The position numbers were made by a program, and so were the translations under genes. A stretch of DNA of 64,000 bases, taken from the NCBI RefSeq assembly GCF_026626745.1, contig NZ_JAPNJW010000002.1, positions 1,382,151 to 1,446,150 on the forward strand, in the 5' to 3' direction. The stretch is from Nannocystis sp. RBIL2 (GTDB taxonomy: Bacteria > Myxococcota_A > Polyangia > Nannocystales > Nannocystaceae). Of this stretch, positions 1 to 64,000 are shown one piece after another; positions within the stretch are counted from its first letter, which is position 1, and the number at the start of each line of letters is the position of its first letter. The notes under the pieces were generated by a model. It saw only the letters and a list, made by a program, of their open reading frames with translations. It searched no databases and was not told the DNA's origin.

Positions 1-287
1 ATGCGATAGGCCACGACCAGCCGCGGCGCAACCGCCACGAACCACGCGTCGACGCGAGCGCGGTCGGCGTAACGCAGCGGGTAGGTGTAGCGGCAGTGGC
101 TGTCGACCAGCAGGAGGGCGTAACCCGCGCGGCGGATGTCCTCGACGTCGAGCCCGCGCGAGCGCAGCAGCGCGGTCCGGCCGTACTCCATGTACTTGTA
201 GTAATGCCCGTGCCAGACGATGTTGAGGATGTCGACGTCGTGGAACGGGACCTCGAACTCGACCGAGACCTCGTGCAGCCGGCTCAC
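1..287 (-). CDS. Acyl-CoA thioesterase, 4HBT/YbgC hotdog family (partial, 3' end beyond window edge)
   Basis: Not in the ORF track because it runs off the window. The reverse strand from GTG at 287 reads VSRLHEVSVEFEVPFHDVDILNIVWHGHYYKYMEYGRTALLRSRGLDVEDIRRAGYALLLVDSHCRY, typical of 4-hydroxybenzoyl-CoA-thioesterase-like proteins. The GTG overlaps the stop of the upstream lyase gene (GTGA). Confidence 0.6.
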   Translation of the reverse strand, partial: MSRLHEVSVEFEVPFHDVDILNIVWHGHYYKYMEYGRTALLRSRGLDVEDIRRAGYALLLVDSHCRYTYPLRYADRARVDAWFVAVAPRLVVAYR

Positions 288-1813
288 GACAGCGCTCCGA
301 TCGGCAACGCGTTCGCGCGCATCAGCGTCAGCACCGCGGCGATGTCCCGGTCCTGGCGGCGGTCGGCGTCGACCATCGGGATGACGCCGCGCACCGCCGC
401 GTGCAGCGTACGCGCCCGCGCGTGGACGTTGTGCCCCGCGCGCAGGTCGACCGCCTGGCACATGGTGAGCAGCCCGATCGCGGCGACCGTCTCGGTCAGC
501 TCGACGATCCGCAGGCAGTCGCGCGCCGCGATCGTGCCCATGCTCACCTTGTCCTGGTTGTGGCATTCGGTGCTTCGGCTGAAGACGCTGGCCGGCATCG
601 TCAGCTTCAACGCCTCGGCCGCCAGCGCCGAGGCCGAGATCTGCATCGCCTTGAAGCCGTGGTGCGCCGCACGATCGGGGCCCGTGCGCCCGACCAGGTT
701 GGCCGGCAGGCCTGCGTTCGTGTCCGGGTTGCAGACCAGCGCGATCTGGCGATCGACCAGGTCGGCGAGGTTGGCCACCGCCGTCTTCAGGGAGTCGAGC
801 GCGAAGCAGGCGTGGCCGCCGTAGAAGTTGCCGCCGTGCAGCACCTCCCCGGTCTCCGGGTCGACCAGCGGGTTGTCGTTGGCGCCGACGATTTCGACCT
901 CGAGCCACTGCCGGACCCAGGGTAGCGCGTCGACGAGGACCCCGATCACGTGCGGGGCGCAGCGGATCGAGTAGCGGTCCTGGATGCGAGCGGGGGCTGC
1001 CGGCCGCGGGAACTCGATATCTTCGCGGATCCACCCCGCCACGGCTCTCTGGCCCGGGTGCGGCTTGGCGGCGAAGATGCGGTCGTCGAAGTGAGCGGGG
1101 TTGCCGCCGAGCACGTCGCTGCCCATCGCCGTCAGCGCCGCGCACAGGCGCGCCAGCCGCTGCGCGCGCGCGACCGCCAGGCAACCGAGCCCGACCATGA
1201 CGCTGGTCCCGTTCATCAGCGCCAGGCTCTCCTTGGGCTGCAGCACCAGCGGCGGGATCCCGGCCTCGCGCAGCGCCTCGGCCGCGGGCGCGACCTGTCC
1301 CTTGAACCAGACCTCGCGCTCGCCGACCAGCGCCGCCACCACGTACGACAGCGGCGTCAGATCGCCGCTGGCCCCGACCGAGCCCTCGGCGGGGATCCGC
1401 GGCAGCAGACGGTGCCGCAGCAGATCGCACAGGCGCTCGAGCACCTCGACGCGCACCCCCGACCAGCCGCGCGCCAGCGCCACCAGCCGCACCGCCACCA
1501 CCGCGGCGGCCTCGACCTCGTCGAGGATCCGCCCGGTGCCGCAGCCGTGGAAGCGCATCAGGTTGATCGGCATCGCCGCCACGTGCTCGTCGGGCACGCT
1601 CGTCTCGCACGAGTCGCCGAACCCGGTCGTGACCCCGTAGACGACCTCGCCCGCGGCCAGCCGGCGCGCCAGGTGGTCGGCGCCGCGGCCCAGCAGCACC
1701 CGGTACTCCGGGGCGTCGTCGAGCGCCGGGAAAGCTGTCCCTTCGGCCAGCTGAACCACGTCGTCGAGGCCGATCCCGCCGGGCCCCACGATGAGGACGC
1801 GCGCGCTACTCAC
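284..1813 (-). CDS. Aromatic amino acid ammonia-lyase (HAL/PAL/TAL family, MIO cofactor)
   Basis: ORF 284..1966. Motifs: SVGASGDLTPLSY (Ala-Ser-Gly MIO triad), GVTTGFG, CHNQDKVSMG. The first 51 codons of the ORF are Arg/Pro-rich, so the start is moved to GTG 1813 (VSSARVLIVGPGG), which overlaps the stop of the upstream gene by 4 nt. Confidence 0.9.
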   Translation of the reverse strand: MSSARVLIVGPGGIGLDDVVQLAEGTAFPALDDAPEYRVLLGRGADHLARRLAAGEVVYGVTTGFGDSCETSVPDEHVAAMPINLMRFHGCGTGRILDEVEAAAVVAVRLVALARGWSGVRVEVLERLCDLLRHRLLPRIPAEGSVGASGDLTPLSYVVAALVGEREVWFKGQVAPAAEALREAGIPPLVLQPKESLALMNGTSVMVGLGCLAVARAQRLARLCAALTAMGSDVLGGNPAHFDDRIFAAKPHPGQRAVAGWIREDIEFPRPAAPARIQDRYSIRCAPHVIGVLVDALPWVRQWLEVEIVGANDNPLVDPETGEVLHGGNFYGGHACFALDSLKTAVANLADLVDRQIALVCNPDTNAGLPANLVGRTGPDRAAHHGFKAMQISASALAAEALKLTMPASVFSRSTECHNQDKVSMGTIAARDCLRIVELTETVAAIGLLTMCQAVDLRAGHNVHARARTLHAAVRGVIPMVDADRRQDRDIAAVLTLMRANALPIGALS

Positions 1814-2796
1814 TCTGCCCTCCAGAACTCGTAGAAGTTGAACCAGTTGAGCGGCGCGAGGCGGCAGTAGTGCTCGAGGCGTTCGGCGTAGCGCTGGACA
1901 TGGGCGGCGGTGGCGGCCTCGCGGCGGCCTCTGGGGAGTTCTAATTGTTCGGCGAAGGGCTCGCAATAAAGATCGTAGCGGTCAGGCCCGTGGTAGAGCC
2001 CGAAAGTCAAATAGATCGGGCACTTTAGCAGCGCCGCCAGGGTGTAGGGCCCGGTCGGGAAGCGCGCCGGAGCGCCCAGGAACTCGGCCGTGCAGGTCTT
2101 CTCGTTGACCCCGACCCGGTCGCCGAGCACCGCCACCAGCTCGCCGCGCTCGATCGCCTCCTTGGCGGCCAGGATGTAGCTGGTGTCGCGCGGGTCGATC
2201 GGGATCACGCGCACGTCGAAGTCGGCCCCCACCGTGCGCAAGAAGTCGTTGATCATCTTCGCGTTCTGCCAGTACGCGAGGATGTGGATCGGCAGCCGCT
2301 TGTCGACGCTGCTGGCCCGCATCGCCTCGAACGAGCCGAGGTGGGCCCCGAGCAGCAGCGCCCCCTTGCCCTGCTGCTGCAGCGCCCGCAGGTGCTCGAT
2401 GCCCGTGTGCGTGATGCGGAACCGCGACGTCTCGCCGCGGACCAGGAACACGCGGTCGAGGGCGCAGCGGGCGAACGTGTAGATGTGGCGCCAGCTGGCC
2501 CAAAAGCCGTGCGGCTGGCCGATCCGCCGCAGGTAGTCCTGCGAGGCCCGCCGCGCCGCCCCGGCGAACAGCGCGTAGTAGAAGGTGATCACCGCCAGCA
2601 GCACCCCCGCCCCGCGGCGGCCGAACACCCGGCAGAACAGCAGCGTCGCCTTGATCCCGAGCACCGTCCCGCGCTCGGGCCGGGTCATCCACGCCCGGTC
2701 GCCCTCGCCCGCGACGACGGCCGGAACGCCGCCCCCCGCGGACCCGTTCTGGTTGTCCTCCAGGACATGTCCCTTCGTACCTGCCTGCTCCGCCAT
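1810..2796 (-). CDS. LpxL/HtrB-type (lysophospholipid / lipid A) acyltransferase
   Basis: 328-aa ORF with an N-terminal hydrophobic segment, an HLGSFE (Hx4E) acyltransferase motif, and overall resemblance to the acyltransferases found in aryl-polyene clusters. Same strand and tightly packed with neighbours. Confidence 0.8.
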   Translation of the reverse strand: MAEQAGTKGHVLEDNQNGSAGGGVPAVVAGEGDRAWMTRPERGTVLGIKATLLFCRVFGRRGAGVLLAVITFYYALFAGAARRASQDYLRRIGQPHGFWASWRHIYTFARCALDRVFLVRGETSRFRITHTGIEHLRALQQQGKGALLLGAHLGSFEAMRASSVDKRLPIHILAYWQNAKMINDFLRTVGADFDVRVIPIDPRDTSYILAAKEAIERGELVAVLGDRVGVNEKTCTAEFLGAPARFPTGPYTLAALLKCPIYLTFGLYHGPDRYDLYCEPFAEQLELPRGRREAATAAHVQRYAERLEHYCRLAPLNWFNFYEFWRAE

Positions 2797-2811
2797 GGCC
2801 GATCGAACCTG
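2765..2811. repeat. 14-bp-period CATG/CCTG array (4 units) spanning the acyltransferase start codon
   Basis: Motif centres at 2765 (CATG), 2780 (CCTG), 2794 (CATG, which is the ATG start on the minus strand) and 2808 (CCTG). Confidence 0.6.
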
Positions 2812-2829
2812 TCCTCTCGCGCAGCCCGA

Positions 2830-3645
2830 TCAGCGGCCGGCCGGCAGCGCCGGGCGGCGCAGGCGGCGGTAGAGGTTGACCCACGGGCGCACCATCACCC
2901 GCTGGAACGACAGCCGGGTGTGCAGCCACGAGATCTTGACGTTGTCGCCGAACACGCGGAAGTGCGACACCCCGCCCTCGTCGCGGCCGATGTAACGGAC
3001 CTTCGTCGGCAGATTGATCACCGGCACCCCGGCCCACACCAGGCGGACCGCGATCTCGATGTCGAAGTCCATGCGATCGCCGGTGCGCCCGAGCGCCAGC
3101 GCGGGCACCAGCGGGTACACACGGAAGCCGCACATCGGGTCGGTGATGACCCCGCGCCCGGCCTCGAAGTTGGTCCAGAACAGCGTGATCTTGCGGGCGA
3201 TGAGCCGCCCCTTCGGCGCCGACGCGTCGTACACCGGCGCCCCGAGGATCAGCGCGTCCGGCCGCTCGTGCGCGGTGGCGAGGAATTGCGGGATGTCCCC
3301 CAGGTCATGTTGCCCGTCGGCGTCGACCTGCAGCGCGTGGGTGTAGCCGAGCTCGTGGGCGAACTGGAACCCGGTCTTGACCGCCGCCCCCTTGCCGCCG
3401 TTGTGCGGCCGTCGCCGCACGTGCGCCAGCCCCTCCGCCCCGATCGCCTCGACCGCGGCGCGGCCCTCCGGCCCCGAGCCGTCGTCGATGACGACCACGT
3501 CGGGCAGGTGCGCCTTGACCCGCAGCACCACGTCCCGCACCGTCCGCGGATTGTCGAAGGTCGGGATCAGCGCGCACGGCCGGAACGCCGCGGCCCCGGC
3601 TTCGCCTGTCCCCAGGGACACGTCCTGGCCCCCGTCCGCGCTCAT
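2830..3645 (-). CDS. Family 2 glycosyltransferase
   Basis: ORF 2830..3720. Motifs: CALIPTFDNPRTV, VVVIDDGSGPEG, LQVDADGQHD (DxD-type). Start placed at ATG 3645 (MSADGG). Confidence 0.85.
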   Translation of the reverse strand: MSADGGQDVSLGTGEAGAAAFRPCALIPTFDNPRTVRDVVLRVKAHLPDVVVIDDGSGPEGRAAVEAIGAEGLAHVRRRPHNGGKGAAVKTGFQFAHELGYTHALQVDADGQHDLGDIPQFLATAHERPDALILGAPVYDASAPKGRLIARKITLFWTNFEAGRGVITDPMCGFRVYPLVPALALGRTGDRMDFDIEIAVRLVWAGVPVINLPTKVRYIGRDEGGVSHFRVFGDNVKISWLHTRLSFQRVMVRPWVNLYRRLRRPALPAGR

Positions 3646-3750
3646 GCCCGCCTCCCGGCGCGAGGCGCACCCAGCCCGCCGACCGTCGGCGACCGCTCTG
3701 TCCTCCCGGACATCTGGCAACGACCTGCGCCTTCGGCCATACGCACCGCC

Positions 3751-5616
3751 TCAGCCTCCGCGCGCCTCGTACTCGAGCGCCCCCGCCGTGACCACCTCGC
3801 CGGCCCGCGCCAGGGAGAAGCGGACGCTCGTCCCGCGGACCTCGAGCCGCAGCACCAGCGCGTCGCCCGGCGCGATCGGCCGGGTGAACTTCAGCCGCGT
3901 CGCCCGCCGCAGCGGCCCCAGCTCCGGCCGCAGCGCCGCCACCTGCGGCACCACCAGCGCGGTCAGCTGCGCCACCCCCGGCAGCACCGGCAGGGCGTCG
4001 AAGTGCCCGCGGAAGAACGCCAGGTCGACCGGCACCCCCACCTCGACCTCGTGCACCGACGACCCGCCCTCTTCGCGCAGCGTATGCCCGCGCAGCGCGA
4101 ACGCCGACGCCCCCGGGCCACCTGTCCCCGCGGACATGTCCCGTGAGCCACTCAGCCCCGATCCCGCGCTCGGTGCGTCCGTCGCCGAACTTACGGACAT
4201 GTCCCTCGGGCCACCCGCCGCGACTTCCTCTTCGCCCGCGAGCCCGAGCAGCGCGTGCAGCTTGCGCCGCGTCAGCTTGCCGCTCGGCTCGCGCGGCAGC
4301 GCCGGCACCACCTTGATCCGCCGCGGCACCACCACCTGGTCGAACCACGGCAACAGCGCCCGGCGCAGCTCGGCCACCAGCTCGCCGGCGTCGCGCCCGC
4401 CCTCGCGCGCGACCACGGCGGCCACCAGCTCGTGCCCGCGGGCGCCCGGCGACTCGACCGCCACCACCGCGGCGTCGGCCACCGCGGGCAGCGCCAGCAG
4501 CCGCTGCTCGACCTCGGCCACCGCCACTCGCTTGCCGGCGATCTTCACCACCCCGTCGAGCCGCCCGCGCAGGTGGAACCCGCCGCGCGCGTCGACCTCG
4601 ACGCGATCCTCGCACGGGTACGGCACCGGCGCGTCCGGCGCCAAGAACGGCGAGCGCAGCAGCAGCCGGCCCTCGGCCGCCACCTCGACAGTCACTCCCG
4701 GCAGCGGCGTCCAGGCTGGCTCCGGGGACATGTCCCTTAAAACATCCTCGTGCCGCCGCCAGCCGATCCCGCCGGTCTCCGACGAGCCGTACACCTCGGT
4801 CACCTGCAGGCCCAGCTTCGTCAGCAGCTCGTCGGCGGTCGCCCGTGGCAACGGCGCGCCCGACGAGAACACCCGCGACAGCGGCGGCAGGTCGCCGCGC
4901 GTCAGCACCGTCAGGCCGCGCAGGTGCGCCGGCGTGCTGACCAGCACCGTCGCCGCCACCTGCCGCGCCGCCCGGGCCACCGTCTCGGCGTGCAGCGGCG
5001 TCTCGCGGGCGAACGCCGCCCCCGCGGCCAGCGGCGCCAGGATCCCGAACAGCAGCCCGTAGAGGTGGTACGGCGGCACCGTCGCCAGCGCCACCTCCCC
5101 GGCCCGCAGGGCGAACGTGGCCGCCAGCGCCTGCGCCTCGCCGAGCAGCTGCGCGGCCGTCTTGGCGCACGGCTGGTGGTCGCCGGTGCTGCCCGAGGTG
5201 TACACGACCGCCAGCCGGCGATCGGCCGCCAGCGCTTCGGGCCATGTCGGATCGGCCATGTCCCCTGAAACATGTTCCGAGAGCCACTCGCGGACGTCCT
5301 GCGCGTCGGCCAGGTCGGAGTCGTGCAGCAGCGCGACCACCGACGGCCGCCCGGCCAGCTCGCGCACGGCCGCCGGCTGGGCGTTGGGCGGCAGCGCGAC
5401 CGCGTGGCCGCGCAGCCACGCCGCCAGGGTCGTCACCGCCAGGTGATAGCGGTCGCCGCACACCACCAGCACCTCGCTGCCCGGCGCCGGCGCCGGCAGC
5501 CGCGCCGCGATGCCCCTCGCGTCGCGCATGAGCTCGCCGGCCGTGCGCGCGCCGGCCTCGCCGACGGCGACGGGCGCCACGGGATCGGTGTGGACGAGCG
5601 GGACGAACGACTTCAT
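3751..5616 (-). CDS. AMP-dependent synthetase/ligase fused to a C-terminal FabZ/ApeP-like hotdog dehydratase domain
   Basis: Part of ORF 3751..6216. Motifs: VVYTSGSTGDHQPC and YGSSETGG (adenylate-forming core); the C-terminal ~110 aa carry FFRGHFDALPVLPGVAQL (hotdog). Start at ATG 5616 (MKSFVPLVH) gives an ATGA overlap with the upstream gene stop. Confidence 0.85.
   Translation of the reverse strand: MKSFVPLVHTDPVAPVAVGEAGARTAGELMRDARGIAARLPAPAPGSEVLVVCGDRYHLAVTTLAAWLRGHAVALPPNAQPAAVRELAGRPSVVALLHDSDLADAQDVREWLSEHVSGDMADPTWPEALAADRRLAVVYTSGSTGDHQPCAKTAAQLLGEAQALAATFALRAGEVALATVPPYHLYGLLFGILAPLAAGAAFARETPLHAETVARAARQVAATVLVSTPAHLRGLTVLTRGDLPPLSRVFSSGAPLPRATADELLTKLGLQVTEVYGSSETGGIGWRRHEDVLRDMSPEPAWTPLPGVTVEVAAEGRLLLRSPFLAPDAPVPYPCEDRVEVDARGGFHLRGRLDGVVKIAGKRVAVAEVEQRLLALPAVADAAVVAVESPGARGHELVAAVVAREGGRDAGELVAELRRALLPWFDQVVVPRRIKVVPALPREPSGKLTRRKLHALLGLAGEEEVAAGGPRDMSVSSATDAPSAGSGLSGSRDMSAGTGGPGASAFALRGHTLREEGGSSVHEVEVGVPVDLAFFRGHFDALPVLPGVAQLTALVVPQVAALRPELGPLRRATRLKFTRPIAPGDALVLRLEVRGTSVRFSLARAGEVVTAGALEYEARGG
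5243..5284. repeat. 14-bp-period CATGT(C/T)C array (3 units) inside the ligase CDS
   Basis: CATG at 5243, 5257 and 5271 (gccATGTCgg, gccATGTCCcc, aaCATGTTCcg). 42 bp equals 14 codons. Confidence 0.7.
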
Positions 5617-6263
5617 GCGCGGAGCAGTCGGCGGAGCAGGCGGTCGGGCAGCGCGTCGCCGAAGCGACGGAAGGTCGCCTTGCGGACGACGTACTCGACG
5701 GTGAACATTACCCCGATCAGCAGGTAGGCCAAAAGTCCGGTGTAGAGCGTCCACCAGGCCACCGGGGCCCACAGCGCCAGGCCGGCGCTGACGAGCGCGT
5801 TGGCGACGAAGAAGCCGCACCAGATCCGGGTCCACGTCCGGCAGTACTCCGGCCCGCCGGGCGGCAGGTCGGGCTCCTGCAGGCGCGCGAACCGTTCGAC
5901 CAGCGACACCGGCCCGCGCAGGCTGGCCGCGAAGTTGGCCAACAATCCCAGGTTGACCAGCACCGGCAGGGCCATGAACAGCCGCTGCTCGCCCGACAGC
6001 GCCGCCACCGCGAACAGCCCGAACAGCGACAGCGGCACCCGCAGCACCGGCCACAGGTCCTCGCGCCGGGCCTCGCGCAGGCGCAGCAGCAGCCCCGGCA
6101 GCAGCGCCGCCGCCAGCACCAGCGCCAACGTGCGCGGGCTCCAGCGCGTCATGCCGAGGTACACGACCAGCGGGTAGCCGCCGATCACCATCGACCGCAG
6201 CACCGCGGGCACCCACCTCGGGACCCCCGCGGCTCGCCGCGGCTCGCCGTTCGGGTCCGCCAT
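5613..6263 (-). CDS. Integral membrane protein of the pigment/lipid cluster
   Basis: 216-aa ORF with several hydrophobic helices (LVVYLGMT, LALVLAAALLPGLLL, LFGLFAVAAL, WCGFFVANALVSAGLALW, LLAYLLIGVMF). Translationally coupled to the ligase gene. Confidence 0.65.
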   Translation of the reverse strand: MADPNGEPRRAAGVPRWVPAVLRSMVIGGYPLVVYLGMTRWSPRTLALVLAAALLPGLLLRLREARREDLWPVLRVPLSLFGLFAVAALSGEQRLFMALPVLVNLGLLANFAASLRGPVSLVERFARLQEPDLPPGGPEYCRTWTRIWCGFFVANALVSAGLALWAPVAWWTLYTGLLAYLLIGVMFTVEYVVRKATFRRFGDALPDRLLRRLLRA

Positions 6264-6271
6264 GTCGGGCC

Positions 6272-6559
6272 TCAGCTCGCCGCCGGCGCGCGCTGTTCAG
6301 CGACGAAGCGGGCCAGGTTGGTCACGCTGGCGAAGATGTGCCGGTTCTGGGCGTCGTCGGCGCGGGTCTTGACGCCGTACTTCTTGCCGATGGCCATCGC
6401 CAGCTCGAGCACGTCGATCGAGTCGAGGCCCAGCCCCTCGACCAGCAGCGGCGCCTCTGGGTCGATGTCCTCGGGGGTCATGTCCTGCAGCATCAGGGCC
6501 TCGATGATGAGCTCCTTGATCTCGCGGACCAGGGCGTCGGGCGGGGCGGCATCTGTCAT
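6272..6559 (-). CDS. Acyl carrier protein
   Basis: 95 aa; LGLDSIDVLELAMAIG contains the phosphopantetheine-Ser motif (DSxD). Confidence 0.85.
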   Translation of the reverse strand: MTDAAPPDALVREIKELIIEALMLQDMTPEDIDPEAPLLVEGLGLDSIDVLELAMAIGKKYGVKTRADDAQNRHIFASVTNLARFVAEQRAPAAS

Positions 6560-6727
6560 GGGGTCGGCGCATCCTACGGGGATCGCCCTGGAGACGACAA
6601 GCGGCGCCCATCATCCTCCGTGGACGCCCGAGCTGCGCGCTGCGGTCACCGACACCGCGCAAGCTCACATCTCCCCCTGGCTCTTGGTGCAGGCGACCTC
6701 GGCGGCCCTCGGTACGCTCGCCGCCGC

Positions 6728-7507
6728 ATGACAAGCACCCAGCAACCGCGGATCGCCATCGTCACCGGCGGCGGCAACGGCATCGGCCGCGCCACCGCTC
6801 TCAAGTTCGCCGAGGCCGGCTACGGCGTGGCCGTGTGGGACCTGGCCGAACAGGCAGCCGAGGAGGTCGTGTCCGCGATCACCGCCGCCGGCGGCGTCGC
6901 CATCGCCCGCAAGGTCGACGTCAGCAAGCCCGAGGACTGCGTCGCCGGGGTCGCCGCCGTGCTCGAGCGGTTCGGCCGGATCGACGTCCTCATCAACAAC
7001 GCCGGCGTCGTCCGCGACGGCCAGTTGGTCAAGGTCAAGGACGGTCAGGTGGTCGGACAGATGAGCGCCGACCAGTTCCAGTTCGTCCTCGATGTCTGCC
7101 TCAAGGGCGTGTTCAACTGCACCCAGGCGGTCGTGCCGACCATGATCGCCCAGAAGTACGGGCGAATCGTCAGCACCAGCTCGGTGGTCGCATTGTACGG
7201 CAACTTCGGCCAGACCAACTACGTCGCCGCCAAGGCCGGCGTCGTCGGCATGACGCGCGTATGGGCGCGCGAGCTCGGCCGCTACGGCATCACGGCGAAC
7301 GCCGTCGCCCCGGGCTTCATCGCCACCGACATGGTCAAGAGCATCCCGGAGAAGGTTTATAACGCGCTGATCGAGCACACCCCGGTCGGCCGCGCCGGAC
7401 AGCCCGACGACATCGCTCGCGCCTATCTCTTCCTGGCCGACGACAAGTCGAGCTTCATCAACGGCGCCATCTTGAGCGTCGACGGCGGCTCCGTCGTCGG
7501 CACCTGA
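6728..7507 (+). CDS. fabG: 3-oxoacyl-ACP reductase (SDR, FabG-like)
   Basis: In-frame part of ORF 6338..7507 from ATG 6728 (MTSTQQPRIAIVTGGGNGIGRA). Motifs: TGxxxGIG, NNAG, YVAAKAG (YxxxK), VAPGFI. Confidence 0.9.
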   Translation: MTSTQQPRIAIVTGGGNGIGRATALKFAEAGYGVAVWDLAEQAAEEVVSAITAAGGVAIARKVDVSKPEDCVAGVAAVLERFGRIDVLINNAGVVRDGQLVKVKDGQVVGQMSADQFQFVLDVCLKGVFNCTQAVVPTMIAQKYGRIVSTSSVVALYGNFGQTNYVAAKAGVVGMTRVWARELGRYGITANAVAPGFIATDMVKSIPEKVYNALIEHTPVGRAGQPDDIARAYLFLADDKSSFINGAILSVDGGSVVGT

Positions 7508-7524
7508 ACCGCTGCACGCGGTTC
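7506..7524 (+). terminator. Stem-loop overlapping the fabG stop
   Basis: GAACCGC-tgcac-GCGGTTC, a 7-bp stem directly at the stop codon. No clear U-tract follows. Confidence 0.3.
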
Positions 7525-7688
7525 TGATCGGGCCTCACGGGCGGCGAACGGCGTCCGTGACGGCGCGCGCGGCGCTGAACAGCATCCGCCACGGCAGGCC
7601 CTCACCCTGCCCGCGCGGACCTCGGGCCGCGCGCGGCATTTTGCCCCTTCGTTGCAGCAGCAGCGCGAAAAGACTAGCGTAACGGGCG

Positions 7689-9473
7689 ATGCACGACGAC
7701 GGCGCGCGCTGGCTACCCAAGTTTCTCGCGGACAGCGGCTACCGCCACGCGATGTATACCCATCAGTGGACCGAGGTGTTGATCTGGCGCGACACGGAGC
7801 GGTGGCTCGGCCGCGGACCCGACCGCGACAGCGCCCTCGAAGATGCGCTGACGCAGATGTTCCCGTCAGCTGCCGCGCGTCAGCTCTTCGATCGCTTCCG
7901 CGACGGCCTCCAGGAGCCAGCCCGTCCGCAGGCGGCGCCACCCAGCGCCGCAGTATCCGCCGAAGTTATCCCCGCCCCGCCCGCACCGCCCGCCCCGCCC
8001 GAACCCGAGCTACCGCGCAGCCCGATCGTCGGCCGGATCCAGCTACCGACTTATCCCGCTGCTGCGGTCGCCGAGGCGCGCGAGACCCTGGAAGAGATCC
8101 TCAAGGACATCCAGGACATGCGACCCGACTTCGCGCTGATGTCGCCGCGCTATCAGAAGGTCTACATGCTGGCGTGGATCTCACGCGCGCGCAGCTTCGA
8201 CGAGCAGTTCCAGGGCGAGCACAAGATCACCGTACTGGTGCGACGGATCGCCCACGAGCTGACGAACCTCAGCAAGACCTTGTGGCCCGGCTCGGTGCAG
8301 GCGCTGCAGATGAACGCGGTGCCCGCATGTGTGGTGACCGAGCTCGGGCTCAAGACGCTGCACGCGCCGAAGACCTGGGCCGAGGCGCACGAGTTCGTGC
8401 AGAACCATCGCGAGCGCGCGATGACCAGCGAGGTCCCGGTCGACGACTACGGCTGGGCCGACCGCCCGCGCAAGGCCCCGCCGGGCCAGCCCCGCGCCCT
8501 CCTGCGCGAGGCCCAGCGCGCCGTCGAAGCCATCGCCGGCAACGTCACCGATCCGCCGCCGCGCCACCTCACCACGCCGCCGGAGGAGCTGCCGAACGAG
8601 CAGCTCGACGCGCTCGTCAAGCACGCCCAGGCGCTGCGCGACATCCGTCGCTTCATCGCCGCCGAGGACCCCGAGACCTGGGGCGCCGTCATGGGCCGCC
8701 TGCGCTGGCTCGCGGGGCGCCTCGGCGAGCGCCTGCCGCAGCTGCGTCGCTGGCTCGACCCCGAGTTCATCCCGCCGCCCGAGCGCGCCAAGACCGGGCC
8801 CTCGGCCGATCAGGTGCGCCAGCAGCAAGCGACGGTGCGAGCCGAACGCGACGCCCTGGTCGCCGCTGACAGCTTCGACGACGAGGCCCTGCTCGCCTTC
8901 CTCGGCCGGGCCTTCGACGCCCACAACACGCCCGAGGTCGCCTCGCTGGTCCAGCCGATCCGCCCGCGCATCGACGCCCTGCGCCCCGACCTGTTCGAGG
9001 ACCGCCGCATGCGTCGCCGCCTCACCGGCCTGCAGGACGTGATCAAGCGCGGAGAGCTCGGCGTGCTGCCGTCCGACAGCGACAGCGACCTCGAGGAAGA
9101 GACCGAAGACGTCGACGATCCGGGCGCGCACCTGGTCGCCCAGGTCCGGCCCAAGGTCGAGGGCAAGCGGGTCCTGTTCGTCAGCAACCGCGAAGACCCC
9201 GACCTCAAGTCGAAGCTCGAGGAGTCGCTCGGCCTCGACATCACCTGGTGCGACGGCAACGCCCGCAAGGTCCAGGCCCAGTGCGAGAGCATCTCGCGCC
9301 ACAGCTACGACTACGTGCTGATCGCCACCGGCTTCCAGGCCCACAACATCGACGGCATCCTCGCCCGCGCCGCCCGGGCCAGCGCCATCCCGTACGTCCG
9401 CGTGTTCAAGGGCCGCCCCCTCGCGGTCGCCCGCGCCCTCGCCCGCAGCCTCGGCGTCGCCTCCGCCGCCTGA
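7689..9473 (+). CDS. Hypothetical protein with C-terminal DUF2325-like domain
   Basis: 594-aa ORF. The C-terminus (KRVLFVSNREDPDLKSKLEESLGLDITWCDGNARK...YDYVLIATGFQAHNIDGILARAARASAIPYVRVFKG) matches the DUF2325 pattern from memory. The rest has no recognisable family. Confidence 0.7.
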   Translation: MHDDGARWLPKFLADSGYRHAMYTHQWTEVLIWRDTERWLGRGPDRDSALEDALTQMFPSAAARQLFDRFRDGLQEPARPQAAPPSAAVSAEVIPAPPAPPAPPEPELPRSPIVGRIQLPTYPAAAVAEARETLEEILKDIQDMRPDFALMSPRYQKVYMLAWISRARSFDEQFQGEHKITVLVRRIAHELTNLSKTLWPGSVQALQMNAVPACVVTELGLKTLHAPKTWAEAHEFVQNHRERAMTSEVPVDDYGWADRPRKAPPGQPRALLREAQRAVEAIAGNVTDPPPRHLTTPPEELPNEQLDALVKHAQALRDIRRFIAAEDPETWGAVMGRLRWLAGRLGERLPQLRRWLDPEFIPPPERAKTGPSADQVRQQQATVRAERDALVAADSFDDEALLAFLGRAFDAHNTPEVASLVQPIRPRIDALRPDLFEDRRMRRRLTGLQDVIKRGELGVLPSDSDSDLEEETEDVDDPGAHLVAQVRPKVEGKRVLFVSNREDPDLKSKLEESLGLDITWCDGNARKVQAQCESISRHSYDYVLIATGFQAHNIDGILARAARASAIPYVRVFKGRPLAVARALARSLGVASAA

Positions 9474-9487
9474 GCCGCTGGCTCCGA

Positions 9488-9536
9488 GGACATGTCCTCA
9501 CGAACATGTCCTCGCGTACATGTCCTCGCAGACACG
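9488..9536. repeat. 14-bp-period ACATGTCCTC array (3 units plus a degenerate 4th), intergenic
   Basis: ACATGTCCTC at 9490, 9504 and 9518; CACG at 9533. Lies directly after the stop of the 7689..9473 gene. Confidence 0.8.
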
Positions 9537-9762
9537 CGAGGCCGACGGTCGCGCCTCACGGCGCGCGTCCCATTGTCCAGGAGCTCATCCCAGCGCGAAC
9601 GACCCGCCCGCGGTGCGACCCGGCCCGGCTGGGCCCGCTCGCGACCTGGAGCAGATCCGTGTGGTCCTCGCCACAAAGCTCCGGCGCCCGCGCGTCCTCG
9701 CGCATCGCTCCCGATCGACGCCAGCGCCTGCAGGCCAGGCGTTCCGCCACGTTCTCCGCCGC

Positions 9763-9818
9763 CATGTCAAGCTAGCTTGACATGACCGTCGTGTCGCGTA
9801 TCTTTGACATCATGTCAA
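9763..9818 (+). promoter_or_regulatory. Two operator-like palindromes sharing the half-site TTGACAT, plus a sigma70-like promoter
   Basis: A 22-bp perfect palindrome, CATGTCAAGCTAGCTTGACATG, at 9763-9784. A 15-bp palindrome, TTGACATCATGTCAA, at 9804-9818. TTGACA (9777-9782), a 16-nt spacer, then TATCTT (9799-9804). Both candidate ATGs of the downstream gene (9782, 9812) lie inside the palindromes. Confidence 0.55.
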
Positions 9819-10264
9819 GCCGAGCTGTCACCGGGGAGGCGCGCCTGAGCACCTCGTTCGCGGAGAAGAGCGTCTGGATCCAGCTGATCGGCGTGGCCGT
9901 CGCGCTGGGCCTCTATTTCGTCGTCGCCGGCTGGATGCTGGCCCGCGGAATCACCATCCTGCCCGCCTTCGCCGGCGTGTTCGTGGTCGCCGTCGTTCTG
10001 CTGGTGACGATCCTCGTGGGCGGCCACCTCGTCGCCGCGCTCGTCGGCCGCCCCGAGCCGACCGACGTGCGCGACCGCGAGATCGAGGGTCGCGCAGAGA
10101 GCCGCACCGGCTGGATCCTCGCCACCGGCGTGATCGGGGCCATCGGCGCCCTCGTCGTCGCAGTCGAGCCGGTGTGGGTCGCGCACCTGTTGCTGCTGTC
10201 GCTGTACCTGGCGGAGCTCGCCCGCCTCGCGCTGCAGCTCGTCTACTACCGGCGCGGGATGTAG
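9782..10264 (+). CDS. Small membrane protein (4 predicted TM helices), partner of the XRE regulator
   Basis: 160-aa ORF with four hydrophobic stretches. The alternative start ATG 9812 would give a leaderless mRNA from the promoter above. Its stop is 2-23 nt before the XRE gene. Confidence 0.65.
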   Translation: MTVVSRIFDIMSSRAVTGEARLSTSFAEKSVWIQLIGVAVALGLYFVVAGWMLARGITILPAFAGVFVVAVVLLVTILVGGHLVAALVGRPEPTDVRDREIEGRAESRTGWILATGVIGAIGALVVAVEPVWVAHLLLLSLYLAELARLALQLVYYRRGM

Positions 10265-10287
10265 CCGTGGAGCCCGCACGCGGCAGC

Positions 10288-10494
10288 GTGAAGAACCGGA
10301 TCCGCCAGCTCCGCTTCGAGCACGGCGAGATGACGCAGCAGGAGCTGGCCGAGCGGATCGGCGTCAGCCGCCAGACCGTCAACGCGATCGAGGGCGGCAA
10401 GTACGCCCCGTCGCTCGAGGTCGCCTTCCGGATCGCCCTCGTCTTCACAGTCCCGCTCGAGACCGTATTTCAGTTCGACCCCGACGCGAAGTGA
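10288..10494 (+). CDS. XRE/Cro-type helix-turn-helix transcriptional regulator
   Basis: C-terminal part of ORF 10174..10494: VKNRIRQLRFEHGEMTQQELAERIGVSRQTVNAIEGGKYAPSLEVAFRIALVF. Start GTG 10288 (or GTG 10267). Confidence 0.85.
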   Translation: MKNRIRQLRFEHGEMTQQELAERIGVSRQTVNAIEGGKYAPSLEVAFRIALVFTVPLETVFQFDPDAK

Positions 10495-10507
10495 GGGTCC
10501 CGCGCAA

Positions 10508-10523
10508 CTGTCCCTTCGGACAG
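10508..10523. terminator. Hairpin CTGTCC-cttc-GGACAG between convergent genes
   Basis: 6-bp stem and 4-nt loop between stop 10494 (+) and stop 10529 (-). It uses the same TGTCC/GGACA half-site as the dispersed repeats. Confidence 0.3.
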
Positions 10524-10528
10524 GCGCA

Positions 10529-11167
10529 TCACTGGACCACGATCGTCACCTCGAACGGCGAGGCCTTGCGCGTGCCCGCGACCGTCCAGCGGTCGAGCGT
10601 GCGCAGCTGCGAGTACGCGCGCAGCAACGCCTCCATGTCGCCCACCTCTTGCCCGGCCACGGTGCGCACCAGGTCGCCATTTTTAAAACCCAGCAGCGCC
10701 AGCGGCGACTGGGAGCGGATCGCGAACAGCTTGAAGCCGACAGCCTTGCCGTCCTCGGTCACCGGCATGAGGCGCACCAGGCGGGCCATGTGTTCGGGCG
10801 CCGCCATGAGGGCATCGATCTCGCTGCGCTTCACCACGCAGGTCCCGTCGGCGCACGTCGGCGTCAGCGTCGCCTCGCCTGCGGGCGCGGCCTCGGGCGC
10901 TGCGTCGGTCGGCGGCGCCGGCGGGGCGCCGCCGGCCTCCAGCGGCGGAGACCGGCTGACCTCGCACAGCACCCGGTCGGCCCGCGCCTTCGCCAGCTCG
11001 GCGGTCAGCGACTCGATCCGCTGCCCCTGCTCCTTGACCAGCGCCGCAGTCGCCGCCAGCTCCTCCCGCATTGCCGCCAGCTCCCTCTCCTTCGCGGGGT
11101 CGCACCCGCCCAGCAGCAGCCCCAGCAGCATCCACGCCTCGATCCGTCGCCCCGGCATCGACGCCAC
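10529..11167 (-). CDS. Lipoprotein with coiled-coil and C-terminal PDZ-like domain (GspC-like)
   Basis: 212 aa; lipobox LLLGGC; C-terminus GFKLFAIRSQSPLALLGFKNGDLVRTVAGQEV resembles the PDZ domain of type II secretion protein C. Confidence 0.7.
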   Translation of the reverse strand: MASMPGRRIEAWMLLGLLLGGCDPAKERELAAMREELAATAALVKEQGQRIESLTAELAKARADRVLCEVSRSPPLEAGGAPPAPPTDAAPEAAPAGEATLTPTCADGTCVVKRSEIDALMAAPEHMARLVRLMPVTEDGKAVGFKLFAIRSQSPLALLGFKNGDLVRTVAGQEVGDMEALLRAYSQLRTLDRWTVAGTRKASPFEVTIVVQ

Positions 11168-11213
11168 TTCAACACGTCCGCCCCGGCCGCGACAAGCGCT
11201 ACAGTCCCTGCGC

Positions 11214-11429
11214 GTGACCTTGCCCGCCGAGCCCCGCGAGCCGCTGCTCCTGGCCCTCCGCCGCGCCGACCCGCTCGCCTTCCGCCGCGAGGTGCGGGCG
11301 GTCCTGGCAGCCCAGTGCAGCGTGAGCGCCGGCGCCCGGGCCCTCGGCGTGCGCGAGGCGACCCTGCGCGACCTGCTGGCCGACGACGCCGAGCTGGCCC
11401 GCGGCCTCGACCTCGACGACTGGCCCTGA
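11214..11429 (+). CDS. Small hypothetical protein (71 aa)
   Basis: The tail of ORF 10491..11429 from GTG 11214 (VTLPAEPREPLLLALRR...GARALGVREATLRDLLADDAELARGLDLDDWP). Its codon bias matches neighbouring genes, but no family was recognised. Confidence 0.3.
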   Translation: MTLPAEPREPLLLALRRADPLAFRREVRAVLAAQCSVSAGARALGVREATLRDLLADDAELARGLDLDDWP

Positions 11430-11444
11430 GGACAGGCTCAAATG

Positions 11445-11505
11445 AACATGACCGTAGAGGCATGTTCCATCGAGCATGTCCATGACACCATGTCGCACAC
11501 GTGAC
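11445..11505. repeat. 14-bp-period CATG array (4-5 units), intergenic
   Basis: CATG at 11447, 11461, 11475 and 11489 (aaCATGacc, ggCATGTTCc, agCATGTCCa, acCATGTCgc), followed by CACGTG near 11500. Confidence 0.75.
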
Positions 11506-11535
11506 ATCGCCCCCGCCGCGTGCCAGACTCGCCGC

Positions 11536-11961
11536 GTGCTGCAGCCCGTCGTCATCAGCGAAGCCGAGCTCGACCGCCGCCACGGCACCTTCGCCCGGCT
11601 CGCCTCGGGCGGCCGCTACGGCTGCGCCTGCGCCGTCTACGACGGCGACGTCACGATCGACGGCGACGGCTGGCTGGACGACGAGCACTGGTCGCAGCTG
11701 CAGCTCGCCGCCGCCCCCGACGACATCGGCACCATCGTCGTCACCGGCAGCCTGACGGTGCGGGGCGACCTCTGCGTGTCCGACCGGCTGATGTGCGCCG
11801 TCGTCCTCGGCGACCTGGTCGCCCGCGAGCTCGCCATCTTCGAGACCGAGTTCTACGTCGGCGGCGACCTGCGGGTCGAACGCCTGCGCGACCGCGACGA
11901 GTACCTCACGGTCGCCGGCGCGCGCTCGGTCGCCCACCCCGACGTCGATCCCGACGAATGA
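11536..11961 (+). CDS. Hypothetical protein
   Basis: ORF 11476..11961. Start moved to GTG 11536 (VLQPVVISEAELDRRHG) to clear the repeat array. No family recognised. Confidence 0.5.
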   Translation: MLQPVVISEAELDRRHGTFARLASGGRYGCACAVYDGDVTIDGDGWLDDEHWSQLQLAAAPDDIGTIVVTGSLTVRGDLCVSDRLMCAVVLGDLVARELAIFETEFYVGGDLRVERLRDRDEYLTVAGARSVAHPDVDPDE

Positions 11962-11970
11962 ACCTGTCCC

Positions 11971-12021
11971 GAGTGACATGTCCCCCAGGACATGTCACTC
12001 GCCGCCTGTCCCGCAGGACAG
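11971..12021. terminator. Two adjacent hairpins between convergent genes
   Basis: GAGTGACATGTCC-ccca-GGACATGTCACTC (13-bp arms, 11971-12000) and CTGTCC-cgca-GGACAG (12006-12021). They fill the 68-bp gap between stops 11961 (+) and 12030 (-). Confidence 0.45.
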
Positions 12022-12029
12022 CCCCCGGC

Positions 12030-14897
12030 TCAGCCCTTGCGCCGGCGCGCCCGGACCACGCAGCGTGCCGCGCGCTGCGGGCGGAACAGCGTCCTCGCCA
12101 GCGCCCACACCCCCTCGGCGGTCACCGCCGCCACTCGCTGCGGGTACGCGAACGCCCGCGCGCGCGGCAGCCCGTAGACCTCGGACAGCGCCAGCAGCGA
12201 CGCCATCCGGCTGCGGCGCTGCTGACCGAGCTCGAACTGACCGACCAGCCACGCCTTGGCGCGCTCGACCTCCGCCGCCGACGGCGGCTCTCGCACCGCG
12301 CGCTCGACCTCCGCCGCGATCGCGGCCATCGCCTTCGGCAGCTTGTCCTGGCTCGTCGACGCGTGGATCGCCACGTGGCCGGCGTCGACGCCCTCCACGC
12401 TGCTCATCGACACCTCGTACACCAGCCCCTGGACCTCGCGCAGCGCCGTGAACAGGCGCCCGGTCTGGCCGCCGAGCACCGCGCTGAGCACGTCGAGGGT
12501 CGGCTCGCGCTCGTCGCCGACGGCGATGCCCGGCCAGCCGAGGGCGATGTGGGCCTGCTCGCGGTCCTGGAAGATCTCGCGCTCGCGCGGCCCGGTCGGC
12601 GCCGCGAACTTCTTCGGCGCACCTGGCCCTTCAGACAGCCTGTCTCCGAGGCCAGCCTCGCGCAGCGCCGCCTCGACCTGGGCTGCCGCCGCCGCCACGT
12701 CGATGTCGCCGGCCAGGGCCAGCACCGCCTGCCCGATCGGGTAGTCGCGGCGCCACACCCCGCGCAGCTTGGCCGGCGTCAGCGCCCGCAGCCCGGCCGG
12801 CGTACCGCGGCCCGGGCGGCTGAACGGGTGCTCGCCGTACAGCAGCGCGTTCAGCCCGCGGCTGGCCACCGCGCCCGGATCGTCGACCTCGGCCGCCAGG
12901 TCCTGCAGCGCCACCCGCCGCTCCTCCTCGAGCTCGTCGGCCGCGAACTTCGGCGTGGTCGCGCAGTCGAGCGCGTGCCCGAGCACCGCCGGGAAGTGCC
13001 GGCTCAGGCACTCGAAGTGCAGGCCCAGGCTGTTGCGGCCGGCGAACCCGTCGAGCCCCGCGGCCATCCCGTCGATCGCCCGGCTCAGCGCCTCGCCGCC
13101 GGTGCGGGCGTTGCCGCGGGTGAGCAGCGCCGCGATCAGCGAGTTCGCGCCGGCCAGCGCCGCCGGCTCGCGCCGCAGCCCGCCCGGCCAGATCAGCCAG
13201 CCCGCCGCCACCGGCACCGCCGGCTCGACCCGCGCCAGCAGGCGCAGGCCGCACGCCAGCGTCACCGTCTCGATCCCGTCGCTGGCGCAGCGCGGCCTCA
13301 CCCCGGCGCGCCCCGGCGTCGGCGCCGGCTTCAGCGCCTCGGCCACCGCGGCCTTGAGCGACCTGGCCGTTTGGACATCCACCTCCGCGCGCGGCAGCTC
13401 GAGGCTGACGCTCGCGCGCGCCGGGTCGAGCCAGCGCGCGCAGGCCGAGCGGACCGCCTCGGGCGTCAGCGCCGCCAGGGCCGCGTAGTACTCGCGCTCG
13501 CGGGCGAGGTCGCCGAACAGCGTCGCGCAGGCCCCGAGCGCGTGGGCCTGGCCCTGCACCGTCTCGCGCCGGTACACCAGGTCGCTCTCGAGGATCGCCT
13601 TGGCCCGCGCCAGCTCCTCGGCCGACACCGGCGCGTCCGCCAGCCGCCGCACCTGGGCCACCACCGCCGCCACCGCCGCCGCCGTCTGGTTCGCGGTCGT
13701 GCGCGCCGACACCATCACCGTCCCGCCGTGCCGCAGCGTGTCGCAGTGGGCCTGGATGTCCGAAACGACCTGTTCTTTGCGACGTGTCTCGGCGACCAGG
13801 CGCGACGACTCGCCGTTGCCGAGCACCACCGACGCCGCGTCGATCGCCGCCGCCTCGGCCGCGCCGGCCGCCGGCGCCGGCCAGGCCAGCAGCGCGTAGG
13901 TCTCCTGGACCTCGGCGCGGCGCAGCGTCACCCCCGGCTTCGGCGCCGGCTCGCCCGTCGACGCGCGCCCCTTGGCCGCCGGCAGCGCGCCGACGATCGC
14001 CCGTGCCACCTTGCGCAGCGCGGCCACGTCGACCGCGCCGACCGCCACCAGAGTCAGCCGCTCGCCGGCGTAGGCTCGTCGGTGGTACCCGCGCAGCCGC
14101 GCCGCCGAGTGCCCCGCGACCTCTTCCGCCAGGCCGAGCACCGGCCGCGCGTACGCGTGCGCCCCGTACACCCGCGACAGCGCCGCCTGCGTCACCCGCT
14201 GGCCCGGGTCGTCGTCGTACTGCTTGATCTCCTCGATCACCACCTCGCGCTCCTGCCCCAGAGTGGCCGGGTCGAGCGTCGGGAACAGCGTCGCGGTGGC
14301 CACCAGCGCCGCCGCCTCGGCCGCGCGGGCCGCCGGCGTCGTCACGTGGACCACCGTCTCGTCGTGGCTGGTGAACGCGTTGATGTCGCCGCCGAGCGCC
14401 TCGATCGCGCCCGCGAGATCGAACGCCTCCTCCGTCCGCCGCACCCCGGCCGCCGCCAGGCGCGCGCGGTTGCTCTTCGGGCCATGTCCCAAAGCACATG
14501 GCTTGAAGAGCATGTGCTCGAGCAGGTGGGCGCAGCCGTGCTCGTCCTCCCGCTCGGCCGCGGTGCCCGAGCCGACCCACAGCTGCACCGCCGCCGGCCC
14601 GGCCCCGGCCGGTCGCCCCGGCAGGATCAGCAGGCGGGCGCCGTTGGCCAGCCGCTCGTCGACGAGCGGCGCGAATTGAGTGGCGGCGCCGGGGAGATCG
14701 AGGCCGCGGGGCGAAGGGGGCGAGACGGGCAGATCGGGCACGGTAAAAGCTCGCCGCCCGCCGGTCGCGCGCGGCGCCTCCTCATACCGCGAGTCGCCGC
14801 CCCGCGCATCCTCGCCCGCGCCCGGCGCCGCCCCGCCACCGATTCGCGGCCCCGGGCCGCCAACGCTCGCGGAGCGCCGCCTCCGGGCCGCGGCCAT
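12030..14897 (-). CDS. M16 (pitrilysin/insulinase) family zinc peptidase, two-module
   Basis: 955-aa ORF. HLLEHMLFK (HxxEH) near the N-terminus, plus a second M16-like half. The start is uncertain (GTG 14741 is possible). Confidence 0.9.
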   Translation of the reverse strand: MAAARRRRSASVGGPGPRIGGGAAPGAGEDARGGDSRYEEAPRATGGRRAFTVPDLPVSPPSPRGLDLPGAATQFAPLVDERLANGARLLILPGRPAGAGPAAVQLWVGSGTAAEREDEHGCAHLLEHMLFKPCALGHGPKSNRARLAAAGVRRTEEAFDLAGAIEALGGDINAFTSHDETVVHVTTPAARAAEAAALVATATLFPTLDPATLGQEREVVIEEIKQYDDDPGQRVTQAALSRVYGAHAYARPVLGLAEEVAGHSAARLRGYHRRAYAGERLTLVAVGAVDVAALRKVARAIVGALPAAKGRASTGEPAPKPGVTLRRAEVQETYALLAWPAPAAGAAEAAAIDAASVVLGNGESSRLVAETRRKEQVVSDIQAHCDTLRHGGTVMVSARTTANQTAAAVAAVVAQVRRLADAPVSAEELARAKAILESDLVYRRETVQGQAHALGACATLFGDLAREREYYAALAALTPEAVRSACARWLDPARASVSLELPRAEVDVQTARSLKAAVAEALKPAPTPGRAGVRPRCASDGIETVTLACGLRLLARVEPAVPVAAGWLIWPGGLRREPAALAGANSLIAALLTRGNARTGGEALSRAIDGMAAGLDGFAGRNSLGLHFECLSRHFPAVLGHALDCATTPKFAADELEEERRVALQDLAAEVDDPGAVASRGLNALLYGEHPFSRPGRGTPAGLRALTPAKLRGVWRRDYPIGQAVLALAGDIDVAAAAAQVEAALREAGLGDRLSEGPGAPKKFAAPTGPREREIFQDREQAHIALGWPGIAVGDEREPTLDVLSAVLGGQTGRLFTALREVQGLVYEVSMSSVEGVDAGHVAIHASTSQDKLPKAMAAIAAEVERAVREPPSAAEVERAKAWLVGQFELGQQRRSRMASLLALSEVYGLPRARAFAYPQRVAAVTAEGVWALARTLFRPQRAARCVVRARRRKG
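14482..14523. repeat. 14-bp-period CATG array (3 units) inside the M16 CDS, just after HxxEH
   Basis: CATG at 14482, 14496 and 14510. It encodes ...KPCALGHGPKSN... on the minus strand. Confidence 0.65.
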
Positions 14898-15139
14898 GAA
14901 CCGCGTCCCGCCCCGTCCTCCGCTCGCGGACCGCCGTCACCGCCCCTCCCTGTCGATCTCGTCACGCACCCCGCCGCGATCTCGACCGCGCTCGGCACCG
15001 TCGCACCACCGACGAGCCCGCTCGGCGATCTCGCCGCCGACGCCGGCTGTCGTCATTCCCGGCCGCTCCCTCCGCCTGCGCGCCCACGCCCGCGCCCGCA
15101 GGCCGGTGCGCCGCCCGTGTTCTGCGGTATGGTCCCGCC

Positions 15140-17008
15140 GTGCTCTCTCCGACGCTCGCGTTGCGCTGCCCGCATTGCCAGCACGCCCTCTCGCTCGCCG
15201 ACCTCCGCGACGCCGCCGACTGCCCTGCGTGCCGCCAGTCCCACGGCTTGCCTCCGGCCGTCGCCGACGCCCTGGCCCTCTACGAGCGGGCGATCCAGCA
15301 AGCAGTCAGCGACCTGGTCCACAGCGCACCTGTCCCGAAGGTCAGCCCCGAACCCGAGGCCGAGGCCCCGCCGCCGAGCCCGCGGCTCCACGCGCGCCAC
15401 CAGCCCGGCCCCTCGGCCCGGCTGCTCGCCGCTCCCGTCCCGCCGACCACCCTGCTCTCGATCGGCCCGGCCCCGCCGCCCGCAGTCCCGGCCCCCGTGC
15501 GACCTGTCCTGAGGGACAGCGCTGCTCCGCTCGACGCTCCCGAGCCCGGCGACACCTTGCAAGGCCCCCGCCCCGGTCGCTGGGCGGAAGCCCGACCCGG
15601 CACCCTGCCGGCCGAGCTGGCCGCGGGCCTGGGCGTCCACGGCCACGACGCCGCGCCGGAGCCGGCCCAGCTGTCCCTGCCCGTCGAAGCAACTGTCTCC
15701 GCGGACACGCGATTCCAACCTGTCCCCACGGACAGCCGGAACATCGACCCCAAGGACACGCGATCTCAACCTGTCCCCACGGACAGCCAGCACTTATCTG
15801 CCCCTTCGGACAGCCACATCACCGCCCGCCACACCTCCCCGCCACCTGTCCCTGCAGACAGCTCACCCGCCGCCCCGGCCCCGCTCACCGCGGTCGCTCC
15901 CGGCTTCGACCCCGCCGCGCTGTCCGGCCCCTTGCCCGCCCCGCGCGAGCAGGCACCTGGCCTCGGGGCCAGCCTCGCCCGCGACCCGGCCGCGCGGACG
16001 ACCGCCAGCGACACCCTCCCCGGCGCCGCGTTGAACCCGTCGAACTCCTCGCTCCTGGCGATCCTCTCCAACCGCTCCGGCGCCAGCCTCAGCACGCCCT
16101 CCTCGACGGCGGGGCTCGCGGCTCCGCCCGGCGGTCTGGCCGAGGCGCCGCTGGTGGTCGCCGCGGTGCGCGAGCCCGCCGACCGCCCGCCGTCCCCCGC
16201 GACCCAGGAGCTGATCGCCGCAGTCCGCTCCTTCCTCCCCGATCGCCGCGACGTCGCCGGCCCCGAGCCCGAGGGGCGGATCCCCGCCAGCGCCCTCGCG
16301 GTCGCCCGCCGCGCCCTCCTGGCCCGCCACGCCGACGAGCGGCGCCAGCAGCAAGTCCACGACGGCGGCCTCGGTCTCCTGTTCGCCGCCATCGTCTGCG
16401 GCGGCCTGCTCCTGTTCGGCCTGTGGTACGTCGCCGCCCCGATCGCCGTCCTCGCCGTCCTCCTGCGTCTGCGCCGCGAGGAGCGCGGCGAGCGGTTCGG
16501 CGCCGAGGTCCAGCGCCTCGGCGACGCGCTCGGCGGCCAGCGCCTCCCCAGCTACGACGCCATCGCCGCGTGGTTCGATCGTCTGTGGCCCGCGCCCGTC
16601 AGCCCCGAGGCGATGTGGACCAGCCACCTGCACGGGGCGGTCCGCTGCGACGTGCACGGCTTCCCCGCGCTGGTCGACGTCCACCTGAACGAAAAGACAG
16701 CCGGCGGCGTCGTCTACCCGCCGCGGATCACCGCCTACCTCGCCGCCCTCTGGCCCAGCCGCGTGCCCTCTCTGCGCATCACCGCCACCGACCTCACCCC
16801 CGCCGCCCAGGCCCGGCTCGCGCGCCTGCGCAAGGCCGGCTACACCGTCGTCGCCGACGCCCACGGCGGCCTCATCATGCGCGCCAGCGAGTCGATCGCC
16901 CAGGCCGCGCGGGCGGACATCACCCGTCTGCCCGCGCTGCAGGTCCCGATCGGCGAGCTCGCCGACCTCGCCCGCGACCTCGGGGCCGAGCCCGTCCCCG
17001 CGCCCTAG
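15140..17008 (+). CDS. Hypothetical membrane protein with N-terminal zinc ribbon and Pro-rich low-complexity region
   Basis: 622 aa; RCPHCQHAL...CPACRQ (CxxC x2); a long P/A/S-rich region; TM segment GLGLLFAAIVCGGLLLFGLWYVAAPIAVLAVLL; a globular C-terminus. Confidence 0.7.
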   Translation: MLSPTLALRCPHCQHALSLADLRDAADCPACRQSHGLPPAVADALALYERAIQQAVSDLVHSAPVPKVSPEPEAEAPPPSPRLHARHQPGPSARLLAAPVPPTTLLSIGPAPPPAVPAPVRPVLRDSAAPLDAPEPGDTLQGPRPGRWAEARPGTLPAELAAGLGVHGHDAAPEPAQLSLPVEATVSADTRFQPVPTDSRNIDPKDTRSQPVPTDSQHLSAPSDSHITARHTSPPPVPADSSPAAPAPLTAVAPGFDPAALSGPLPAPREQAPGLGASLARDPAARTTASDTLPGAALNPSNSSLLAILSNRSGASLSTPSSTAGLAAPPGGLAEAPLVVAAVREPADRPPSPATQELIAAVRSFLPDRRDVAGPEPEGRIPASALAVARRALLARHADERRQQQVHDGGLGLLFAAIVCGGLLLFGLWYVAAPIAVLAVLLRLRREERGERFGAEVQRLGDALGGQRLPSYDAIAAWFDRLWPAPVSPEAMWTSHLHGAVRCDVHGFPALVDVHLNEKTAGGVVYPPRITAYLAALWPSRVPSLRITATDLTPAAQARLARLRKAGYTVVADAHGGLIMRASESIAQAARADITRLPALQVPIGELADLARDLGAEPVPAP

Positions 17009-17012
17009 CGCC

Positions 17013-17438
17013 GTGTCCGTCACGCGTGAACACGCGACCACGTCCGCCCGGTGTCCCCAGTGTGGGACCGGCGTGACCGTGCATCACACCGTCGCCCGCC
17101 GCGACGACGGGGTCCGTTGGTCCACCGCGATCCGCTGCCTCGCCTGCGGCCTCTCGCTCGAGTCGGACAGCAACGCCGGCGACTCGGCCGCGCGAGCCGC
17201 CGTGCTGGCCACCAACGGCTCGTGGATCGTCCGCCTCACCAGCCTCGGCCCGCGACCGATCCGCGTCCTGCGGGCCCTCCGCGACACTCTCGGCCTCTCG
17301 CCCGCCGTCGCCCGCACGCGCCTCGCCGCCCTCGCCCAGGGCACCCGCGTCGAGATGGAGGCGCTGCTGGCCAAGTTCGTCCGCGAGGGCGCCGAGGGCA
17401 CCTGCGTCCGCGTCGAGCCGACCTCCGGCCCGCGCTGA
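17013..17438 (+). CDS. Hypothetical zinc-ribbon protein with L7/L12-CTD-like tail
   Basis: 141 aa; CPQCG...CLACG; the tail IRVLRALRDTLGLSPAVARTRLAALAQGTRVEMEALLAKFVREGAE resembles the ribosomal L7/L12 C-terminal domain fold pattern. Starts 4 nt after the upstream stop. Confidence 0.55.
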   Translation: MSVTREHATTSARCPQCGTGVTVHHTVARRDDGVRWSTAIRCLACGLSLESDSNAGDSAARAAVLATNGSWIVRLTSLGPRPIRVLRALRDTLGLSPAVARTRLAALAQGTRVEMEALLAKFVREGAEGTCVRVEPTSGPR

Positions 17439-17605
17439 CCGACGACCCCGACCCTCCTCGCGCAGCGCCGCCGATGCATGGCCCATCCATCGCATCGAGG
17501 ACCTCGCCCCCGTCCTCGCGTCGCGCGTGGAGACCTCCGCGCCTCGCTCCGCCGCGAGCGTTGCCGCGCCGCCGAATCGACGGCGCCTTTGGTTATGCTC
17601 GCAGC

Positions 17606-18370
17606 ATGGGTTCGTTGCGAGACAAGGTCGCGCTGATCGTCGGCGGCAACTCGGGCATCGGCAAGGCGACCGCCTTCGCCTTCGCCGACGCCGGGGCCAG
17701 GATCGTGGTCGCCGCCCGTCGCCGGGCCGAGGGGCTCGACGTCGTCGAGCAGCTGCGCGCCCGCGGCACCCCTGCGATCTTCGTCCCCCTCGACGTCACC
17801 GTCGAGGACGACATCGTCGCCGGCGTCGCCGCCACCGTCGCCGAGTTCGGCCGCCTCGACTGCGCGGTCAACTCCGCCGGCATCTGCGAGGACTTCGGCC
17901 CCGTCACCGACGTCGACGGCGCCGCCTTCGATCGCATGATGGCCGTCAACGTCCGCGGCACCCTCCTCGGCATGAAGCACCAGCTGAAGCAGATGGTCGC
18001 GCAGGGCGGCGGCGGCAGCATCGTCAACGTCGCCTCGATCCTCTCCCACGTCGGCACGCCCACCGGTTCGGCCTACGTCGCCACCAAGCACGCCGTCCTC
18101 GGCATCACCCGCTCGGCCGCCCTCGGCCACGCCAAGCAGGGCATCCGCGTCAACTGCGTCGCCCCGACCGCCATCACCGGCACGCCGATGGTCGACAACG
18201 CCCTGGCGAACTTCCCCGCGGTCATGGAGCCCGTCATCTCCGCCATCCCGATGGGCCGCCCCGGCCGCGCCGACGAGGTCGGCCGCGCGATCGCCTGGCT
18301 CAGCAGCGACGACGCCGCCTTCATCTCCGGCCACTCCCTGGCGATCGACGGCGCCCAGCTCGCCATGTGA
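17606..18370 (+). CDS. Short-chain dehydrogenase/reductase
   Basis: In-frame part of ORF 17051..18370 from ATG 17606 (MGSLRDKVALIVGGNSGIGKA). Motifs: NSAG, YVATKHA (YxxxK). Confidence 0.9.
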   Translation: MGSLRDKVALIVGGNSGIGKATAFAFADAGARIVVAARRRAEGLDVVEQLRARGTPAIFVPLDVTVEDDIVAGVAATVAEFGRLDCAVNSAGICEDFGPVTDVDGAAFDRMMAVNVRGTLLGMKHQLKQMVAQGGGGSIVNVASILSHVGTPTGSAYVATKHAVLGITRSAALGHAKQGIRVNCVAPTAITGTPMVDNALANFPAVMEPVISAIPMGRPGRADEVGRAIAWLSSDDAAFISGHSLAIDGAQLAM

Positions 18371-18383
18371 GCGCTGCGCATTA

Positions 18384-18527
18384 TCTGTCCATTTGGGCAT
18401 GTCCATTCAGACATGGCTCAAAAGACAGCAACGAACGTGAGGCCGGTTACGTGAGCATCGCGCGGGCGTTCGACTCTGTCTCTTCAAGAATGTCCTCCAG
18501 GACATGTCCTCTCGGGCATGTCCTCGA
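18384..18527. repeat. Two 14-bp-period arrays (3 units each) between convergent genes
   Basis: Array 1 has centres at 18384 (TCTG), 18398 (CATG) and 18412 (CATG). Array 2 has ATGTCCTC at 18490, 18504 and 18518. Both lie between stop 18370 (+) and stop 18548 (-). Confidence 0.8.
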
Positions 18528-18547
18528 CCCATCACCCCGGCCGCGCC

Positions 18548-19681
18548 TCACTTCGGCTGCAGCTCGCGGAGCCGCTCCTCCAGCTCCGCCTTCAGCTCCG
18601 GGTCCGTCGCCTTGGCGATCTGCTGCTCGATCAGCTTGACCTGGACCACCCGCAGCGCGTCCTCGGCCGGCACCGCGATGTCGGGTTGCACGCCCACCCC
18701 CTCCCAGTTCGTCTTCGAGACTGGGTTTATCGCCCGGCCCGTCGGCACGAACGCCCGGAAGTGGTCGCCGAGGCGGACCATGTCGCCCGGGTTCGCCCCG
18801 CCCCACGTCACCTCGCCGACGATCGTCGCCCGCTTCAGGTTCTTCAGGTTGTACGCGAACTCCTCCGCCGCCGACCCCGTGCGCGGGCTCGTCAGCACGT
18901 AGACCTCGCGGCCCACGTAGGACTCGCCCGGCACCGGCGACGTCCAGAACTGGCGCGTCTCGTTGGCTGGCCGGAAGTACAGGTCGTTCAGGTGGACCGG
19001 CTCGTCGAACAGATAGCTGCACAGGTACGCCACCATCTCCGGCGATCCGCCCCCGTTGCGGCGCAGGTCGACGATCAGCGCGTCGGTCTCCGCCAAAAAC
19101 GCCATCGCCGCCGACGCCGCCTCGAACCCGCGGCCGGGGAACGCGAACCCGCGCACTTCCAGGTAGCCGATGTTGCCGGGCAGCCGCTCGACCTTCTCGA
19201 ACCCCCCGTTCATGCGGCGCGAGAAGTCCTCGAAGCGAGCCAGCTCCTCGGCCGACGGCTTCCCCTCGGTCTGCTGCGGCGGCAGCGTCTCCTTGCTGAA
19301 GCGGACGTGGAAGTGCGCGTCGCGCAGCACCTCGTTGATGTCGTTCGTCAGCGTCGTCGCCAGCGCGTGGCCCGTCGTGATCTTGTCGTACTCGCCGCGC
19401 TTGCGGCGGGCGCGGATCACCTTGGCCACCTCGTTGGCCTTGGCCGGGAACACGTACTTCGCCGTCAGTTCGCGCGCCAGCGCCTCGACCGCCTCCTCGC
19501 GCTCCGCCGCGGTGATCGGCCCGTCCGGCCCTCTCGGCGGCGGCGCCTTCGGCACTGCCATCTGCGGCCCGCCGGAGCTCGGCGGCGTCGCGGCCGGACT
19601 GGCGACCGCCGCCTTCGCGCAGCCGATCGTGTGCAACGTGGATAGCGCCAACCAACCGAGGATCACTGTCGACAATCGCAT
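18548..19681 (-). CDS. S41 family peptidase (lipoprotein)
   Basis: 377 aa; signal/lipobox LSTLHTIGC; GNIGYLEVRGF, VDLRRNGGGS, LTSPRTGSAAEEF. Confidence 0.85.
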   Translation of the reverse strand: MRLSTVILGWLALSTLHTIGCAKAAVASPAATPPSSGGPQMAVPKAPPPRGPDGPITAAEREEAVEALARELTAKYVFPAKANEVAKVIRARRKRGEYDKITTGHALATTLTNDINEVLRDAHFHVRFSKETLPPQQTEGKPSAEELARFEDFSRRMNGGFEKVERLPGNIGYLEVRGFAFPGRGFEAASAAMAFLAETDALIVDLRRNGGGSPEMVAYLCSYLFDEPVHLNDLYFRPANETRQFWTSPVPGESYVGREVYVLTSPRTGSAAEEFAYNLKNLKRATIVGEVTWGGANPGDMVRLGDHFRAFVPTGRAINPVSKTNWEGVGVQPDIAVPAEDALRVVQVKLIEQQIAKATDPELKAELEERLRELQPK

Positions 19682-19702
19682 CTTCGCCTCACCTCTTCGA
19701 CT

Positions 19703-20275
19703 TCACTTCGCGCCGCGCGTCCGCGCCCGTGCCGGCGCCGGCTTGCCCCGCGCCGGCTTGCCCCGCGTCGGCTTCGCCCGTGCCGACCGCTTCGCCGCGC
19801 GTCGAGCCTCCGCCGCCGGCGCGACCACGCTCTTCAGCAGCAGCGCCGCCATGCGCCGGACCTCGACCTCGACCTTCGCCCGCTCGCCGAGCTCGGCGAC
19901 GCTCAGGCTGAACGGCAGGAACGCATTGGTCGCCTTCACCAGAGTCGACGCAGTCGCCGCCGCGTCCTCGACCTCGAACCGCCCGCACGCCACGCCGGCC
20001 GCCAGCACCCCGGCCACCAGCGCCACCTCGCGCTCCATGTGAGCTGTCCTTCGGGCCATGTACCCCGGCCGCACCGCCTCGAACAGCTCGTCGAGGCTCT
20101 GGCGGTACGCGCTGACGCTGTCGAACCGCCGCAGCACCCGCTCGATCAGCACCGCGCGCAGCACCTCGGCCGGATCGCCGCCCCCGCTCGCCAGCGCCAC
20201 CAGCCGCGCGTACGTCTGCGCCACCACCCGGTCGATCGACGACAGCCCGACCTCTTCCTTGCTCGGGAAGTACCA
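19703..20275 (-). pseudogene. TetR-family regulator, 5'-truncated (HTH domain missing)
   Basis: ORF 19703..20389. Recognisable TetR sequence starts at WYFPSKEE (the end of the HTH domain) at 20275 and continues as the ligand-binding domain. Everything upstream is the 3' end of the integrase gene in another frame. Confidence 0.7.
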
Positions 20276-20276
20276 T

Positions 20277-21326
20277 TTAGTTCGTAAACGTACGTTTAGA
20301 CCGCATCTGGACCACGTTGCCAAGCTTTGCCTGACCTTTGCCAAGTCGAGAGGACCGGGCCTCCAGCGCGGCGATGGCTTGCTTGGCAAGCGCGAGCTTG
20401 TTCACATGGACATAATACAGCAGGGTCGTCTGAAGATCCGAGTGACGGGCAAGAGCCTGAAGCGCGTACGGGCTCTCGCCGGCCTCGGCCAGGTGGGTGA
20501 GCACGGAGTGACGGATCCGGTGCGGCCCGCGGACCTCCACACCGGCCCGGACCTGGATCTTGTTCACGATCCACGCCAGCGCTTGATCCGTGGTGTGAGC
20601 GCGCCGTCCCCTCTTGGGCAGGAAGACGAACTTCACGTCGGGCCGCGTCGCCAGAAGCTCCCGGAGAGCTTCCTTCAGACGGGACGTCAGCGGGATCGTC
20701 CCGACCTCGCCCTTAGGGCTGTCCTGGAAGACACAATGGGAGACGTTCCGCTGGATCGTCATGCCCACGTCCCAGTTGATGTCCGACCACTGGAGGCCGG
20801 CGCATTCACCAATGCGCATGGCGCCGTCCACCAGCAGCAACATCAGGACTCGCTCTTCCAGGTCCTCGGCCGCATCGATCTGCTGCTCAAGCTCCGCCTC
20901 GGTGTAAACGTCCACCTTCTTTTTCTCGGCCTTGGGCCACTTGAGCGACGGAATCGCATGCATGGCTGGGAGCTTCCCCCGCTCCTTCGCCCAGTTAAGG
21001 CAAGCGGTAAGTTTCTGCTCCGCCAGCTCGATTGAACTTCGGACGCATCCACGCTCCATCATCCGCGAGCGAAGGTTCGCAAGATGCTCTTTCGCGATTT
21101 GGTCCGCACGGACCTTGCCCAGCAACGGGCCGAGGTCTTTGCGGTAAATGCTACGGTATCCGGATTGAGTGGAAGCTTTCTGATGGCGAATGTGCTCGTT
21201 GTCGAAGTCGATCCACAATTCGGCCAGCTTGGGGACTCTTTTCTCAGGTTCTTTCTTGTCCTCCTTCTTCTTCTCCGTCGCGTCTGCCTTGGGCGCGCCT
21301 TTGCACGCTTCCAAGAACATCTCCAT
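20277..21326 (-). CDS. Tyrosine recombinase / phage-type integrase
   Basis: 349 aa; the C-terminus GPHRIRHSVLTHLAEAG...LARHSDLQTTLLYYVH carries HxxR and the catalytic Tyr context. It has more A/T-ending codons than the flanks. The stop codon (20277-20279) sits exactly at the junction with the TetR remnant. Confidence 0.9.
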   Translation of the reverse strand: MEMFLEACKGAPKADATEKKKEDKKEPEKRVPKLAELWIDFDNEHIRHQKASTQSGYRSIYRKDLGPLLGKVRADQIAKEHLANLRSRMMERGCVRSSIELAEQKLTACLNWAKERGKLPAMHAIPSLKWPKAEKKKVDVYTEAELEQQIDAAEDLEERVLMLLLVDGAMRIGECAGLQWSDINWDVGMTIQRNVSHCVFQDSPKGEVGTIPLTSRLKEALRELLATRPDVKFVFLPKRGRRAHTTDQALAWIVNKIQVRAGVEVRGPHRIRHSVLTHLAEAGESPYALQALARHSDLQTTLLYYVHVNKLALAKQAIAALEARSSRLGKGQAKLGNVVQMRSKRTFTN

Positions 21327-22827
21327 CCCACGTTCCTCCGGACCTTACTGTACTGCTGCATCATCTCGTCGGTCAGCCGTCGCTGGCATTCCAGGTGCTC
21401 GGCGAACATCATCGAGCCGAGTTTCAGGATGGCCGCCATGGGCGCGAGCACCGGCTCGGCGGGGCGGACATCGGGGCCGCCGGCGGGCGACGGACCAGCG
21501 CTGGACACGTTTTCGCCACCGAGCTGCCCGATCGTGCCATCGATCCAGAGCCGCTTGCCCGGATAGAGTCGAAGGAACAGCTCTACCGACTCCTGCAACT
21601 TGTCCTTTGGAACATGCACTTCAAGACACGCGCGATCCTGAGCGTCGAGCAACCTCACCCCATGCACGGCAGCAACCTCCGCCCGAACACTGGCACTCGC
21701 GAACGGGTGCGCAAGTGCCTAATTTCGACCACCAACGCCAGTTGGGTGTCGCTTGAGCATCTTCGAGCGGGACCGTGGAGACGCGGTTCATCGCAATTTT
21801 GTGTACGCATTCCTGTGTCGATCGATGGACAGCGCTGCGCCGATTGCTGCACGCATTGCTCCAGCAGAGCTGTACGCGTTGCTTGGCGCATCGCCGCTGG
21901 ACGCTGTATACGTTGCAGTGCACAGTCACCTCGCGCGTGCTAGCCTGAGCCGTCGATGAGGGCGATGGCGTTTGACGAGCAAGGGGGGATGCGGGACGTG
22001 CTCGACATGTTCAAGCACTGGCACGAGTTCTGTCGTGCCACGGCCAAGGGCTTGGCGAGCACCCCGGATGACGAGCTCTTCGTAGTCCGGCAGCTCGGGC
22101 TCCCGAGCAGCCGGGTGCTCGCCGTCGTCGATCCCGAAACCCGGCACAGCCCGTCCCCTCGATCGCCCCCCTCACCACCGCCACCCTGGGCGGCATGTTG
22201 ATAACCTTGCTCGTCTCCCTGTTCGCCCGGGCTTCCTGCGACTTCCAGCTCGCCGGCCCGGTCAGCGAGGCCAGCGAGGCCCCGAGGCTCGTGCAGGCCG
22301 CGCGCAGCGCTCCGTGATCATCGCCGGGCGCCTCGGCTCCCCAGGTCCGAAGCGGGCCACGAGCGCGGGGCGCCTCGCGTGCCAGGTCGGCGGTACATCG
22401 ACCAGTGTGATGCGCGAGCGAGGTATGGACCTCGTCGTGATTACCCGGCGAGCGGCGCTTCCGACAGACTGCCGAAGCCCCGCTTCGCCGAGCTCGACGC
22501 CGAAAGTTCGGCCAGCGGGGCGCACGCCGGTGCGCGTGTCCTGGAAGCCAACCAGCCGACTGGAGCACATCCGTCACGTCCGCCCGCGGGCAGGAACTCC
22601 AGCGACGGGCAGTTCGCTCCGGTGGCCCCGGGGCGCCACGACCCCGGAACGGCGCCACGCGCGAGACAGCCAATCATGGGCCTCGCATCTCGGTGCGCAA
22701 GTACCACCGCCGCCACCGCCACGCATCGGCTGCAGCGGCACCAACGGCTCCCGCCCGTTTCCAGCGGCCCAATCGTGCGCAGGCGGGTTCACCGTCGACG
22801 AGGGGCCTCGACGTTGTACGCCCGCGG

Positions 22828-25800
22828 TCAGCGGCGCCGGCGCCGGCGCAGGCCCAGCAGCGCCAGCCACGGTAACGCCTGGGCCAGCGGGGCCGGGCCG
22901 TCCTCACCGACGACGCAACCACACCCGGCCGAGACGTTGGCCCCGGGCCCGGTGTCCGAGGCTTCGCCGGCCGACGTGCTGCCCTCGGTGGGGTCGGTCG
23001 AGGCGCCGGTGGTCGGCGCCTCTCCGCTCTCGTCCCCGTCGGTGGGGTCCTCGGAGGGGACGCACGAGCCGGCGTCGGGGATCCAGCGCGGAAACGGCGA
23101 GTTGGTGAGACCTGAGATCGAGATGTCGTCGATGTCCCAGCCGGGTGCGCTGTAGGCTCCGTTGGTGCCGACGCGGAAGCGAAGGCGCATCGTCAGCCCC
23201 GCGAGCTTCTTGCCGAGGTTCACGCTCCAAGGCTTGCGCGTCGGGTAGCCATAGCTCTCGCCGACGAAGGCGGGACGTCCGGTCAGCACATTGCCGTTGG
23301 CGCTGATCTCGCCGTTATAGCCGGCCTCTGGGAGGACCAGGTTGAGATCGTGCCAGTTCTCGCCGTCGTCGCTCGAAAGCTCGATCACGCCGCCGTCCCA
23401 CGGATGATCGTTGATGAAGTCGAAGCTGAACGCATGCTCGAAGCTGAGCACGAAGTCCTCGTCCTTCGACACGACCAGCGGCGGCGAGACCAGGCTGACG
23501 TCGCTGTTCGTCGGGATGTCGGCGGCATGCCAGACGTGGCCGGGGCCGTTCCCCATGCGCGACCAGACCAGCTCGCCGAGCTCGCCCTCGACGGTCCACG
23601 GCGTCTCGTCGACCTCGACGTCGTCGCTCGTCGAGCTCGCCATCTGGCGGTCGGCATGGCCTTGACCGCGCAGCAGCAGTTGGCCGGGCGCCTCGCACCC
23701 CTCCGCCCCGTTGACCCGCAGCCGGAGCGCGATGGGCTGCGGCGCGGTCACCGTATCGGCGAGCGCGACCGTGATCTTCACCGTGGTCTTCTCCAGCGGC
23801 GCGAGCTCCGGCAACGCCACCGCGAGCCCGTCGGGAAACACCAGCGCCGGATCGAACTCCGCCACCTCGAGCTTCGATCCGGGCGGGAGCGGCACCATGC
23901 CGGCGTTGAACACCTCGACCTCGACCTGCCCGACCTCGCCGACGTCGAGCACGCCGTCGTGGTCGCACGACGCGAGGTCGTCGCTCAGCTTCGCGGTGAG
24001 CGGGACGCCCCGCCCCCGCACCTCGAAGTCCTCCTTCACGCCCTGGAAGGTCTCCGAGTAGCGCGGCGGCGAGACGGCGCAACTGCCCGCCCCGCGGCGC
24101 GCGAACGCGGCGGCGAACCTCGTCGCGTCCGCCGCGCTGGTCGCCGCGACGGCCATCAGCAGGGCGTCCCGCTGCTCGGTATGGGTCGCGTCCGGCGGCG
24201 CCAGCATCATCGCGGCGACCACGTAGTCGGACATCCGCCGCCGGACCTCGTCGAACGTGAGGTCGCCCTTGTGGGCCTCGTGCAGCGCGACGTAAGCCTC
24301 CCACAACATCGACGCCCACACCTCGCCGGCGTTGTGCTGCTGGCTGTTCGGGCTCGGCGACTTCTTGACCGGGTGGTCGTCCGGCAGCGGCTCGCCGTCG
24401 GCGATGTGGCGGAAGCTCAGGGCGTTTCGCGTCGGGTCGACCGAGTACGGCACGCGCCGAAAGCCGAAGTAGCCGGTCGAGTCGAGATTGGCGTACTGAC
24501 CGATGACGAAGGCCCGGTCGAGGTCGTCGCCCTCGCGCAGGCTCATCAGCAGCGCGTTGAAGTCGCCCCACCCCTCGCTCTGGGCCCGGCCCGCCGCGCT
24601 GCCGGTGAAGGCGAGGCGGTAGTGGAGGAAGTGCCCCCACTCGTGCGCGACCAGCAAGTTGTCAAGGGCGCCGTCTCGATCCGGGCTCGGAGCGCCGGCG
24701 ATGTGCACGGTCTGCTGGCCGAGTTGCAACGCCGCCTCGATCGCGTCACCCGCGGCCTTGCTCGTGCCGACGGCGGGGATCGACGGATCGACGATGTCCT
24801 CCGAGTCTTGGAGCTCGGGCGGGTTGAGGTCGTTGCTGGCGCTGACGAGGACGACTCCGACCGCCCCGGCGGCCTCGGCGGCGGCGACCTTGAACTCGTC
24901 GTCGCAGCCGCCGCGTTTGATCAGCGCGATCTGACCGCTCACGTCGTTCAGCGGCGGATCGCAGCCGTCGCCAGGGTTCACACCGCCGGCGTCGACGACC
25001 TGCACCATCGTCGCCGTCACGTCGAAGTTCTCCGGGCCGAAGCTCGCCGCCCGCGCATTGAACTGCTGGTTCAGCGGCGTCAGCTCGAGGTCCGCCAGCG
25101 CCGCCGGATCGAACAGCAAGATCTCCATCCGCGGCGAGGCGCCGTCGACCGGGGTCCCCATCCAGCCGTTGTTGCGCAGCCCGCTGAAGGTGCCCTCCTG
25201 CGCCTCGACGAGCATCGGGTCGCCCTCGGTCCCACCGCGCCCGAAGTTGTCGGCCTGCGCGTTGCCGGTCGCCTCGGTGAACCCGGACTCGTACCACCAG
25301 TCGTGCTGCCAATTGGCGACGTAGAACAGGTTGACGGCGACCGCCTTCCACTGCGTCTCATTCGCACGCGGGCCGAGGGCGGGGTCGTACACGTGATCGA
25401 ACACGCCGGGCGAGGTCGCCGTGGCGCGGAGCCGATCCCCGGGCTCGGGATTGTCGCGGCTCGGATCGACGTAGGCGTCGACGTTGTTGCCCCGGGTCTC
25501 GGTCGCGGCCGGCGGCAGCCACGGGTCGGGCTCGCCGTCGGGGTTGGTGTTGAAGCCCTCCATCGTGATGAGCGCGGGCTCCGTGAACTTCGTCGGGCCC
25601 TTGCCCGGGACGCCCGTCGGGTGCGGGTTGTAGTCGATCGTCGGGCCGTCGAGCGGCCGCCCGTCTTTTCCGGGCTCGGCCCACGCCCGGTATTGATGGG
25701 AGTGGGCGGTCGCGTCGCGGCGGTATAGGAGCTGGCCGTCGTCGGCGGCGACGATGTATTGATAGAGGTCTTCCTGCCCGTCGAGCGAGGTCTGCAGCTC

Positions 25801-26571
25801 GACGAAGTGCCCCGGCACCAGCCTGTCGCCGAGCGGGAAGTAGACCGGCCGCACGCGCGCGGGCTCGCGGAATCGTAGCCGCCCGCCGGACGTGAGCGCG
25901 TAGTGACGCCATTCGGCCCGCGTCTCCCTCGCCGCGAGCGCGACCTCCCCGATGTCGCCGTGGAGGTCGCGCAGGGCGATGCCGATCGCACGCTCGGCGG
26001 ACAGCGCGAAGGCCGGCGCCCGCCCGGGCAGCGCCGCCGGGTGTGGGGTCCCCGAGATCGCCACCAACCGGCGCGTGCGATCGAGCAGGAGCTTGATGTC
26101 GGCCTGGAACACGTCGACGCCGTCCACGGTCTGCCGCAGCGCGACGATGATCCCGCCGCGCCCGGTGTCGTGGGTGTACAGGTGACGCGCCGCCGCGAGA
26201 GCCGCCCGCGTGACGCCGTAGCTCGGCGCATGGCGCTCGAGATGCGACCGCGCGGCCGCCTCGAGCGACATCGACTGCGGCGATGGCTCGGCGAGCGGGG
26301 TCCACAACAGCGAGGGCGCGCCGCGCCCCGGCTCCCGCGCCACCGCGACCCCCGCGGCGACTGGCGCGGGTGGGGCCGGAGGGACAGACATCGCCGCATG
26401 GAGGTTCGGCAGATCGCGCGCTCGCGCGTCAGCGGAGAGGACGTAGAGGCAAGTCAGGGAAAGAGCAGGAAATAATAAGCGAATGGCCACCCAAACAAAG
26501 AGATGAGTAACGGCGTATTGGTTGATACACCCGCAGCGAGCTGCCGGTGATTTGTCGCACGCCCAATGCAA
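22828..26571 (-). CDS. Secreted M36 (fungalysin-like) metalloprotease with PA domain and MYXO-CTERM-type tail
   Basis: 1247-aa ORF. HEWGHFLHYRL plus SEGWGDF (M36-like). PA-domain-like IALIKRGGCDDEFKVAAAEAAGAVGVVLV. C-terminus GCGCVVGEDGP...LPWLALLGLRRRRRR. The likely true start is GTG 26490 (signal peptide AIRLLFPALSLTCLYVLSADA). Confidence 0.9.
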   Translation of the reverse strand: MHWACDKSPAARCGCINQYAVTHLFVWVAIRLLFPALSLTCLYVLSADARARDLPNLHAAMSVPPAPPAPVAAGVAVAREPGRGAPSLLWTPLAEPSPQSMSLEAAARSHLERHAPSYGVTRAALAAARHLYTHDTGRGGIIVALRQTVDGVDVFQADIKLLLDRTRRLVAISGTPHPAALPGRAPAFALSAERAIGIALRDLHGDIGEVALAARETRAEWRHYALTSGGRLRFREPARVRPVYFPLGDRLVPGHFVELQTSLDGQEDLYQYIVAADDGQLLYRRDATAHSHQYRAWAEPGKDGRPLDGPTIDYNPHPTGVPGKGPTKFTEPALITMEGFNTNPDGEPDPWLPPAATETRGNNVDAYVDPSRDNPEPGDRLRATATSPGVFDHVYDPALGPRANETQWKAVAVNLFYVANWQHDWWYESGFTEATGNAQADNFGRGGTEGDPMLVEAQEGTFSGLRNNGWMGTPVDGASPRMEILLFDPAALADLELTPLNQQFNARAASFGPENFDVTATMVQVVDAGGVNPGDGCDPPLNDVSGQIALIKRGGCDDEFKVAAAEAAGAVGVVLVSASNDLNPPELQDSEDIVDPSIPAVGTSKAAGDAIEAALQLGQQTVHIAGAPSPDRDGALDNLLVAHEWGHFLHYRLAFTGSAAGRAQSEGWGDFNALLMSLREGDDLDRAFVIGQYANLDSTGYFGFRRVPYSVDPTRNALSFRHIADGEPLPDDHPVKKSPSPNSQQHNAGEVWASMLWEAYVALHEAHKGDLTFDEVRRRMSDYVVAAMMLAPPDATHTEQRDALLMAVAATSAADATRFAAAFARRGAGSCAVSPPRYSETFQGVKEDFEVRGRGVPLTAKLSDDLASCDHDGVLDVGEVGQVEVEVFNAGMVPLPPGSKLEVAEFDPALVFPDGLAVALPELAPLEKTTVKITVALADTVTAPQPIALRLRVNGAEGCEAPGQLLLRGQGHADRQMASSTSDDVEVDETPWTVEGELGELVWSRMGNGPGHVWHAADIPTNSDVSLVSPPLVVSKDEDFVLSFEHAFSFDFINDHPWDGGVIELSSDDGENWHDLNLVLPEAGYNGEISANGNVLTGRPAFVGESYGYPTRKPWSVNLGKKLAGLTMRLRFRVGTNGAYSAPGWDIDDISISGLTNSPFPRWIPDAGSCVPSEDPTDGDESGEAPTTGASTDPTEGSTSAGEASDTGPGANVSAGCGCVVGEDGPAPLAQALPWLALLGLRRRRRR

Positions 26572-26661
26572 CTACATCCCGGAGCGCTGGCAGTCCGGAT
26601 ACGCGGGGATGTAGGCCGGGCAATTTTGTTTCGTCGATTGCAGCGAGCGGAGCCCGACTCC

Positions 26662-26997
26662 TCACGTCGATGGCGGTGGCGCTCGCAACAGCGCACATCG
26701 CCGGCGGGCGACCGATGATACCGACGCGCGGCGAAGGCGGCACGCCGGCCGCGAGGTCCGCGAGTACGACCACAGGACCAGAACCGCGGTGATGAGCCCG
26801 AGCAGGCCGCGCATCAGACGAACCGTCGCCCACGCCGACGTGTCGCTCGTCGCGTCGGCCATGTCGCCGACGCTGACCATGAACGCGCTGAGACCCAGCG
26901 GGAGCGCGACCAGCCGCGCGCGCGGCCACGGCAGCGTCACCAGGAGACCGACCCACGCCACCATACGGATGCCCGACCCACGTGTTGAGCTGTTCAA
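26662..26997 (-). CDS. Small hypothetical membrane protein
   Basis: 111 aa with 2-3 hydrophobic helices and GC3-rich codons. No family recognised. Confidence 0.35.
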   Translation of the reverse strand: MNSSTRGSGIRMVAWVGLLVTLPWPRARLVALPLGLSAFMVSVGDMADATSDTSAWATVRLMRGLLGLITAVLVLWSYSRTSRPACRLRRASVSSVARRRCALLRAPPPST

Positions 26998-27168
26998 GAC
27001 CTCGCGAGACCCTCAGGCGGACAGGAGCAGGGGCGGGCGGTACGGGCGACAACGTGGGAACGAGCGCGGCCGGTCTCTCGGCAAGCGACGCACCGGCGGT
27101 GCTCAGGGCGCGGCGGTCGAGCCCCGCGCGCTCGCAGACGTAGACAGGCCCAGCGGCGCACGCCTACG

Positions 27169-28302
27169 ATGCGCCCGATGAATCTCGACGTATCCGATGT
27201 ATTGCAGCAGGCGCCCTTCGTCGTGCTCCGGATCGACGCCGACGCGCGCATTCTCGACTGGAACGACGAGGCCGGCGCGCTGCTCGGCCTCGACCCCGCG
27301 CGTGACCGCGGCCGGACGCTCGCTGAGCGGGTCCCCGTCGAGGGCGGCGACGTGGCGTGGCGCGGGCTGCTCGGCGCGGCGCGCGGCGCCCGGCGCACCT
27401 GGACCACCCGCCGCGACGATCGCACCTTCACGTGTACCTGGCTCGTGCAGCCGCTGCGCGACCCGACCGGCGCGCCCGCCGGCGCGATGCTCTACGGTCG
27501 TGACGTAAACGTCGAGACCGAGACCGAGCGGCGCATCCACCTCGAGCGTACCGCTCTGCGGGCGATTCTCGACAACCTCGCGCTCTCCGTCTGGATCATC
27601 GACCCGAAGGGCGACTACCTGTTCGCCGAAGGCAAGGGCCTCGCGCACTTCGGGCTCACGCCGGACATGCTCGCCGGCGGCAACATCCTCACGGCCTTCC
27701 CCGACAACCCGGCGACCGAGACGATCCGCGCCGGGCTCTCCGGACAGCACGCGCACTACCCCTCGGTCGAGGCGGGCTACGACTTCGAGAACTGGCAGAT
27801 CCCCGTGCGCGCGCGCGGTGGCGAGGTCACCGCGCTCGTCGGCGTCACCCTCGACGTCACCGAGATGCGACGCAACGAGCGGGAGCTGCAGACCCGCCTC
27901 GAGCAGATCGAGCGTCAGCAACAGGCGATCCGCGAGCTCTCGACGCCGATCATCCAGGTCTGGGACCACGTCCTCACCCTGCCGATCATCGGTCTCGTCG
28001 ACAGCGTGCGCACCGCAGAGATCATGGACAGTCTGCTGCAGGCGGTCGCGCGCTCCCGGGCGCGCTTCGCAATCCTCGACCTGACCGGGGTCGACGTCGT
28101 TGACACCGGCACCGCGAGCCACCTGCTCGGCCTGATCCGCGCGATCCGCCTGCTCGGCGCCGAGGGGATTCTGACGGGCATCCACCCGAACATTGCCCAG
28201 ACCATCGTCGCGCTCGGCTTCGACCTCTCCGGCTTGGTCGTCCGCTCGACGCTGAGCGAGGCGCTCCGGTTCTGCATCGCGCAGATGCAACCGGGCCGCT
28301 GA
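27169..28302 (+). CDS. PAS-PAS-STAS protein (RsbR-like stressosome/anti-anti-sigma type)
   Basis: 377 aa with two PAS-like segments. The C-terminal STAS reads STPIIQVWDHVLTLPIIGLVDSVRTAEIMDSLL...ILDLTGVDVVDTGTASHLL...ILTGIHPNIAQTIV. Confidence 0.85.
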   Translation: MRPMNLDVSDVLQQAPFVVLRIDADARILDWNDEAGALLGLDPARDRGRTLAERVPVEGGDVAWRGLLGAARGARRTWTTRRDDRTFTCTWLVQPLRDPTGAPAGAMLYGRDVNVETETERRIHLERTALRAILDNLALSVWIIDPKGDYLFAEGKGLAHFGLTPDMLAGGNILTAFPDNPATETIRAGLSGQHAHYPSVEAGYDFENWQIPVRARGGEVTALVGVTLDVTEMRRNERELQTRLEQIERQQQAIRELSTPIIQVWDHVLTLPIIGLVDSVRTAEIMDSLLQAVARSRARFAILDLTGVDVVDTGTASHLLGLIRAIRLLGAEGILTGIHPNIAQTIVALGFDLSGLVVRSTLSEALRFCIAQMQPGR

Positions 28303-28311
28303 GCGTCTGTT

Positions 28312-28600
28312 CCCCGCCCCATGTCCTGCGGCTCGGTGCATACGAAGATCCGCACCGACGCCGGGATCATCGTCGCCCCTTTAGCACGTCGAGCACGCGC
28401 CCGAGCACGTCGGCTTCGACATGGCCGCGGATCCGCAGCAACACGCGCCCCACCTCGATCTCGAGCACGCCGGCCTCGTTCGTCATCGAGGCGGCGACCT
28501 CCTGCGTCACCTCGACGAAGCCGGTGTCGCCCGAGCCCCGGCCGCGTGCATCGGTCTGTGCCGCGTGCAGAGACCATCGTCGCAGGGCACGAGGCACGGA
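28312..28600 (-). mobile_element. IS66-family fragment (3' part of tnpA/orf1 plus the first ~17 codons of tnpB/orf2)
   Basis: FVEVTQEVAASMTNEAGVLEIEVGRVLLRIRGHVEADVLGRVLDVLKGRR, followed by overlapping MIPASVRIFVCTEPQDMGRG. Near-identical to the IS66 copy at 51.1-51.5 kb. Homology stops abruptly next to the STAS gene stop. Confidence 0.75.
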
Positions 28601-28710
28601 CACCGGGAGCGATGACGGTGAGGGTGGCGAGACGGGCGGCGAGGTCGGTGAAGCTGTTGGAGCGGCTGAAGTCGCGGCCTCGGGTGGAGCTGCAGCGGAA
28701 AGCGGAGGGG

Positions 28711-28769
28711 ATGGACTACGTCTGCGGCTCGCATGCCGACACCGTGTTCCAAGTGCGACCGGACCCGCG
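28711..28769 (+). pseudogene. 59-bp fragment duplicated from the lipoprotein gene at 37256-37313
   Basis: ATGGACTACGTCTGCGGCTCGCA(T/C)GCCGACACCGTGTTC(C)AAGTGCGACCGGACCCGCG: one substitution and a 1-nt insertion relative to 37256-37313. Confidence 0.6.
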
Positions 28770-28841
28770 CGGTTTACGGCGCTGCGGTCGACCCTTGGTG
28801 ACTCGACGACGGGCTCAGGCGCCGACAAAAGCCCGGAGCGC

Positions 28842-29063
28842 CTACCTGGACGGCGTCGCCAGACCGCCGGCGAAGACGGCGGCGGCGAGGAAGAAGCACC
28901 CGAAGCTGGTCCACATCATGGGCTCGACGCGCAGGACGATTCCGCCGGCCATGGAGATCGGGCCACCTCCCACCAGGGCTACGAGGGTCCCGGACGCCCC
29001 GAGCAGCGCGCCGAGAACCACCAGGGCAATCCCGGCGAGGAAGTATGGTCTGGTGCGTTTCAT
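28842..29063 (-). CDS. Small membrane protein (73 aa)
   Basis: MKRTRPYFLAGIALVVLGALLGASG...FGCFFLAAAVFAGGL: two hydrophobic helices. No family recognised. Confidence 0.4.
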   Translation of the reverse strand: MKRTRPYFLAGIALVVLGALLGASGTLVALVGGGPISMAGGIVLRVEPMMWTSFGCFFLAAAVFAGGLATPSR

Positions 29064-29595
29064 GGCCGCCTCGTGGGGAGCAGGCGGAGACTACGCCTAC
29101 CTCGCCCGCACCGCCAGACGAGGCTCGCTGACGGAGCCCGCCACGCCCGCATAGCTCGCCAGGAGCGGGTCTCCCTCCGCCCGCCGCCGCATGCGCGCGC
29201 GAACGTGCGGCCGCCGGTGTTGCTCGGCGCGAATGATCGCCGACACCTGCGCGACCGCCCAGCCGGGCCCCGCGCTCGGCATGCCGGTCGGTCCGCTGAC
29301 GCTGTCCAGCCTCGCCGACGTCGACTGGTTCGTGCTCCCGGCCGACGCCAACGCCGTCGGCAAGTCCGTGCACGTGGTGACGGCTCCGGGCGACTCGGAC
29401 ACCGATACCCTGGTCGAGGTGTTCGGAGGCACCTCCCCAGGCGTCCGCACGGACGCCGGGTTCAAATCGCCCCTGGCCATTCGTCTTGGCCGGAGCCTCG
29501 GCGGCTCGGACCTCGCCGGCGGCGAATCGAAGGACTATGACCTTCGACGGGAGCCGGCATTCGACCCGGATGAGCCACCATTCACGAGGGTGGGA

Positions 29596-29886
29596 TCACT
29601 TCGTCTCGAGGTCCTGCGCGCCGTCGCCGGTCTCGACGACGTCGCACGGGCTCGGCTCCGCCGCGTCGCTCTCGTAGCAAAGGCCCAGGACCTCGTCGTA
29701 CACCATCTCGCTGACGGCGGTGGTCTCGTCGCCCGCGCAGGGGGTGCACCAGTTGCAGGCGTTGGGCGGCTCCTCCTGCAGGCAGATGGGGTCGCAGCAC
29801 CTGGGCGCGGCGGACGCCGTGCCGACCCCGATCGCACCGAAAGACAGGACGAATGCCATCACCGCGAAAACATGAGCAGAACGCAT
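29596..29886 (-). CDS. Small secreted cysteine-rich protein (96 aa)
   Basis: Part of ORF 29596..29934 from ATG 29886, with GGAGG 7 nt upstream. Signal peptide MRSAHVFAVMAFVLSFGAIGVGTASA. The mature part has 8 Cys (APRCCDPICLQEEPPNACNWCTPCAGDE...LCYE...PCD). Confidence 0.6.
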   Translation of the reverse strand: MRSAHVFAVMAFVLSFGAIGVGTASAAPRCCDPICLQEEPPNACNWCTPCAGDETTAVSEMVYDEVLGLCYESDAAEPSPCDVVETGDGAQDLETK

Positions 29887-30070
29887 GAGATACCTCCAGT
29901 GTTTGCGCCGAGTGCCCCGAACAATTCGAGGCATGCGACATGAATGACTTTCTCAGAACCCGAGCGAAAGTCAAGCTGCGATGAATCCCGTCGGCTGCAA
30001 ATTGGTCGTCGCGAATCAGCCGGGACCGACCGGGCGAAAGGACGTTGTGGGCTCGGGAAACGGCGAGAGT

Positions 30071-30209
30071 TCGACCGCTCGCTGCTTTCTCCGCTGGAAT
30101 CCACGGCCCGCGGAGAACATCCCGCCGTCGGCGTATTCGCCGAGACGATGGGCCTCGGCCGAATAGGCCGTCGGCCCGCTCGACCGCTCGCTGCTTTCTC
30201 CGCTGGAAT
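30071..30209. repeat. Two copies of a 30-nt direct repeat, 109 bp apart
   Basis: TCGACCGCTCGCTGCTTTCTCCGCTGGAAT at 30071-30100 and 30180-30209. Both are followed within 20 nt by GGAGAACA. Confidence 0.7.
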
Positions 30210-30497
30210 TGGTGACTCCTGGAGAACAGGCGGTCCGCCGCCCACACAGTCCGCGCGGCGCCGGTGGGTCGTGCCGCCCTCGGCATTCACGCTGGGGAGG
30301 TCGAGGCGGCCGCGACGCGCTTCCGCGAGCCCGATGCACGGGTCATGTTCGCCTTTGCGCCGCGACGCCGCCGAGGACGACACTGCCTTCATTCAGGAGC
30401 GGGGCGGGCCCCCCGGCGGGGCAGCGGTCCTCGTCGGTGAGCGGACCGCGTTCCTGGACGCATTCCGCGATGATCGCCCGCGCGGGCGCCGGCGCGC

Positions 30498-31052
30498 TCA
30501 CGGCCTGCGCAGCATCGCGATCGTCCAGCGGCCGGGGTACGCGTCGGCGCACAGATTCCCCTCGGTCGCGACCTCGATCGCCGTGGGCACCCACACTTGG
30601 TACTCGCCGACGTCGGCGTGCGAGCCGTCGTGCAGCACGACCGGCTCGCCGCCCGGAGTCGCGGCCGAGAACATGTAGCGCGCGAACTCGTACCCGCAGT
30701 CGTCGCTCTCGCTCGGGTCGCAGAACGCCTCGTCGCTGAATTGCAGCGGCGACCAGTCGTCCGCGTGCAGACTGCCATGACCTGTCCTGGCGAACAGGAG
30801 CACGCCGCCGTCGGCGCTGACGCGGATGCGATCGAGATCCGGCGGGCTCTGCTGATAGCTCTCGAGCATGACGACGAGCCCCGGGGTGAATGCGCCGAGG
30901 TCGGGCGCAGGGCCGGCGGACAGCGTGCCAGCCGTGGAAGCGGTGCCCGGGCTCTGGCCGACCGGATAATCCAACACGCAGGCCAGGAGGCAGCCGGCGG
31001 CGAGGAGAGCGGCGAGATTGATGGCAGGGCGGTTCTCCGCGGAGAGCGTCAC
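30498..31052 (-). CDS. Lipoprotein (ACVLDYPVG-lipobox family)
   Basis: ORF 30498..31127, start GTG 31052. LAALLAAGCLLACVLDYPVGQS shares the lipobox context with the genes at 33656 and 34577. Confidence 0.6.
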   Translation of the reverse strand: MTLSAENRPAINLAALLAAGCLLACVLDYPVGQSPGTASTAGTLSAGPAPDLGAFTPGLVVMLESYQQSPPDLDRIRVSADGGVLLFARTGHGSLHADDWSPLQFSDEAFCDPSESDDCGYEFARYMFSAATPGGEPVVLHDGSHADVGEYQVWVPTAIEVATEGNLCADAYPGRWTIAMLRRP

Positions 31053-31148
31053 GGGGTTACCCCTCTGTGGTATAGTTCTCCGAAGCTGCGCCCTTCCGTC
31101 ACGAGCCAGGATCGCGGGTCGGCCCAATCAGAGCGGTGGCGTCACGAG

Positions 31149-32309
31149 TTATCGCGCGCACACGTAGTGCTCGAACTGCTGTACCAGCGCCGAGGTCGGG
31201 AACTCCACGACCAGGCGCTGCGCGACGGCCTCGGCCTCGGCTGCGCGGTTCAGCTGGCACAGCGCATCGACCCGCGCCGCCTCACGGGCGTCGACCAGGG
31301 CGCCGCGCGGGAATTCGCGGGCATGCGCGACCAGCAAGGCCAGCGCGACCGCAGCCGCGCCTTCGTCCAGGCGCCCGCGAGCCTGGTCGAGCAGCGACAC
31401 CTCGGCGGACAGGCGATCGGGCTTCGCCGGCGGCGACGCTGCCGTCGCCCGCGGCACCGGCGGCGGTGGGTCTGCGCTCGGCTCGCTCCGGGCTGCGATT
31501 GCGCCTGTCTTCGGGGACAGGACCGTCTCGCCTCGCTCGGCCCCCCGCGCCGGTGGTGGAGGTCGTGGCCCGGCCCCGCGTTCGGTCGCGTGCATGGTCG
31601 CGCCCCCCGCGACGATCAGCGTCGCCGCCACCGCCGTCCGGGTCGTGGCCAGCGCTCCGAGGGTCCCCACCGCGCCGGTCTTGCCGAGCACCGGCCCCAG
31701 CAACACCCACGTGCGCTGCGCCCGTCCGGGCGGCGCAGCGTCCCGGCGGCGCATCTGTTCGGCCGACGCCGCCAGCTCCGCCTCACCCAGCCGCGCCTGC
31801 AGCTGCCCCCGCGCCAGCCGCAGCCGCGAGTAAACGGTGTTGACCGGCAACGCCAGCTCCGAGGCGACTTCCGGCCCGCTCATCCCCAGCAGCTCGGTCA
31901 TCTCCCACACCGCGCGGAGCTCTCCGGCGAGCTGAGCCAGCGACTGCTCGAGCTGTTGGGCCGTGTCGAGCCGCTGGTGCGGGGCGTCGTGTGCCGCCGG
32001 CAACACCTCGGCGAGCGCCGCGACCCGTCGAGCTTGCCGGGCCGCGCCCCGCCGGTAGCGCCAGGCGATCCGCCGCGTGACCGCGAACAGCCACGCCCGC
32101 GGCGAGACCTCGTACCGCAGCTCGTCGAGCCGGCGATACGCCGTGATGAACACCTCCTGCACCACGTCATCCAGGACCACCGGCGGCACCCCGAAGCGGC
32201 GCGCCGCCGCCCATACGAAGTCGAACTCGCGCCGATAGAGCGCGTAAAACCGCGCGCGGCGCGGGTCGTCGTCGCGCCCAGGTTCGTGGTCGGTCGCCGG
32301 GACGTGCAT
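31149..32309 (-). CDS. ECF-type sigma-70 factor with long C-terminal (anti-sigma-like, TM-containing) extension
   Basis: 386 aa; region 2 DVVQEVFITAYRRLDE; region 4 ELALPVNTVYSRLRLARGQL; then a hydrophobic segment and a helical tail. Confidence 0.85.
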   Translation of the reverse strand: MHVPATDHEPGRDDDPRRARFYALYRREFDFVWAAARRFGVPPVVLDDVVQEVFITAYRRLDELRYEVSPRAWLFAVTRRIAWRYRRGAARQARRVAALAEVLPAAHDAPHQRLDTAQQLEQSLAQLAGELRAVWEMTELLGMSGPEVASELALPVNTVYSRLRLARGQLQARLGEAELAASAEQMRRRDAAPPGRAQRTWVLLGPVLGKTGAVGTLGALATTRTAVAATLIVAGGATMHATERGAGPRPPPPARGAERGETVLSPKTGAIAARSEPSADPPPPVPRATAASPPAKPDRLSAEVSLLDQARGRLDEGAAAVALALLVAHAREFPRGALVDAREAARVDALCQLNRAAEAEAVAQRLVVEFPTSALVQQFEHYVCAR

Positions 32310-32346
32310 GGCCTATTGCTCGATTCTCCGGGTTTCTCGGGTTCCG

Positions 32347-33489
32347 TCACCGCGGATCGCGAAAGCGTAGCTCCACGCCGACGAGCAACCGGCCGGAGAT
32401 CAGGGACGAGTCGAACAGGGACACCCGCGATCCGGGGGCGACCACTACGAAGCCAGGCACGAAGATTCCAGCGACCCCCTCCAGCGCTACCCCGAGCCGA
32501 ACCCGCGGGTGCACCACCACCGCCACCCCGGCCGAGGCCACGACCGCCAGCCACAGCCCGGTCATCCCCCGGGCTCCCGCCACATCCTGCGCGACTCCGC
32601 GGACCCCTCCCAGCTCCAGGCCGCCGCACAGCGGGATCTCGACCCGCTTCGTGCCCGGGCGTCCGCACCCGAGCACCGCGCCCATGGCCCCGAACGCCCG
32701 CAACGAGCCCTCTGGGCGATCTGTCCTGCGCGGCGCGAGGAACATGCCCCGGAATTCCAGCCGCGCGCGTCGCCACAGCAGGCCACCGACCAGCGCGACC
32801 GCGGCGGTCACGCCCGGGACCGCCCCGAGTTCAGGCCCTCCCTGGATCCTCATCAGCCCGCCCGGGCGCCTCCGCATGCGGCCGCTCGTCGTCGCCGACT
32901 GCCCGGAATCGTCCGCGGGGGCAGGCCCGGGCACGCGCATCTCGACTTCACCGTCGAGCCCCGGCGTCGCGGCCGGCGGCGGATCCGGCGTCGGGGGCGT
33001 CTCGCGGCTCGATTGCACCGATTCGCGACGGAGCGGCTCCGCGGCGTCGACGGGAGACGCTTCCGTCGTCGGCTCCGCGGGCGACACCGCCGTCGTTTCC
33101 CCCATTTCCACCTCGCCCTCGTCGATTTGCGGATCTGCGGGCGGCGCCGCGCCGCTCCCCTTCGCCTCGCGACGGGTGGCGGCCGTCGCCACCAGCAGCG
33201 CCGTCGCGTCGACGAGCGCCGCGCAGCGCTGAGACGTCAGCGTCCGCACCTGGCCGCGGCCCTGCGCCGAGATCTGGAGCGCGAGGCGAAAGCGCGGGGC
33301 TTCGGCGTGCGCCGTGACGCGGGCGTCGACCCGAACCTCGTCGACGAACCTCCGCCCGAGCCGGCGATCGATCGCCGCCAGCAACGCCTCGCGTCCCGGG
33401 CAGTCCCTCGGAGCTTCCCACACCAGCCGGCTCGGTGGCTCGGGGACCTGCGCGGCGAGAAACCCGGCAAGAACGAAGGAAACTGGCAT
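32347..33489 (-). CDS. Hypothetical protein (Gly/Val-rich, beta-barrel-like C-terminus)
   Basis: 380-aa ORF directly upstream of the ECF sigma gene on the same strand. It has good codon bias, but no family was recognised. Confidence 0.6.
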   Translation of the reverse strand: MPVSFVLAGFLAAQVPEPPSRLVWEAPRDCPGREALLAAIDRRLGRRFVDEVRVDARVTAHAEAPRFRLALQISAQGRGQVRTLTSQRCAALVDATALLVATAATRREAKGSGAAPPADPQIDEGEVEMGETTAVSPAEPTTEASPVDAAEPLRRESVQSSRETPPTPDPPPAATPGLDGEVEMRVPGPAPADDSGQSATTSGRMRRRPGGLMRIQGGPELGAVPGVTAAVALVGGLLWRRARLEFRGMFLAPRRTDRPEGSLRAFGAMGAVLGCGRPGTKRVEIPLCGGLELGGVRGVAQDVAGARGMTGLWLAVVASAGVAVVVHPRVRLGVALEGVAGIFVPGFVVVAPGSRVSLFDSSLISGRLLVGVELRFRDPR

Positions 33490-33655
33490 CGTCGAGGAAC
33501 GGAGAGCCTAACACTACCGGCACCCGCCGTCGGATGAGCGGCCCGCCCCGCGCAGCCGAGCCGACGCGCGCGCGAAGTTCCTGTCTTTTCTTTCACGCTC
33601 GCGCCGTGACGGACGAGCCTCGACGTGGAGAACAGGACAGGTGAAGGAGTGACCG

Positions 33656-34423
33656 GTGAGCCACCTCCGATCACACAGCCCGCCCCTCTGTCTGCTCGTC
33701 CTCGCCGCGGCCCTGCCGTCCGCGTGCGTCCTCGACTACCCGGTCGGAAACACCCCCCAATCCACGGCGACCGGCGAGACGGAGCCGACGAGCACGCCGA
33801 CGACGGGCGGCACCGACACGGCCACGAATCCGACCCAGATGCCGACCGGCGGGCCGCTGATGTGCGCCGATTTCCTGTCCGACCAGGACTTCAACGAGAT
33901 GGTGTCGATCACGATCACCAACGCCGGCGACACGCCGGTCTGGCTCGAGTCGGTCGGGTGCGCCAAGCTGCCGGCGCTGCAGATCACCGACGCGAAGGGG
34001 CTTGACCACTATTTCGTCGAGGGCGACTGCGCCGCGCCACTATGCGATGAGCTGCTGCAGGGTGTGTGCGAGCGCGGGTGCGAGGACTGCGGAGGGCTAC
34101 CGAAACTGCGGCTCGATCCCGGCGCCCGCTTCGCGCTGAACTGGGCAGGGGCCGACGCGGAGGTCATGCAAATGCCCGCCGAATGCGCGCCGGGAGAGGG
34201 ATGCGCGGGAGAGTGCGTGGCGGCGCGGACGCGGCCGGCGGGCGTCTACGACATCACCGTGACGGCGTTCCATGGCTGTCTCGGCGCCTGCGAGTGCGAG
34301 CCGCCGAGTCCCGGGAGCCACTGCAAGCTGACGGACGCGGTCGTGCTGAGCGAGCCGCAGACGCGGAGCGAGCCGCTGTCGTTCCCGGATACCGTGGACA
34401 TCGAGATCTTGATCGGCGGTTGA
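33656..34423 (+). CDS. Cys-rich lipoprotein (ACVLDYPVG family)
   Basis: 255 aa; GTG start with AGGAG upstream; MSHLRSHSPPLCLLVLAAALPSACVLDYPVGNTPQ. The mature part contains many Cys. Confidence 0.75.
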   Translation: MSHLRSHSPPLCLLVLAAALPSACVLDYPVGNTPQSTATGETEPTSTPTTGGTDTATNPTQMPTGGPLMCADFLSDQDFNEMVSITITNAGDTPVWLESVGCAKLPALQITDAKGLDHYFVEGDCAAPLCDELLQGVCERGCEDCGGLPKLRLDPGARFALNWAGADAEVMQMPAECAPGEGCAGECVAARTRPAGVYDITVTAFHGCLGACECEPPSPGSHCKLTDAVVLSEPQTRSEPLSFPDTVDIEILIGG

Positions 34424-34576
34424 AGGGGCGGGTTTGGAGAGGATGTCCAAATGGACAGGTCCGTATCCGGTCGCGCCGGGCCGCAGGAGCCGCGGCGCGA
34501 TGTCTTGTCACTTCGCGGCTCGCCGCCGTGACGAACGAGCCTCCGGGTGGAGAAGAATCCAGTGAAGGAGCAACCC

Positions 34577-35911
34577 ATGAGCCAAATTCGATCGCACAGC
34601 CCGCCCGCCCGTCTGCTCGTCCTCGCTGCGGCCTTGTCGTCCGCGTGCGTCCTTGACTACACGGTCGGAAACACCCCGCAATTGACGGCGACCGACGGCG
34701 CCGACGACGAGTCCAGCACCGCCGCGCCGGAGCCGGCGGTCTGCGGCGACGGCGTGGTCGGCGGCGACGAGGCATGCGACGACGCCAACGACGTCTCCGA
34801 CGACGGCTGCGACCGCGATTGTCGGCAGACCGCGCTCGTCGAGTGGACGCGCAAGGATCATGGCGTCTTGTGGGGAATCATCGGCCTGGACGTCGCCGTC
34901 GATCCAGCGGGCCGCATCGTCGTCGTCGGAGAGGATAACAACATGGCGTTCGTCATGGTCCTCGATCCCTCGGGATCCCTCGTCTGGCGACGCGACGTAC
35001 CGAACGGCGCGCGGCAGTTCACGACTTTCACGGGCGTGACCGTGGACGAGGAGGGGCGCATCTTCGCGGCCGGCGACGGGGGCGTCGCGGGCGCCGGTGC
35101 GCCGATCCTCCACGCATTCGGGCCCGAAGGCGCGACGCTGTGGACGTTCGAGGAGCCTCTGGCCGGCGTCGGCGACGGTATCCGGGCGCTCGCGCTCGGC
35201 GACGGCGGCCTGTATTCGGTCGGCAGCGAGCTGCAGGGCGACGACAGCCAGGACCTCGTCGTCCGTCGTCACGATCCCGCCACGGGCGCCGTCGCGTGGA
35301 AAGTCAACCACGGAGACGATGGGCGCATCGATGCCACCGGCGTCGCGGTCTCCGGGTCCGCGGTCGCTGCAGTGGGCTTCGTCGGTCGAGACGAAGACCT
35401 GTTCTGGCACTCTCTCGTGGTGGTCCTCGACCAGGACGGGGCCCCGCTGTGGAGCCAGGAGGAGGATGCTGGGGTGTGGTCCGGTGTCGCCGCGATCGGC
35501 GACGGAGACCTGTTGCTCGCGGGTCACGGCGACCACGACGATGACGGGCGCTACAGGGCCGCGCTGCGCCGCGTCGGTCCCGACGGCGCGGAGGTGTGGC
35601 GTTTCACCGGCGACGCGCCCGAAGAGGGGTTTGACGATGTCGTCGTCGGCGCCGACGAGACGATCGTCGCCGTCGGCACCAGCCGGATCGCCGACACCCA
35701 AGGCACGTACAGCTTCGCGCGTCACCTGACCGGAGACGGCATGCCGACGTGGATCTCTTACTTCTCCAAGAGCGACGCCCTCAGGGAGACAGCCAAGGGC
35801 GTCGATTTCGGGCCCGGCTTCGCCGTCGCCGCCGGTTACTGGGATGCGCCGGCAGACCCGGTGGAAGGCTCGCCGAGTCACATGTGGGTCCGTCGGTTCG
35901 CGGTCCATTGA
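34577..35911 (+). CDS. Lipoprotein with Myxococcus cysteine-rich repeat and beta-propeller-like repeats
   Basis: ORF 34547..35911, ATG 34577 with AGGAG upstream. MSQIRSHSPPARLLVLAAALSSACVLDYTVGNTPQ; CGDGVVGGDEACDDANDVSDDGCDRDC; repeated D/G/V-rich strands. Confidence 0.8.
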   Translation: MSQIRSHSPPARLLVLAAALSSACVLDYTVGNTPQLTATDGADDESSTAAPEPAVCGDGVVGGDEACDDANDVSDDGCDRDCRQTALVEWTRKDHGVLWGIIGLDVAVDPAGRIVVVGEDNNMAFVMVLDPSGSLVWRRDVPNGARQFTTFTGVTVDEEGRIFAAGDGGVAGAGAPILHAFGPEGATLWTFEEPLAGVGDGIRALALGDGGLYSVGSELQGDDSQDLVVRRHDPATGAVAWKVNHGDDGRIDATGVAVSGSAVAAVGFVGRDEDLFWHSLVVVLDQDGAPLWSQEEDAGVWSGVAAIGDGDLLLAGHGDHDDDGRYRAALRRVGPDGAEVWRFTGDAPEEGFDDVVVGADETIVAVGTSRIADTQGTYSFARHLTGDGMPTWISYFSKSDALRETAKGVDFGPGFAVAAGYWDAPADPVEGSPSHMWVRRFAVH

Positions 35912-36121
35912 TAGGAGCGCCGTGCGGGTCGCCAGCGCGCCTGGCCGCCCGCGCGGGAGGCGAGCCCGACCTGGCGGCCCCCTCGCGGCGTCGCAGCCGA
36001 CGAACGTCGTCTCGAGGCGTTCGCGAACCTCCGGCGTCATGTCGATGTCACTGTCCGTCTCAGTGTTCGCGTTCGTTGCTCTTCTCCCCAACCCGCCTGC
36101 CGTGCTGACGGCGCCGGCGGG

Positions 36122-36676
36122 TCACGCGGATTGCGAGCGCAGCCACTCCAGCCTGAGCTTGATGATTCGGCGCCGGAGCCCGTGACGAGTAATGCCCAGC
36201 AACTGGGCAGCGCCGATGATGGAGCCGCCGCGCTCGAGGGCCAGTTCGCAAAGCCGGCGCTTGGCGGCGAGGAGGTTGAGGCTGTCCAGGGGGATGCCGG
36301 GCGGCTCGGGGGGCGGCGTCTCGTCCATGCTCGTCGGACTCGCCTCACCGGCCTCCGATTCCCCTGACTTCTCGTGCGCGAACTCGCACTCGGCGTCAGC
36401 TTCGAGGATCGGCGCAGAGGGCAGGCCGAGACCGTGCCGCACCAGCTGGGCGAGCTGGTCCAGCGAGGCTCCCCGGTCGAGTTGCTCGCGGATCCAGCGG
36501 GCTCGCTCGATGGCCCATGGCGGCCACAGGTTCCTGCTGCCCTGGGCATGGCCGCCGCCGACGCGGCGCGGCTCGGGCATCAGTTCGCCGAGCACCCACT
36601 TGCGGACGACGGGGGAAGGCGCGCCTGCGGCCTCGACAATCTGCTCTTGGCTGGCGAATCTTCGGGGACCCTGCAC
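36122..36676 (-). CDS. DNA-binding protein with C-terminal Fis-type HTH
   Basis: Tail of ORF 36122..37357. LAAKRRLCELALERGGSIIGAAQLLGITRHGLRRRIIKL. Start guessed at GTG 36676. Confidence 0.55.
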   Translation of the reverse strand: MQGPRRFASQEQIVEAAGAPSPVVRKWVLGELMPEPRRVGGGHAQGSRNLWPPWAIERARWIREQLDRGASLDQLAQLVRHGLGLPSAPILEADAECEFAHEKSGESEAGEASPTSMDETPPPEPPGIPLDSLNLLAAKRRLCELALERGGSIIGAAQLLGITRHGLRRRIIKLRLEWLRSQSA

Positions 36677-36721
36677 GCATGAGCAGTGGTACGGGGGCGA
36701 GATTGCCCGCCAGATGCGCCG

Positions 36722-37870
36722 ATGGCGCTGGGATGCGTGACATCGCGCGCCGTGCCGCGCTACCCTTCGAGGGTGCCGCGTCGTCTCGCCCTCGCCGCTG
36801 CAGTCGCCCTTGGCTGTGGGACCGACAACTCGCCGGCGTTCACGACGACGACGACGGGCGTCACGTCGGTCGCGCACACGTCGAGCAGCTCGGGCAGCAC
36901 GACGACGTCGACCTCGACGACGAGCTCGACCGGCGGGACCGCCGAGGACAGCGCCGCGGCGAGCAACTCGGCGTCGACGTTCGACATGGCCCCGCCGCCG
37001 GACCTCGACGACCCGACGCCTGCGGGCTGCAAGGGCAAGATCGACTTCGTGTTCGTGATCTCGGCGCTCTTCACGATGGCCGGGGAGCAAGATCAACTCG
37101 TAGCGAGCTTCCCCGGCTTCCTTGATGTGTTGGAGACGAAGTTCGCCGGCTTCGACCGGCACATCATCAGCGTGAACACGGACGAGAAATGGCGGGGCCT
37201 CGGCTGCGAAGCAGCCGAGAACTGCGGGAACAAGGGCAACTGCGGCCCGAACGCCATGGACTACGTCTGCGGCTCGCACGCCGACACCGTGTTCAAGTGC
37301 GACCGGACCCGCGGCGCGGGTCTGCTCTACAACGCCGGCCCCTACGCCACCAACCACCCGTGCGAGCTCTACGGGGGGAACCGCTACATCATCGAGGGCG
37401 AGACCGATCCGGACGCGTTCGCTTGCATCGCACAGGTGGGCACCTTCGGCGACGATCCGCCGCTCGCCGACACCCTCGTCGCCGCGGTGTCCGACGAGCT
37501 CAACGGCCCGGGCGGTTGCAACGAGGGTTTTTTACGCGACGACGCCCTGCTCGTATTCGTCTTCATCATGGACAACGAGGACGACGAGTCGGTCCTGAGC
37601 GCGAAGAAGGTTCACGACGCGGTGGTGGCCGCCAAGGGTGGCGACGAGCACGCGGTCGTCGGACTCGCCATCATCGCGCAACCGCTGGAGGGCGAGCCCG
37701 TGCCCGGCTGCGTCTACGATGACGGCCTCTGGCCGATCCACCTGCGCGAAGTGATCAAGACCTTCGACTATCACCACGAAGGCAACATCTGCGCCGACAG
37801 CTACGACGGGTTCTTCAGCGAGGCGGCCGATCTCGTTCACGAGGCGTGCAACGCCTTCATCCCACAGTGA
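36722..37870 (+). CDS. Lipoprotein, Cys-rich, vWA-like core
   Basis: ORF 36686..37870; lipobox AAAVALGCG; Ser/Thr-rich linker; KIDFVFVISALFTMAG... Start ATG 36722 or GTG 36773. Confidence 0.75.
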   Translation: MALGCVTSRAVPRYPSRVPRRLALAAAVALGCGTDNSPAFTTTTTGVTSVAHTSSSSGSTTTSTSTTSSTGGTAEDSAAASNSASTFDMAPPPDLDDPTPAGCKGKIDFVFVISALFTMAGEQDQLVASFPGFLDVLETKFAGFDRHIISVNTDEKWRGLGCEAAENCGNKGNCGPNAMDYVCGSHADTVFKCDRTRGAGLLYNAGPYATNHPCELYGGNRYIIEGETDPDAFACIAQVGTFGDDPPLADTLVAAVSDELNGPGGCNEGFLRDDALLVFVFIMDNEDDESVLSAKKVHDAVVAAKGGDEHAVVGLAIIAQPLEGEPVPGCVYDDGLWPIHLREVIKTFDYHHEGNICADSYDGFFSEAADLVHEACNAFIPQ

Positions 37871-37877
37871 GCCACGC

Positions 37878-39530
37878 TCACTGGCGCACGAACGCCGCCC
37901 GGGCGTACCGCACGCCTCCGGACGTCAGCTCGCCGACCGCGAACACCTGATCCCAGGGGTCGACCGCAGCGCCGTAAACCGCGGACGGGTCCAGGCCCGA
38001 CGAGAACTTGTGCTCGTACGTCAAACCCTTGCGCCCGAGCACGACGCCGCGGAGCGTACCCCCGTCCATCACGACTCCCACGGCGATCACCCCTCCGTGC
38101 GCGCTCACGGCGACCCCTGTCCCGTACGCGGCATCCCCGGCCGCCTCGGGCGACCACCAGATCCGGGCGCCGCTGGCGTCGTAGATCGCGATCTCGATCC
38201 GCTGCGACGTGCCGTCACCCGTCGCGCCGTAGCCGACGACAACCACGCCGTCCGGGTGTGCGGCTGCCCCGAGGTACATGCCTTGCCGCCATCCGCCGCT
38301 TGCCGCCTGCACGACCACTGGGTCGAGTCGCGCACCGGTCTCAAGGGCCAACGGCACGAGGATCCCGCGTGTCTCGTCCCACCAACCATTGTCGTGTTCG
38401 CCGGTGCTCGCGCCGACGACCCAGGCGACGCCGTCCTTGATCACCACGTCGAACGCGAGGTCGTCGAATTCGTGCAGGTTCAGTTGACCATTGGGTCCGT
38501 GGTCCCAGCCCTTCGCGCTCACGACCGCGACGCCCTCCGCGTTCATCCGCCAGATCTTGATGTCCGTGTCGCCGTAGCCCGAGCCGCCGAAGCCGACCGC
38601 GATACAGCCGCTCGCGTCGTCGCTGGCGATGCCCCGCACCGTCGTCCCGGCCTCGGTCGGCATCTCGACGCTCGTCTCGTGGCCTTCCGCGTCGAGCAAG
38701 AGGATCCGCGGCCGCCACTTGCTGTCCGCCTGGCGGACATTCATCGCGACCCAGATCTCGCCGTCCGGCGTCAGCGCGACCGCATCGACCGCGCCCTCGC
38801 GCGAGTCGAGCACAATCGTTCCCTCGGCCCAGACCTCCGCGCCGTCCTTGCCCCGCCGCTTCCGGATCGACGGGCGCGGCGCCCCGTCGACGACGACGGA
38901 ACCGACCTCGATCGCGTCCCCCTCGGGCGTTGCGACGACGCGCCGCGAGGTCGAGCCGCTCGGCCCCAGCCTGGCCCACGCGAGATCGCCGGACGCCGGC
39001 GTGGCGACCTCGAACATCACCGGCGGCCACACGTGCGCGAGCGGCCCGCGCATGGCGGTCACTTCGAGCACGTGCGCGCCGTTGTCGATCGAGCCGAAGC
39101 ACGGCGCGGCGCCGGTCCACACGCCGCCGCCCTGATCGGTGAACGGCTCCAGCTCGGCGCCGTCGAGGGTGGCCCTCACGAGGCTCGCGCCCTCGGTCGT
39201 CACCGTCACCGGCACCGAGCCGGCGAGGTGGACTTTCGCTGGCACGTCGACGCCGAGGATCCGCGGCGGGAGCAGCTCGGCGTCGCTGGCTGTGCTGCCG
39301 GCCTCACCCGTGCTCGTCGCGTCCGTCGTGTCCTCGGGCTCGCCGGTCGCCGGGCTCGGCTCGTCGCTCGAGTTCGCGGGGCCCGTCATCTCCGCCGCTC
39401 CCCCGTCGCTGCTCGCACCTGTCCCGGCGGTCATGTCGTTGGCGAGGAAGTCGGCCCACGACGGCGCGTGATCGACACAGGCGCCGAGCGCGAAGAACAT
39501 GCAGAGGGACACAGCGCGACCGCGGAACAT
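37878..39530 (-). CDS. Lipoprotein with beta-propeller-like repeats
   Basis: 550 aa; MFRGRAVSLCMFFALGAC lipobox; the repeat-rich C-terminus resembles that of the 34577 gene. Confidence 0.8.
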   Translation of the reverse strand: MFRGRAVSLCMFFALGACVDHAPSWADFLANDMTAGTGASSDGGAAEMTGPANSSDEPSPATGEPEDTTDATSTGEAGSTASDAELLPPRILGVDVPAKVHLAGSVPVTVTTEGASLVRATLDGAELEPFTDQGGGVWTGAAPCFGSIDNGAHVLEVTAMRGPLAHVWPPVMFEVATPASGDLAWARLGPSGSTSRRVVATPEGDAIEVGSVVVDGAPRPSIRKRRGKDGAEVWAEGTIVLDSREGAVDAVALTPDGEIWVAMNVRQADSKWRPRILLLDAEGHETSVEMPTEAGTTVRGIASDDASGCIAVGFGGSGYGDTDIKIWRMNAEGVAVVSAKGWDHGPNGQLNLHEFDDLAFDVVIKDGVAWVVGASTGEHDNGWWDETRGILVPLALETGARLDPVVVQAASGGWRQGMYLGAAAHPDGVVVVGYGATGDGTSQRIEIAIYDASGARIWWSPEAAGDAAYGTGVAVSAHGGVIAVGVVMDGGTLRGVVLGRKGLTYEHKFSSGLDPSAVYGAAVDPWDQVFAVGELTSGGVRYARAAFVRQ

Positions 39531-39554
39531 GGCGACCTCCGAGCGCAGGGGGGC

Positions 39555-40430
39555 TCAGAACGAGTATACGAAGCCGGTGCCGCCGGCGCGCGCTCTCGCG
39601 CGTGAGCCTGCGCGACTCGGCGCGAGCAGGACGGCAACGCTTGTAATTACGCTTACACATCCAACAGCGAGCAGGGCCGGCCATGTCGCATGGAGCCGGA
39701 CATAGCGGTCATCGGCGTCGTGCGCCGCGGCCCGCTCGGCGGCCGTGTACTCGCGGCCCTGCGCGCCGTCGACGATGGCGGCGAGCTCGGCTTCCGCCTG
39801 ATCGCGTCGCACGAGCGCGCCAGCCATGCCCCCGAGCAGGCCGAGGCCGACCCCGCCGAGCACGGAGGCAGCGATCACGCGGCCGCGCGGCCTCCACGGC
39901 GGTCTGTCCTTCGCGCCAGGTTCGGGCGTGCTGTCCTTCGAGCCAGGTTGTGGCGCCGGTCCTTCGGCTCGCGGCCCGGCCGTCCGCGTCGGCCCGGTCA
40001 TCGGCGTCGGCGTCGGCTCGCTCGTCGGCGTCGGCTCGCTCGGCGGCGGCTCGCTCGTCGGCGTCGGCTCGCTCGGCGGCGAGGCACACTTCGCGCCGAC
40101 CTTGCCCACCAGGGCCGCGTCGGTCGCTTCCAGTTCGACCCACGAGGCCCGCTCCTTCTCGCTGGCGAAGCCCCCTCGCGCAAGCAGGCCGCTTGCCACG
40201 TCGAGAGCCTCGCACAGGTGGGCGACGTCCCCCGTCGTCCGGTAGAGAGCGCGCAGGCTGTCGTGGACCCCGTAGAGCGCCGCGGGAGCGTGGACACCCG
40301 GAGCGGCGGCCCGCTCGCGGTGCAGCTTCAGCGCGAGCTCTAGCTTGCCCTCGTTGAAAGCCGCGACGGCCTCGGCCTCGGAGGGCGGCGGGGGGAGCAT
40401 GGTCGACACCAGGACGAGGCGCAGCAACAT
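39555..40430 (-). CDS. Hypothetical membrane-anchored protein with SEPTPT tandem repeats
   Basis: Part of ORF 39555..40664 from ATG 40430 (MLLRLVLVSTML), 9 nt after the kinase stop. SEPTPTSEPPPSEPTPTSEPTPTP is encoded by tandem DNA repeats near 40010-40080. It has two C-terminal TM segments. Confidence 0.6.
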   Translation of the reverse strand: MLLRLVLVSTMLPPPPSEAEAVAAFNEGKLELALKLHRERAAAPGVHAPAALYGVHDSLRALYRTTGDVAHLCEALDVASGLLARGGFASEKERASWVELEATDAALVGKVGAKCASPPSEPTPTSEPPPSEPTPTSEPTPTPMTGPTRTAGPRAEGPAPQPGSKDSTPEPGAKDRPPWRPRGRVIAASVLGGVGLGLLGGMAGALVRRDQAEAELAAIVDGAQGREYTAAERAAAHDADDRYVRLHATWPALLAVGCVSVITSVAVLLAPSRAGSRARARAGGTGFVYSF

Positions 40431-40438
40431 GGGCTCTC

Positions 40439-41989
40439 CTACCGAGCGAAAAAGGTGTGTTGCCTCTGCCCCTTGGCGACGCGGAGGGCGAAGTGCTCCA
40501 GGGCCTCGCGGATACACCGCGTCTCCGGCGAGTCCGAGGCGACACCTCGAACGCTGGCCGGCTCGCCCGCGGCGATGGTCGTCAAGAGCGGTTCTGCGTC
40601 GATCTTCGCGCGCTTCAGGCAGGCCCGCGCGCGAGCCTCGGCCCGCCGCATGCGGGTCGCCCACGGCTCGGGCCGCGGCGGCTCGGTCGACTCGACGACC
40701 GCGCTCGCGGCCGCCGGCTCGACAACCCGCGACGGCTCAGCCGCGCGCGGCTCGACGGCCGCGCTCGCTACTGCAGGCTCGACGATCCGCGGCGGCTCGA
40801 CGACGGGCGGTGCTACGACCCGCGGCGGCTCGGCGGTGGGCGACTCGACGACCGCGCTCGCCACCGCTGACTCGCCCGGCGCTGCCGCCCGCAGAAGCGC
40901 CACGGTCGCGCCGACGCCGAGGGCGAACGATGCGACCGAGGCCCCGAGGACAAACGGCAGCGACGATCGCTTCGCCGGCGCCGCGAGGCGCGACTGCACG
41001 ATCTCGAGCGCCCGGACCAGCTCGGCCATGCTGCGGTGGCGCTCGGCCACACGCGAGACGCCGCGCCGAAGCTCGAGGACCAGCGGCCCGAGCTCGGGCG
41101 CGAACTCCTCCGCTCGGATCTCGCGGTGGCGGTACACCTCCGGCGCATACAAGCGCCGACCCGTGATCATCTCGTACAAGACCACGCAGACCGAGAAAAC
41201 GTCCGTTCCGGGCGAGACCCTGCCCTCGTTGACCCACTGCGGGCACATGTACGCCGGATTGCCGATCCACTCGGTCTCCGCCGTTCGCCAGCGCTTGCCG
41301 ACCGCGGTCGGATCGCGCAGGTGCGGCTGGTCGTAGTAGTCCGCGGTCAGAAGGGCCGCGCCGAAGTCGATCAGGCGTACGCGCTCGCCTTCGAGGATCA
41401 CATTGTCCGGCTTCACGTCGCGATGGATCACCCCGGCGGCGTGAACCGCCGCCAGCACGCGGCCGAGGTCGATCGCCAGCGCAAGCGCTCGCGCGGGCGG
41501 TATCGTCGTCTCGCGGCGCAAGCGGCCGCGGATCGTCTCGCCCGAAATGATCTGCATGGCGAAGTAGGGCTCGCCCTCGGCGGTCTCTCCTATGTCGTAG
41601 ATCGCCGGGACGCCCGGGTGCCCGATCGCCGCGAGCGCTCGGTATTCCCGCCGAAAGCGCTCCGTGAAGCTCGTGTCCGCATAACTCGGCTTGATCCGCT
41701 TGATCGCCACGTTGCGACAGGCCACGCGATCGTATGCGAGCTGAACGACGCCCATCCCGCCCACCCCGAGCGTTTGCAGCAGCGTGTAACGCTCGGCGAA
41801 GGGGCCGAGCGGCAGACCCGCCACTTCCGCCGCGGCCGGCTCGTCATCGTCGTCGCCGGCTCCCAAGTCGAGCGGCGGGCTCACGTCGAGCGGCGGATCG
41901 AGCAAGCCGAAGGCCGACTCCTGCGGAGCCCGACGAGTGACATCAGCCGGGTCGAGCGGCGGGAACGGGCTATCGGCGAGGACGGTCAA
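40439..41989 (-). CDS. Ser/Thr protein kinase
   Basis: 516 aa; HRDVKPDNVIL, DFGAAL, GNPAYMCPQ; TM segment; the C-terminus has V-E-P-rich repeats. Confidence 0.9.
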   Translation of the reverse strand: MTVLADSPFPPLDPADVTRRAPQESAFGLLDPPLDVSPPLDLGAGDDDDEPAAAEVAGLPLGPFAERYTLLQTLGVGGMGVVQLAYDRVACRNVAIKRIKPSYADTSFTERFRREYRALAAIGHPGVPAIYDIGETAEGEPYFAMQIISGETIRGRLRRETTIPPARALALAIDLGRVLAAVHAAGVIHRDVKPDNVILEGERVRLIDFGAALLTADYYDQPHLRDPTAVGKRWRTAETEWIGNPAYMCPQWVNEGRVSPGTDVFSVCVVLYEMITGRRLYAPEVYRHREIRAEEFAPELGPLVLELRRGVSRVAERHRSMAELVRALEIVQSRLAAPAKRSSLPFVLGASVASFALGVGATVALLRAAAPGESAVASAVVESPTAEPPRVVAPPVVEPPRIVEPAVASAAVEPRAAEPSRVVEPAAASAVVESTEPPRPEPWATRMRRAEARARACLKRAKIDAEPLLTTIAAGEPASVRGVASDSPETRCIREALEHFALRVAKGQRQHTFFAR

Positions 41990-42005
41990 GGCGCGCTCTC
42001 CTGCT

Positions 42006-42815
42006 TCACATGGGGGGCGGCAGCGTGGAGTACAGCTTCTCGGGCTCCTGGGGCCCCTGCGACTTCAAGGGCGTATCGCCGGCGAGGTCGTCGCGATCCG
42101 GCCAGGCGACGAAGCCGTGCTCCACCGCCCTGGCCAGGCGATTCTGGCAGCTACAGGCATTGAGCGGATCGACGTGCTCGCAGACCGACTCCAACTCCGC
42201 GCGCAGATCTTGAAGGGCGCGCGTGTAGGCGACGTTCCCGCCGGTCGGCGTGCCGAAGATCGAGTTCGTCTCGTCGCGAGAGAACCCGAGGACCTCACGC
42301 AAGATGAAAGCGGCACGCGGCGCCGGGGCCAGGTTCATCAGGACGGTTGTCAGGCACTTGCGCTGTAGCTCGCGCTGAAGCACGTACAGCCGCCGCACGT
42401 CGCCGCGAATCAGCGGGTGTCCCATCCCGAGCTTTGTCGTCCCGTCGAACCGTCCGAGGCTCTCGTCGAGGTTGAACCCGTCGAACCGTTGGCGAGCGGA
42501 GAACAAGCGGATGAGCTGCCGGAGTCGCCCGAACAAGTCGGGGGCGGGCTGCTCGCGGATGGGTTCGCCCTGCGAGCGCTTCTGGCCAGGCCGCTTGTAT
42601 TCGTGCTGACGCAAGCCGGGGCGCTTGTAGGCGCCGGGCGGGTGGCCCGGCAGCACGTCCGGAGCGTCCGGCTGGAGCATCGCCATGCCCGCCTCACGCG
42701 AGCCAGCCATCCAGGTTGCGAACAGCACCACGAGCGGGTGTTCGGCGGGCGGCCGCTGGGCGGGGGCCTCTTGTTGTGCGGCGGTGCCCGAGGATTCAGG
42801 GGTCGGGGTGGCCAT
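42006..42815 (-). CDS. Divergent sigma-70/ECF-like protein (region 4 clear)
   Basis: 269 aa; LAPAPRAAFILREVLGFSRDETNSIFGTPTGGNVAYTRALQDLRAEL resembles sigma region 4. The N-terminal half is poorly conserved. Directly upstream of the kinase. Confidence 0.55.
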   Translation of the reverse strand: MATPTPESSGTAAQQEAPAQRPPAEHPLVVLFATWMAGSREAGMAMLQPDAPDVLPGHPPGAYKRPGLRQHEYKRPGQKRSQGEPIREQPAPDLFGRLRQLIRLFSARQRFDGFNLDESLGRFDGTTKLGMGHPLIRGDVRRLYVLQRELQRKCLTTVLMNLAPAPRAAFILREVLGFSRDETNSIFGTPTGGNVAYTRALQDLRAELESVCEHVDPLNACSCQNRLARAVEHGFVAWPDRDDLAGDTPLKSQGPQEPEKLYSTLPPPM

Positions 42816-43246
42816 CGACGTCCGATGTTGCAGCGGAAGCGCGCTTCCGTCCAGCCGGCCGGCCGGCCGGGGAGCGGACGCGCGCCCTGGCTCGGCCAGG
42901 ATGGGCTATCCTCGGCCTATCATCGGTCTATCATCGGGTCAATGCCCGCTTGCGCGCCGCCGCGGCGCGCGCAACCGCTCGGCCGGGCAACTGTTCAGCG
43001 CTTCCTAAAAGTTCGCGGTCGAGGAGCCGGTCACATGTCCATCACGGGCCGGTCCCACGCTGCAGGCGGCGAGCGGGGCGCCCGAGGTCGACGCCGCCTA
43101 CTCGGCCGGGCGCCAGAACCGCGGCGGCTCGGGGATCATCACGCTGGCGCACGCCTCGGACGGCCGCAGGACAGCTGCCGGCGCGCTCTCCCGGCACAAG
43201 CCTGAACCCTTGCGGCAGCGTCGACGCGTCCGGTACCGTCCGCGCG

Positions 43247-43519
43247 GTGTCCTTCCCCCTCACAACCGAGGAATTGGCGAAAATGGCCAACCTCACCGTG
43301 CCCACCATTCGGGAATGGCGAAAGCTCGGGCTCTTCGTCGGGATCAAGACGACGAAGAAGGGCGGAAGCGGTGGGGTGCGGATCTTGTGGGCGGCCTCGG
43401 CTGCGGACCGGGTGGCGGAGATCGTGAAACTCAAGGGCGAGGGGTGGGGAAACGACGCCCTGCGCGAGCATTTCGCAGCGAAGGCAAGAGCACAGGAGAG
43501 CGGTCAAACGGCCCCGTAG
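43247..43519 (+). CDS. Small HTH protein (MerR/excisionase-like)
   Basis: Tail of ORF 42716..43519 from GTG 43247: LTTEELAKMANLTVPTIREWRKLGLFVGIKT. Confidence 0.5.
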   Translation: MSFPLTTEELAKMANLTVPTIREWRKLGLFVGIKTTKKGGSGGVRILWAASAADRVAEIVKLKGEGWGNDALREHFAAKARAQESGQTAP

Positions 43520-43579
43520 AGCGATCGCCGCGCGCGTCGAGTCGCGCTCGTCGCCCTGAACTCACCATCTGTCGCAAGC

Positions 43580-43825
43580 GTGAACATGCGGTTACAGCCT
43601 GGCATCTATCGCCATTACAAGGGAACCGAGTACCGAGTCTTCGGTGTCGCCCGACATTCCGAGACCGAAGAGCAGGTCGTCTTCTACCAGGCGCTCTACG
43701 GCGAACACGGCCTTTGGGTGCGGCCTTTGTCGATGTTCCTGGAGTCGGTCGAGATTGACGGCGAAAGCGTCCCGCGCTTTACCTTGGTCCAGCCCGAGAA
43801 CGACCTGTTCGCGCCGCCGGGCTAG
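43580..43825 (+). CDS. DUF1653 domain protein
   Basis: 81 aa; GIYRHYKGTEYRVFGVARHSETEEQVVFYQALYGEHGLWVRPLSMF matches the DUF1653 signature. Confidence 0.85.
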   Translation: MNMRLQPGIYRHYKGTEYRVFGVARHSETEEQVVFYQALYGEHGLWVRPLSMFLESVEIDGESVPRFTLVQPENDLFAPPG

Positions 43826-44084
43826 TGCCGCGACCGGGCCACTTCGAGCCGCCCTAGCGAGTTCTCCGCCACGCTGGCCAGCGAGCTGGTTCCGGCGCGG
43901 GTAGCCCGCCGCCTGCCACTGCAGGGCCCGCGCCTGAGCCGCCGCCGCGACGCCCTGGTCGACGACTCGGACACGCGCGGGGCGATGGGCCCGGAGCGGC
44001 CCGCCCCGGCGTCGTCGTCGACCCGCCGCAGGTCTCGCGCAGCGAGCTGGCGGGTGAGGCGCTGTCGATCCCTCGCCTGCGCTG

Positions 44085-44176
44085 GTGCTCGGCGAGACCG
44101 GCGTCGGCAAGGAGCGCGTCGCCGGCGAGCTGCACCGCCTCAGCGGCCGGCGGGGACCGCTGCTGTCGATCAACTG
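44085..44176 (+). pseudogene. Fragment of a sigma-54-interacting AAA+ activator (Walker A region only)
   Basis: LGETGVGKERVAGELHRLSGRRGPLLSINC. The upstream part is frameshifted, and the downstream part is replaced by unrelated repeats at 44177. Confidence 0.55.
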
Positions 44177-44234
44177 CAGTACAAATAGCCGCGGGCCCAA
44201 TAGCAGCACGCATCCGCGCGGGTGGGGTCGGGCA
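44177..44234. repeat. 58-bp perfect inverted duplicate of 60533-60590
   Basis: The reverse complement equals GCCCGACCCCACCCGCGCGGATGCGTGCTGCTATTGGGCCCGCGGCTATTTGTACTGC, the 3' end of the Cys-rich lipoprotein gene 60171..60602 (PDPTRADACCYWARGYLYC). Confidence 0.85.
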
Positions 44235-44616
44235 GGTCGACTTGCGCAAGGCTTCGAGGGCCTCAGCGCGCTCGTGCAGCAGGCGCTGGGCAAGGATCCG
44301 CTGTCGGGGGCGTCGTACCTGTTCACGATTCGGCGGCGGACGACGGCGAAGGTGCTGCCCCGCCTGGCGATGAGCCGGCGAAGAAGAAGACGGGGCACGG
44401 ATGTTCGCTACCACGGACAGGAACGTGAGACGCCCGGCGAAAGGGGAAAGGGGCGCTGATCATGGAGGGATATGGCCGGCAGCAGCGGCAATCAGACCGT
44501 CAAACGCAGGTCAGGGGCCTCCGGAAACCGCGGCCTCATGTCGAGCGAGGCGCATGGCGCGGACGAGAGCGAACCGCCAGCGGACGCTGACCACGACGTA
44601 TTCGTGGCGGCCGACC
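44230..44616 (+). mobile_element. IS66-orf2(tnpB)-like fragment repeat, copy 1
   Basis: GQVDLRKGFEGLSALVQQALGKDPLSG..LFTIRRRTTAKVL. Same sequence as 60689-61014, except for a 1-nt deletion (near 44251) and a 63-bp insertion (near 44457-44519). Confidence 0.65.
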
Positions 44617-45018
44617 GCAGGCGCGTGACCTGGCCACCGCTCGCACGACTGCCCGAAGCACCCACGTCGCTCGGTCTACCGCAGCGCGCGAGCGAGCGCG
44701 CAAGTCAGCGTGACGCCCCGGCCGGGCTCGCGGTCACCGAGGAGCACCTTGCACGCTCGTTCTAGCGGACGCGGACCGTATCGGCGACGATGACAACGTG
44801 TCGTTCAAGACGTTCAAGTGCGGTCGCGACCTCGATCGCCGCCTGCGATCGCCAGACCGGGCCACGGTGCTCGCGGCGCTGGACGAGGCCGAGCGCGCCC
44901 CCCACCCCGCGCTCGAGGATGCCGTGTGCAGCCACCTGCTCAGCGAAGACTTCGAGATCGGAGGTCGGGCTGCCGAGGTGCTCGGCGCGATTCACAGTGC
45001 GGGGAAGCGACCGGAGCA

Positions 45019-45480
45019 ATGGCCGATCGATCTCGGCACGGATGGAGCCCCGAATCCATCGCTGCTACCTTCGATGCAGTCTGGGAGGAGGTGCAGGACG
45101 AGTTGGTCGCGGACGAACCGTCGTCGGCGCCGACGAGCATCGAAGCGATCGAGGTGGCCGTTCGCGAAAAGTTCGCGCCCGAGCGCACGAGCTTGCCACT
45201 CGACTACCGCCGTTACCTGGAGAGTTCGATGCAGCATGGCTGGATCAGCCGCAATGGCATGTTCCACCTGTCGGGCGCCGGCCTCCATCTCAATGGCTAT
45301 CGCCCCGGCATCGTGATCGCCTGGTGGTACGACGATCACTTCGTGTTTCTGGATCCGAGGGAGCAAGAGAGCGCGCTACCCATCAAGTACTACAACATCG
45401 ACGAAGACGAGGATCCGTACGGCGAGTACCCGAGCTTCAGCGTCTGGCTCCTCACCGAGATGCGACGGCGCAGGCCATAG
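45019..45480 (+). CDS. SMI1/KNR4 (SUKH-1) family protein
   Basis: In-frame part of ORF 44818..45480 from ATG 45019. LPLDYRRYLESSMQHGWISRNGMFHLSG and ...YYNIDEDEDPYGEYPSFSVWL fit the SMI1_KNR4 pattern. Confidence 0.7.
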   Translation: MADRSRHGWSPESIAATFDAVWEEVQDELVADEPSSAPTSIEAIEVAVREKFAPERTSLPLDYRRYLESSMQHGWISRNGMFHLSGAGLHLNGYRPGIVIAWWYDDHFVFLDPREQESALPIKYYNIDEDEDPYGEYPSFSVWLLTEMRRRRP

Positions 45481-45883
45481 CCGTCGCGGGCCGAGAACGC
45501 CCTCGGGGTACTGTAAGGTTTCAGCCCCTCGTCGCAGGCAGCGCTGCCAGCCGCTCGCCGCGTTGCTGTGACACGGCGATGAGGGGCACGGACTCGCAGC
45601 CCATCGGCGGCGAGCCGAAGCGCCTGGCGTCGAGGGTGAAGTCGATCGTCGCGCCGCTGCGCCGCGCCGTGCCGAAGTCGGCGGACGGGGCGCGGCGATC
45701 TGAGCGGCTAACGAGTACACCGTCGGGAACGCGTCGCCGTGCGCATCGATCACGTGGAACATCAAGCGGCTCGCCGACATGGCGGTGAAGCTGCGTCGGG
45801 TCAAGACGATCGAAGCTGCGTCGAGTACGGCAGGCCGTCCGAGACTGCACGTGTTCTTGCACAGGCCGTAGGCGAACCCGCCG

Positions 45884-46215
45884 TCACGCGCCGCGTCGAT
45901 CGCCCGCGGGCCTGTGCCCGCGGGCGAATTCTTGGGGCAAGACGGCGACTCCTGGCTCGCGCAGCGCGGCGCGGGCGGTGAAGCGGAGGTACTGCTCGGG
46001 GTCGACGCCGCAGACGATGCACGTCTCGATCAGCGAGTACATGATCGCCGCGACATGCGTGCCGCGCACCGATCTCGACCCGTAGTGATTCTTGCGCCCG
46101 AGCACCATGCCCCGCAGCGCGCGATCGGTGCGGTTGTTGCTGAGCGGGATCAGCGGGTCGTCGAGAAAGGCCGTCAGGCCGGTCCAGTTGCCCAGCAGGT
46201 AGCCGGGCGCATCCG
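45884..46215 (-). pseudogene. tnpC: IS66-family transposase (tnpC) 3' fragment
   Basis: The reverse strand reads ALADAPGYLLGNWTGLTAFLDDPLIPLSNNRTDRALRGMVLGRKNHYGSRSVRGTHVAAIMYSLIETCIVCGVDPEQYL. Confidence 0.75.
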
Positions 46216-46465
46216 CGAGCGCGCTGCGCGGGAGCGCCGAGGACGCCCCAACGCCCCAGCGCGCCGAGGTCGCCCCATCGCCCGAGATCGCCGAGGTCGC
46301 CGAGGTTGCCGAGGTCCCCGCGGTCTCAAGACCAGACCGAGAGCCAGTACAACGAGGCGCCTCAGGTCGCCGAGGTCGCCGGGGTTATGCCGCCGCTCCA
46401 AGGCGCCAAAGCCCATGTAGCCGAGCCGGCGCGCTCTCTCTCTAAACCTGTCCTTAAGGCGGCTT

Positions 46466-47008
46466 GTGGGCCTTGCAGGTCTGGTGATTGTGTTCGTGGC
46501 CGGATGGCAAGCGGGGCGGCTCCGCGGCGGCGCGGGCGAGGACGAGTTAGCCACCACCGCGGATGCTCCTTTGGAGCCGGCCAAACTTGGAGGCGAGCCT
46601 CTGGTTTCGTCGGTCGTTCCGCCGCCAGTGCCGCCGGCGCCTTTGCCCGAAGCCCAGCCGGTCCCTCCGCAAGGAGATCGCTCGCCGATTCCAGCCGATA
46701 ACCGACAAACGACGCCCCAAGCACCTATGAGAAAGGCTAAGGCCCGCCGCGCTCTCGACCTCGCGGACGAGGCTGAGGCGGTGATCCGACGCAACCTGCC
46801 AAGAGTACGTTCCTGCCAGGGGGCGCCGGACGTGATGGGCCTGCACTTGCGTCTGAAACCCGATACTCCCGCCGCTCTCGTTGCTATTGACGAGGAGGCG
46901 ATCGATCCAGGGCTCAAGTGGCAAACGTGCGTTCGGCGGGTCGTTTCTCTGTTAAATTTCCCGGCGGTTTCGGAGCCGTCTGATATTCGTCTGCGGATCG
47001 AAATCTGA
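46466..47008 (+). CDS. Hypothetical membrane-anchored Pro-rich protein
   Basis: 180 aa; N-terminal TM segment, PPPVPPAPLPEAQPVPP linker, small Cys-containing C-terminal domain. The region is visibly less G+C rich. Confidence 0.45.
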   Translation: MGLAGLVIVFVAGWQAGRLRGGAGEDELATTADAPLEPAKLGGEPLVSSVVPPPVPPAPLPEAQPVPPQGDRSPIPADNRQTTPQAPMRKAKARRALDLADEAEAVIRRNLPRVRSCQGAPDVMGLHLRLKPDTPAALVAIDEEAIDPGLKWQTCVRRVVSLLNFPAVSEPSDIRLRIEI

Positions 47009-47299
47009 TGATTTCGTGTCGAGCTACAGCCGCCTAGCCTTTGGAGGTCACTTCCACGCGAGGGCCGGCTCGTCGGAGAGACGCACGCGGACGATCTGCG
47101 CGCCGATCTCGTGCGGGCGGGCGGTGTCGACGTCGGGTTCACGCCGTGGGCTCGGGAGGGCGCCCTCTTCATCCATGCAACGCTAGAAAATGGTCGATCT
47201 TTTCTAATGTGGGTCTCTCCCCCAATGCCTCGTATCTGGGTCTTAGGAGGCGGAGCTCGGCGAGAGCTTCGTTTACAGCACCAAGCTCGGCGAGAATGA

Positions 47300-47869
47300 T
47301 TGCCGCATTGTAGTGAGCATCAATCTCAACCCATTCGAAACCGAGGCGTTCCGCGTCAGAAGCCACTTTATCCGCAGGCGTCGCCGGCGACCAGGCAGCG
47401 GAGCACCCGCCATGCCCCACTTTGGGTCGCCGCTGGACGGCGCGAGGGCGCCGAGGTGCCGGTGCCCACCGCCGACCCGCCGCGCGGCGAGCTGTTCGCC
47501 GTCGCGCTGCACAACGCGGTCGAGGGCTGCGTGTCCGAGGCGTTCGCGGCGGCGCTCGCGGCTCACCAGGCGCGCCACGCCGGGAGCCCCGAGCTGCGCG
47601 CCGTGTTCGCCGCGATCGCGGCCGACGAGCTGCGCCACGGCCAGCTGGCCTGGGATCTTCACACATGGCTTTTCGGGCAGCTCCCGGCGGAGCAGCAGGC
47701 CGAGGTCCAGGCCGCGCAACTGCGGGCGTTGGCGATGCTGCCCCGCGAGACCTGCGAGACCGCGGCGACAGCTCCGGCCGAGCTCGGCTGGCCCTCGCCT
47801 GCCCGCGCGCGCGTGATGGCCGAAGGGTTCGCCCGCGAGGTAGCGGCCGCGGTGGGCGCGGCCGCCTGA
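47300..47869 (+). CDS. Ferritin-like domain protein, probably 5'-truncated
   Basis: Only the C-terminal ~140 aa look protein-like (AVALHNAVEGCVSEAFAAAL...AADELRHGQLAWDLHTW). The upstream part of the ORF is low-complexity. Confidence 0.4.
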   Translation: MPHCSEHQSQPIRNRGVPRQKPLYPQASPATRQRSTRHAPLWVAAGRREGAEVPVPTADPPRGELFAVALHNAVEGCVSEAFAAALAAHQARHAGSPELRAVFAAIAADELRHGQLAWDLHTWLFGQLPAEQQAEVQAAQLRALAMLPRETCETAATAPAELGWPSPARARVMAEGFAREVAAAVGAAA

Positions 47870-56879: not shown

Positions 56880-58118
56880 ATGACGACGAGCCCCAAGATG
56901 AACGTTCTGCTGGTCGCGCCTATCCTCGGTGGCGGGGTGGAAGCGGCGCTGGAAGTCCTGATCCGAGGCCTCGAGTCACGGGGGATCCAGTGCGGCGTCC
57001 ATGCCACGAGCGGAGCCAGTGAGCGACTGGAGAAGCACTGCTCGCTGGGAGTACACCTTGGAGCATCGCGGCCTGTCGTGGTGGATCTGCTGCGAGGTCG
57101 CTACGACCTCGTCCACGCCACTTCCCTGTGCGTTCAATCCCCGACCATGGCGCGCCTGCTCCGCTGGGCGCACGCGCTGGTGCCCACGGTCTGCACAAGT
57201 CACGGGAGCGTGGAGATCGACGTCTCGTCCGTCCCTTTCGACGCCTTCACGGGGGTCTCGTCCAGCGCGGCAGCGGCTCTGCTTCTCCCGCCTGGAGAGA
57301 CCGTGCACGTGGTGCTGAGCGGCCCGGACACGGAGCACTGCCAGCCCGGCCCGGCTAGCCCCTCGGCCCGGCCGAGGTTGCTCTGGGTCGGGCGCACGCT
57401 GGACAGCGACTGGCAGTCGAAGGATGTCCATGGCCTGCTTTATCTGGTCGCCGAAGGAGGGTTGCGTGGATTCGACGTGATCCTGCTCGACGCCGAGGAC
57501 CGGAGAGAGGCCCTGGGTCTCTCGGACTGGCTGGCTGGTCGCGTCGACTACCGCGCCGGGCGGTACTCCAAGGCAGAGATGGCGGCGCTTTATCGTGAGA
57601 CCGCCGCATCCGGCGGCGCGCTGCTCTCCACCTCGCGCGACGAAGGTCTACCCATGGTAATGTTGGAAGCGTGGGCTTGCGGCTGTCCTGTCATCGTCCC
57701 GCGCCGGGCCGGGTTCGATCTGGTTCAGGACGGCGTGAACGGCCTCGTCTTCGAGCGCTCGGAGTCGTTCGCAGGTATTCGTCGTTGCCTCGACGCCCTG
57801 CGAGATCCGGAGATGCGCGCGCGTATCGTGGCCCAGGGCCTCGCAACCATCGCGGGGACGTGCAATCCAACTGCGATGGTCAGCGGATACGAGCAGGTGT
57901 ACCGGCGCCTCCTGGCGGAAGGCCGCCGCTCCCGGCTTCGCGCCGCCTGGCGCGACGTGCTGGCCCTCCCAGGCGAACTCCTTCGCGCCATCCCTCACGC
58001 GCGCTGGGCAGGGTGGGCCGTCAGCAAGCGCTGCAGCGCGATCCGCCCCTTCGCGCGGCCACGTGGGGCGGAACCGTCGCCGCGCCGCAGCGCGAGCGAG
58101 ATCAAGCCCGAGGGATGA
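56880..58118 (+). CDS. Family 4 (GT-B) glycosyltransferase
   Basis: Part of ORF 56757..58118 from ATG 56880. LSTSRDEGLPMVMLEAWACGCPVIVPRRAGFDLVQDGVNGLVFE (EX7E-type motif). Confidence 0.85.
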   Translation: MTTSPKMNVLLVAPILGGGVEAALEVLIRGLESRGIQCGVHATSGASERLEKHCSLGVHLGASRPVVVDLLRGRYDLVHATSLCVQSPTMARLLRWAHALVPTVCTSHGSVEIDVSSVPFDAFTGVSSSAAAALLLPPGETVHVVLSGPDTEHCQPGPASPSARPRLLWVGRTLDSDWQSKDVHGLLYLVAEGGLRGFDVILLDAEDRREALGLSDWLAGRVDYRAGRYSKAEMAALYRETAASGGALLSTSRDEGLPMVMLEAWACGCPVIVPRRAGFDLVQDGVNGLVFERSESFAGIRRCLDALRDPEMRARIVAQGLATIAGTCNPTAMVSGYEQVYRRLLAEGRRSRLRAAWRDVLALPGELLRAIPHARWAGWAVSKRCSAIRPFARPRGAEPSPRRSASEIKPEG

Positions 58119-58334
58119 CTTCATCGTCACTCGCCGAGCCGTCGCGCGCGCCCGCTAGGACACGACCGCGCCGCGTCCAGAGCGCCGGCTCGCAGCCCTC
58201 GCGCGTCAACCCCTCCCGCGTGCAGCGAGGCCGCCCTCGCCCTTGAGTTTCACGATTGGTTAATCCTTGCGCCGGATCCGAGAGTACGCCCGCGTCCCGC
58301 CGAGCACGGCCCGCGCGCCGGCCTCGAGCTGGAT

Positions 58335-58645
58335 AGCCTCGGCCTCCGCGCCGCCGCGGTCGCCTGCGAGAGGCCGATGTAATTCCGAATGAAGATGAAT
58401 CCGCCGCCGGCGGGAGTATCACCGTGCGCGGGACGACGGGTTGTCCCGCGCTCCCCCACACCGTGGCCAGCTCCAGCCAAAGAGCCCTTGCGCCCTCTGG
58501 CGCTCCGGCGGTACGGCGCCGCTTCTGCTACAGTCACTCCTGGGTCAAACGACCTCGGGGACCCACCACCACCATCACATCGCGCCGCGGTCACGCAACG
58601 TTCGAACCAGGCGGGCAACGCGCCTGCCAGCAAGGAAACAGACAC
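58335..58645 (+). promoter_or_regulatory. AT-rich box / 5' leader module, copy 2
   Basis: Box at 58372-58397, a 248-nt variable spacer, then AAGGAAACAGACAC before ATG 58646. Confidence 0.6.
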
Positions 58646-59029
58646 ATGACTGACGTTAACTCCAAGGGCCCGGCCCCAACTCAGGTCCCAGCGGACATGA
58701 CGGAGAAGCCCCCCGAGACGACGGCCGAAGTCCCAGAGCAGATCAAGCCCGACACCGTCGTTGCCGACGCCCGCGACAAGCTGCTGGCAGCCATCGGCGC
58801 CGAAGCCCAGCACCTCGCGGAGAAGTCCGCCGGCCAGGCATCCACCGCCCTGGCGGAGCTCGCACACGCCTTTGCCCTGGTGACCAGCCCCAACCCCGCA
58901 GCCGCCGGCTTCACCGCTGGTCGGCGATATGTGGAGGAGCTCGCCCCGCCTAACGGTTCTCCCATTGGCGATGACTACATCGTCATCGACGTGCCCAGGC
59001 CGGTCATCACCTACTATCCCCGTACCTGA
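58646..59029 (+). CDS. Leader-family protein (MTDVNSKGPAPTQVP...), helical ADARDKLLAAIGAEAQHLAEKSAGQASTALAELAHAF segment
   Basis: Part of ORF 58424..59029 from ATG 58646. Its first 15 codons and the helical segment are shared with the 59447 ORF. Confidence 0.55.
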   Translation: MTDVNSKGPAPTQVPADMTEKPPETTAEVPEQIKPDTVVADARDKLLAAIGAEAQHLAEKSAGQASTALAELAHAFALVTSPNPAAAGFTAGRRYVEELAPPNGSPIGDDYIVIDVPRPVITYYPRT

Positions 59030-59315
59030 GGCCAGAACTGCGCCTGCGCAAGGCCGCGGCGGGCATGGCGAATCAGTCACCGCCCCAGAGCACGGGGCGG
59101 GATAAGAAGTCGCGGCCCCACTGGACTGCAGGTCGGGAACACCAACTACATGATCACCAAGGCCAAAGAACAGACCCGAGATCCGGGCCCGGAGCTGCGA
59201 GCCCGAGCCTGGTCATTCGGCGCGCAGCGCGTGACGGGAGGCATGGCGGGCGGCCTCGATCTGCACCGGCTCTGGGGAGCTGCCTTAGACGGTGGAGACG
59301 GACGCGCGCGCGCTC

Positions 59316-59446
59316 GCCGATGTACTTCCGAATGAAGATGAATCCGGCGCCGGTGGGAGTATCAGTGCTCCGGCAAGGTCCCGTGAGCGGCTCGATTCCC
59401 CCCTGGCCTCACGCCTGTGTGAAACTCGACACAAGGAGACAGACAC
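59316..59446 (+). promoter_or_regulatory. AT-rich box / 5' leader module, copy 3
   Basis: Box GCCGATGTACTTCCGAATGAAGATGA at 59316-59341. CGACACAAGGAGACAGACAC lies before ATG 59447, alignable to copy 1 with indels. Confidence 0.6.
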
Positions 59447-60001
59447 ATGACTGACGTTAACTCCAAGGGCCCGGCCCCAATTCAGGTCCCGGTGGCCGAC
59501 AGCGCGATCCCGGAGGCCGAGGGCGGCCCTGCGGCACCCACCTCGAACGCCGTCGCCGACGCCCGCGACAAGCTTCTGGCAGCCATTGGCGCCGAAGCCC
59601 AGCTCGTTGCGGAGAAGTCCGCCGGGGATGCGTCCAAGCCGCTCGCGGAACTTGCCCGCGCCTTCAACAATGTGACCATCAAGAACATGATCACCGGTAC
59701 GTCGCAAGCGGACGTCGCCCTGCTCGTGGTGCCTGCAGACCGGGGAGGATTCGAGGGCGCCTTCGCGCGTGAAACCCAAGTGAGGCTGTTGACGGCCATC
59801 GGCGGCGAAGCCCAGCACCTCGCGGAGAAGTCCGCCGGCCAGGCATCCACCGCCCTGGCGGAGCTCGCACACGCCTTTACGCTAGTAACCAGCCCCAGCC
59901 CCGCAGCCGCACGGATCGCGCTCGCGCCCGCAAGCGGCCTCACATTGATGAACGAAGTGGCGATCGACGGGAGTGTGACGGTCACGGTTAGATATCTCTG
60001 A
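59447..60001 (+). CDS. Leader-family protein with duplicated helical segment interrupted by an eEF1A/EFL-like fragment
   Basis: [15 protein letters not shown]...ADARDKLLAAIGAEAQLVAEKSAGDASKPLAELARAFNN-VTIKNMITGTSQADVALLVVPADRGGFEGAF-ARETQVRLLTAIGGEAQHLAEKSAGQASTALAELAHAF. IKNMITGTSQAD is identical to eukaryotic EF-1alpha (bacterial EF-Tu has VKNMITGAAQMD). Confidence 0.55.
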   Translation: MTDVNSKGPAPIQVPVADSAIPEAEGGPAAPTSNAVADARDKLLAAIGAEAQLVAEKSAGDASKPLAELARAFNNVTIKNMITGTSQADVALLVVPADRGGFEGAFARETQVRLLTAIGGEAQHLAEKSAGQASTALAELAHAFTLVTSPSPAAARIALAPASGLTLMNEVAIDGSVTVTVRYL

Positions 60002-60170
60002 GCGTTCGCCGGGGCGGCGTTCTTCGCGTCTGTCGCCCCCCGAAGGTCTTCGGCGACGGCGCAAAGATCGACATCCGCGACTGTGCGGACGTTCCTCGCC
60101 CCAGGCGAGCACCTCGTCAGCGCGCACCCCGGTCGGAGCGAGTTTGGCGCGGCTGGCGTATGCTTCGTAG

Positions 60171-60602
60171 ATGAACGGACCATGGTGGCTCGCGCTCGCA
60201 GCCGGACTCTTCGCCTGCGGTCCACACCCGCCGCCGAACGACGGCATGACGGACACCGGTACTAGCGCGGTCTCCACCATGGTTGAGCCGTCCTCACGGC
60301 TCGATCACCCGCAGCCCGACATGCTCCCCCCGCTGGACTGCAACGCGCGGCCGGAGGTCGCTCCGGACACTTTCTGTGATTACATCTGGAACGGCTTCGA
60401 CCCCGGAATTGTCTACGCTTGTTTAGATGGCGCCGACCCGGAACCCTGCCCGGACGCCAGTGCGCCTGAGATTTTGACGACTCTGGAAAGCTGCTTTCAG
60501 TGCTGGATCATCGACACTGTCGGGACGTGCGGGCCCGACCCCACCCGCGCGGATGCGTGCTGCTATTGGGCCCGCGGCTATTTGTACTGCCCGACCGGGT
60601 GA
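60171..60602 (+). CDS. Cys-rich lipoprotein
   Basis: 143 aa; MNGPWWLALAAGLFAC lipobox; 10 Cys; C-terminus DACCYWARGYLYCPTG. Confidence 0.7.
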   Translation: MNGPWWLALAAGLFACGPHPPPNDGMTDTGTSAVSTMVEPSSRLDHPQPDMLPPLDCNARPEVAPDTFCDYIWNGFDPGIVYACLDGADPEPCPDASAPEILTTLESCFQCWIIDTVGTCGPDPTRADACCYWARGYLYCPTG

Positions 60603-60688
60603 CGACGGGCGGCGTGTCCGCAGTCCCGCGGGCAGGCTCACGCGGGCTCACGCGGGCACACCGCTCCGCTCGCCGTGCCCCGTCGTGA

Positions 60689-61014
60689 CGGGCAGGTCGA
60701 CTTGCGCAAGGGCTTCGAGGGCCTCAGCGCGCTCGTGCAGCAGGCGCTGGGCAAGGATCCGCTGTCGGGGGCGTTGTACCTGTTCACGATTCGGCGGCGG
60801 ACGACGGCGAAGGTGCTGCCCCGCCTGGCGATGAGCCGGCGAAGAAGAAGACGGGGCACGGATGTTCGCTACCACGGACAGGAACGTGAGACGCCCGGCG
60901 AAAGGGGAAAGGGGCGCTCCGGAAACCGCGGCCTCATGTCGAGCGAGGCGCATGGCGCGGACGAGAGCGAACCGCCAGCGGACGCTGACCACGACGTATT
61001 CGTGGCGGCCGACC
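60689..61014 (+). mobile_element. IS66-orf2(tnpB)-like fragment repeat, copy 2
   Basis: Same sequence as 44230-44616, minus the 63-bp insertion. Confidence 0.65.
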
Positions 61015-62322
61015 CTTCACCGTCGCTCTCACTCCCGCTGTCCGTGGCCGTCGTGGCTCGCCCGGCCTTACCTGATCGCCTACCTCGGTGACGAGGACCG
61101 AGCCGACCGCTACCTCGACCAAAAGCAGGCGCACTTCGCCTGCGTTGGCTATCCCCGCACACTCGAGGACCGGGCGCATGTTCTCTGCGACTCGGTCCTT
61201 CCGGTCGACGATACCTTCAGCAAACCCGGTATCCAGGGCAACCCTGCCGCAGCCAGGGAACACCATGCCGGCTGGAGCGCGGTGTTCGCCGGTGAACCTC
61301 CACCACCCGGGGCCGACCCGGCGTACTTCTTCGTGCACGAAGCCCTCGAGGCATGCCTGCCCCACGCATCCCCCGGCCTCGTCGAACGCCTCCGCAGTGG
61401 CTGGCAAGACGTCGCGGATGCCTTTCTTGACGAGGCCATCCACAAGACGAGCGAGGTCGGCGCTGTGCTCACCGGCGCAGGAGCGCCCGGCCGCCCCGCC
61501 TCGCCGAGCTGCTCGGCGCGCTCGCGCGGGTGATGGGCGACGGGGTGGTGCTGCGCGCGGTGACGACGCAGGGCACAGTCACCGCGAGCATGCCGCCGGC
61601 TGCGGTGGACAACCGGTTGCCACGCGCATCGCTGCCGCCGCTCGCGCGCCGCGAGGGGCGCGAGCTGTTCGACGTCCTGCGAGAGGCGTGGGCCCTCGCC
61701 ACGCGGGGTGCTCTCGCAGATGGACCGATCGAGTGCAGCGCGCTCGCGCGGGACACCGGCACGCTGGCCGCCGGGCCGCACGAGCCGCCGCCTGTCCCGT
61801 GCGAGCCCTTCGTGCTCCCGCCCGATCCGGCGCTGACTGACGCGCTCGCGGACATCGACACGAGCAACGAGGCCGGGCTCGCGGCGGTGCTCGTCCATCC
61901 CGACCCGCGGGCACGCGTCGCGCTGATCGACGACTGGGGCGACGTGCTCGGCCACGCGCCGACGTGGGCGCGGCTGCTGGCCGATCCGTCCCCCGCCGTG
62001 CGCGCTGCCGCCGTGCGCTGCAGCGACTGCCCGCTGCCGATGCCAGCGAGCGAGCGTCACCCCGGCGTCCGTGCGTCGTCAGAACAGGCGCACCCGTGGG
62101 AACTGGCGATGCTCGCGGACCCTTCCGGAGTCCGCCGTGCGCGCCGCGGTCGCGAGGAATCTCAAGGCTCCGTCCCGCGTGCTCTGCGAGCTCGCGCGAG
62201 ACCCGGTGGCCGAGGTCCGTCGCGCCGTGGCGTGGCCGCTCTGCCTGGCCGCGTTCTCGGGGTACCGCGGCGACGCGGCGGCCCGACGCGCCCTCGAGGC
62301 GCTGGCACGGGTGCGGCGGCCC
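61015..62322 (+). pseudogene. HEAT/LRV-repeat protein gene, disrupted (IS fragments at both ends, at least two frameshifts)
   Basis: Three frames must be joined: 60862..61533 (WLARPYLIAYLGDEDRADRYL...), 61530..62417 (LAELLGALARVMGDG... read through in the +2 frame; LVHPDPRARVALI, LLADPSPAVRAAAV) and 62071.. (SAVRAAVARNLKAPSRVLCELARDPVAEVRRAVA). Confidence 0.4.
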
Positions 62323-62457
62323 GTCGTCGGTATTCGCTGGGTCCTTCACATCGGCGCCAGGAGGCGCAAGGTCCCGGCCGAGTACGGCCGGTCCACGACT
62401 GCATGGCGCTGGTATGAGCATTGGTGCGTCGACGGCACATGGCAGCGGCTTGCCGCC
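62323..62457 (+). pseudogene. IS5-family (DUF4096-type) transposase fragment
   Basis: VVGIRWVLHIGARRRKVPAEYGRSTTAWRWYEHWCVDGTWQRLAA, a paralogue of the fragment at 50497-50819. Confidence 0.5.
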
Positions 62458-62924
62458 ACACCCCGGCCCCGCCGACCCCGCGGCTGCGCGCGAGGTCGCA
62501 GCGCCCGTACACACCTCGCCGAAGTCGACGGGCTGAGCCGGGTGGGACGCGTCACGGTTGCCGCCAACGCCGGCCAGGAGGTGCTCACGCGGGCCGAGGC
62601 CGGCGCCTTCTCGCCGGCGATCGCCGCTGCGGCGCTGGCGCTCGGCACCATCGACCTCGAGCGTGGCCGCGGCGCCGAGCCGAGCGGCGATTGCACCCAC
62701 CCGAACGCGCTCTCGAGTCGCTTCATGGACGCGTCGCGGCGCAGCTTGCAAAGCTCTCCCGGCATGCAACAGTCATCCGGCACCGCAGGTGCGGTCATGC
62801 CGAGGGCGCGCGACATCATAGCCCGTGCTGTCCTGGCGACGCCGAGCCCGCCGGACGAGACCGCCGAGCCCGGCCGTCATGCGGAAGAGCGCGGCGAGCG
62901 CTTTGCTCGTCTCGGATTCGCGCG

Positions 62925-64000
62925 ATGACCTCGCCCCCTCCGTACACCATCACGGAGTCTCTCTCCCACGGCGGCAGAGCCGTTCTCTATCGCGCGATCA
63001 GGAACGCTGATGGCTGCGCGGTCGTCCTCAAGGTGCTCGATCCGCGGCGCCGCCGACCGCAGGACCTCGCGCAGCTCAAGCTCGAATACGAGATCGGAAC
63101 GCGGCTCGCCTCCCCGGCCGTCGTCAGGCCGCTCGCCCTCGAGACGTACCAGGGCATGCCGGCCCTCGTCCTGGAAGACTTCGGCGGAGAGGCACTCGAC
63201 GCCTCGCTCGGGGCACCGATGGCGGTGGACCGCTTTCTCTCGCTCGCGCTCGGCATCGCGGGGGCGGTCGCGGACGTTCACCGGCAGGGCGTCGTCCACA
63301 GGGACCTCAAGCCCGCCAACATCCTCGTCAACCCCGCGACGGGTGAGGTCAAGCTCGCCGACTTCGGGCTCGCGTCCCGCCTCCCGCGCGAGCATCAGCC
63401 CGTGTGCCTCATCGAGGGCTCGTTGCCCTACCTGTCGCCCGAACAGACGGGGCGAATGAACCGCGCGATCGACAACCGCGCCGATCTCTACTCTCTGGGC
63501 GTCACGTTCTATCAGATGCTCACCGGAGAGCTCCCCTTCGAGGCGAAGGATCCGGTGGAGTGGGTCCATTGTCACGTCGCCCGTGTTCCTCCGTCCCCTG
63601 CCGAGCTCGTCTCCGAAGTGCCCGAGCCCCTCGCGCGCGTCGTGCTGAAGCTCCTCGCCAAGATGCCCGAGGATCGCTACCAGAGCGCCGGCGGTCTCTC
63701 GGCCGATCTGGAGCGCTGTCGGATCCAGTGGCAGGCGTGCGGGCGGATCGAGCCGTTCCCGCTCGGTCGGGACGATGTTTCGGACCGCTTGCTGATCCCG
63801 CACAAGCTCTACGGGCGCGAGCGGGAGACCGCCGCGCTGCTGGCCGCTTTCGACGCCGTGGCCGCGACGGGCGCGCCGGCGCTGGTGACGGTGTCCGGCT
63901 ATTCGGGGGTAGGCAAGAGCGCCCTGGTCAATGCCTTGCACAAACCGATCGTGGAGAAGCGGGGATATTTCATCGCCGGCAAGTTTGACCAGTACAAGCG
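62925..64000 (+). CDS. Ser/Thr protein kinase fused to AAA/P-loop ATPase domain (partial, continues beyond window)
   Basis: Not in the ORF track (no stop in the window). ATG 62925: MTSPPPYTITESLSHGGRAVLYRA...; HRDLKPANILV, DFGLAS, PYLSPEQ; then LYGRERE...VSGYSGVGKSALV (Walker A). Confidence 0.9.
   Translation, partial: MTSPPPYTITESLSHGGRAVLYRAIRNADGCAVVLKVLDPRRRRPQDLAQLKLEYEIGTRLASPAVVRPLALETYQGMPALVLEDFGGEALDASLGAPMAVDRFLSLALGIAGAVADVHRQGVVHRDLKPANILVNPATGEVKLADFGLASRLPREHQPVCLIEGSLPYLSPEQTGRMNRAIDNRADLYSLGVTFYQMLTGELPFEAKDPVEWVHCHVARVPPSPAELVSEVPEPLARVVLKLLAKMPEDRYQSAGGLSADLERCRIQWQACGRIEPFPLGRDDVSDRLLIPHKLYGRERETAALLAAFDAVAATGAPALVTVSGYSGVGKSALVNALHKPIVEKRGYFIAGKFDQYK

Follow-up and report, generated by a model that had tools for sequence, protein, structure and literature searches.

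A dispersed family of palindromic repeats with a strict 14-bp period at gene 3' ends in Nannocystis

Arrays and single elements along the window

The window, i.e. the whole 64,000-nt stretch of Nannocystis sp. RBIL2 DNA analysed here, carries a short repeat that is concentrated in its high-GC3, core-like part, among genes such as those for an AMP-dependent ligase, an M16 peptidase and a short-chain dehydrogenase. The low-GC3 part is nearly free of the repeat, contains an IS66 transposase and has the appearance of recently acquired DNA. The catalogue below gives eight arrays (A1 to A7 and A4b) and the elements scattered around them, none of which is assigned a strand.

2749-2814: array A1, five 14-bp units (GTTGTCC, GGACATGTCC, CCTGCCT, CCATGGCC and CCTGTCC) at the junction of a GT2 gene (stop 2830) and an acyltransferase gene (start 2796), both on the minus strand
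3607-3620: single TGTCC-CCAG-GGACA, within the 5' part of the GT2 gene
3699-3712: single TGTCC-TCCC-GGACA, 39 nt past the stop of the AMP-ligase gene (minus strand)
4123-4141: TGTCC-CCGC-GGACATGTCC element, within the AMP-ligase gene
5240-5277: array A2, three units within the AMP-dependent ligase gene (3751-5616, minus strand)
9488-9539: array A3, three perfect ACATGTCCTC units and one degenerate unit, 14 nt past the stop of a 594-aa gene (7689-9473, plus strand), with the next gene 256 nt on
10509-10522: single CTGTCC-CTTC-GGACAG, in the 34-nt spacer between convergent genes (10288-10494, plus strand; 10529-11167, minus strand)
11430-11495: array A4, five units (one GGACAGG and four CATG units) directly past the stop of a 71-aa gene (11214-11429, plus strand) and upstream of a 141-aa gene
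11960-12025: array A4b, five units filling the spacer between convergent stops at 11961 (plus strand) and 12030 (M16 peptidase, minus strand); hairpins with a 13-bp stem, GAGTGACATGTCC-N4-GGACATGTCACTC, and CCTGTCC-CGCA-GGACAG
14480-14517: array A5, three units within the M16 peptidase gene (12030-14741, minus strand), folding as a hairpin with a 15-bp stem
15505-15860: cluster of CTGTCC-N4-GGACAG, including a 27-bp tandem repeat at 15693-15785, in the Pro-rich linker of the gene for a 622-aa zinc-ribbon-like protein (15140-17008, plus strand), where it encodes PVPTDS-like peptides
18381-18418: array A6, three units, 10 nt past the stop of the short-chain dehydrogenase gene (17615-18370, plus strand), in a convergent spacer
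18472-18523: array A7, three good units (AATGTCC, CATGTCC, CATGTCC) and one degenerate unit, 24 nt past the stop of an S41 peptidase gene (18548-19636, minus strand), in the same convergent spacer as A6
34444-34457: ATGTCC-AAAT-GGACAG, the sole family member in 20-64 kb, 21 nt past the stop of a gene at 33656-34423 (plus strand)

The 14-bp periodicity of CATG, proposed in an earlier sequence-only reading, is genuine and far above chance. Pairs of CATG occur 13 times at lag 14 and seven times at lag 28, and zero to three times (about one) at each of the remaining lags between 4 and 60. A three-unit scan with CATGTCC gave 13 plus-strand and seven minus-strand matches at period 14 and zero or one at all other periods between 7 and 30, while CATG-N10-CATG-N10-CATG was found five times in the window vs 0.00 in 100 dinucleotide-preserving shuffles. 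The array coordinates of that reading proved accurate within 1 nt, and two intergenic arrays, ACATGTCCTC three times at 9490 and ATGTCCTC three times at 18490, match its description. CATG starts at 2766/2794, 5243/5257/5271, 9491/9505/9519, 11447/11461/11475/11489, 14483/14497/14511, 18398/18412 and 18503/18517; most of the CATG centres previously listed hold, but the degenerate units do not (2780 and 2808 are CCTG, 9533 is CACG, 18384 is TCTG and 18489 is AATG). At least eight loci had been announced and seven listed, the eighth array, at 11960-12025, having been overlooked. The supposed confinement of arrays to 2.7-18.6 kb is right in that no array lies in 20-64 kb, but one isolated TGTCC-N4-GGACA does, at 34444.

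Anatomy and folding of the unit

What had been taken for a direct repeat of CATG(TCC) is instead a 10-bp palindrome, GGACATGTCC, with a free 4-nt spacer, or, equivalently, a series of abutting TGTCC-N4-GGACA 14-mers. The latter, minimal element occurs 12 times in the window vs 0.02 expected, and TGTCC-Nx-GGACA is recurrent only at x=4 (three sequence sets gave 12, 27 and 33 copies, with zero or one at other values of x). The position matrix of 116 units reads G90 G90 A73 / CATG / T63 C81 C88; half-sites and 4-bp spacing are strictly conserved and the spacer sequence is wholly free. The elementary element is a palindrome of 14-16 bp, (A/C)TGTCC-N4-GGACA(T/G). With both arms ending in CA/TG, adjacent elements have the GGACATGTCC decamer in common and chain head to tail, and it is this chaining that makes the 14-bp period strict. 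Because GGACATGTCC is palindromic, direct repeat and inverted repeat are identical in these arrays, and any pair of neighbouring units can fold into a hairpin whose loop is 4 nt long and whose stem reaches up to 10 bp, whether in RNA from either strand or in single-stranded DNA. An intrinsic polarity, suspected from an apparent common orientation (TCC-TC on the plus strand), was rejected, as the unconstrained spacers track the strong local GC skew.

In most arrays, minimum free energy folds contained stretches of 10-16 paired bases closed by 4-nt loops (z typically -3 to -10). The sixth stem pair covaries, as A:T or C:G (z=5.6); complementarity past it is at chance level, that of adjacent units only slightly above the null, and symmetry within units below it (1.54 vs 1.67). 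Since complementarity is at or near chance outside the core, the sequence is conserved beyond the needs of a mere stem, and this excess points to protein recognition or common descent. Folds, G.U pairs, loops and U-tracts give no hint that selection acts on the RNA: folds show no strand preference (sense more stable in seven arrays, antisense in six), the sense strand has no enrichment of G.U-type mismatches (6 vs 10), loops read in the sense orientation favour neither GNRA nor purines, and no U-tract follows the arrays (2.07 T in 15 nt vs about 2.2 expected). No canonical terminators beyond chance were found in 1-20 kb, and none at an array.

Placement, coding copies and distribution

Elements almost always lie immediately past a stop codon or in convergent spacers, not at promoters, with a minority inside genes. 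Among 45 arrays from the window and related loci, 17 are convergent, 14 co-directional, none divergent and about 10 coding, with gene positions in the related loci coming from a codon-usage gene caller verified only against the called genes of the N. pusilla locus L120. Of the intergenic length, 29% falls in divergent spacers and only 11% in convergent ones. All 14 co-directional arrays abut the upstream stop, at a median gap of 7 nt vs 144.5 nt to the next start, and stop-codon adjacency persists even where 150-400 nt of spacer are free; in E. coli, too, REPs are reported to lie often within about 15 nt of stop codons. In the window, four of the eight arrays lie between or after convergent stops, and none of the three divergent spacers in 1-20 kb carries an array. 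The flanking genes are ordinary (EamA, esterase, metallopeptidase, fn3, DUF924), and no transposase was found adjacent to the arrays. Element density is 0.06 per kb in coding DNA vs 0.3-2.5 per kb in intergenic DNA.

About one fifth of the arrays and one quarter of the scored single elements lie inside genes, including the two arrays reported earlier in the AMP-dependent ligase and M16 peptidase genes, which we confirmed. A2 encodes E-H-V-S-G-D-M-A-D-P-T-W-P with 6/13 A/T-ending codons (46%), compared to 4.4% in the remainder of the gene, and A5 encodes E-H-M-L-F-K-P-C-A-L-G-H-G-P with 5/14 (36%), compared to 3.8%. These rare codons indicate that coding copies are constrained at the nucleotide level; their CAT, ACA and GCA codons are retained across species, and A2 is conserved in L120 and in two other orthologous loci, L121 and L122. 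The idea that coding copies are clean, lineage-specific 42-bp insertions fails: the loop that holds A2 is hypervariable, relatives as distant as ~61-70% identity show no indel there, and judging from such comparisons A2 appears to have arisen in place, while the first CATG of A5 forms the conserved His-Met codons of the peptidase HxxEH-M motif.

Such arrays recur at numerous sites in N. pusilla, N. bainbridge, N. radixulma and N. punicea, and also in MAGs. Arrays like those of the window are separated by megabases in N. pusilla Na p29 and spread over several contigs of N. bainbridge. As far as a genome-wide lag-14 check was feasible it was positive, with arrays at many separate places in at least six Nannocystis genomes, and the lag-14 excess recurs in L120, L121 and L122, which were picked independently of the repeat. 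An array orthologous to A1 is retained in L120 (22513-22550), and A4 in L120 and L121. Copy number changes between strains in 14-bp steps: A3 has three units in the window vs nine CATG units in its L120 orthologue, where the M16 peptidase is 98% identical, and indels carrying hairpins distinguish the two strains. L036, L066 and L120 contain perfect 14-bp tandem runs. In different species arrays can occupy the same intergenic spacer and yet not be alignable. No array was found in 36 kb of loci from two outgroup Nannocystaceae (Nannocystaceae ST9 and Enhygromyxa), and the palindromic family is so far found only in Nannocystis and close relatives. A literature search returned no description of it, and it seems to be previously undescribed. 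The earlier suggestion of a host-specific, dispersed, REP-like repeat is supported; that of a MITE-like element is not, since no terminal inverted repeats or target duplications were noticed around the arrays examined (an incidental observation).

Related repeat systems and possible functions

Two papers (PMC3337134, PMC3116915) provided the REP and REPIN properties for comparison. As described there, the REP/BIME elements known from Enterobacteria and Pseudomonas, together with REPINs (pairs of REPs that RAYT transposases mobilise), are, like the Nannocystis family, short, lineage-specific, dispersed multi-copy palindromes, overwhelmingly outside genes, at 3' ends and in convergent spacers, often clustered, hairpin-forming, fast-changing in number and persistent within lineages. 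The Nannocystis unit is much shorter than a REP (14-16 bp core), lacks the GTAG/CTAC tag and comes without a RAYT (in a weak search), and a sizeable minority of copies is coding, while classical REPs are not inside genes. BIMEs alternate orientations with defined linkers, whereas the Nannocystis arm is self-complementary, in one register and strictly 14 bp in period.

Other systems share single features. Intrinsic (Rho-independent) terminators, including the proposed U-tract-free hairpins of high-GC bacteria, also place a stable hairpin right after the stop; the array hairpin is likewise bidirectional between convergent genes, and nothing else resembling a terminator could be detected in the region. 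Unlike terminators, the arrays lack a U-tract and a sense-strand G.U signature, conserve the stem sequence across hundreds of unrelated genes, run to three to nine units where one hairpin suffices and also occur inside genes. Rickettsia palindromic elements lie in frame within permissive regions of coding genes, but are clean insertions of 100-150 bp, against a 14-bp unit with at least one coding copy lacking an indel. Mycobacterial MIRU-VNTRs are intergenic tandem units of strain-variable copy number, but are direct repeats of 40-100 bp inside operons rather than 14-bp palindromes. Neisseria DUS, Haemophilus USS and cyanobacterial HIP1 are also genus-specific (8-12-mers) and very high in copy number, are found inside genes, where they override codon preference, as well as in inverted pairs downstream of genes, and are depleted in foreign DNA; they have no fixed spacing and no phased arrays, and USS and HIP1 copies are mostly coding, whereas in the Nannocystis family the density in 3' spacers is about 10-40 times that in genes.

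Our preferred reading, at a probability of about 0.5, is a dispersed palindromic family that behaves like REP/BIME, marks gene 3' ends and grows by 14-bp slippage. The arrays presumably function as hairpins or as protein sites, and under the latter option they could be abutting 14-bp palindromic sites (TGTCC-N4-GGACA) for a putative Nannocystis-specific dimeric DNA-binding protein. Dimers 14 bp apart would spiral round the helix (three sites making four turns) and at gene 3' ends provide a roadblock terminator, an insulator or chromosome-organising sites, hairpin potential being a by-product of symmetry. The strictly conserved half-sites and 4-bp spacing around a free spacer, the absence of an RNA-strand signature, complementarity that stops at the conserved half-site, nucleotide-level retention of coding copies across species despite rare codons, and arrays of 3-6 units, beyond what a single hairpin needs, all favour such a protein. 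We nonetheless hold it to be possible but doubtful: no candidate emerged, there is no evident reason for a double-stranded-DNA site to adjoin stops, within-unit symmetry falls below the null, fully compensated non-consensus stems exist (e.g. TGACATGTCC/GGACATGTCA and GGACATGTCG/CGACATGTCC), and rapid 14-bp copy-number change resembles slippage, not selection for a set number of sites. A narrower version, in which the iterated protein-binding site suggested by the earlier reading would mean operators or iterons of a local transcription factor controlling the aryl-polyene-like gene cluster, can point to eight arrays in 16 kb around one biosynthetic cluster and to a motif readable as ATGT-N8-ACAT, which may resemble a PadR-type box. 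It is hardly credible and already contradicted by the distribution: 0/45 arrays lie in divergent spacers, arrays abut stop codons, and the same arrays follow unrelated genes throughout several Nannocystis genomes.

Purely selfish, REPIN-like non-autonomous DNA, copied by a transposase (a single-copy HUH/Y1 enzyme of RAYT type, or another) that works on single-stranded DNA hairpins, would have no host function, and its 3'-end bias would reflect where insertions are tolerated. The family is indeed abundant, lineage-restricted and dynamic, nearly absent from the recently acquired-looking, IS66-carrying part of the window and found in permissive protein loops and linkers, with CATG conserved beside the hairpin, as in IS200/IS605 and REP systems. 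We judge this explanation unlikely, given an AMP-ligase copy without indel relative to orthologues, arrays that abut the stop even when free spacer is available, no transposase beside them, a unit without the GTAG tag and no RAYT found in 284 kb, in a weak search with an approximate query. More improbable still is an iterated signal kept by molecular drive rather than insertion, whether a DUS/USS-like uptake or recombination signal or a HIP1-like methylation-linked palindrome. Strict N4 spacing and phased arrays are foreign to DUS, USS and HIP1, and coding density is far below intergenic. Points in favour of such a signal are coding copies that employ rare codons and arise with no indel, the depletion of the element where DNA composition is atypical, a palindrome that contains CATG, a common methyltransferase site, and paired copies downstream of genes, an arrangement also known for DUS.

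If the REP-like reading is correct, replication slippage between self-complementary units would expand and contract the arrays, and occasional copies may be tolerated, with nucleotide-level retention, in variable surface loops and disordered protein linkers. The elements would serve Nannocystis as punctuation at gene 3' ends, where, by analogy with what is reported for REPs, bidirectional hairpins without a U-tract may halt RNA polymerase or make it pause, shield mRNA 3' ends, or do both.

A palindromic unit repeated every 14 bp

Arrays of a CATG(TCC) motif with a strict 14-bp period had been claimed by the sequence-only reading, and this periodicity is genuine. Among the 215 CATG tetranucleotides of the window (70% G+C), pairs 14 bp apart occurred 13 times and pairs 28 bp apart seven times, against 0-3 for any other lag up to 60. 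Scanning for three CATGTCC units gave 13 (+) and 7 (-) matches at period 14 and 0-1 at the other periods from 7 to 30, and CATG-N10-CATG-N10-CATG was observed five times, compared to 0.00 expected from a shuffle control. The loci listed by that reading are arrays with coordinates correct to 1 nt or better, yet not every supposed centre is a CATG: degenerate units stand at 2780 and 2808 (CCTG), 9533 (CACG), 18384 (TCTG), and 18489 (AATG). One array, at 11960-12025, had been overlooked. The reported absence of arrays from the accessory part holds for the whole of 20-64 kb.

When 116 units drawn from 30 arrays were aligned in unoriented form, the matrix read GGA-CATG-TCC, with symmetric conservation. 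Each array unit thus combines the 10-bp palindrome GGACATGTCC with four free bases. The arrays can also be parsed as abutting TGTCC-N4-GGACA 14-mers, and this description is the more basic of the two. Searches for TGTCC-Nx-GGACA gave 12 copies in the window, 27 across three orthologous loci and 33 from 19 further Nannocystis loci, exclusively with x=4 in all three sets, and GGACA with TGTCC immediately after it is about half as frequent as TGTCC-N4-GGACA. By chance, 0.02 copies of this 14-mer are expected in the window; single elements lie there at 3607, 3699, 4123, 10509, 15505, 15721, 15772, and 34444. The base pair flanking the core covaries, being either A:T (CATG type) or C:G (CTG...CAG type; z=5.6). 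Arrays arise because the arm is itself palindromic; in the sequences examined they run for 3-9 phased units of 14 bp and lack distinct termini.

All window arrays carry TCC-TC on the + strand, irrespective of gene direction. Between 2001 and 20000 the GC skew of this strand is uniformly and strongly negative (-0.07 to -0.19), and the neutral third-position skew averages about -0.22. Spacer C-G content followed local skew over 83 elements (rho -0.36, p=7e-4), and the spacer C:G ratio across loci (1.65) equals the neutral third-position expectation. Since C-rich spacers lie on the C-rich strand and track its skew, the shared 'orientation' reflects the compositional skew of unconstrained spacers, and we rejected an intrinsic polarity of the arrays. 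Beyond ~22 kb the skew is weaker and around zero (-0.10 to +0.08), coinciding with a change in gene content.

Arrays behind stop codons and inside genes

Gene calls came from a codon-usage model that had been trained on the window, and they match those made in an orthologous locus. Among 45 arrays of at least three units, 17 lie in convergent and 14 in co-directional spacers, none in divergent spacers, about 10 within genes, and four at locus edges. Divergent spacers account for 29% of the intergenic length, convergent ones for just 11%. Every co-directional array (14/14) abuts the upstream gene's stop codon, with a median of 7 nt to that stop vs 144.5 nt to the next start, and all 31 classifiable intergenic arrays are at 3' ends. 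In the window, array A3 starts 14 nt past a stop and A4 immediately behind one, A4b (11960-12025) occupies a convergent spacer, A6 and A7 together occupy another, and A1 spans the junction of two genes in one operon. The three divergent spacers of 1-20 kb contain no arrays.

Zero divergent arrays and the placement at stop codons rule out promoter operators, and this distribution is typical of REP elements and terminators. An iterated protein-binding site, as earlier proposed, is therefore not supported in the sense of a promoter operator or iteron (0/45 arrays in divergent spacers). The motif can be read as a PadR-type ATGT-N8-ACAT box or a CRP/FNR-type 5-N4-5 site; both readings are disfavoured because arrays avoid promoters. 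MITEs, also not supported, are 50-500 bp long with terminal inverted repeats and target-site duplications, whereas these arrays, in the sequences examined, are plain phased units. Array-flanked genes considered as candidate transposases are all ordinary genes.

Intragenic copies comprise about 10 of the 45 arrays and, among the single elements, 14 of 56. Those in genes of the window include the following.

3751-5616, - strand: AMP-dependent ligase gene
5240-5277: array A2 in the ligase gene, encoding E-H-V-S-G-D-M-A-D-P-T-W-P
12030-14741, - strand: M16 peptidase gene
14480-14517: array A5 in the M16 gene, encoding E-H-M-L-F-K-P-C-A-L-G-H-G-P
15140-17008, + strand: gene of a 622-aa protein
15693-15785: 27-bp tandem repeat (3.6 copies) in the Pro-rich linker of the 622-aa protein

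Codons ending in A/T account for 46% of the ligase array vs 4.4% of the remainder of the gene, and for 36% vs 3.8% in the M16 peptidase. N. pusilla, N. radixulma and a more distant relative with 74% M16 identity retain the rare codons that make CATG: CAT and ACA, or GCA in the last of the three. Both coding copies had been suspected to be lineage-specific insertions of 42 bp, and neither turned out to be a clean one. The ligase segment is a hypervariable loop ahead of the TSGSTG motif and has no indel down to ~61-70% identity. In the M16 peptidase, the first CATG encodes the conserved His-Met of HxxEH-M, and the Nannocystis loop past FKP exceeds that of distant relatives by ~20 residues. The linker of the 622-aa protein contains several CTGTCC-N4-GGACAG elements, some of which fall in the tandem repeat, where there is one per 27-bp unit and PVPTDS-like peptides are encoded; the protein has an N-terminal CxxC...CxxC zinc-ribbon-like motif, and its orthologues range from 505 to 631 aa.

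Distribution and turnover of the repeat

Nannocystis-group myxobacteria have genomes of 12-13 Mb and 70% GC. The 284 kb of loci, taken from at least eight Nannocystis assemblies, contain 45 arrays and about 200 near-consensus elements; judged from these loci, many copies are dispersed over the chromosome of one lineage, as in REP elements. In N. pusilla Na p29, arrays lie at 3.7, 4.7, 6.7, 8.0, and 10.4 Mb. Similar ones, with conserved palindrome and variable spacers, are present in N. bainbridge (several contigs), N. radixulma, N. punicea, one Nannocystis MAG, and one Nannocystaceae MAG. The lag-14 excess extends beyond the window: three orthologous Nannocystis loci, picked through the M16 gene independently of the repeat, contain 15, 10, and 5 lag-14 CATG pairs, whereas other lags give about 0-0.4. 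No such excess was seen at the corresponding loci in Nannocystaceae ST9 and Enhygromyxa salina. A phyletic scan (ATGTCC-N8 x3, one genome per species) matched many phyla, and a wide spread was rejected, as the matches outside Nannocystis turned out to be microsatellites with heptamer units or perfect tandem repeats of 14 bp. Long microsatellites of (TGTCCAA)n, (TGTCCTA)n, and (TGTCCGA)n are strikingly recurrent, often several per genome (L002, L007, L009, L017, L021, L023, L026, L030, L084, L107, L109, L117, and other loci), in MAGs of Bacteroidota, Acidobacteriota, Gemmatimonadota, Planctomycetota, and Verrucomicrobiota, without any relation to the Nannocystis arrays. Rfam 15 covariance models at gathering score gave 0 matches over the whole window and no description was found in the literature searched; the family is apparently undescribed so far.

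The M16 peptidase shares 98% identity with its N. pusilla counterpart, and the AMP-dependent ligase 100% with a protein of Nannocystis sp. ILAH1. A3 has three good units in the window vs nine CATG units, mostly perfect GCATGTCCTCGCGC copies, in the N. pusilla strain of the orthologous locus L120; perfect 14-bp runs also occur in loci L036 and L066. Element-bearing indels in the S41/dehydrogenase spacer distinguish the window from the same N. pusilla strain, and the inter-strain indel there is a tandem segmental duplication. Downstream of the M16 gene, every Nannocystis species has elements whose offsets and numbers differ and cannot be aligned. Elements thus turn over while they persist at the same gene ends, and array length would change via 14-bp slippage.

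A single viral contig, IMG/VR UViG_3300005675_000065 (L123, 66% GC), carries GGACATGTCC-N4-GGACATGTCC, at 8925-8948, in a hairpin with a 16-bp stem, CCTCTCGGACATGTCC-TCTC-GGACATGTCCGAGAGG. The contig possibly represents a phage or prophage with a Nannocystis-like host; a phage origin of the repeat was rejected, with just one hairpin in one viral contig.

Other features of the window are listed here.

1-7507: aryl-polyene/flexirubin-like cluster, syntenic in four Nannocystis loci, with aromatic amino-acid ammonia-lyase, LpxL-like acyltransferase, GT2, ACP, ketoreductase, and a fusion of 4-coumarate-CoA-ligase with an ApeI/FabA-like domain
9763-9815: two perfect palindromes, CATGTCAAGC-TA-GCTTGACATG and TTGACAT-C-ATGTCAA
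9782-10264: gene downstream of the palindromes
10288-10494: 68-aa HTH_3 (XRE-type) gene, also downstream
52822-53805: IS66-family transposase

The palindromes at 9763-9815 overlap a promoter-like TTGACA...TATCTT, are conserved in N. pusilla L120, and are distinct from the repeat family; they probably represent a local operator. The 20-64 kb part (GC 0.63-0.73) looks like accessory or acquired DNA: its GC3 is lowered (0.79-0.94, mostly 0.84-0.91), no native-looking gene could be called at about 42.7-45 kb and 56.9-63 kb, and it encodes, besides the transposase, a Ser/Thr kinase, an ECF sigma factor, an M36 fungalysin, and a jacalin-like lectin. It contains just one repeat element, 21 nt behind a stop.

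Hairpins, proteins and the role of the repeat

The best-supported interpretation is a REP-like palindromic family that marks gene 3' ends, so far in Nannocystis and close relatives only. As the decamer is self-complementary, two neighbouring units can pair as a stem up to 10 bp long, closed by a 4-nt loop. Minimum free energy folds showed stems of 10-16 bp with 4-nt loops in most arrays (z typically -3 to -10), and several stems contain fully compensated non-consensus bases, such as GAGTGACATGTCC/GGACATGTCACTC at 11972-12001. With its TGTCC-N4-GGACA core, the repeat is thus a short imperfect palindrome with stem-loop potential, as REP elements are. Chaining of a self-complementary decamer into phased arrays is an unusual design among them, and the family has an unusual architecture within a well-known class.

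We favour hairpin-based 3' punctuation as its function, since the arrays are so tightly tied to stop codons and other terminators are lacking: the hairpins would terminate or pause transcription, or protect mRNA 3' ends. A canonical intrinsic terminator has a GC-rich hairpin followed by a U-tract, and the arrays lack the latter (mean of 2.07 T in the next 15 nt vs about 2.2 expected from composition); a terminator scan placed no canonical terminator at any array. Nothing specifically RNA-level was found: fold energy did not differ between sense and antisense (7 vs 6 arrays), single mismatches of G.U type were not enriched on the sense strand (6 vs 10), and loops showed neither GNRA nor a sense-strand purine bias. 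Complementarity past the sixth pair is at chance level, so hairpins do not extend into the spacers. The sequence is thus conserved beyond the need of the stem alone. This lack of an RNA-strand signature, together with strict half-site conservation, keeps recognition by a dimeric DNA-binding protein a serious rival to hairpin punctuation. A bolder version, which we consider rather improbable, is that the arrays are not hairpins but abutting 14-bp operators on which a putative Nannocystis-specific dimeric protein polymerises helically behind stops, forming a general protein-based terminator or insulator, a bacterial analogue of Sal-box/TTF-I or mTERF terminator arrays, or a signal for chromosome organisation or uptake.

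The repeat may alternatively be a purely selfish REPIN-like element. RAYT-type REPs have a GTAG/CTAC tag at the hairpin foot, whereas the unit matrix contains no such tetranucleotide and shows CATG or C(A/C)TG...C(A/T)G. In REPIN-RAYT systems the repeats flank a single-copy cognate RAYT (Y1 HUH transposase) gene. A tblastn search of the 284 kb with an approximate E. coli RAYT query gave nothing significant; its one candidate match (25% identity, no HUH and Tyr motifs), within the 594-aa protein, was spurious. It may also be a driven signal of the DUS/HIP1 type; the likeness to DUS/USS signals, which bias DNA uptake by the competence machinery, is indirect and lies in the coding copies without indels and the depletion in atypical DNA.

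The repeat is still one more lineage-specific REP-like family, hence of moderate surprise. With no recognisable canonical terminators in the region and a conserved element 7 nt behind stops, it is a good candidate for a marker of transcription-unit ends, usable to improve operon and terminator annotation in Nannocystis-group genomes. Array copy number differs between strains with 98% identical proteins and could serve for strain typing. Finally, gene-internal copies kept despite their rare codons offer a clean system to ask who keeps such a repeat: the host, a binding protein, or its own replication.

Follow-up and report, generated by a model that had tools for sequence, protein, structure and literature searches.

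The window analysed here, a 64-kb stretch of DNA from Nannocystis sp. RBIL2, holds a junction at which a shortened tyrosine integrase gene (int') ends 1 nt before the frame of a shortened TetR/AcrR gene (TetR') opens, both on the minus strand. To the left of the junction lies a peptidase gene, and to its right lie two further gene stumps and, more distantly, insertion sequence fragments. The features are as follows.

18548 to 19681, minus strand: S41 peptidase gene (Peptidase_S41, E = 6.6e-22), directly downstream of TetR'
19703 to 20275, minus strand: TetR', the 3' part of a TetR/AcrR gene, with the ligand-binding/dimerisation domain and without about 47 codons (the HTH); the frame opens W-YFPSKEEVGLSSIDRVV, i.e., W-YFPSKEE
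20264 to 20285, minus strand: core-like overlap ACGAACTAAATGGTACTTCCCG, consisting of the last two int codons, the stop codon, and 13 nt beyond; presumed hybrid att site
20277 to 21338, minus strand: int', the 3' 72% of a tyrosine integrase gene, with core-binding and catalytic domains
21326 to 20277, minus strand: the int' open reading frame, 349 aa, with a TAA stop at 20279-20277
21334 to 21667, minus strand: geneX', an orphan gene stump that keeps ~120 of ~181 codons, counted from the start, with an out-of-frame fusion to int' at ~21338
21956 to 22148, plus strand: geneY', a stump with the opening ~60 codons of an orphan gene that encodes at least 382 aa
45887 to 46384, minus strand: IS66-family fragment
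52582 to 53802, plus strand: IS66-family fragment
60603 to 61088, plus strand: IS66-family fragment

The junction between int' and TetR'

The C-terminal domain of TetR' is readily recognized (TetR_C_27, E = 1.3e-06, 28.9 bits against a cutoff of 26.1), and there is no profile match in TetR' to the N-terminal HTH, PF00440 (TetR_N). Five intact TetR/AcrR orthologues from N. pusilla, N. punicea, and N. exedens (P0001-P0005; 235 to 329 aa, 77 to 97% identity) all contain PF00440, and TetR' is 91 to 97% identical to the intact N. pusilla proteins of 243 to 245 aa. The tblastn alignment of P0002 starts at residue 48 and shows 96% identity over 157 aa. Since the orthologues are intact and have the HTH, the first ~47 residues are missing in the window. 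The peptide across the junction reads ...LRTKWYFPSKEEVGLSS, compared to ...GVSRRT[IV]YMYFPSKEEVGLSS in the intact orthologues; out-of-frame integrase sequence stands in place of the ~47 N-terminal TetR residues, and the sole in-frame start of TetR' is a TTG within int. An earlier reading made from the sequence alone had described a TetR gene recognizable only from WYFPSKEE (20275), with the TAA of int (20279-20277) adjoining its frame. Its coordinates and description are correct, and the intact TetR gene that it proposed to look for in related strains is represented by the five Nannocystis orthologues, in which the HTH is present.

Synteny ends at the same place. By blastn, the window is colinear leftwards with four reference Nannocystis genomes, namely N. 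pusilla L001 (GCA_049060185) and L005 (Na p29), N. punicea FL3 (L002/L006), and N. exedens DSM 71 (L004), at 88 to 95% identity, with an abrupt end at 20273-20285. In L001, position 10133 corresponds to window position 20285, and from there the two are 94% identical and colinear for ~10.4 kb leftwards, to ~9.9 kb in the window. In L005, in which TetR is on the minus strand, the homologous stretch stops at position 4169, and the first 132 nt of the gene lie directly past it. GC content also falls at the junction, from ~0.74 to 0.60-0.62, and because the synteny break and the GC fall lie at the same point, the junction is not due to chance. No part of L001 1-10132, which includes the TetR 5' end and 10 kb upstream of it, was found by blastn anywhere in the 64-kb window, and tblastn detected no TetR N-terminus there. 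A degenerate 26-mer scan of genome contigs recovered intact TetR genes only, in N. exedens, N. pusilla Na p29, and N. punicea, from a collection that holds one genome per species and therefore has no bearing on the source strain, RBIL2 and ILAH1 being N. pusilla subspecies. In the metagenome scan for the TetR 5' half, the sole match was an unrelated TetR. The 18-mer at the junction is single copy in the window, even allowing up to 3 mismatches, and the window contains no relevant direct repeat, no tRNA or tmRNA gene, and no Rfam match. The TetR 5' half and a matching att repeat had been reported as missing from the window, and a search for a direct repeat downstream of the junction had been proposed; the tblastn and 18-mer searches both came back empty, in agreement.

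Could the junction be an artifact, with an integrase contig mis-joined to the TetR locus? Myxobacterial genomes, with their high GC and many repeats, are difficult to assemble, and the assembly of the isolate ILAH1 is a 41-contig draft (PMC10435759), which counts in favor of a chimera. However, the identical integrase (P0121) and M36 peptidase (P0178) entries name two isolates, ILAH1 and RBIL2, which are described as N. pusilla subspecies (PMC10435759). In addition, an independent JGI metagenome contig of 2127 nt (L010) has the same int-TetR arrangement; it is 93% identical to window positions 21338 to 19569, and about 60 nt around the junction are identical. The same junction in an independent contig means that it is real and old, neither an assembly artifact nor recent, and a chimera is barely credible.

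The DNA at the junction resembles both of its neighbors. Homology to the DNA of L007, a Logan contig that carries a full-length relative of int, passes the int stop codon and ends at 20264, and homology to the intact TetR gene begins at 20285 (L001), so the two overlap by 22 nt. In alignment A1, the counterpart of this overlap in the intact TetR gene is ACGATCTACAT-GTACTTCCCG, and the counterpart in the 3' flank of the L007 int is ACGGCTTAATTGATACTTCACG; TACTTC is common to the window, the intact TetR site, and L007. The intact TetR site contains the palindrome TACATGTA, followed by CTTCCCG. Similarity to intact TetR begins within the codons T-N-stop, 8 nt before the stop codon ends, and 10 of the final 12 nt on the int side agree with intact TetR. 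A TAA-NTGRTACTTCMCG motif follows the ORF in both the window int' and the relatives P0122 and P0123, and the L003/L007 relatives, whose insertions lie at another locus, also have TACTTC after the int stop. The C-terminus of the integrase (..VVQMRSKRTFTN) is equal in length to that of the relatives (..VVQMPRRRSSTA), which means that at most the last 2 to 3 codons lie within the exchanged region.

Altogether, the alignments support the idea that this 22-nt segment, which resembles the target and the element side alike, behaves like an att core or a hybrid attL/attR site. Site-specific integration at the extreme 3' end of int appears to be the best reading, with a candidate attP at that point; the overlap of TetR-site and int-flank homologies bears out the earlier proposal of integration into the TetR coding sequence with crossover at the 3' extremity of int. 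It could be objected that the junction is simply the end point of an accidental deletion or illegitimate recombination that happened to fall at the int stop codon. Two clearly illegitimate joints, at 21338 and 22148, do lie within the same 1.9 kb, and the window lacks a second att copy. However, the break falls within a few nucleotides of where related int genes and their flanking homology end, the C-terminus of the integrase is full length, 10 of 12 nt on the int side agree with intact TetR, and TACTTC recurs after the stop codon in relatives at another locus. We therefore regard an accidental end point as very unlikely. If the junction is the product of site-specific integration, it yields both a candidate attB, ACGATCTACATGTACTTCCCG, and the core motif of an uncharacterized family of HTH_17-fused integrases of Nannocystis. 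The candidate attB may prove useful as a site-specific integration tool in these genetically intractable bacteria.

Integrase relatives and known systems

The int' reading frame is still open over 349 codons. Its catalytic domain matches PF00589 (E = 1.2e-24) over profile positions 4 to 170 of 172, and all catalytic residues are kept: in alignment A2, with P0121 among its sequences, the columns of RIGE, K, HRIRH, ARH, and YYVH are invariant. The product and P0121, a protein annotated in Nannocystis sp. ILAH1, are 100% identical. Full-length relatives include P0122 (441 aa, from L007) and P0123 (489 aa, from N. pusilla CP185339, L003), to which int' is 73 to 74% identical at the amino acid level across the common 350 residues. 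P0123 carries PF12728 (HTH_17, excisionase type); the relatives match phrog_66, and an N-terminal HTH_17 is found in many of them and a conserved arm-type segment in most. The window copy is without the first ~138 residues of these relatives, including the HTH_17 and the arm-type domain. With P0123 as the tblastn query, the window covers residues 135 to 488 only, the coding sequence for residues 1 to 134 is nowhere else in the window, and 7 codons before the int' ATG there is an in-frame TAA. The annotated integrase P0121 of the N. pusilla-group isolates RBIL2 and ILAH1 is thus a 5'-truncated remnant.

The metagenome contig L010 departs from the window exactly at 21338 and retains ~50 more int codons, which indicates that the truncation of int in the window was a later event. 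The L010 copy has a +1 frameshift in its catalytic domain, and int is therefore decaying in both lineages. Between int' and L010, dN/dS is 0.38, a value that is neither clearly neutral nor clearly constrained. For int' and TetR' compared to L010, L001, and L005, the range is 0.27 to 0.39, calculated from few substitutions, and neighboring genes give similar values. ILAH1 also has a second integrase paralogue, P0124 (343 aa, 65% identical), whose sequence starts at nearly the same residue as the window copy and is likewise without the HTH_17/arm N-terminus, so the shortened architecture occurs twice in one genome.

The HTH_17-fused integrases as a group (P0122, P0123, and P0126-P0159, from Nannocystis and metagenomes) have the same C-terminal tail length as the window copy. 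They differ in having the HTH_17/arm N-terminus and an upstream set of genes (~700 aa, ~430 aa, and ~430 aa), both of which are lacking in the window. In phage collections, we found no relative of P0123 in IMG/VR. A tblastn search of P0123 against 50,697 phage records gave 246 matching records, all below 60% identity, and no myxophage was among the listed matches.

The attB1 and attB2 sites of myxophage Mx8 are located at tRNA-Asp genes. Mx8 targets these sites using an attP inside the int coding sequence, and its integration creates a new int 3' end (PMC6070905). The sequence-only reading had drawn on Mx8 as a parallel, and there are indeed two likenesses: the host group is myxobacterial, and the crossover region touches the 3' end of int. 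However, Mx8 Int shows only superfamily-level similarity to the int' product and P0123, with 27 to 31% identity over ~130 aa (BLASTP E of about 1e-5 in a two-sequence comparison). Here, the insertion lies in a TetR gene, an HTH_17 domain is fused to the N-terminus of the relatives, and the overlap takes no more than those last int codons and leaves the C-terminus at its family length. With similarity at the superfamily level only, the Mx8 analogy is loose.

Integrase-adjacent att sites of prophages, integrative and conjugative elements (ICEs), and genomic islands offer a closer comparison. As in those systems, int is outermost and reads towards the junction, a short core is common to element and target, and a hybrid site is found at the int stop codon. 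The atypical GC and the later erosion into a pseudo-element are likewise seen in decayed remnants of prophages, ICEs, and islands. In contrast to the usual islands, the insertion lies inside a protein-coding gene (TetR codons ~44-50), not in a tRNA/tmRNA gene or at the 3' end of a gene, the disrupted gene is not restored by the element, and one junction survives. Still, the arrangement is the common one, with an integrase at the edge of the element and attP next to int, followed by erosion.

It is tempting to go further and suppose that this integrase subfamily recognizes the palindromic core (TACATGTA/TACTTC) in the conserved 'Y-x-Y-F-P-S-K-E' end of the TetR HTH, repeatedly knocking out TetR-family repressors and derepressing their operons, and that Int' has been domesticated. 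If so, the retained Int', catalytically complete and shortened at its N-terminus, would not be debris but a domesticated recombinase. We consider this a long shot. The relatives lie at other loci with no TetR beside them, which led us to reject TetR-specific targeting as unsupported. The ORF downstream of the L003/L007 int begins in frame with YFTSE, but neither Pfam (E up to 10) nor PDB sequences gave a TetR signal for it, and L008 and L009 adjoin an OmpA-like gene.

The foreign block and the DNA to its right

The low-GC foreign DNA extends from 20286 to ~22148 (1.86 kb) and is made up of three genes, all of them truncated; its breakpoints lie at ~21338 and ~22148. Beyond int', geneX' is a stump of a rare orphan gene: phmmer among 1.84 billion representatives found only P0298 (7e-34, query residues 1 to 113) and P0299, and no match was found in Pfam, NCBIfam, or PHROG. 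By tblastn, window positions 21667 to 21326 correspond to residues 1 to 120 of 181, and the listed 202-aa ORF at 21059 to 21667 is the geneX' stump read through into int. In the metagenome contigs L014-L016, geneY is the divergent neighbor of geneX, and both genes are complete there beyond the window stumps (geneY at least 382 aa). These contigs align by blastn to window positions 22147 to 22012, and BLASTP of geneY' gives 56% identity over 52 aa, with divergence after that. Homology and low GC both stop at ~22148, the right edge of the foreign block, and GC is at least 0.70 after ~22100. The segment 21339-22830 is not repeated in the window, and among the compared loci it matches only L014-L016. 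In the Logan contigs DRR438479/81/83, geneX is followed by 299-aa and 150-aa orphan genes, and geneX and its neighbors in L014 and L016 have no Pfam match.

The full-length integrase relatives are always preceded by a conserved set of large orphan genes of ~700, ~430, and ~430 aa, as seen in L003 (1269-9943, with a 1042-aa gene in addition), L007 (540-1841), L008 (53-4753), and L009 (3-4664). These partner genes have no match in Pfam, NCBIfam, or PHROG. Together with the integrase, they appear to make up an uncharacterized integrative element family in Nannocystis and soil metagenomes. The partner genes of L003, L007, and L008/L009 are absent from the window, and tblastx for element genes gave high-GC noise only.

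From 22.8 kb, the window contains ordinary myxobacterial genes, including an M36 peptidase, PAS-STAS, ECF sigma, Ser/Thr kinase, and jacalin lectin genes and a GSCFA/WcbI/glycosyltransferase group. Among these are the three IS66-family pieces, two of them C-terminal parts of a DDE transposase (profile positions 222 to 282 and 167 to 283 of 284) and one TnpB/Orf2. With no complete IS66 copy, the region is a graveyard of insertions, so the description 'mosaic of IS fragments and cargo' given by the earlier reading was broadly right. The M36 peptidase is 100% identical to an RBIL2 protein (P0178); the next best match is 76% identical and in another context, and no syntenic orthologue was found. 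The right-hand DNA is a strain-specific, IS66-littered plasticity zone, and the junction is its left border. Two smaller features were seen in this zone. A partial match to a terpene-synthase C-terminal domain (60835-61530, plus strand) lies directly beside the IS66 TnpB fragment, and a polysaccharide-type cluster with GSCFA, WcbI, and GT4 glycosyltransferase genes (54728-58115, plus strand) has lower GC (0.60-0.69).

The junction might instead be the left end of an intact, very large element or island of more than 43.7 kb, extending from 20286 past the end of the window, with the TetR 5' half and the other att site beyond position 64000. This would fit with the ancestral upstream flank being nowhere in the 43.7 kb to the right, with the strain specificity of the M36 peptidase, which is the first large right-hand gene, and with the IS66 debris, which marks accessory DNA. 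However, int is without its N-terminal 138 aa, int' runs at 21338 into an unrelated gene that is incomplete, and geneY' breaks off at 22148. In addition, GC returns to the host level after 22.1 kb, the right-hand genes are of ordinary myxobacterial types, and the genes that partner int in its relatives are missing here. What would mark an intact element, a second att copy in the window and complete gene content beside int, was not found, and we consider a large intact island unlikely. The picture implied by the earlier reading, of an element whose far end lies elsewhere, is likewise not supported, given a 5'-truncated int, 1.86 kb made up of three stumps, and absent partner genes.

Proposed history of the locus and the TetR-S41 operon

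Taking the evidence together, we put the probability at roughly three in four that the locus is the fossil of a site-specific integration whose element then decayed. In this history, an integrative element with a tyrosine integrase at one end would have recombined its attP, located at or just past the int stop codon and bearing a TACTTC core, with a similar short sequence inside a TetR/AcrR gene. The target would have been TetR codons ~44-50, which carry the palindrome and CTTCCCG described above. As the sequence comparisons show, the insertion split TetR and placed int directly against its 3' part. A deletion or illegitimate joint at ~21338 may then have fused geneX' to int', with loss of the N-terminal DNA-binding domains of the integrase, and geneY' would have been cut at a second breakpoint, ~22148. 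This neighborhood no longer contains the TetR 5' half, the remainder of the element, or 10 kb or more of the ancestral flank upstream. The breakpoints at ~21338 and ~22148 are evident in the comparisons with L010 and L014-L016, and we infer their order and whether they reflect deletion or rearrangement. The int' frame, still open and with every catalytic residue in place, weighs against decay. As it has neither a second att site nor an arm-binding or excisionase-like domain, the remnant presumably cannot excise. We read it as a fossil att junction from a decayed element of an uncharacterized Nannocystis integrase subfamily, and it is ordinary biology.

The order TetR-S41 with a short gap is also found in L001 and L002, making the S41 peptidase gene a conserved operon partner of TetR. 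TetR' is presumably non-functional as a DNA-binding repressor, as it should be unable to bind DNA, and the S41 peptidase gene would now be cut off from the native TetR promoter and upstream control region. Any expression of TetR' and S41 would then have to come from foreign or read-through promoters. This would leave the RBIL2/ILAH1 lineage with a TetR-S41 peptidase operon lacking its native control region. Beyond that, the finding matters little outside annotation, for which it shows that the adjacent 'TetR' has no DNA-binding domain.

Some variation within the operon was also apparent. The S41 peptidase is encoded by one 377-aa ORF in both the window and N. punicea; following the intact TetR gene in L001, positions 10750-11765 contain two overlapping ORFs (190 and 157 aa), so the L001 copy is probably frameshifted. 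The basic C-terminal tail of TetR varies in length among the orthologues (235 to 329 aa). Compared with L010, a 15-nt unit, CGCGGGGCAAGCCGG, has been duplicated in tandem in the tail of TetR' (window positions ~19752-19781), so that the peptide reads ...RGKPARGKPA....

Follow-up and report, generated by a model that had tools for sequence, protein, structure and literature searches.

Organisation of the two loci

The window analysed here, a stretch of 64,000 nucleotides from the chromosome of Nannocystis sp. RBIL2, contains two loci that share a repeat of the IS66 type (Table 1). At locus 1 the repeat (copy 1) lies in a sigma-54 activator pseudogene, of which an AAA+ Walker-A stretch is still recognisable at about 44070-44175. 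This stretch ends with ...LLSINC at the junction, and six-frame translation shows frameshifts or deletions upstream of it. Between the pseudogene and copy 1 there is a 58-bp piece of a lipoprotein gene in inverted orientation. At locus 2 the same lipoprotein gene is found intact, and it is followed by copy 2 and by a terpene-synthase-like pseudogene, which was probably truncated at its 5' end where copy 2 stops on the right.

Table 1. Positions of the features at and around the two loci, numbered from the first letter of the window
Feature	Position	Strand	Remarks
Sigma-54 activator pseudogene, decayed	43826..44175	+	Pfam Sigma54_activat positions 22-61 of 168
Chimeric ORF: sigma-54 Walker A, antisense lipoprotein piece and tnpB fragment	44085..44459	+	RefSeq WP_276604888 "IS66 TnpB"
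a', inverted 58-bp copy of lipoprotein codons 122-140 (PDPTRADACCYWARGYLYC)	44176..44233	-	100% reverse complement of 60533-60590
CGGGC microhomology, proposed strand-switch point	44229..44233	.	where a' overlaps the beginning of copy 1
Copy 1, IS66 remnant	44229..44616	+	tnpB fragment 44235-44358, tnpC-like piece 44359-44400, non-IS tail 44401-44616 including the 63-bp segment 44458-44520
Separate IS66 remnant of the same type: last 119 tnpC codons and downstream sequence	45762..46243	-	both ends truncated, no right inverted repeat
Putative Cys-rich lipoprotein gene, intact	60171..60602	+	143 aa, lipobox LFAC
a, donor of the 58-bp piece, native to the lipoprotein gene	60533..60590	+	8-nt direct repeat GCCCGACC at its two ends (60533 and 60589)
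b, single-copy 98-bp spacer	60591..60688	+	absent at locus 1
IRL remnant (left inverted repeat) of IS66	60668..60696	+	28/29 nt against L001 5637-5665, 24/24 against L010 5616-5639, both from intact IS66 copies of Nannocystis
Copy 2, IS66 remnant	60689..61014	+	tnpB fragment 60691-60819, tnpC-like piece 60820-60861, tail 60862-61014 without the 63 bp
Terpene-synthase-like pseudogene	61015..61533	+	profile positions 8-92 of 199 remain

The neighbourhood is crowded with further scrambled IS66 pieces, which points to a rearrangement-prone zone. We considered whether the inverted tnpC remnant once formed a single IS with copy 1 or copy 2, later split by an inversion. This is unsupported, because the tail of the repeat is not tnpC and neither continuity between the pieces nor a right inverted repeat (IRR) was found. 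The N. pusilla homologue of the neighbouring DUF1653 gene (84% identical) lies in an unrelated context without synteny.

The chimeric ORF that runs across the 58-bp piece at locus 1 is found in two strains, RBIL2 and ILAH1, with a difference of 1 aa. The RefSeq entries WP_276604888 and WP_346660407, both labelled "IS66 TnpB", are flagged here as a three-part chimeric pseudogene. Neither promoter-like nor terminator-like sites were found in 43.5-44.9 kb, and the region of the chimeric ORF shows no coding signal. The inverted 58 nt would pair without mismatch with the 3' end of the lipoprotein mRNA and could act as a trans-acting antisense regulator if they were transcribed, which we consider highly improbable. 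If true, it would be a regulatory RNA for an orphan lipoprotein gene, born of a repair accident.

The original prediction had named an assembly artefact as one outcome that would overturn it. Repeats can mislead assemblers, and a chimeric consensus could look like locus 1, although nothing specific points to one here. Against it, the same chimeric protein, with its frameshift and its Ser change, recurs in two strains that were isolated and assembled independently. Both genomes are PacBio HGAP assemblies (PMC10435759), and such long reads easily span repeats of 0.4 kb. Thus an artefact is hardly credible.

Geometry and identity of the repeat

Aligning both loci exactly, we confirmed the predicted structure with small corrections. 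The copies are 388 bp (copy 1) and 326 bp (copy 2) in length and lie in direct orientation about 16.5 kb apart, as had been proposed. They align in two blocks of 230 nt and 105 nt with 99% identity each (E 1e-112 and 9e-46). The limits of copy 2 agree with the earlier ones, and copy 1 starts at 44229 instead of 44230. Likewise, the 58-bp piece matches 60533-60590 perfectly in reverse complement (58/58 nt, E 5e-23), but it lies one nucleotide to the left of the earlier 44177-44234.

Three differences separate the copies. There is a single substitution (C44314 in copy 1, T60775 in copy 2), and copy 1 lacks one G (GG at 44250-51, GGG at 60710-12). Moreover, 63 bp of copy 1 (44458-44520) have no counterpart in copy 2. 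The 1-nt deletion in copy 1 had been predicted and stands, as opposed to the 63 bp, which had been taken as an insertion in copy 1 and more likely reflect a loss from copy 2. This deletion would have its endpoints in two imperfect direct repeats, AGGGGCGCT and AGGGGCCT, and slippage between the AGGGGC(G)CT repeats would probably have removed the segment from copy 2.

The inverted piece and the start of copy 1 overlap by exactly the five nucleotides CGGGC that had been suggested as microhomology, with an imperfect extension in which 9 of 12 nt match. At a random junction in this sequence, a microhomology of at least 5 nt has a chance of about 0.01 (about 1%). The two donor segments at locus 2, 60533-60590 (inverted at locus 1) and 60689-61014 (direct), are represented on opposite strands and are 98 bp apart, slightly more than the roughly 90 bp given before. 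The intervening spacer consists of the last three lipoprotein codons with the stop codon, 65 bp of intergenic sequence and the first 21 nt of the IRL piece (60668-60688). The sigma-54 fragment is truncated as claimed, but not at the CGGGC junction: it is cut at the opposite end of the 58-bp piece, at 44175|44176. For this left junction a microhomology of GC is predicted, from ...ATCAACTGC.

Composition of the IS66 remnant

Elements of the IS66 family carry the genes tnpA, tnpB and tnpC between inverted repeats of about 20-30 bp and generate an 8-bp target duplication. The repeat had been described as similar to the second ORF of IS66. This holds for about 130 bp of tnpB, whereas the repeat as a whole is an internally deleted mosaic. 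Its order is a piece of the IRL, tnpB codons from about 10 to 57, about 14 tnpC codons and a non-IS tail of 153-216 bp. The Pfam TnpB_IS66 match (44235-44358 and 60691-60819) covers only profile positions 8-50 of 101. In copy 1 the tnpB fragment carries a frameshift from the missing G as well as a Leu>Ser change. In copy 2 it is in frame and 93% identical to the tnpB of Nannocystis sp. SCPEA4 over 129 nt. When the parental tnpB sequences of SCPEA4 and N. pusilla are taken as reference, copy 2 has the ancestral reading frame and Leu codon. The tnpC-like piece shows about 82% identity over 45 nt to the IS66 copy of SCPEA4 (L001 5631-9262, 3.6 kb).

The repeat thus resembles an IS66-family element such as the 3.6-kb copy of SCPEA4 in that its tnpB, tnpC and IRL sequences come from such an element. 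It differs in having no transposase, no right end and no tnpA, a truncated left end and the non-IS tail. In place of two terminal inverted repeats there is a partial IRL at copy 2, of which the outermost 6 nt are missing, and no second inverted repeat match with up to three mismatches, including a right one, occurs anywhere in the window. Instead of the tnpA, tnpB and tnpC (DDE) frames, a partial TnpB and about 14 tnpC codons are present. The ends of the element are missing or truncated. Nor is it a MITE-like non-autonomous derivative of IS66, as it has no right end and only two copies in the window, and exact 24-mers of the unit matched nothing in the contig collections named below.

The tail of copy 1 (44401-44616) has no Pfam match in any frame and no coding bias, and its alignment scores against the tnpC of two Nannocystis IS66 copies equal those of shuffled sequences. 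A DNA match of 63% identity had suggested the tnpA of another IS66, which was dropped for want of protein-level support. Exact 24-mers of the tail gave 0 matches in the genome and metagenome contig collections (excluding the RBIL2 and ILAH1 contigs). A search with a tnpB 23-mer returned only a 72-bp fragment in N. exedens, besides unrelated matches in Sorangium and elsewhere, and in the plasmid collection only distant tnpB matches were found.

Locus 1 is derived and did not arise by transposition

The sequence CGPDPxRxDACCYW...C is encoded by the 58-bp piece. It is the C-terminal motif of a family of small Cys-rich proteins and is invariant in five distant homologues whose ends fall at the same place. 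The piece is therefore native to locus 2, and locus 1 has a derived copy of it. It had been taken for the last 19 codons of the lipoprotein gene, but it corresponds to codons 122-140 of 143, and PTG and the stop codon come after it. At locus 2 the CPTG ending that is typical of the family is intact.

Both copies share the internal deletion junction tnpB(6172)|tnpC(6624), so the duplication is younger than the death of the IS. The IRL is longer by 21 nt in copy 2 than in copy 1, whose boundary falls inside the IRL. Together with the identical internal deletion, this shows that copy 1 was not made by transposition. Ordinary IS66 transposition, with two copies decaying in parallel and the inverted 58 bp as noise, would explain the tnpB, tnpC and IRL sequence inside the repeat and agrees with the RefSeq label TnpB. 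It is contradicted by the identical deletion junctions and by the same non-IS tail in both copies, because independently decayed copies would not share breakpoints. Furthermore, the IRR is absent, and a 58/58 inverted match is difficult to regard as noise at E 5e-23. We consider this route very improbable. From its sequence, the repeat is a dead IS66 remnant that was duplicated passively.

The original prediction had called the event an inversion or a template switch rather than a simple transposition. Non-transposition is well supported and a template switch fits the anatomy of the patch, but a plain inversion is excluded, as it does not duplicate sequence. An inversion by staggered breaks with inverted duplications was also rejected: re-inversion would leave the lipoprotein gene without its final 12 nt (PTG and stop), which follow directly on the 58-bp piece, and so break the CPTG ending that the family shows to be native. 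Inversion by intramolecular replicative transposition, which places inverted IS copies around the segment with junctions at the IS ends, was excluded since the remnant copies are direct and the boundary of copy 1 lies inside the IRL.

Proposed mechanism

We propose that locus 1 received a 441-bp mosaic patch by microhomology-mediated strand switching, either by fold-back or in an MMBIR-like manner, and we give this reading a probability of roughly 60%. The older arrangement would be that of locus 2 (60.2-61.0 kb), with the lipoprotein gene, the 65-bp intergenic region and an IS66 element. This element would have decayed in place through internal deletions into a non-mobile remnant. Later the patch (44176-44616) would have been synthesised from locus 2 and fixed 16.5 kb away in the already decayed sigma-54 pseudogene. 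A growing 3' end may have copied the 3' region of the lipoprotein gene backwards, from 60590 to 60533, then annealed at CGGGC to the opposite strand, at a distance of 156 bp, and continued forwards through the IS66 remnant from 60694 onward. The event would be a fold-back (snap-back) or a template switch induced by a fork or a break, as in MMBIR/FoSTeS, and would include one or more additional junctions on each side, the left one at 44175|44176 and the right one at 44616|44617. Afterwards copy 1 would have gained its 1-nt deletion and the Leu>Ser change.

Template switches are expected to show about 2-15 nt of microhomology at the breakpoint, a range that includes the 5 nt of CGGGC. They also draw on nearby templated segments, including segments of the opposite strand, and leave the donor locus intact. 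Both are found here, with the lipoprotein gene and its conserved C-terminus whole. The fold-back tendency of the minus strand at 60520-60710 is not above that of shuffled sequences (z = -0.09).

A two-step origin is unlikely. In such a case a larger direct block (lipoprotein 3' end, spacer and IS66 remnant) would have come to locus 1, followed by inversion of the 58 bp, deletion of the 98-bp spacer and trimming of the flanks. In its favour, IS66 material in the region has been deleted and inverted many times independently, and the 8-nt direct repeat around the 58-bp piece could guide local slippage. However, it needs more events. Neither the spacer nor any other lipoprotein sequence has left a trace at locus 1, and a microhomology strand switch at CGGGC would still be required for the local step.

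Short unrelated fragments make up the mosaic at locus 1, and the overlap at the junction of the inverted piece with copy 1 is short. This would also suit a double-strand break in the sigma-54 pseudogene that was patched by end joining (Ku/LigD NHEJ or an alternative pathway) with two loose fragments of locus 2 and short overlaps. We hold this to be improbable. The two fragments lie 98 bp apart in opposite orientation and end at the 5-nt (9/12) homology, for which one strand-switching polymerase is the simpler explanation; furthermore, we know of no documented bacterial NHEJ outcome in which a fragment of about 390 bp was captured. The end product of break-and-join repair with captured fragments would be the same as that of strand switching.

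Locus 2 itself is not pristine, because the right flank of copy 2 is a junction with the truncated terpene-synthase pseudogene, and the donor may have been a third copy that is now lost.

Comparison with known systems and significance

Reportedly, Kugelberg, Reams and Roth described snap-back junctions of tandem inversion duplications (TID) in Salmonella. As in those, strand switching at locus 1 would join inverted to direct sequence through a 3' end that turns back on itself at a short quasi-palindrome and uses its own strand as the template, and the junction would become asymmetric through later deletions. There is no triplicated, centrally inverted segment here, in contrast to TID, and only 58 bp of inverted material are left. 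Moreover, the parental a-b-c arrangement (c being the IS66 remnant) lies to the right of the junction, whereas the TID model predicts the other side.

Templated insertions of the MMBIR/FoSTeS type are formed by microhomology-mediated template switching (e.g. PMC8421209), and template switching also takes place between short inverted repeats (e.g. PMC8604942). The patch resembles MMBIR/FoSTeS products in its 5-nt microhomology, its donors within a few hundred bp on opposite strands, its several junctions within a small space and the inverted segment that adjoins a direct one. The known cases are mostly eukaryotic or experimental, whereas this is a bacterial patch 16.5 kb from its template, for which we infer the process.

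The patch is a real, well-defined and ordinary genome scar in a Nannocystis chromosome, and it raises no new biological question. As read here, it would be a nucleotide-resolved natural case of microhomology-mediated strand switching in a large myxobacterial genome, kept in two isolates. It illustrates that dead IS fragments can still be passively duplicated. The event has also seeded direct repeats of 0.3 kb and inverted repeats of 58 bp, which could later delete or invert the 16-kb segment between them.

Repeat structure and the chimeric ORF

Gap-free repeat finding, MAFFT and BLASTN were concordant on the repeat structure of the window. The original prediction of two direct IS66-like copies differing by a 1-nt deletion and 63 bp was borne out: copy 1 and copy 2 align in two blocks of 230 nt and 105 nt with 99% identity each, the sole substitution being C44314 in copy 1 and T60775 in copy 2. 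Copy 1 has one G less (44250-51 versus 60710-12 in copy 2), and the 63 bp at 44458-44520 are present in copy 1 only. Exact alignment of both loci also upheld the predicted perfect inverted match, with a small coordinate correction: 44176-44233, not 44177-44234, is the reverse complement of 60533-60590 (58/58, E 5e-23). This inverted piece overlaps copy 1 by the predicted CGGGC, at 44229-44233, and the junction matches at 9 of 12 positions if imperfect extension is allowed. Both a formula and simulation on the window give about 1% as the expected share of random joins with a junction microhomology of at least 5 nt. The whole patch bearing it comprises 441 bp (44176-44616).

Features of the rearranged region (window positions)
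Feature	Position	Orientation	Description
Sigma-54 activator fragment	right end 44175		Pfam Sigma54_activat positions 22-61 of 168, ending ...LLSINC
Chimeric ORF	44085-44459		sigma-54 Walker A, antisense lipoprotein piece, frameshifted tnpB fragment
Copy 1	44229-44616	direct to copy 2	388 bp
Second remnant, same IS66 type	45762-46243	-	last 119 tnpC codons and downstream sequence
Different IS66-family element	51128-53790	tnpA, tnpB on +	scrambled by internal inversion
Cys-rich putative lipoprotein ORF	60171-60602		143 aa, lipobox-like LFAC, many Cys
Left inverted repeat remnant	60668-60696		28/29 nt versus SCPEA4 IS66
Copy 2	60689-61014	direct to copy 1	326 bp
tnpB fragment, copy 2	60691-60819		93% versus SCPEA4 IS66
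tnpC-like piece, copy 2	60820-60861		82% to tnpC stretch 450 bp further on in SCPEA4 IS66; PPGDEPAKKKTGHG versus PPGVEPPQKPKTGHG

The sigma-54 fragment, already frameshifted and internally deleted further upstream, was thought to be cut at the CGGGC junction; its Pfam match instead stops at 44175, just before the 58-bp piece starts. The chimeric ORF encodes exactly the RefSeq protein WP_276604888 (Nannocystis sp. RBIL2), and strain ILAH1 has a version with one residue different. RefSeq names it 'IS66 family accessory protein TnpB' (WP_276604888, WP_346660407; in ILAH1 WP_276600770, WP_346660492), which is a misannotation of a three-part chimera. The genomes of both strains are HGAP assemblies of PacBio reads, and the two are described as relatives of N. 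pusilla at subspecies level (PMC10435759). With the ORF present in both assemblies, an artefact is rejected; the junctions are real and older than the split of the two isolates.

Composition of the repeated unit

As reference we used the intact IS66 of Nannocystis sp. SCPEA4 (reference DNA L001, 5631-9262), with 29-nt inverted repeats GTACATGCTCGCCGTGCCCCGTCGTGACG; a second reference in N. pusilla gave the same composition of the repeat. The description as IS66-orf2-like holds for a partial tnpB (Pfam TnpB_IS66 positions 8-50 of 101 only), the rest being a piece of the left inverted repeat, a tnpC stretch and a non-matching tail of 153 bp in copy 2 and 216 bp in copy 1. None of the frames of this tail gives a Pfam family. 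It lacks coding bias, the genome and metagenome collections contain no exact match to it, and its alignment scores to tnpC equal those of shuffles. The repeated unit is thus what is left of a dead IS66 after internal deletion, joined to a foreign tail.

The left edge of copy 1 lies inside the left inverted repeat, of which copy 2 has 21 nt more (60668-60688), and no right inverted repeat was found anywhere in the window. Both copies have the tnpB-tnpC deletion junction and the non-IS tail in common, thus the duplication postdates the loss of the IS ends and transposase. These observations agree with the prediction that simple transposition was not involved. The scar, though built of IS66 debris, fails every structural test for a functional IS66 element or a MITE. 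Our confidence that it records a real illegitimate rearrangement, other than by transposition, is about 0.9.

Set against the parental tnpB, the frame and Leu codon of copy 2 are ancestral, and the 1-nt deletion and Ser of copy 1 are derived. The 63 bp were predicted to be an insertion in copy 1; since AGGGGCGCT (44449-57) and AGGGGCCT (44513-20) border them there, a slippage deletion in copy 2 is the likelier reading, no outgroup copy having turned up.

Origin of the inverted piece

The 58 bp were taken for the last 19 lipoprotein codons and are in fact codons 122-140 (PDPTRADACCYWARGYLYC), followed by PTG-stop. The lipoprotein has no Pfam domain. Word-indexed search found it in Nannocystis sp. 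RBIL2/ILAH1 only, and exhaustive HMMER search added five homologues that entered the alignment (38-43% identity, four below E 1e-10) and one weaker match. All aligned proteins share CGPDPxRxDACCYW......C without change and have their C-terminus 1-4 residues after it, so the piece is native here and the inverted copy secondary. The family is very small and uncharacterised: 1.84 billion proteins include 6 further members. Just left of the gene lies a local paralogue array: three paralogous 5' regions (54036-54245, 58325-58709, 59316-59510) that have an upstream element and the start in common and belong to small genes, of which one matches an S1 domain weakly, and a 126-nt repeat (58780-58905 and 59785-59910, 93%).

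Proposed mechanism

The lipoprotein locus keeps three contiguities that must be ancestral: the 58 bp run on from the gene body, they lead into the CPTG-stop ending, and the intergenic stretch leads into the IS left end. The left part of the patch is the gene in reverse, 60590 to 60533, and the right part runs forwards from 60694; they are joined where both templates read CGGGC. Template switching, one of the two event types predicted, fits this patch. Inversion, the other, fails: a plain one duplicates no sequence, and undoing a staggered-break one would detach the 58 bp from their native ending. Direct block duplication followed by local inversion and deletion is a possible history, requiring more events or less well precedented ones. 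We lean, with some reserve, towards a replicative strand switch specifically. A growing 3' end would copy one strand, anneal through 5 nt to the opposite strand at a distance of 156 bp and go on from there, by folding back on itself or jumping between fork arms.

At least one further junction would be needed on each side of the patch. The left one plausibly formed via GC, the native sequence probably being ATCAACTGC, because sigma-54 activators read ...INCAA there. The right one allows no orientation; the right flank of copy 2 is a 5'-truncated terpene-synthase pseudogene. End-joining with captured fragments could also give such joins, at the same price of additional or less precedented events. 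The strand switch at short microhomology corresponds to microhomology-mediated template switching (MMBIR/FoSTeS, snap-back junctions), and the scar works like a templated-insertion junction. Since the donor strand does not self-fold to any unusual degree, we claim no structure-driven event.

Surrounding IS debris

The region 43.8-63 kb is a junkyard of fragments, also holding IS5-like fragments, truncated sigma-54 and terpene-synthase genes and orphan genes. The second remnant, from a type-A IS66 and with tnpC 87% identical in amino acids to that of N. pusilla, starts 1.15 kb to the right of copy 1 and has the opposite orientation, truncated at both ends and with no right inverted repeat; directly right of it are 9-nt and 27-nt tandem repeats (46234-46386, GCCGAGGTC-like). 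To the right of copy 1, the ORF at about 45015-45470 looks SMI1/SUKH-like by eye (LPLDYRRYLE...), with no Pfam match. The scrambled element has two inverted tnpC pieces (52058-51789, 53154-52903), the tnpC C-terminus on + again (53221-53790) and an 87-nt inverted repeat (51327-51413 and 52827-52913, 89%). An inverted, 87% identical copy of its type-B tnpA/tnpB junction region (51214-51479) lies 23 kb away at 28312-28577. Another inverted repeat (50633-50758 and 62321-62446, 79%) has its right arm in an ORF that matches DUF4096 (IS4/IS5 transposase), more IS debris. Low-GC patches occur at 48598-50151 (0.635), which contains a jacalin-like lectin-domain gene of possible horizontal origin, and at 20001-22000 (0.627), versus 0.70 overall.

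The same IS66 type is also scrambled in N. pusilla, within an Rhs-toxin/immunity array (SMI1_KNR4 / SUKH-3; reference DNA L010, 4854-7474) where its tnpC carries a fused SUKH-3 domain. With this and the local debris, rearrangement scars are to be expected at the site. Events of this kind are well known; the present case is a new one that can be read unusually clearly. Its consequences are limited to the mislabelled chimera and to latent recombination substrates, formed by the 0.3-kb direct repeats and the 58-bp inverted pair with 16 kb between the copies.

Follow-up and report, generated by a model that had tools for sequence, protein, structure and literature searches.

The open reading frame at positions 59447–60001 (+) of the window, the 64,000-nucleotide stretch of the Nannocystis sp. 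RBIL2 genome analysed here, encodes a predicted protein of 184 residues that is represented among the exact sequence clusters in NCBI. It is built of a leader, a helical hairpin, a spacer derived from eukaryotic EF1A, a second hairpin and a tail. The N-terminal leader (59447–59557, +) is common to a neighbouring paralogue and to many leaders of the same protein family. Hairpin 1 (DARDKLLAAIGAEAQ...LAELARAF; residues 38–73, 59558–59665, +) is delimited by the family alignment and appears as helices in the AlphaFold2 model. It is followed by residues 74–115 (59666–59791, +), whose translation contains NNVTIKNMITGTSQADVALLVVPADRGGFEGAFARETQVR, and which correspond, according to their identity to EF1A and to the Pfam and NCBIfam models, to the switch II/β4 stretch lying just past the DAPGH motif of that factor. 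Hairpin 2 (residues 116–155, 59792–59911, +) and a C-terminal tail that is divergent in the family alignment (59912–60001, +) complete the protein.

The paralogue (58646–59029, +), for which the database has an entry, P0262, with a start farther downstream, consists of the leader, one hairpin and a C-terminal domain, and is free of cargo. Comparison of the two genes bears out the preliminary description of this locus in that the helical segment occurs twice in the longer ORF and once in its neighbour. It had also been claimed that the second copy is identical in DNA to the paralogue from GGCGCCGAAGCCCAGCACCTC onward. This holds for a run of 73 nt, in which positions 59806–59878 of hairpin 2 match 58801–58873 exactly, but not for the rest, as the ORF carries the motif GGCGGC... 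and the two hairpin sequences differ at 9 positions out of 126 nt.

A second cassette (54182–54445, +) joins the leader to an S1-domain fragment, which domain, protein and DNA matches assign to Pseudomonas rpsA. The S1 domain is 88–89% identical to RpsA of the Pseudomonas fluorescens group, and the cargo DNA is 84% identical to P. fluorescens rpsA over 198 nt, with a GC content of 53% against ~70% in the host, whose own rpsA is only 30% identical to it. The proposal that part of a non-myxobacterial translation gene lies behind the same leader in a neighbouring ORF therefore stands, and, judged by its matches and composition, the S1 cargo is clearly of foreign origin and has kept the base composition of its donor. 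A Shine-Dalgarno sequence and start (AAGGAGACAGACACATG; 59433–59449, +) are common to the three leader ORFs, the other two copies lying at 58632 and 54168. Every leader ORF is also preceded by a conserved 26-nt element, GCCGATGTA(A/C)TTCCGAATGAAGATGA, GCCGATGTAATTCCGAATGAAGATGA (59316–59341, +), located ~100–270 bp ahead of the leader ORFs, with further copies at 54083–54108 and 58373–58398 on the same strand and another at ~54708. This element is possibly a promoter or regulatory motif. It is found once elsewhere in the genome (C2:4439538, −), upstream of an unrelated ORF (MAWTWHKVTG...) that has its own Shine-Dalgarno sequence.

The cassette cluster is adjoined by an IS66-family transposase (52348–53790, −; Pfam DDE_Tnp_IS66, E=8e-15). 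The only tyrosine recombinase of the window lies ~34 kb from the cassettes, at ~20277–21326 (−), and was identified by a Phage_integrase match (E=1.8e-24) at C2:1402547–1403053 of the genome. The remaining neighbours, all on the forward strand, encode a Jacalin-lectin protein (48598–50151), a GSCFA protein (54746–55987), a WcbI polysaccharide enzyme (55984–56871), a group-1/GT4 glycosyltransferase (56757–58118) and a terpene synthase C-terminal domain (60862–61533); a family member with RRM cargo in another genome (L043) likewise adjoins terpene synthases. The window as a whole is rich in GC (~0.67–0.77). The local GC content between 52000 and 60000 is 0.66–0.69, against 0.70–0.77 in the rest of the window, and is consistent with a horizontally acquired island. 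The leader/helix family is present in the host genome at this locus only, and searches with the helix-family protein gave no match in 10 genomes of Nannocystis or in a further 25 from its taxonomic family. Leader-family ORFs with other inserts, for which a search of other myxobacterial genomes had been suggested, occur among the Streptomyces members; none is found in these 35 genomes. The confinement to one locus, the absence from 35 relatives, the IS66 element and the low GC content together are the grounds on which genome comparison identifies the locus as a strain-specific horizontal acquisition.

The origin of the segment between the two hairpins is indicated by protein comparison. When residues 70–118 are searched against 5.8 billion proteins, the top matches are all eukaryotic EF1A, with 83–86% identity over ~36 aa (73% of the query) and E ~3e-10. 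The Pfam model GTP_EFTU matches residues 78–106 with E=0.0089, a sub-threshold value of the kind that a fragment would give, and NCBIfam prefers EF-1_alpha (TIGR00483, E=3.2e-5) to EF-Tu (E=0.02). Both the protein search and NCBIfam thus place the segment nearer to eukaryotic EF1A than to EF-Tu or aEF1A. The best matches come from the apicomplexans Cardiosporidium, Eimeria, Cystoisospora, Toxoplasma, Plasmodium and Cryptosporidium, from the stramenopile Cafeteria and from metagenome proteins. The EF1A-type fragment reported in the preliminary description is therefore genuine and of eukaryotic type, but its supposed plant-type affinity is not supported, the closest matches being alveolate/SAR EF1A. 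With eEF1A the ORF has ~36 aa in common (NMITGTSQADVALLVVPAD.GGFEGAF), and these comparisons confirm, at the level of sequence, that the segment is a fragment of a eukaryotic EF1A with SAR/alveolate-type affinity. With EF-Tu, including that of the host, it has in common the KNMITG core found in switch II of translational GTPases. EF-Tu, however, has NMITGAAQMD..., the host EF-Tu reads VKNMITGASQMDAA at the corresponding stretch, and the closest EF-Tu-like proteins found by searching the host genome reach 58–63% identity over 24 aa. The host copies are therefore not the source of the segment, and derivation from host EF-Tu or from any other bacterial GTPase of the host, which had been named as a possible refutation of the eukaryotic origin, is rejected. 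The exact-sequence cluster of the host EF-Tu bears the name of Nannocystis EF-Tu, which confirms the host as a myxobacterium of this genus, and no SsgA was detected, as would suit a host outside Streptomyces.

At the DNA level, a 90-nt comparison of the fragment gives 82% identity both to the Eimeria EF1A and to the Streptomyces copies described below, and 69% to the Cardiosporidium EF1A. The bacterial EF1A segments agree with eukaryotic EF1A at 25–27 of 30 residues and with one another at 24–26 of 30, and are thus about equally close to both, so that a single capture followed by spread is indistinguishable from repeated capture. As the fragment is short, it could be argued that an EF1A-like segment arose here by convergence, independently of any EF1A DNA. 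The extent of the residue agreement and the ~82% DNA identity to Eimeria EF1A reduce the probability of such an origin to next to nothing, and chance similarity is statistically refuted by an E value of ~3e-10 among 5.8 billion sequences. In the EF1A genes of Eimeria and Cardiosporidium an intron follows FSKEG, and the bacterial copies run on EF1A-like beyond this point (...FSRDGQTR... in Streptomyces). On condition that the EF1A donor had the FSKEG intron, this would suggest that a spliced RNA was captured.

Contamination is classically suspected where a bacterial gene contains eukaryotic sequence, and the fusion could be an artefact of a chimeric assembly or of contaminating eukaryotic DNA. 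This explanation is considered very remote, as independent soil metagenome contigs span 59551–59793 and 59662–59812 with 0 mismatches, reproducing both junctions exactly, an identical chimeric module is present in the assemblies of two separate Streptomyces species, and the S1 cassette is a fusion of a similar kind. Assembly chimerism and contamination are rejected on the evidence of the soil contigs and of the separate Streptomyces assemblies, and the junctions, for which long-read support had originally been called for, are supported by the former. A contig of the soil metagenome run X1 carries a eukaryotic EF1A gene (…IDAPGHRDF…) with ~85% DNA identity to the fragment over 41 nt; potential EF1A donors are, by this gene, present in soil.

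Only a small part of the elongation factor is represented in the ORF. A complete eEF1A G domain, with its G1 (GxxxxGKS/T), G3 (DxxG/DAPGH) and G4 (NKxD) motifs, is absent, and the Pfam match is confined to positions 83–106. Neither DAPGH nor the P-loop was found in the ORF, which agrees with the earlier observation that DAPGH is missing ahead of the segment, and Pfam gives no match to GTP_EFTU_D2 or GTP_EFTU_D3 in these 184 residues, whereas full-length eEF1A has ~440 aa. In contrast to eEF1A, the ORF thus holds a mere fragment within a helical scaffold, without the G1, G3 and G4 motifs and without domains 2 and 3, and is not a GTPase; as far as its sequence can tell, the EF1A segment cannot have GTPase activity. 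The AlphaFold2 model, calculated from an 11-sequence alignment, is of low confidence (mean pLDDT 56), and in it both hairpins are helical and residues 76–99 of the EF1A stretch are disordered. The EF1A piece is most likely a passenger peptide in a linker that is predicted to be disordered, rather than a functional domain. As a short loop and strand out of its GTPase context, and with disorder predicted for the linker, it therefore most likely has no elongation-factor activity. The predicted protein may never be produced at all.

It could nevertheless be proposed that the EF1A peptide has been retained for binding partners of EF1A or targets in eukaryotic cells, for instance as a secreted or displayed mimic. 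The switch II/β4 sequence of EF1A is indeed preserved, and the segment has a high degree of conservation when set against the scaffold: between Nannocystis and Streptomyces the insert shows 71% amino acid identity and hairpin A 69–72%, so that the insert is about as conserved as the scaffold, a hint of constraint or of recent spread rather than of neutral decay. Such mimicry is regarded as quite improbable, however, as the G1, G3 and G4 motifs required for GTP binding are lacking, the segment is predicted to be disordered, and the protein has no signal peptide, its leader not being a Sec signal. The hairpins do not point to a type VII substrate of the WXG100 kind either, as their turn reads KSAGQAS or xPGQAS, without WXG.

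The protein family to which the ORF belongs comprises 562 proteins detected by an HMM profile at a threshold of E≤1e-3. In the alignments, a conserved leader (consensus MTSN..xDEGIQQIPAxIxVxxPAA) is followed by one to six helix-turn-helix hairpins of ~40 aa each (consensus EARD.LL.AIG.EAQ.VA.K..GQAS..L.ELARAYALV), with variable spacers and tails, the latter often ending in HSISLVAHVPTNGFYVVPxDPDLVNKDQD. Profile and alignments place the ORF in this family by its leader and its ARD.LL.AIG.EAQ...GQAS..L.ELARAYALV hairpins. A pair of hairpins separated by a variable spacer is the standard layout of the family, and not, as had been thought, the result of an insertion between duplicated copies of a helix. 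Nor is the insertion unique to this gene, as the EF1A fragment occupies the spacer in at least five Streptomyces members. The members with the fragment between hairpins number at least six when the ORF of the window is included, the others being P0036, P0047, P0260, P0261 and P0335, and P0277 carries a degenerate copy. In the flagellin fusions P0036 of S. mauvecolor and P0047 of S. melanogenes, hairpin 1, the EF1A fragment and hairpin 2 are followed by a conserved C-terminal domain, and the genes adjoin IS4-family (DDE_Tnp_1) and IS21 transposases. Small members consisting only of hairpins are found on Streptomyces plasmids, beside Tn3 transposases, recombinases and integrases.

The family is found mostly in Streptomyces, and its matches in the searches of prokaryote genomes and plasmids are from Streptomyces only. 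The Atlas contains only 'hypothetical protein' clusters, from Actinomycetota. No relatives were detected among viral contigs, and there was no match in PHROGs or to the anti-phage defence models of PADLOC. Literature searches for EF1A transfer to bacteria and for flagellin-like repeat proteins of Streptomyces returned nothing. The variable slots of other members hold a range of further cargoes, including an RRM_1 domain in P0346 (E=1.3e-17), the EF-Tu G1 region in P0304, EF-G domain II and an S1-like segment in P0294, the C-terminal region of EF2/EF-G in P0351, a Gram-negative porin (Porin_4) in P0343, a VgrG/gp5 OB domain (Phage_base_V) in P0265, flagellin N- and C-terminal domains in six members, and an Hsp70 fragment. 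The cargoes recognised so far show an apparent leaning, on these matches, towards very highly expressed or abundant proteins, although this bias could equally be a product of the way in which they are detected.

These observations raise the question of whether a dedicated system captures short foreign pieces, from abundant transcripts or from genes, and places them in frame into leader and hairpin cassettes, thereby forming a peptide-display library. In one version of this explanation, the capture step would perhaps be the reverse transcription of abundant foreign transcripts, and the resulting proteins could help in competition or defence by serving as decoys or as sensors. The cargoes come mostly from highly expressed genes (EF-Tu/EF1A, EF-G/EF2, S1, Hsp70, RRM, porin and flagellin), as expected if the source were RNA, but the highest expression goes together with the strongest conservation, which makes such proteins the easiest to recognise in short fragments, so that a detection bias is possible. 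The continuation of the bacterial EF1A segments past the apicomplexan intron site after FSKEG fits a spliced RNA if the donor had the intron, a condition that makes the argument a weak one. The near-equal closeness of the bacterial copies to eukaryotic EF1A and to one another leaves room for repeated capture, but the sharing of one cargo across genera is explained more simply by inheritance. The cassettes of the window do have the leader, the Shine-Dalgarno sequence and the upstream element in common. Near the locus, however, a reverse transcriptase, an integrase and a CRISPR array are all absent: the reverse transcriptases of the genome are encoded only on contig C1, so that the adjacent reverse transcriptase gene of a retron, a DGR or an RT-Cas1 CRISPR system is missing, and repeat finding revealed no CRISPR array at the locus. 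No tRNA was found in the window. The literature searched describes no such system, and its existence is considered rather unlikely.

Several known systems resemble the locus in part. Integron cassettes likewise form arrays of expression units with common upstream and Shine-Dalgarno elements and with foreign coding DNA, but the locus has no IntI or attI adjacent to it, the recombinase being ~34 kb away and attC having been judged from repeat finding only, and its cargoes are only parts of genes, joined to a leader scaffold. A type III CRISPR system with RT-Cas1, which acquires sequences from RNA, would explain the bias towards fragments of abundant transcripts. In contrast to such a system, the locus lacks a reverse transcriptase, Cas genes and CRISPR repeats, and the cargo lies in protein-coding frames instead of spacer arrays. 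Polymorphic toxins and other proteins with variable C-terminal cassettes (Rhs/LXG-type) have a conserved N-terminal part and segments that are swapped by recombination, as in the hairpin family. The cargo of the hairpin family, however, consists of fragments of housekeeping proteins and not of toxin domains, and neither immunity genes nor delivery domains were identified.

The model that is considered probable proposes that foreign fragments have been fused by DNA-level recombination into a family borne by transposons and plasmids, and have no elongation-factor function there. According to this model, the family of small proteins, many of whose variable spacers and tails consist of in-frame pieces of foreign genes, would be carried by mobile DNA, mainly in Streptomyces, and the Nannocystis strain would have gained its copy horizontally. 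A piece of ~36 aa from the coding sequence of a eukaryotic EF1A of SAR/alveolate type would have been joined in frame into an ancestral member, between two of its hairpins, presumably when foreign DNA (or cDNA) underwent illegitimate recombination inside the mobile family. The EF1A piece and its scaffold would then have been carried together into several Streptomyces proteins and into Nannocystis. The Pseudomonas rpsA cassette would be the outcome of a like process that took place more recently, the composition of the donor having been retained. The family proteins are not expected to have any elongation-factor function. A search for capture machinery close to the locus found none, and the mechanism of the fusion is therefore a proposal.

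The transfer of pieces of eukaryotic genes to bacteria has rarely been documented, and the EF1A case is well supported. It concerns a eukaryotic EF1A segment that a mobile bacterial family carries in two phyla, in Actinomycetota as well as in Myxococcota. Captured fragments of this kind also call for caution in annotation, as they yield misleading matches to EF1A, S1 and RRM in bacterial genomes. If the bias towards highly expressed proteins is true, and not an effect of detection, capture from RNA would be indicated. For this poorly studied family, the finding means that its variable slots receive pieces of foreign genes in frame, from eukaryotes and bacteria alike.
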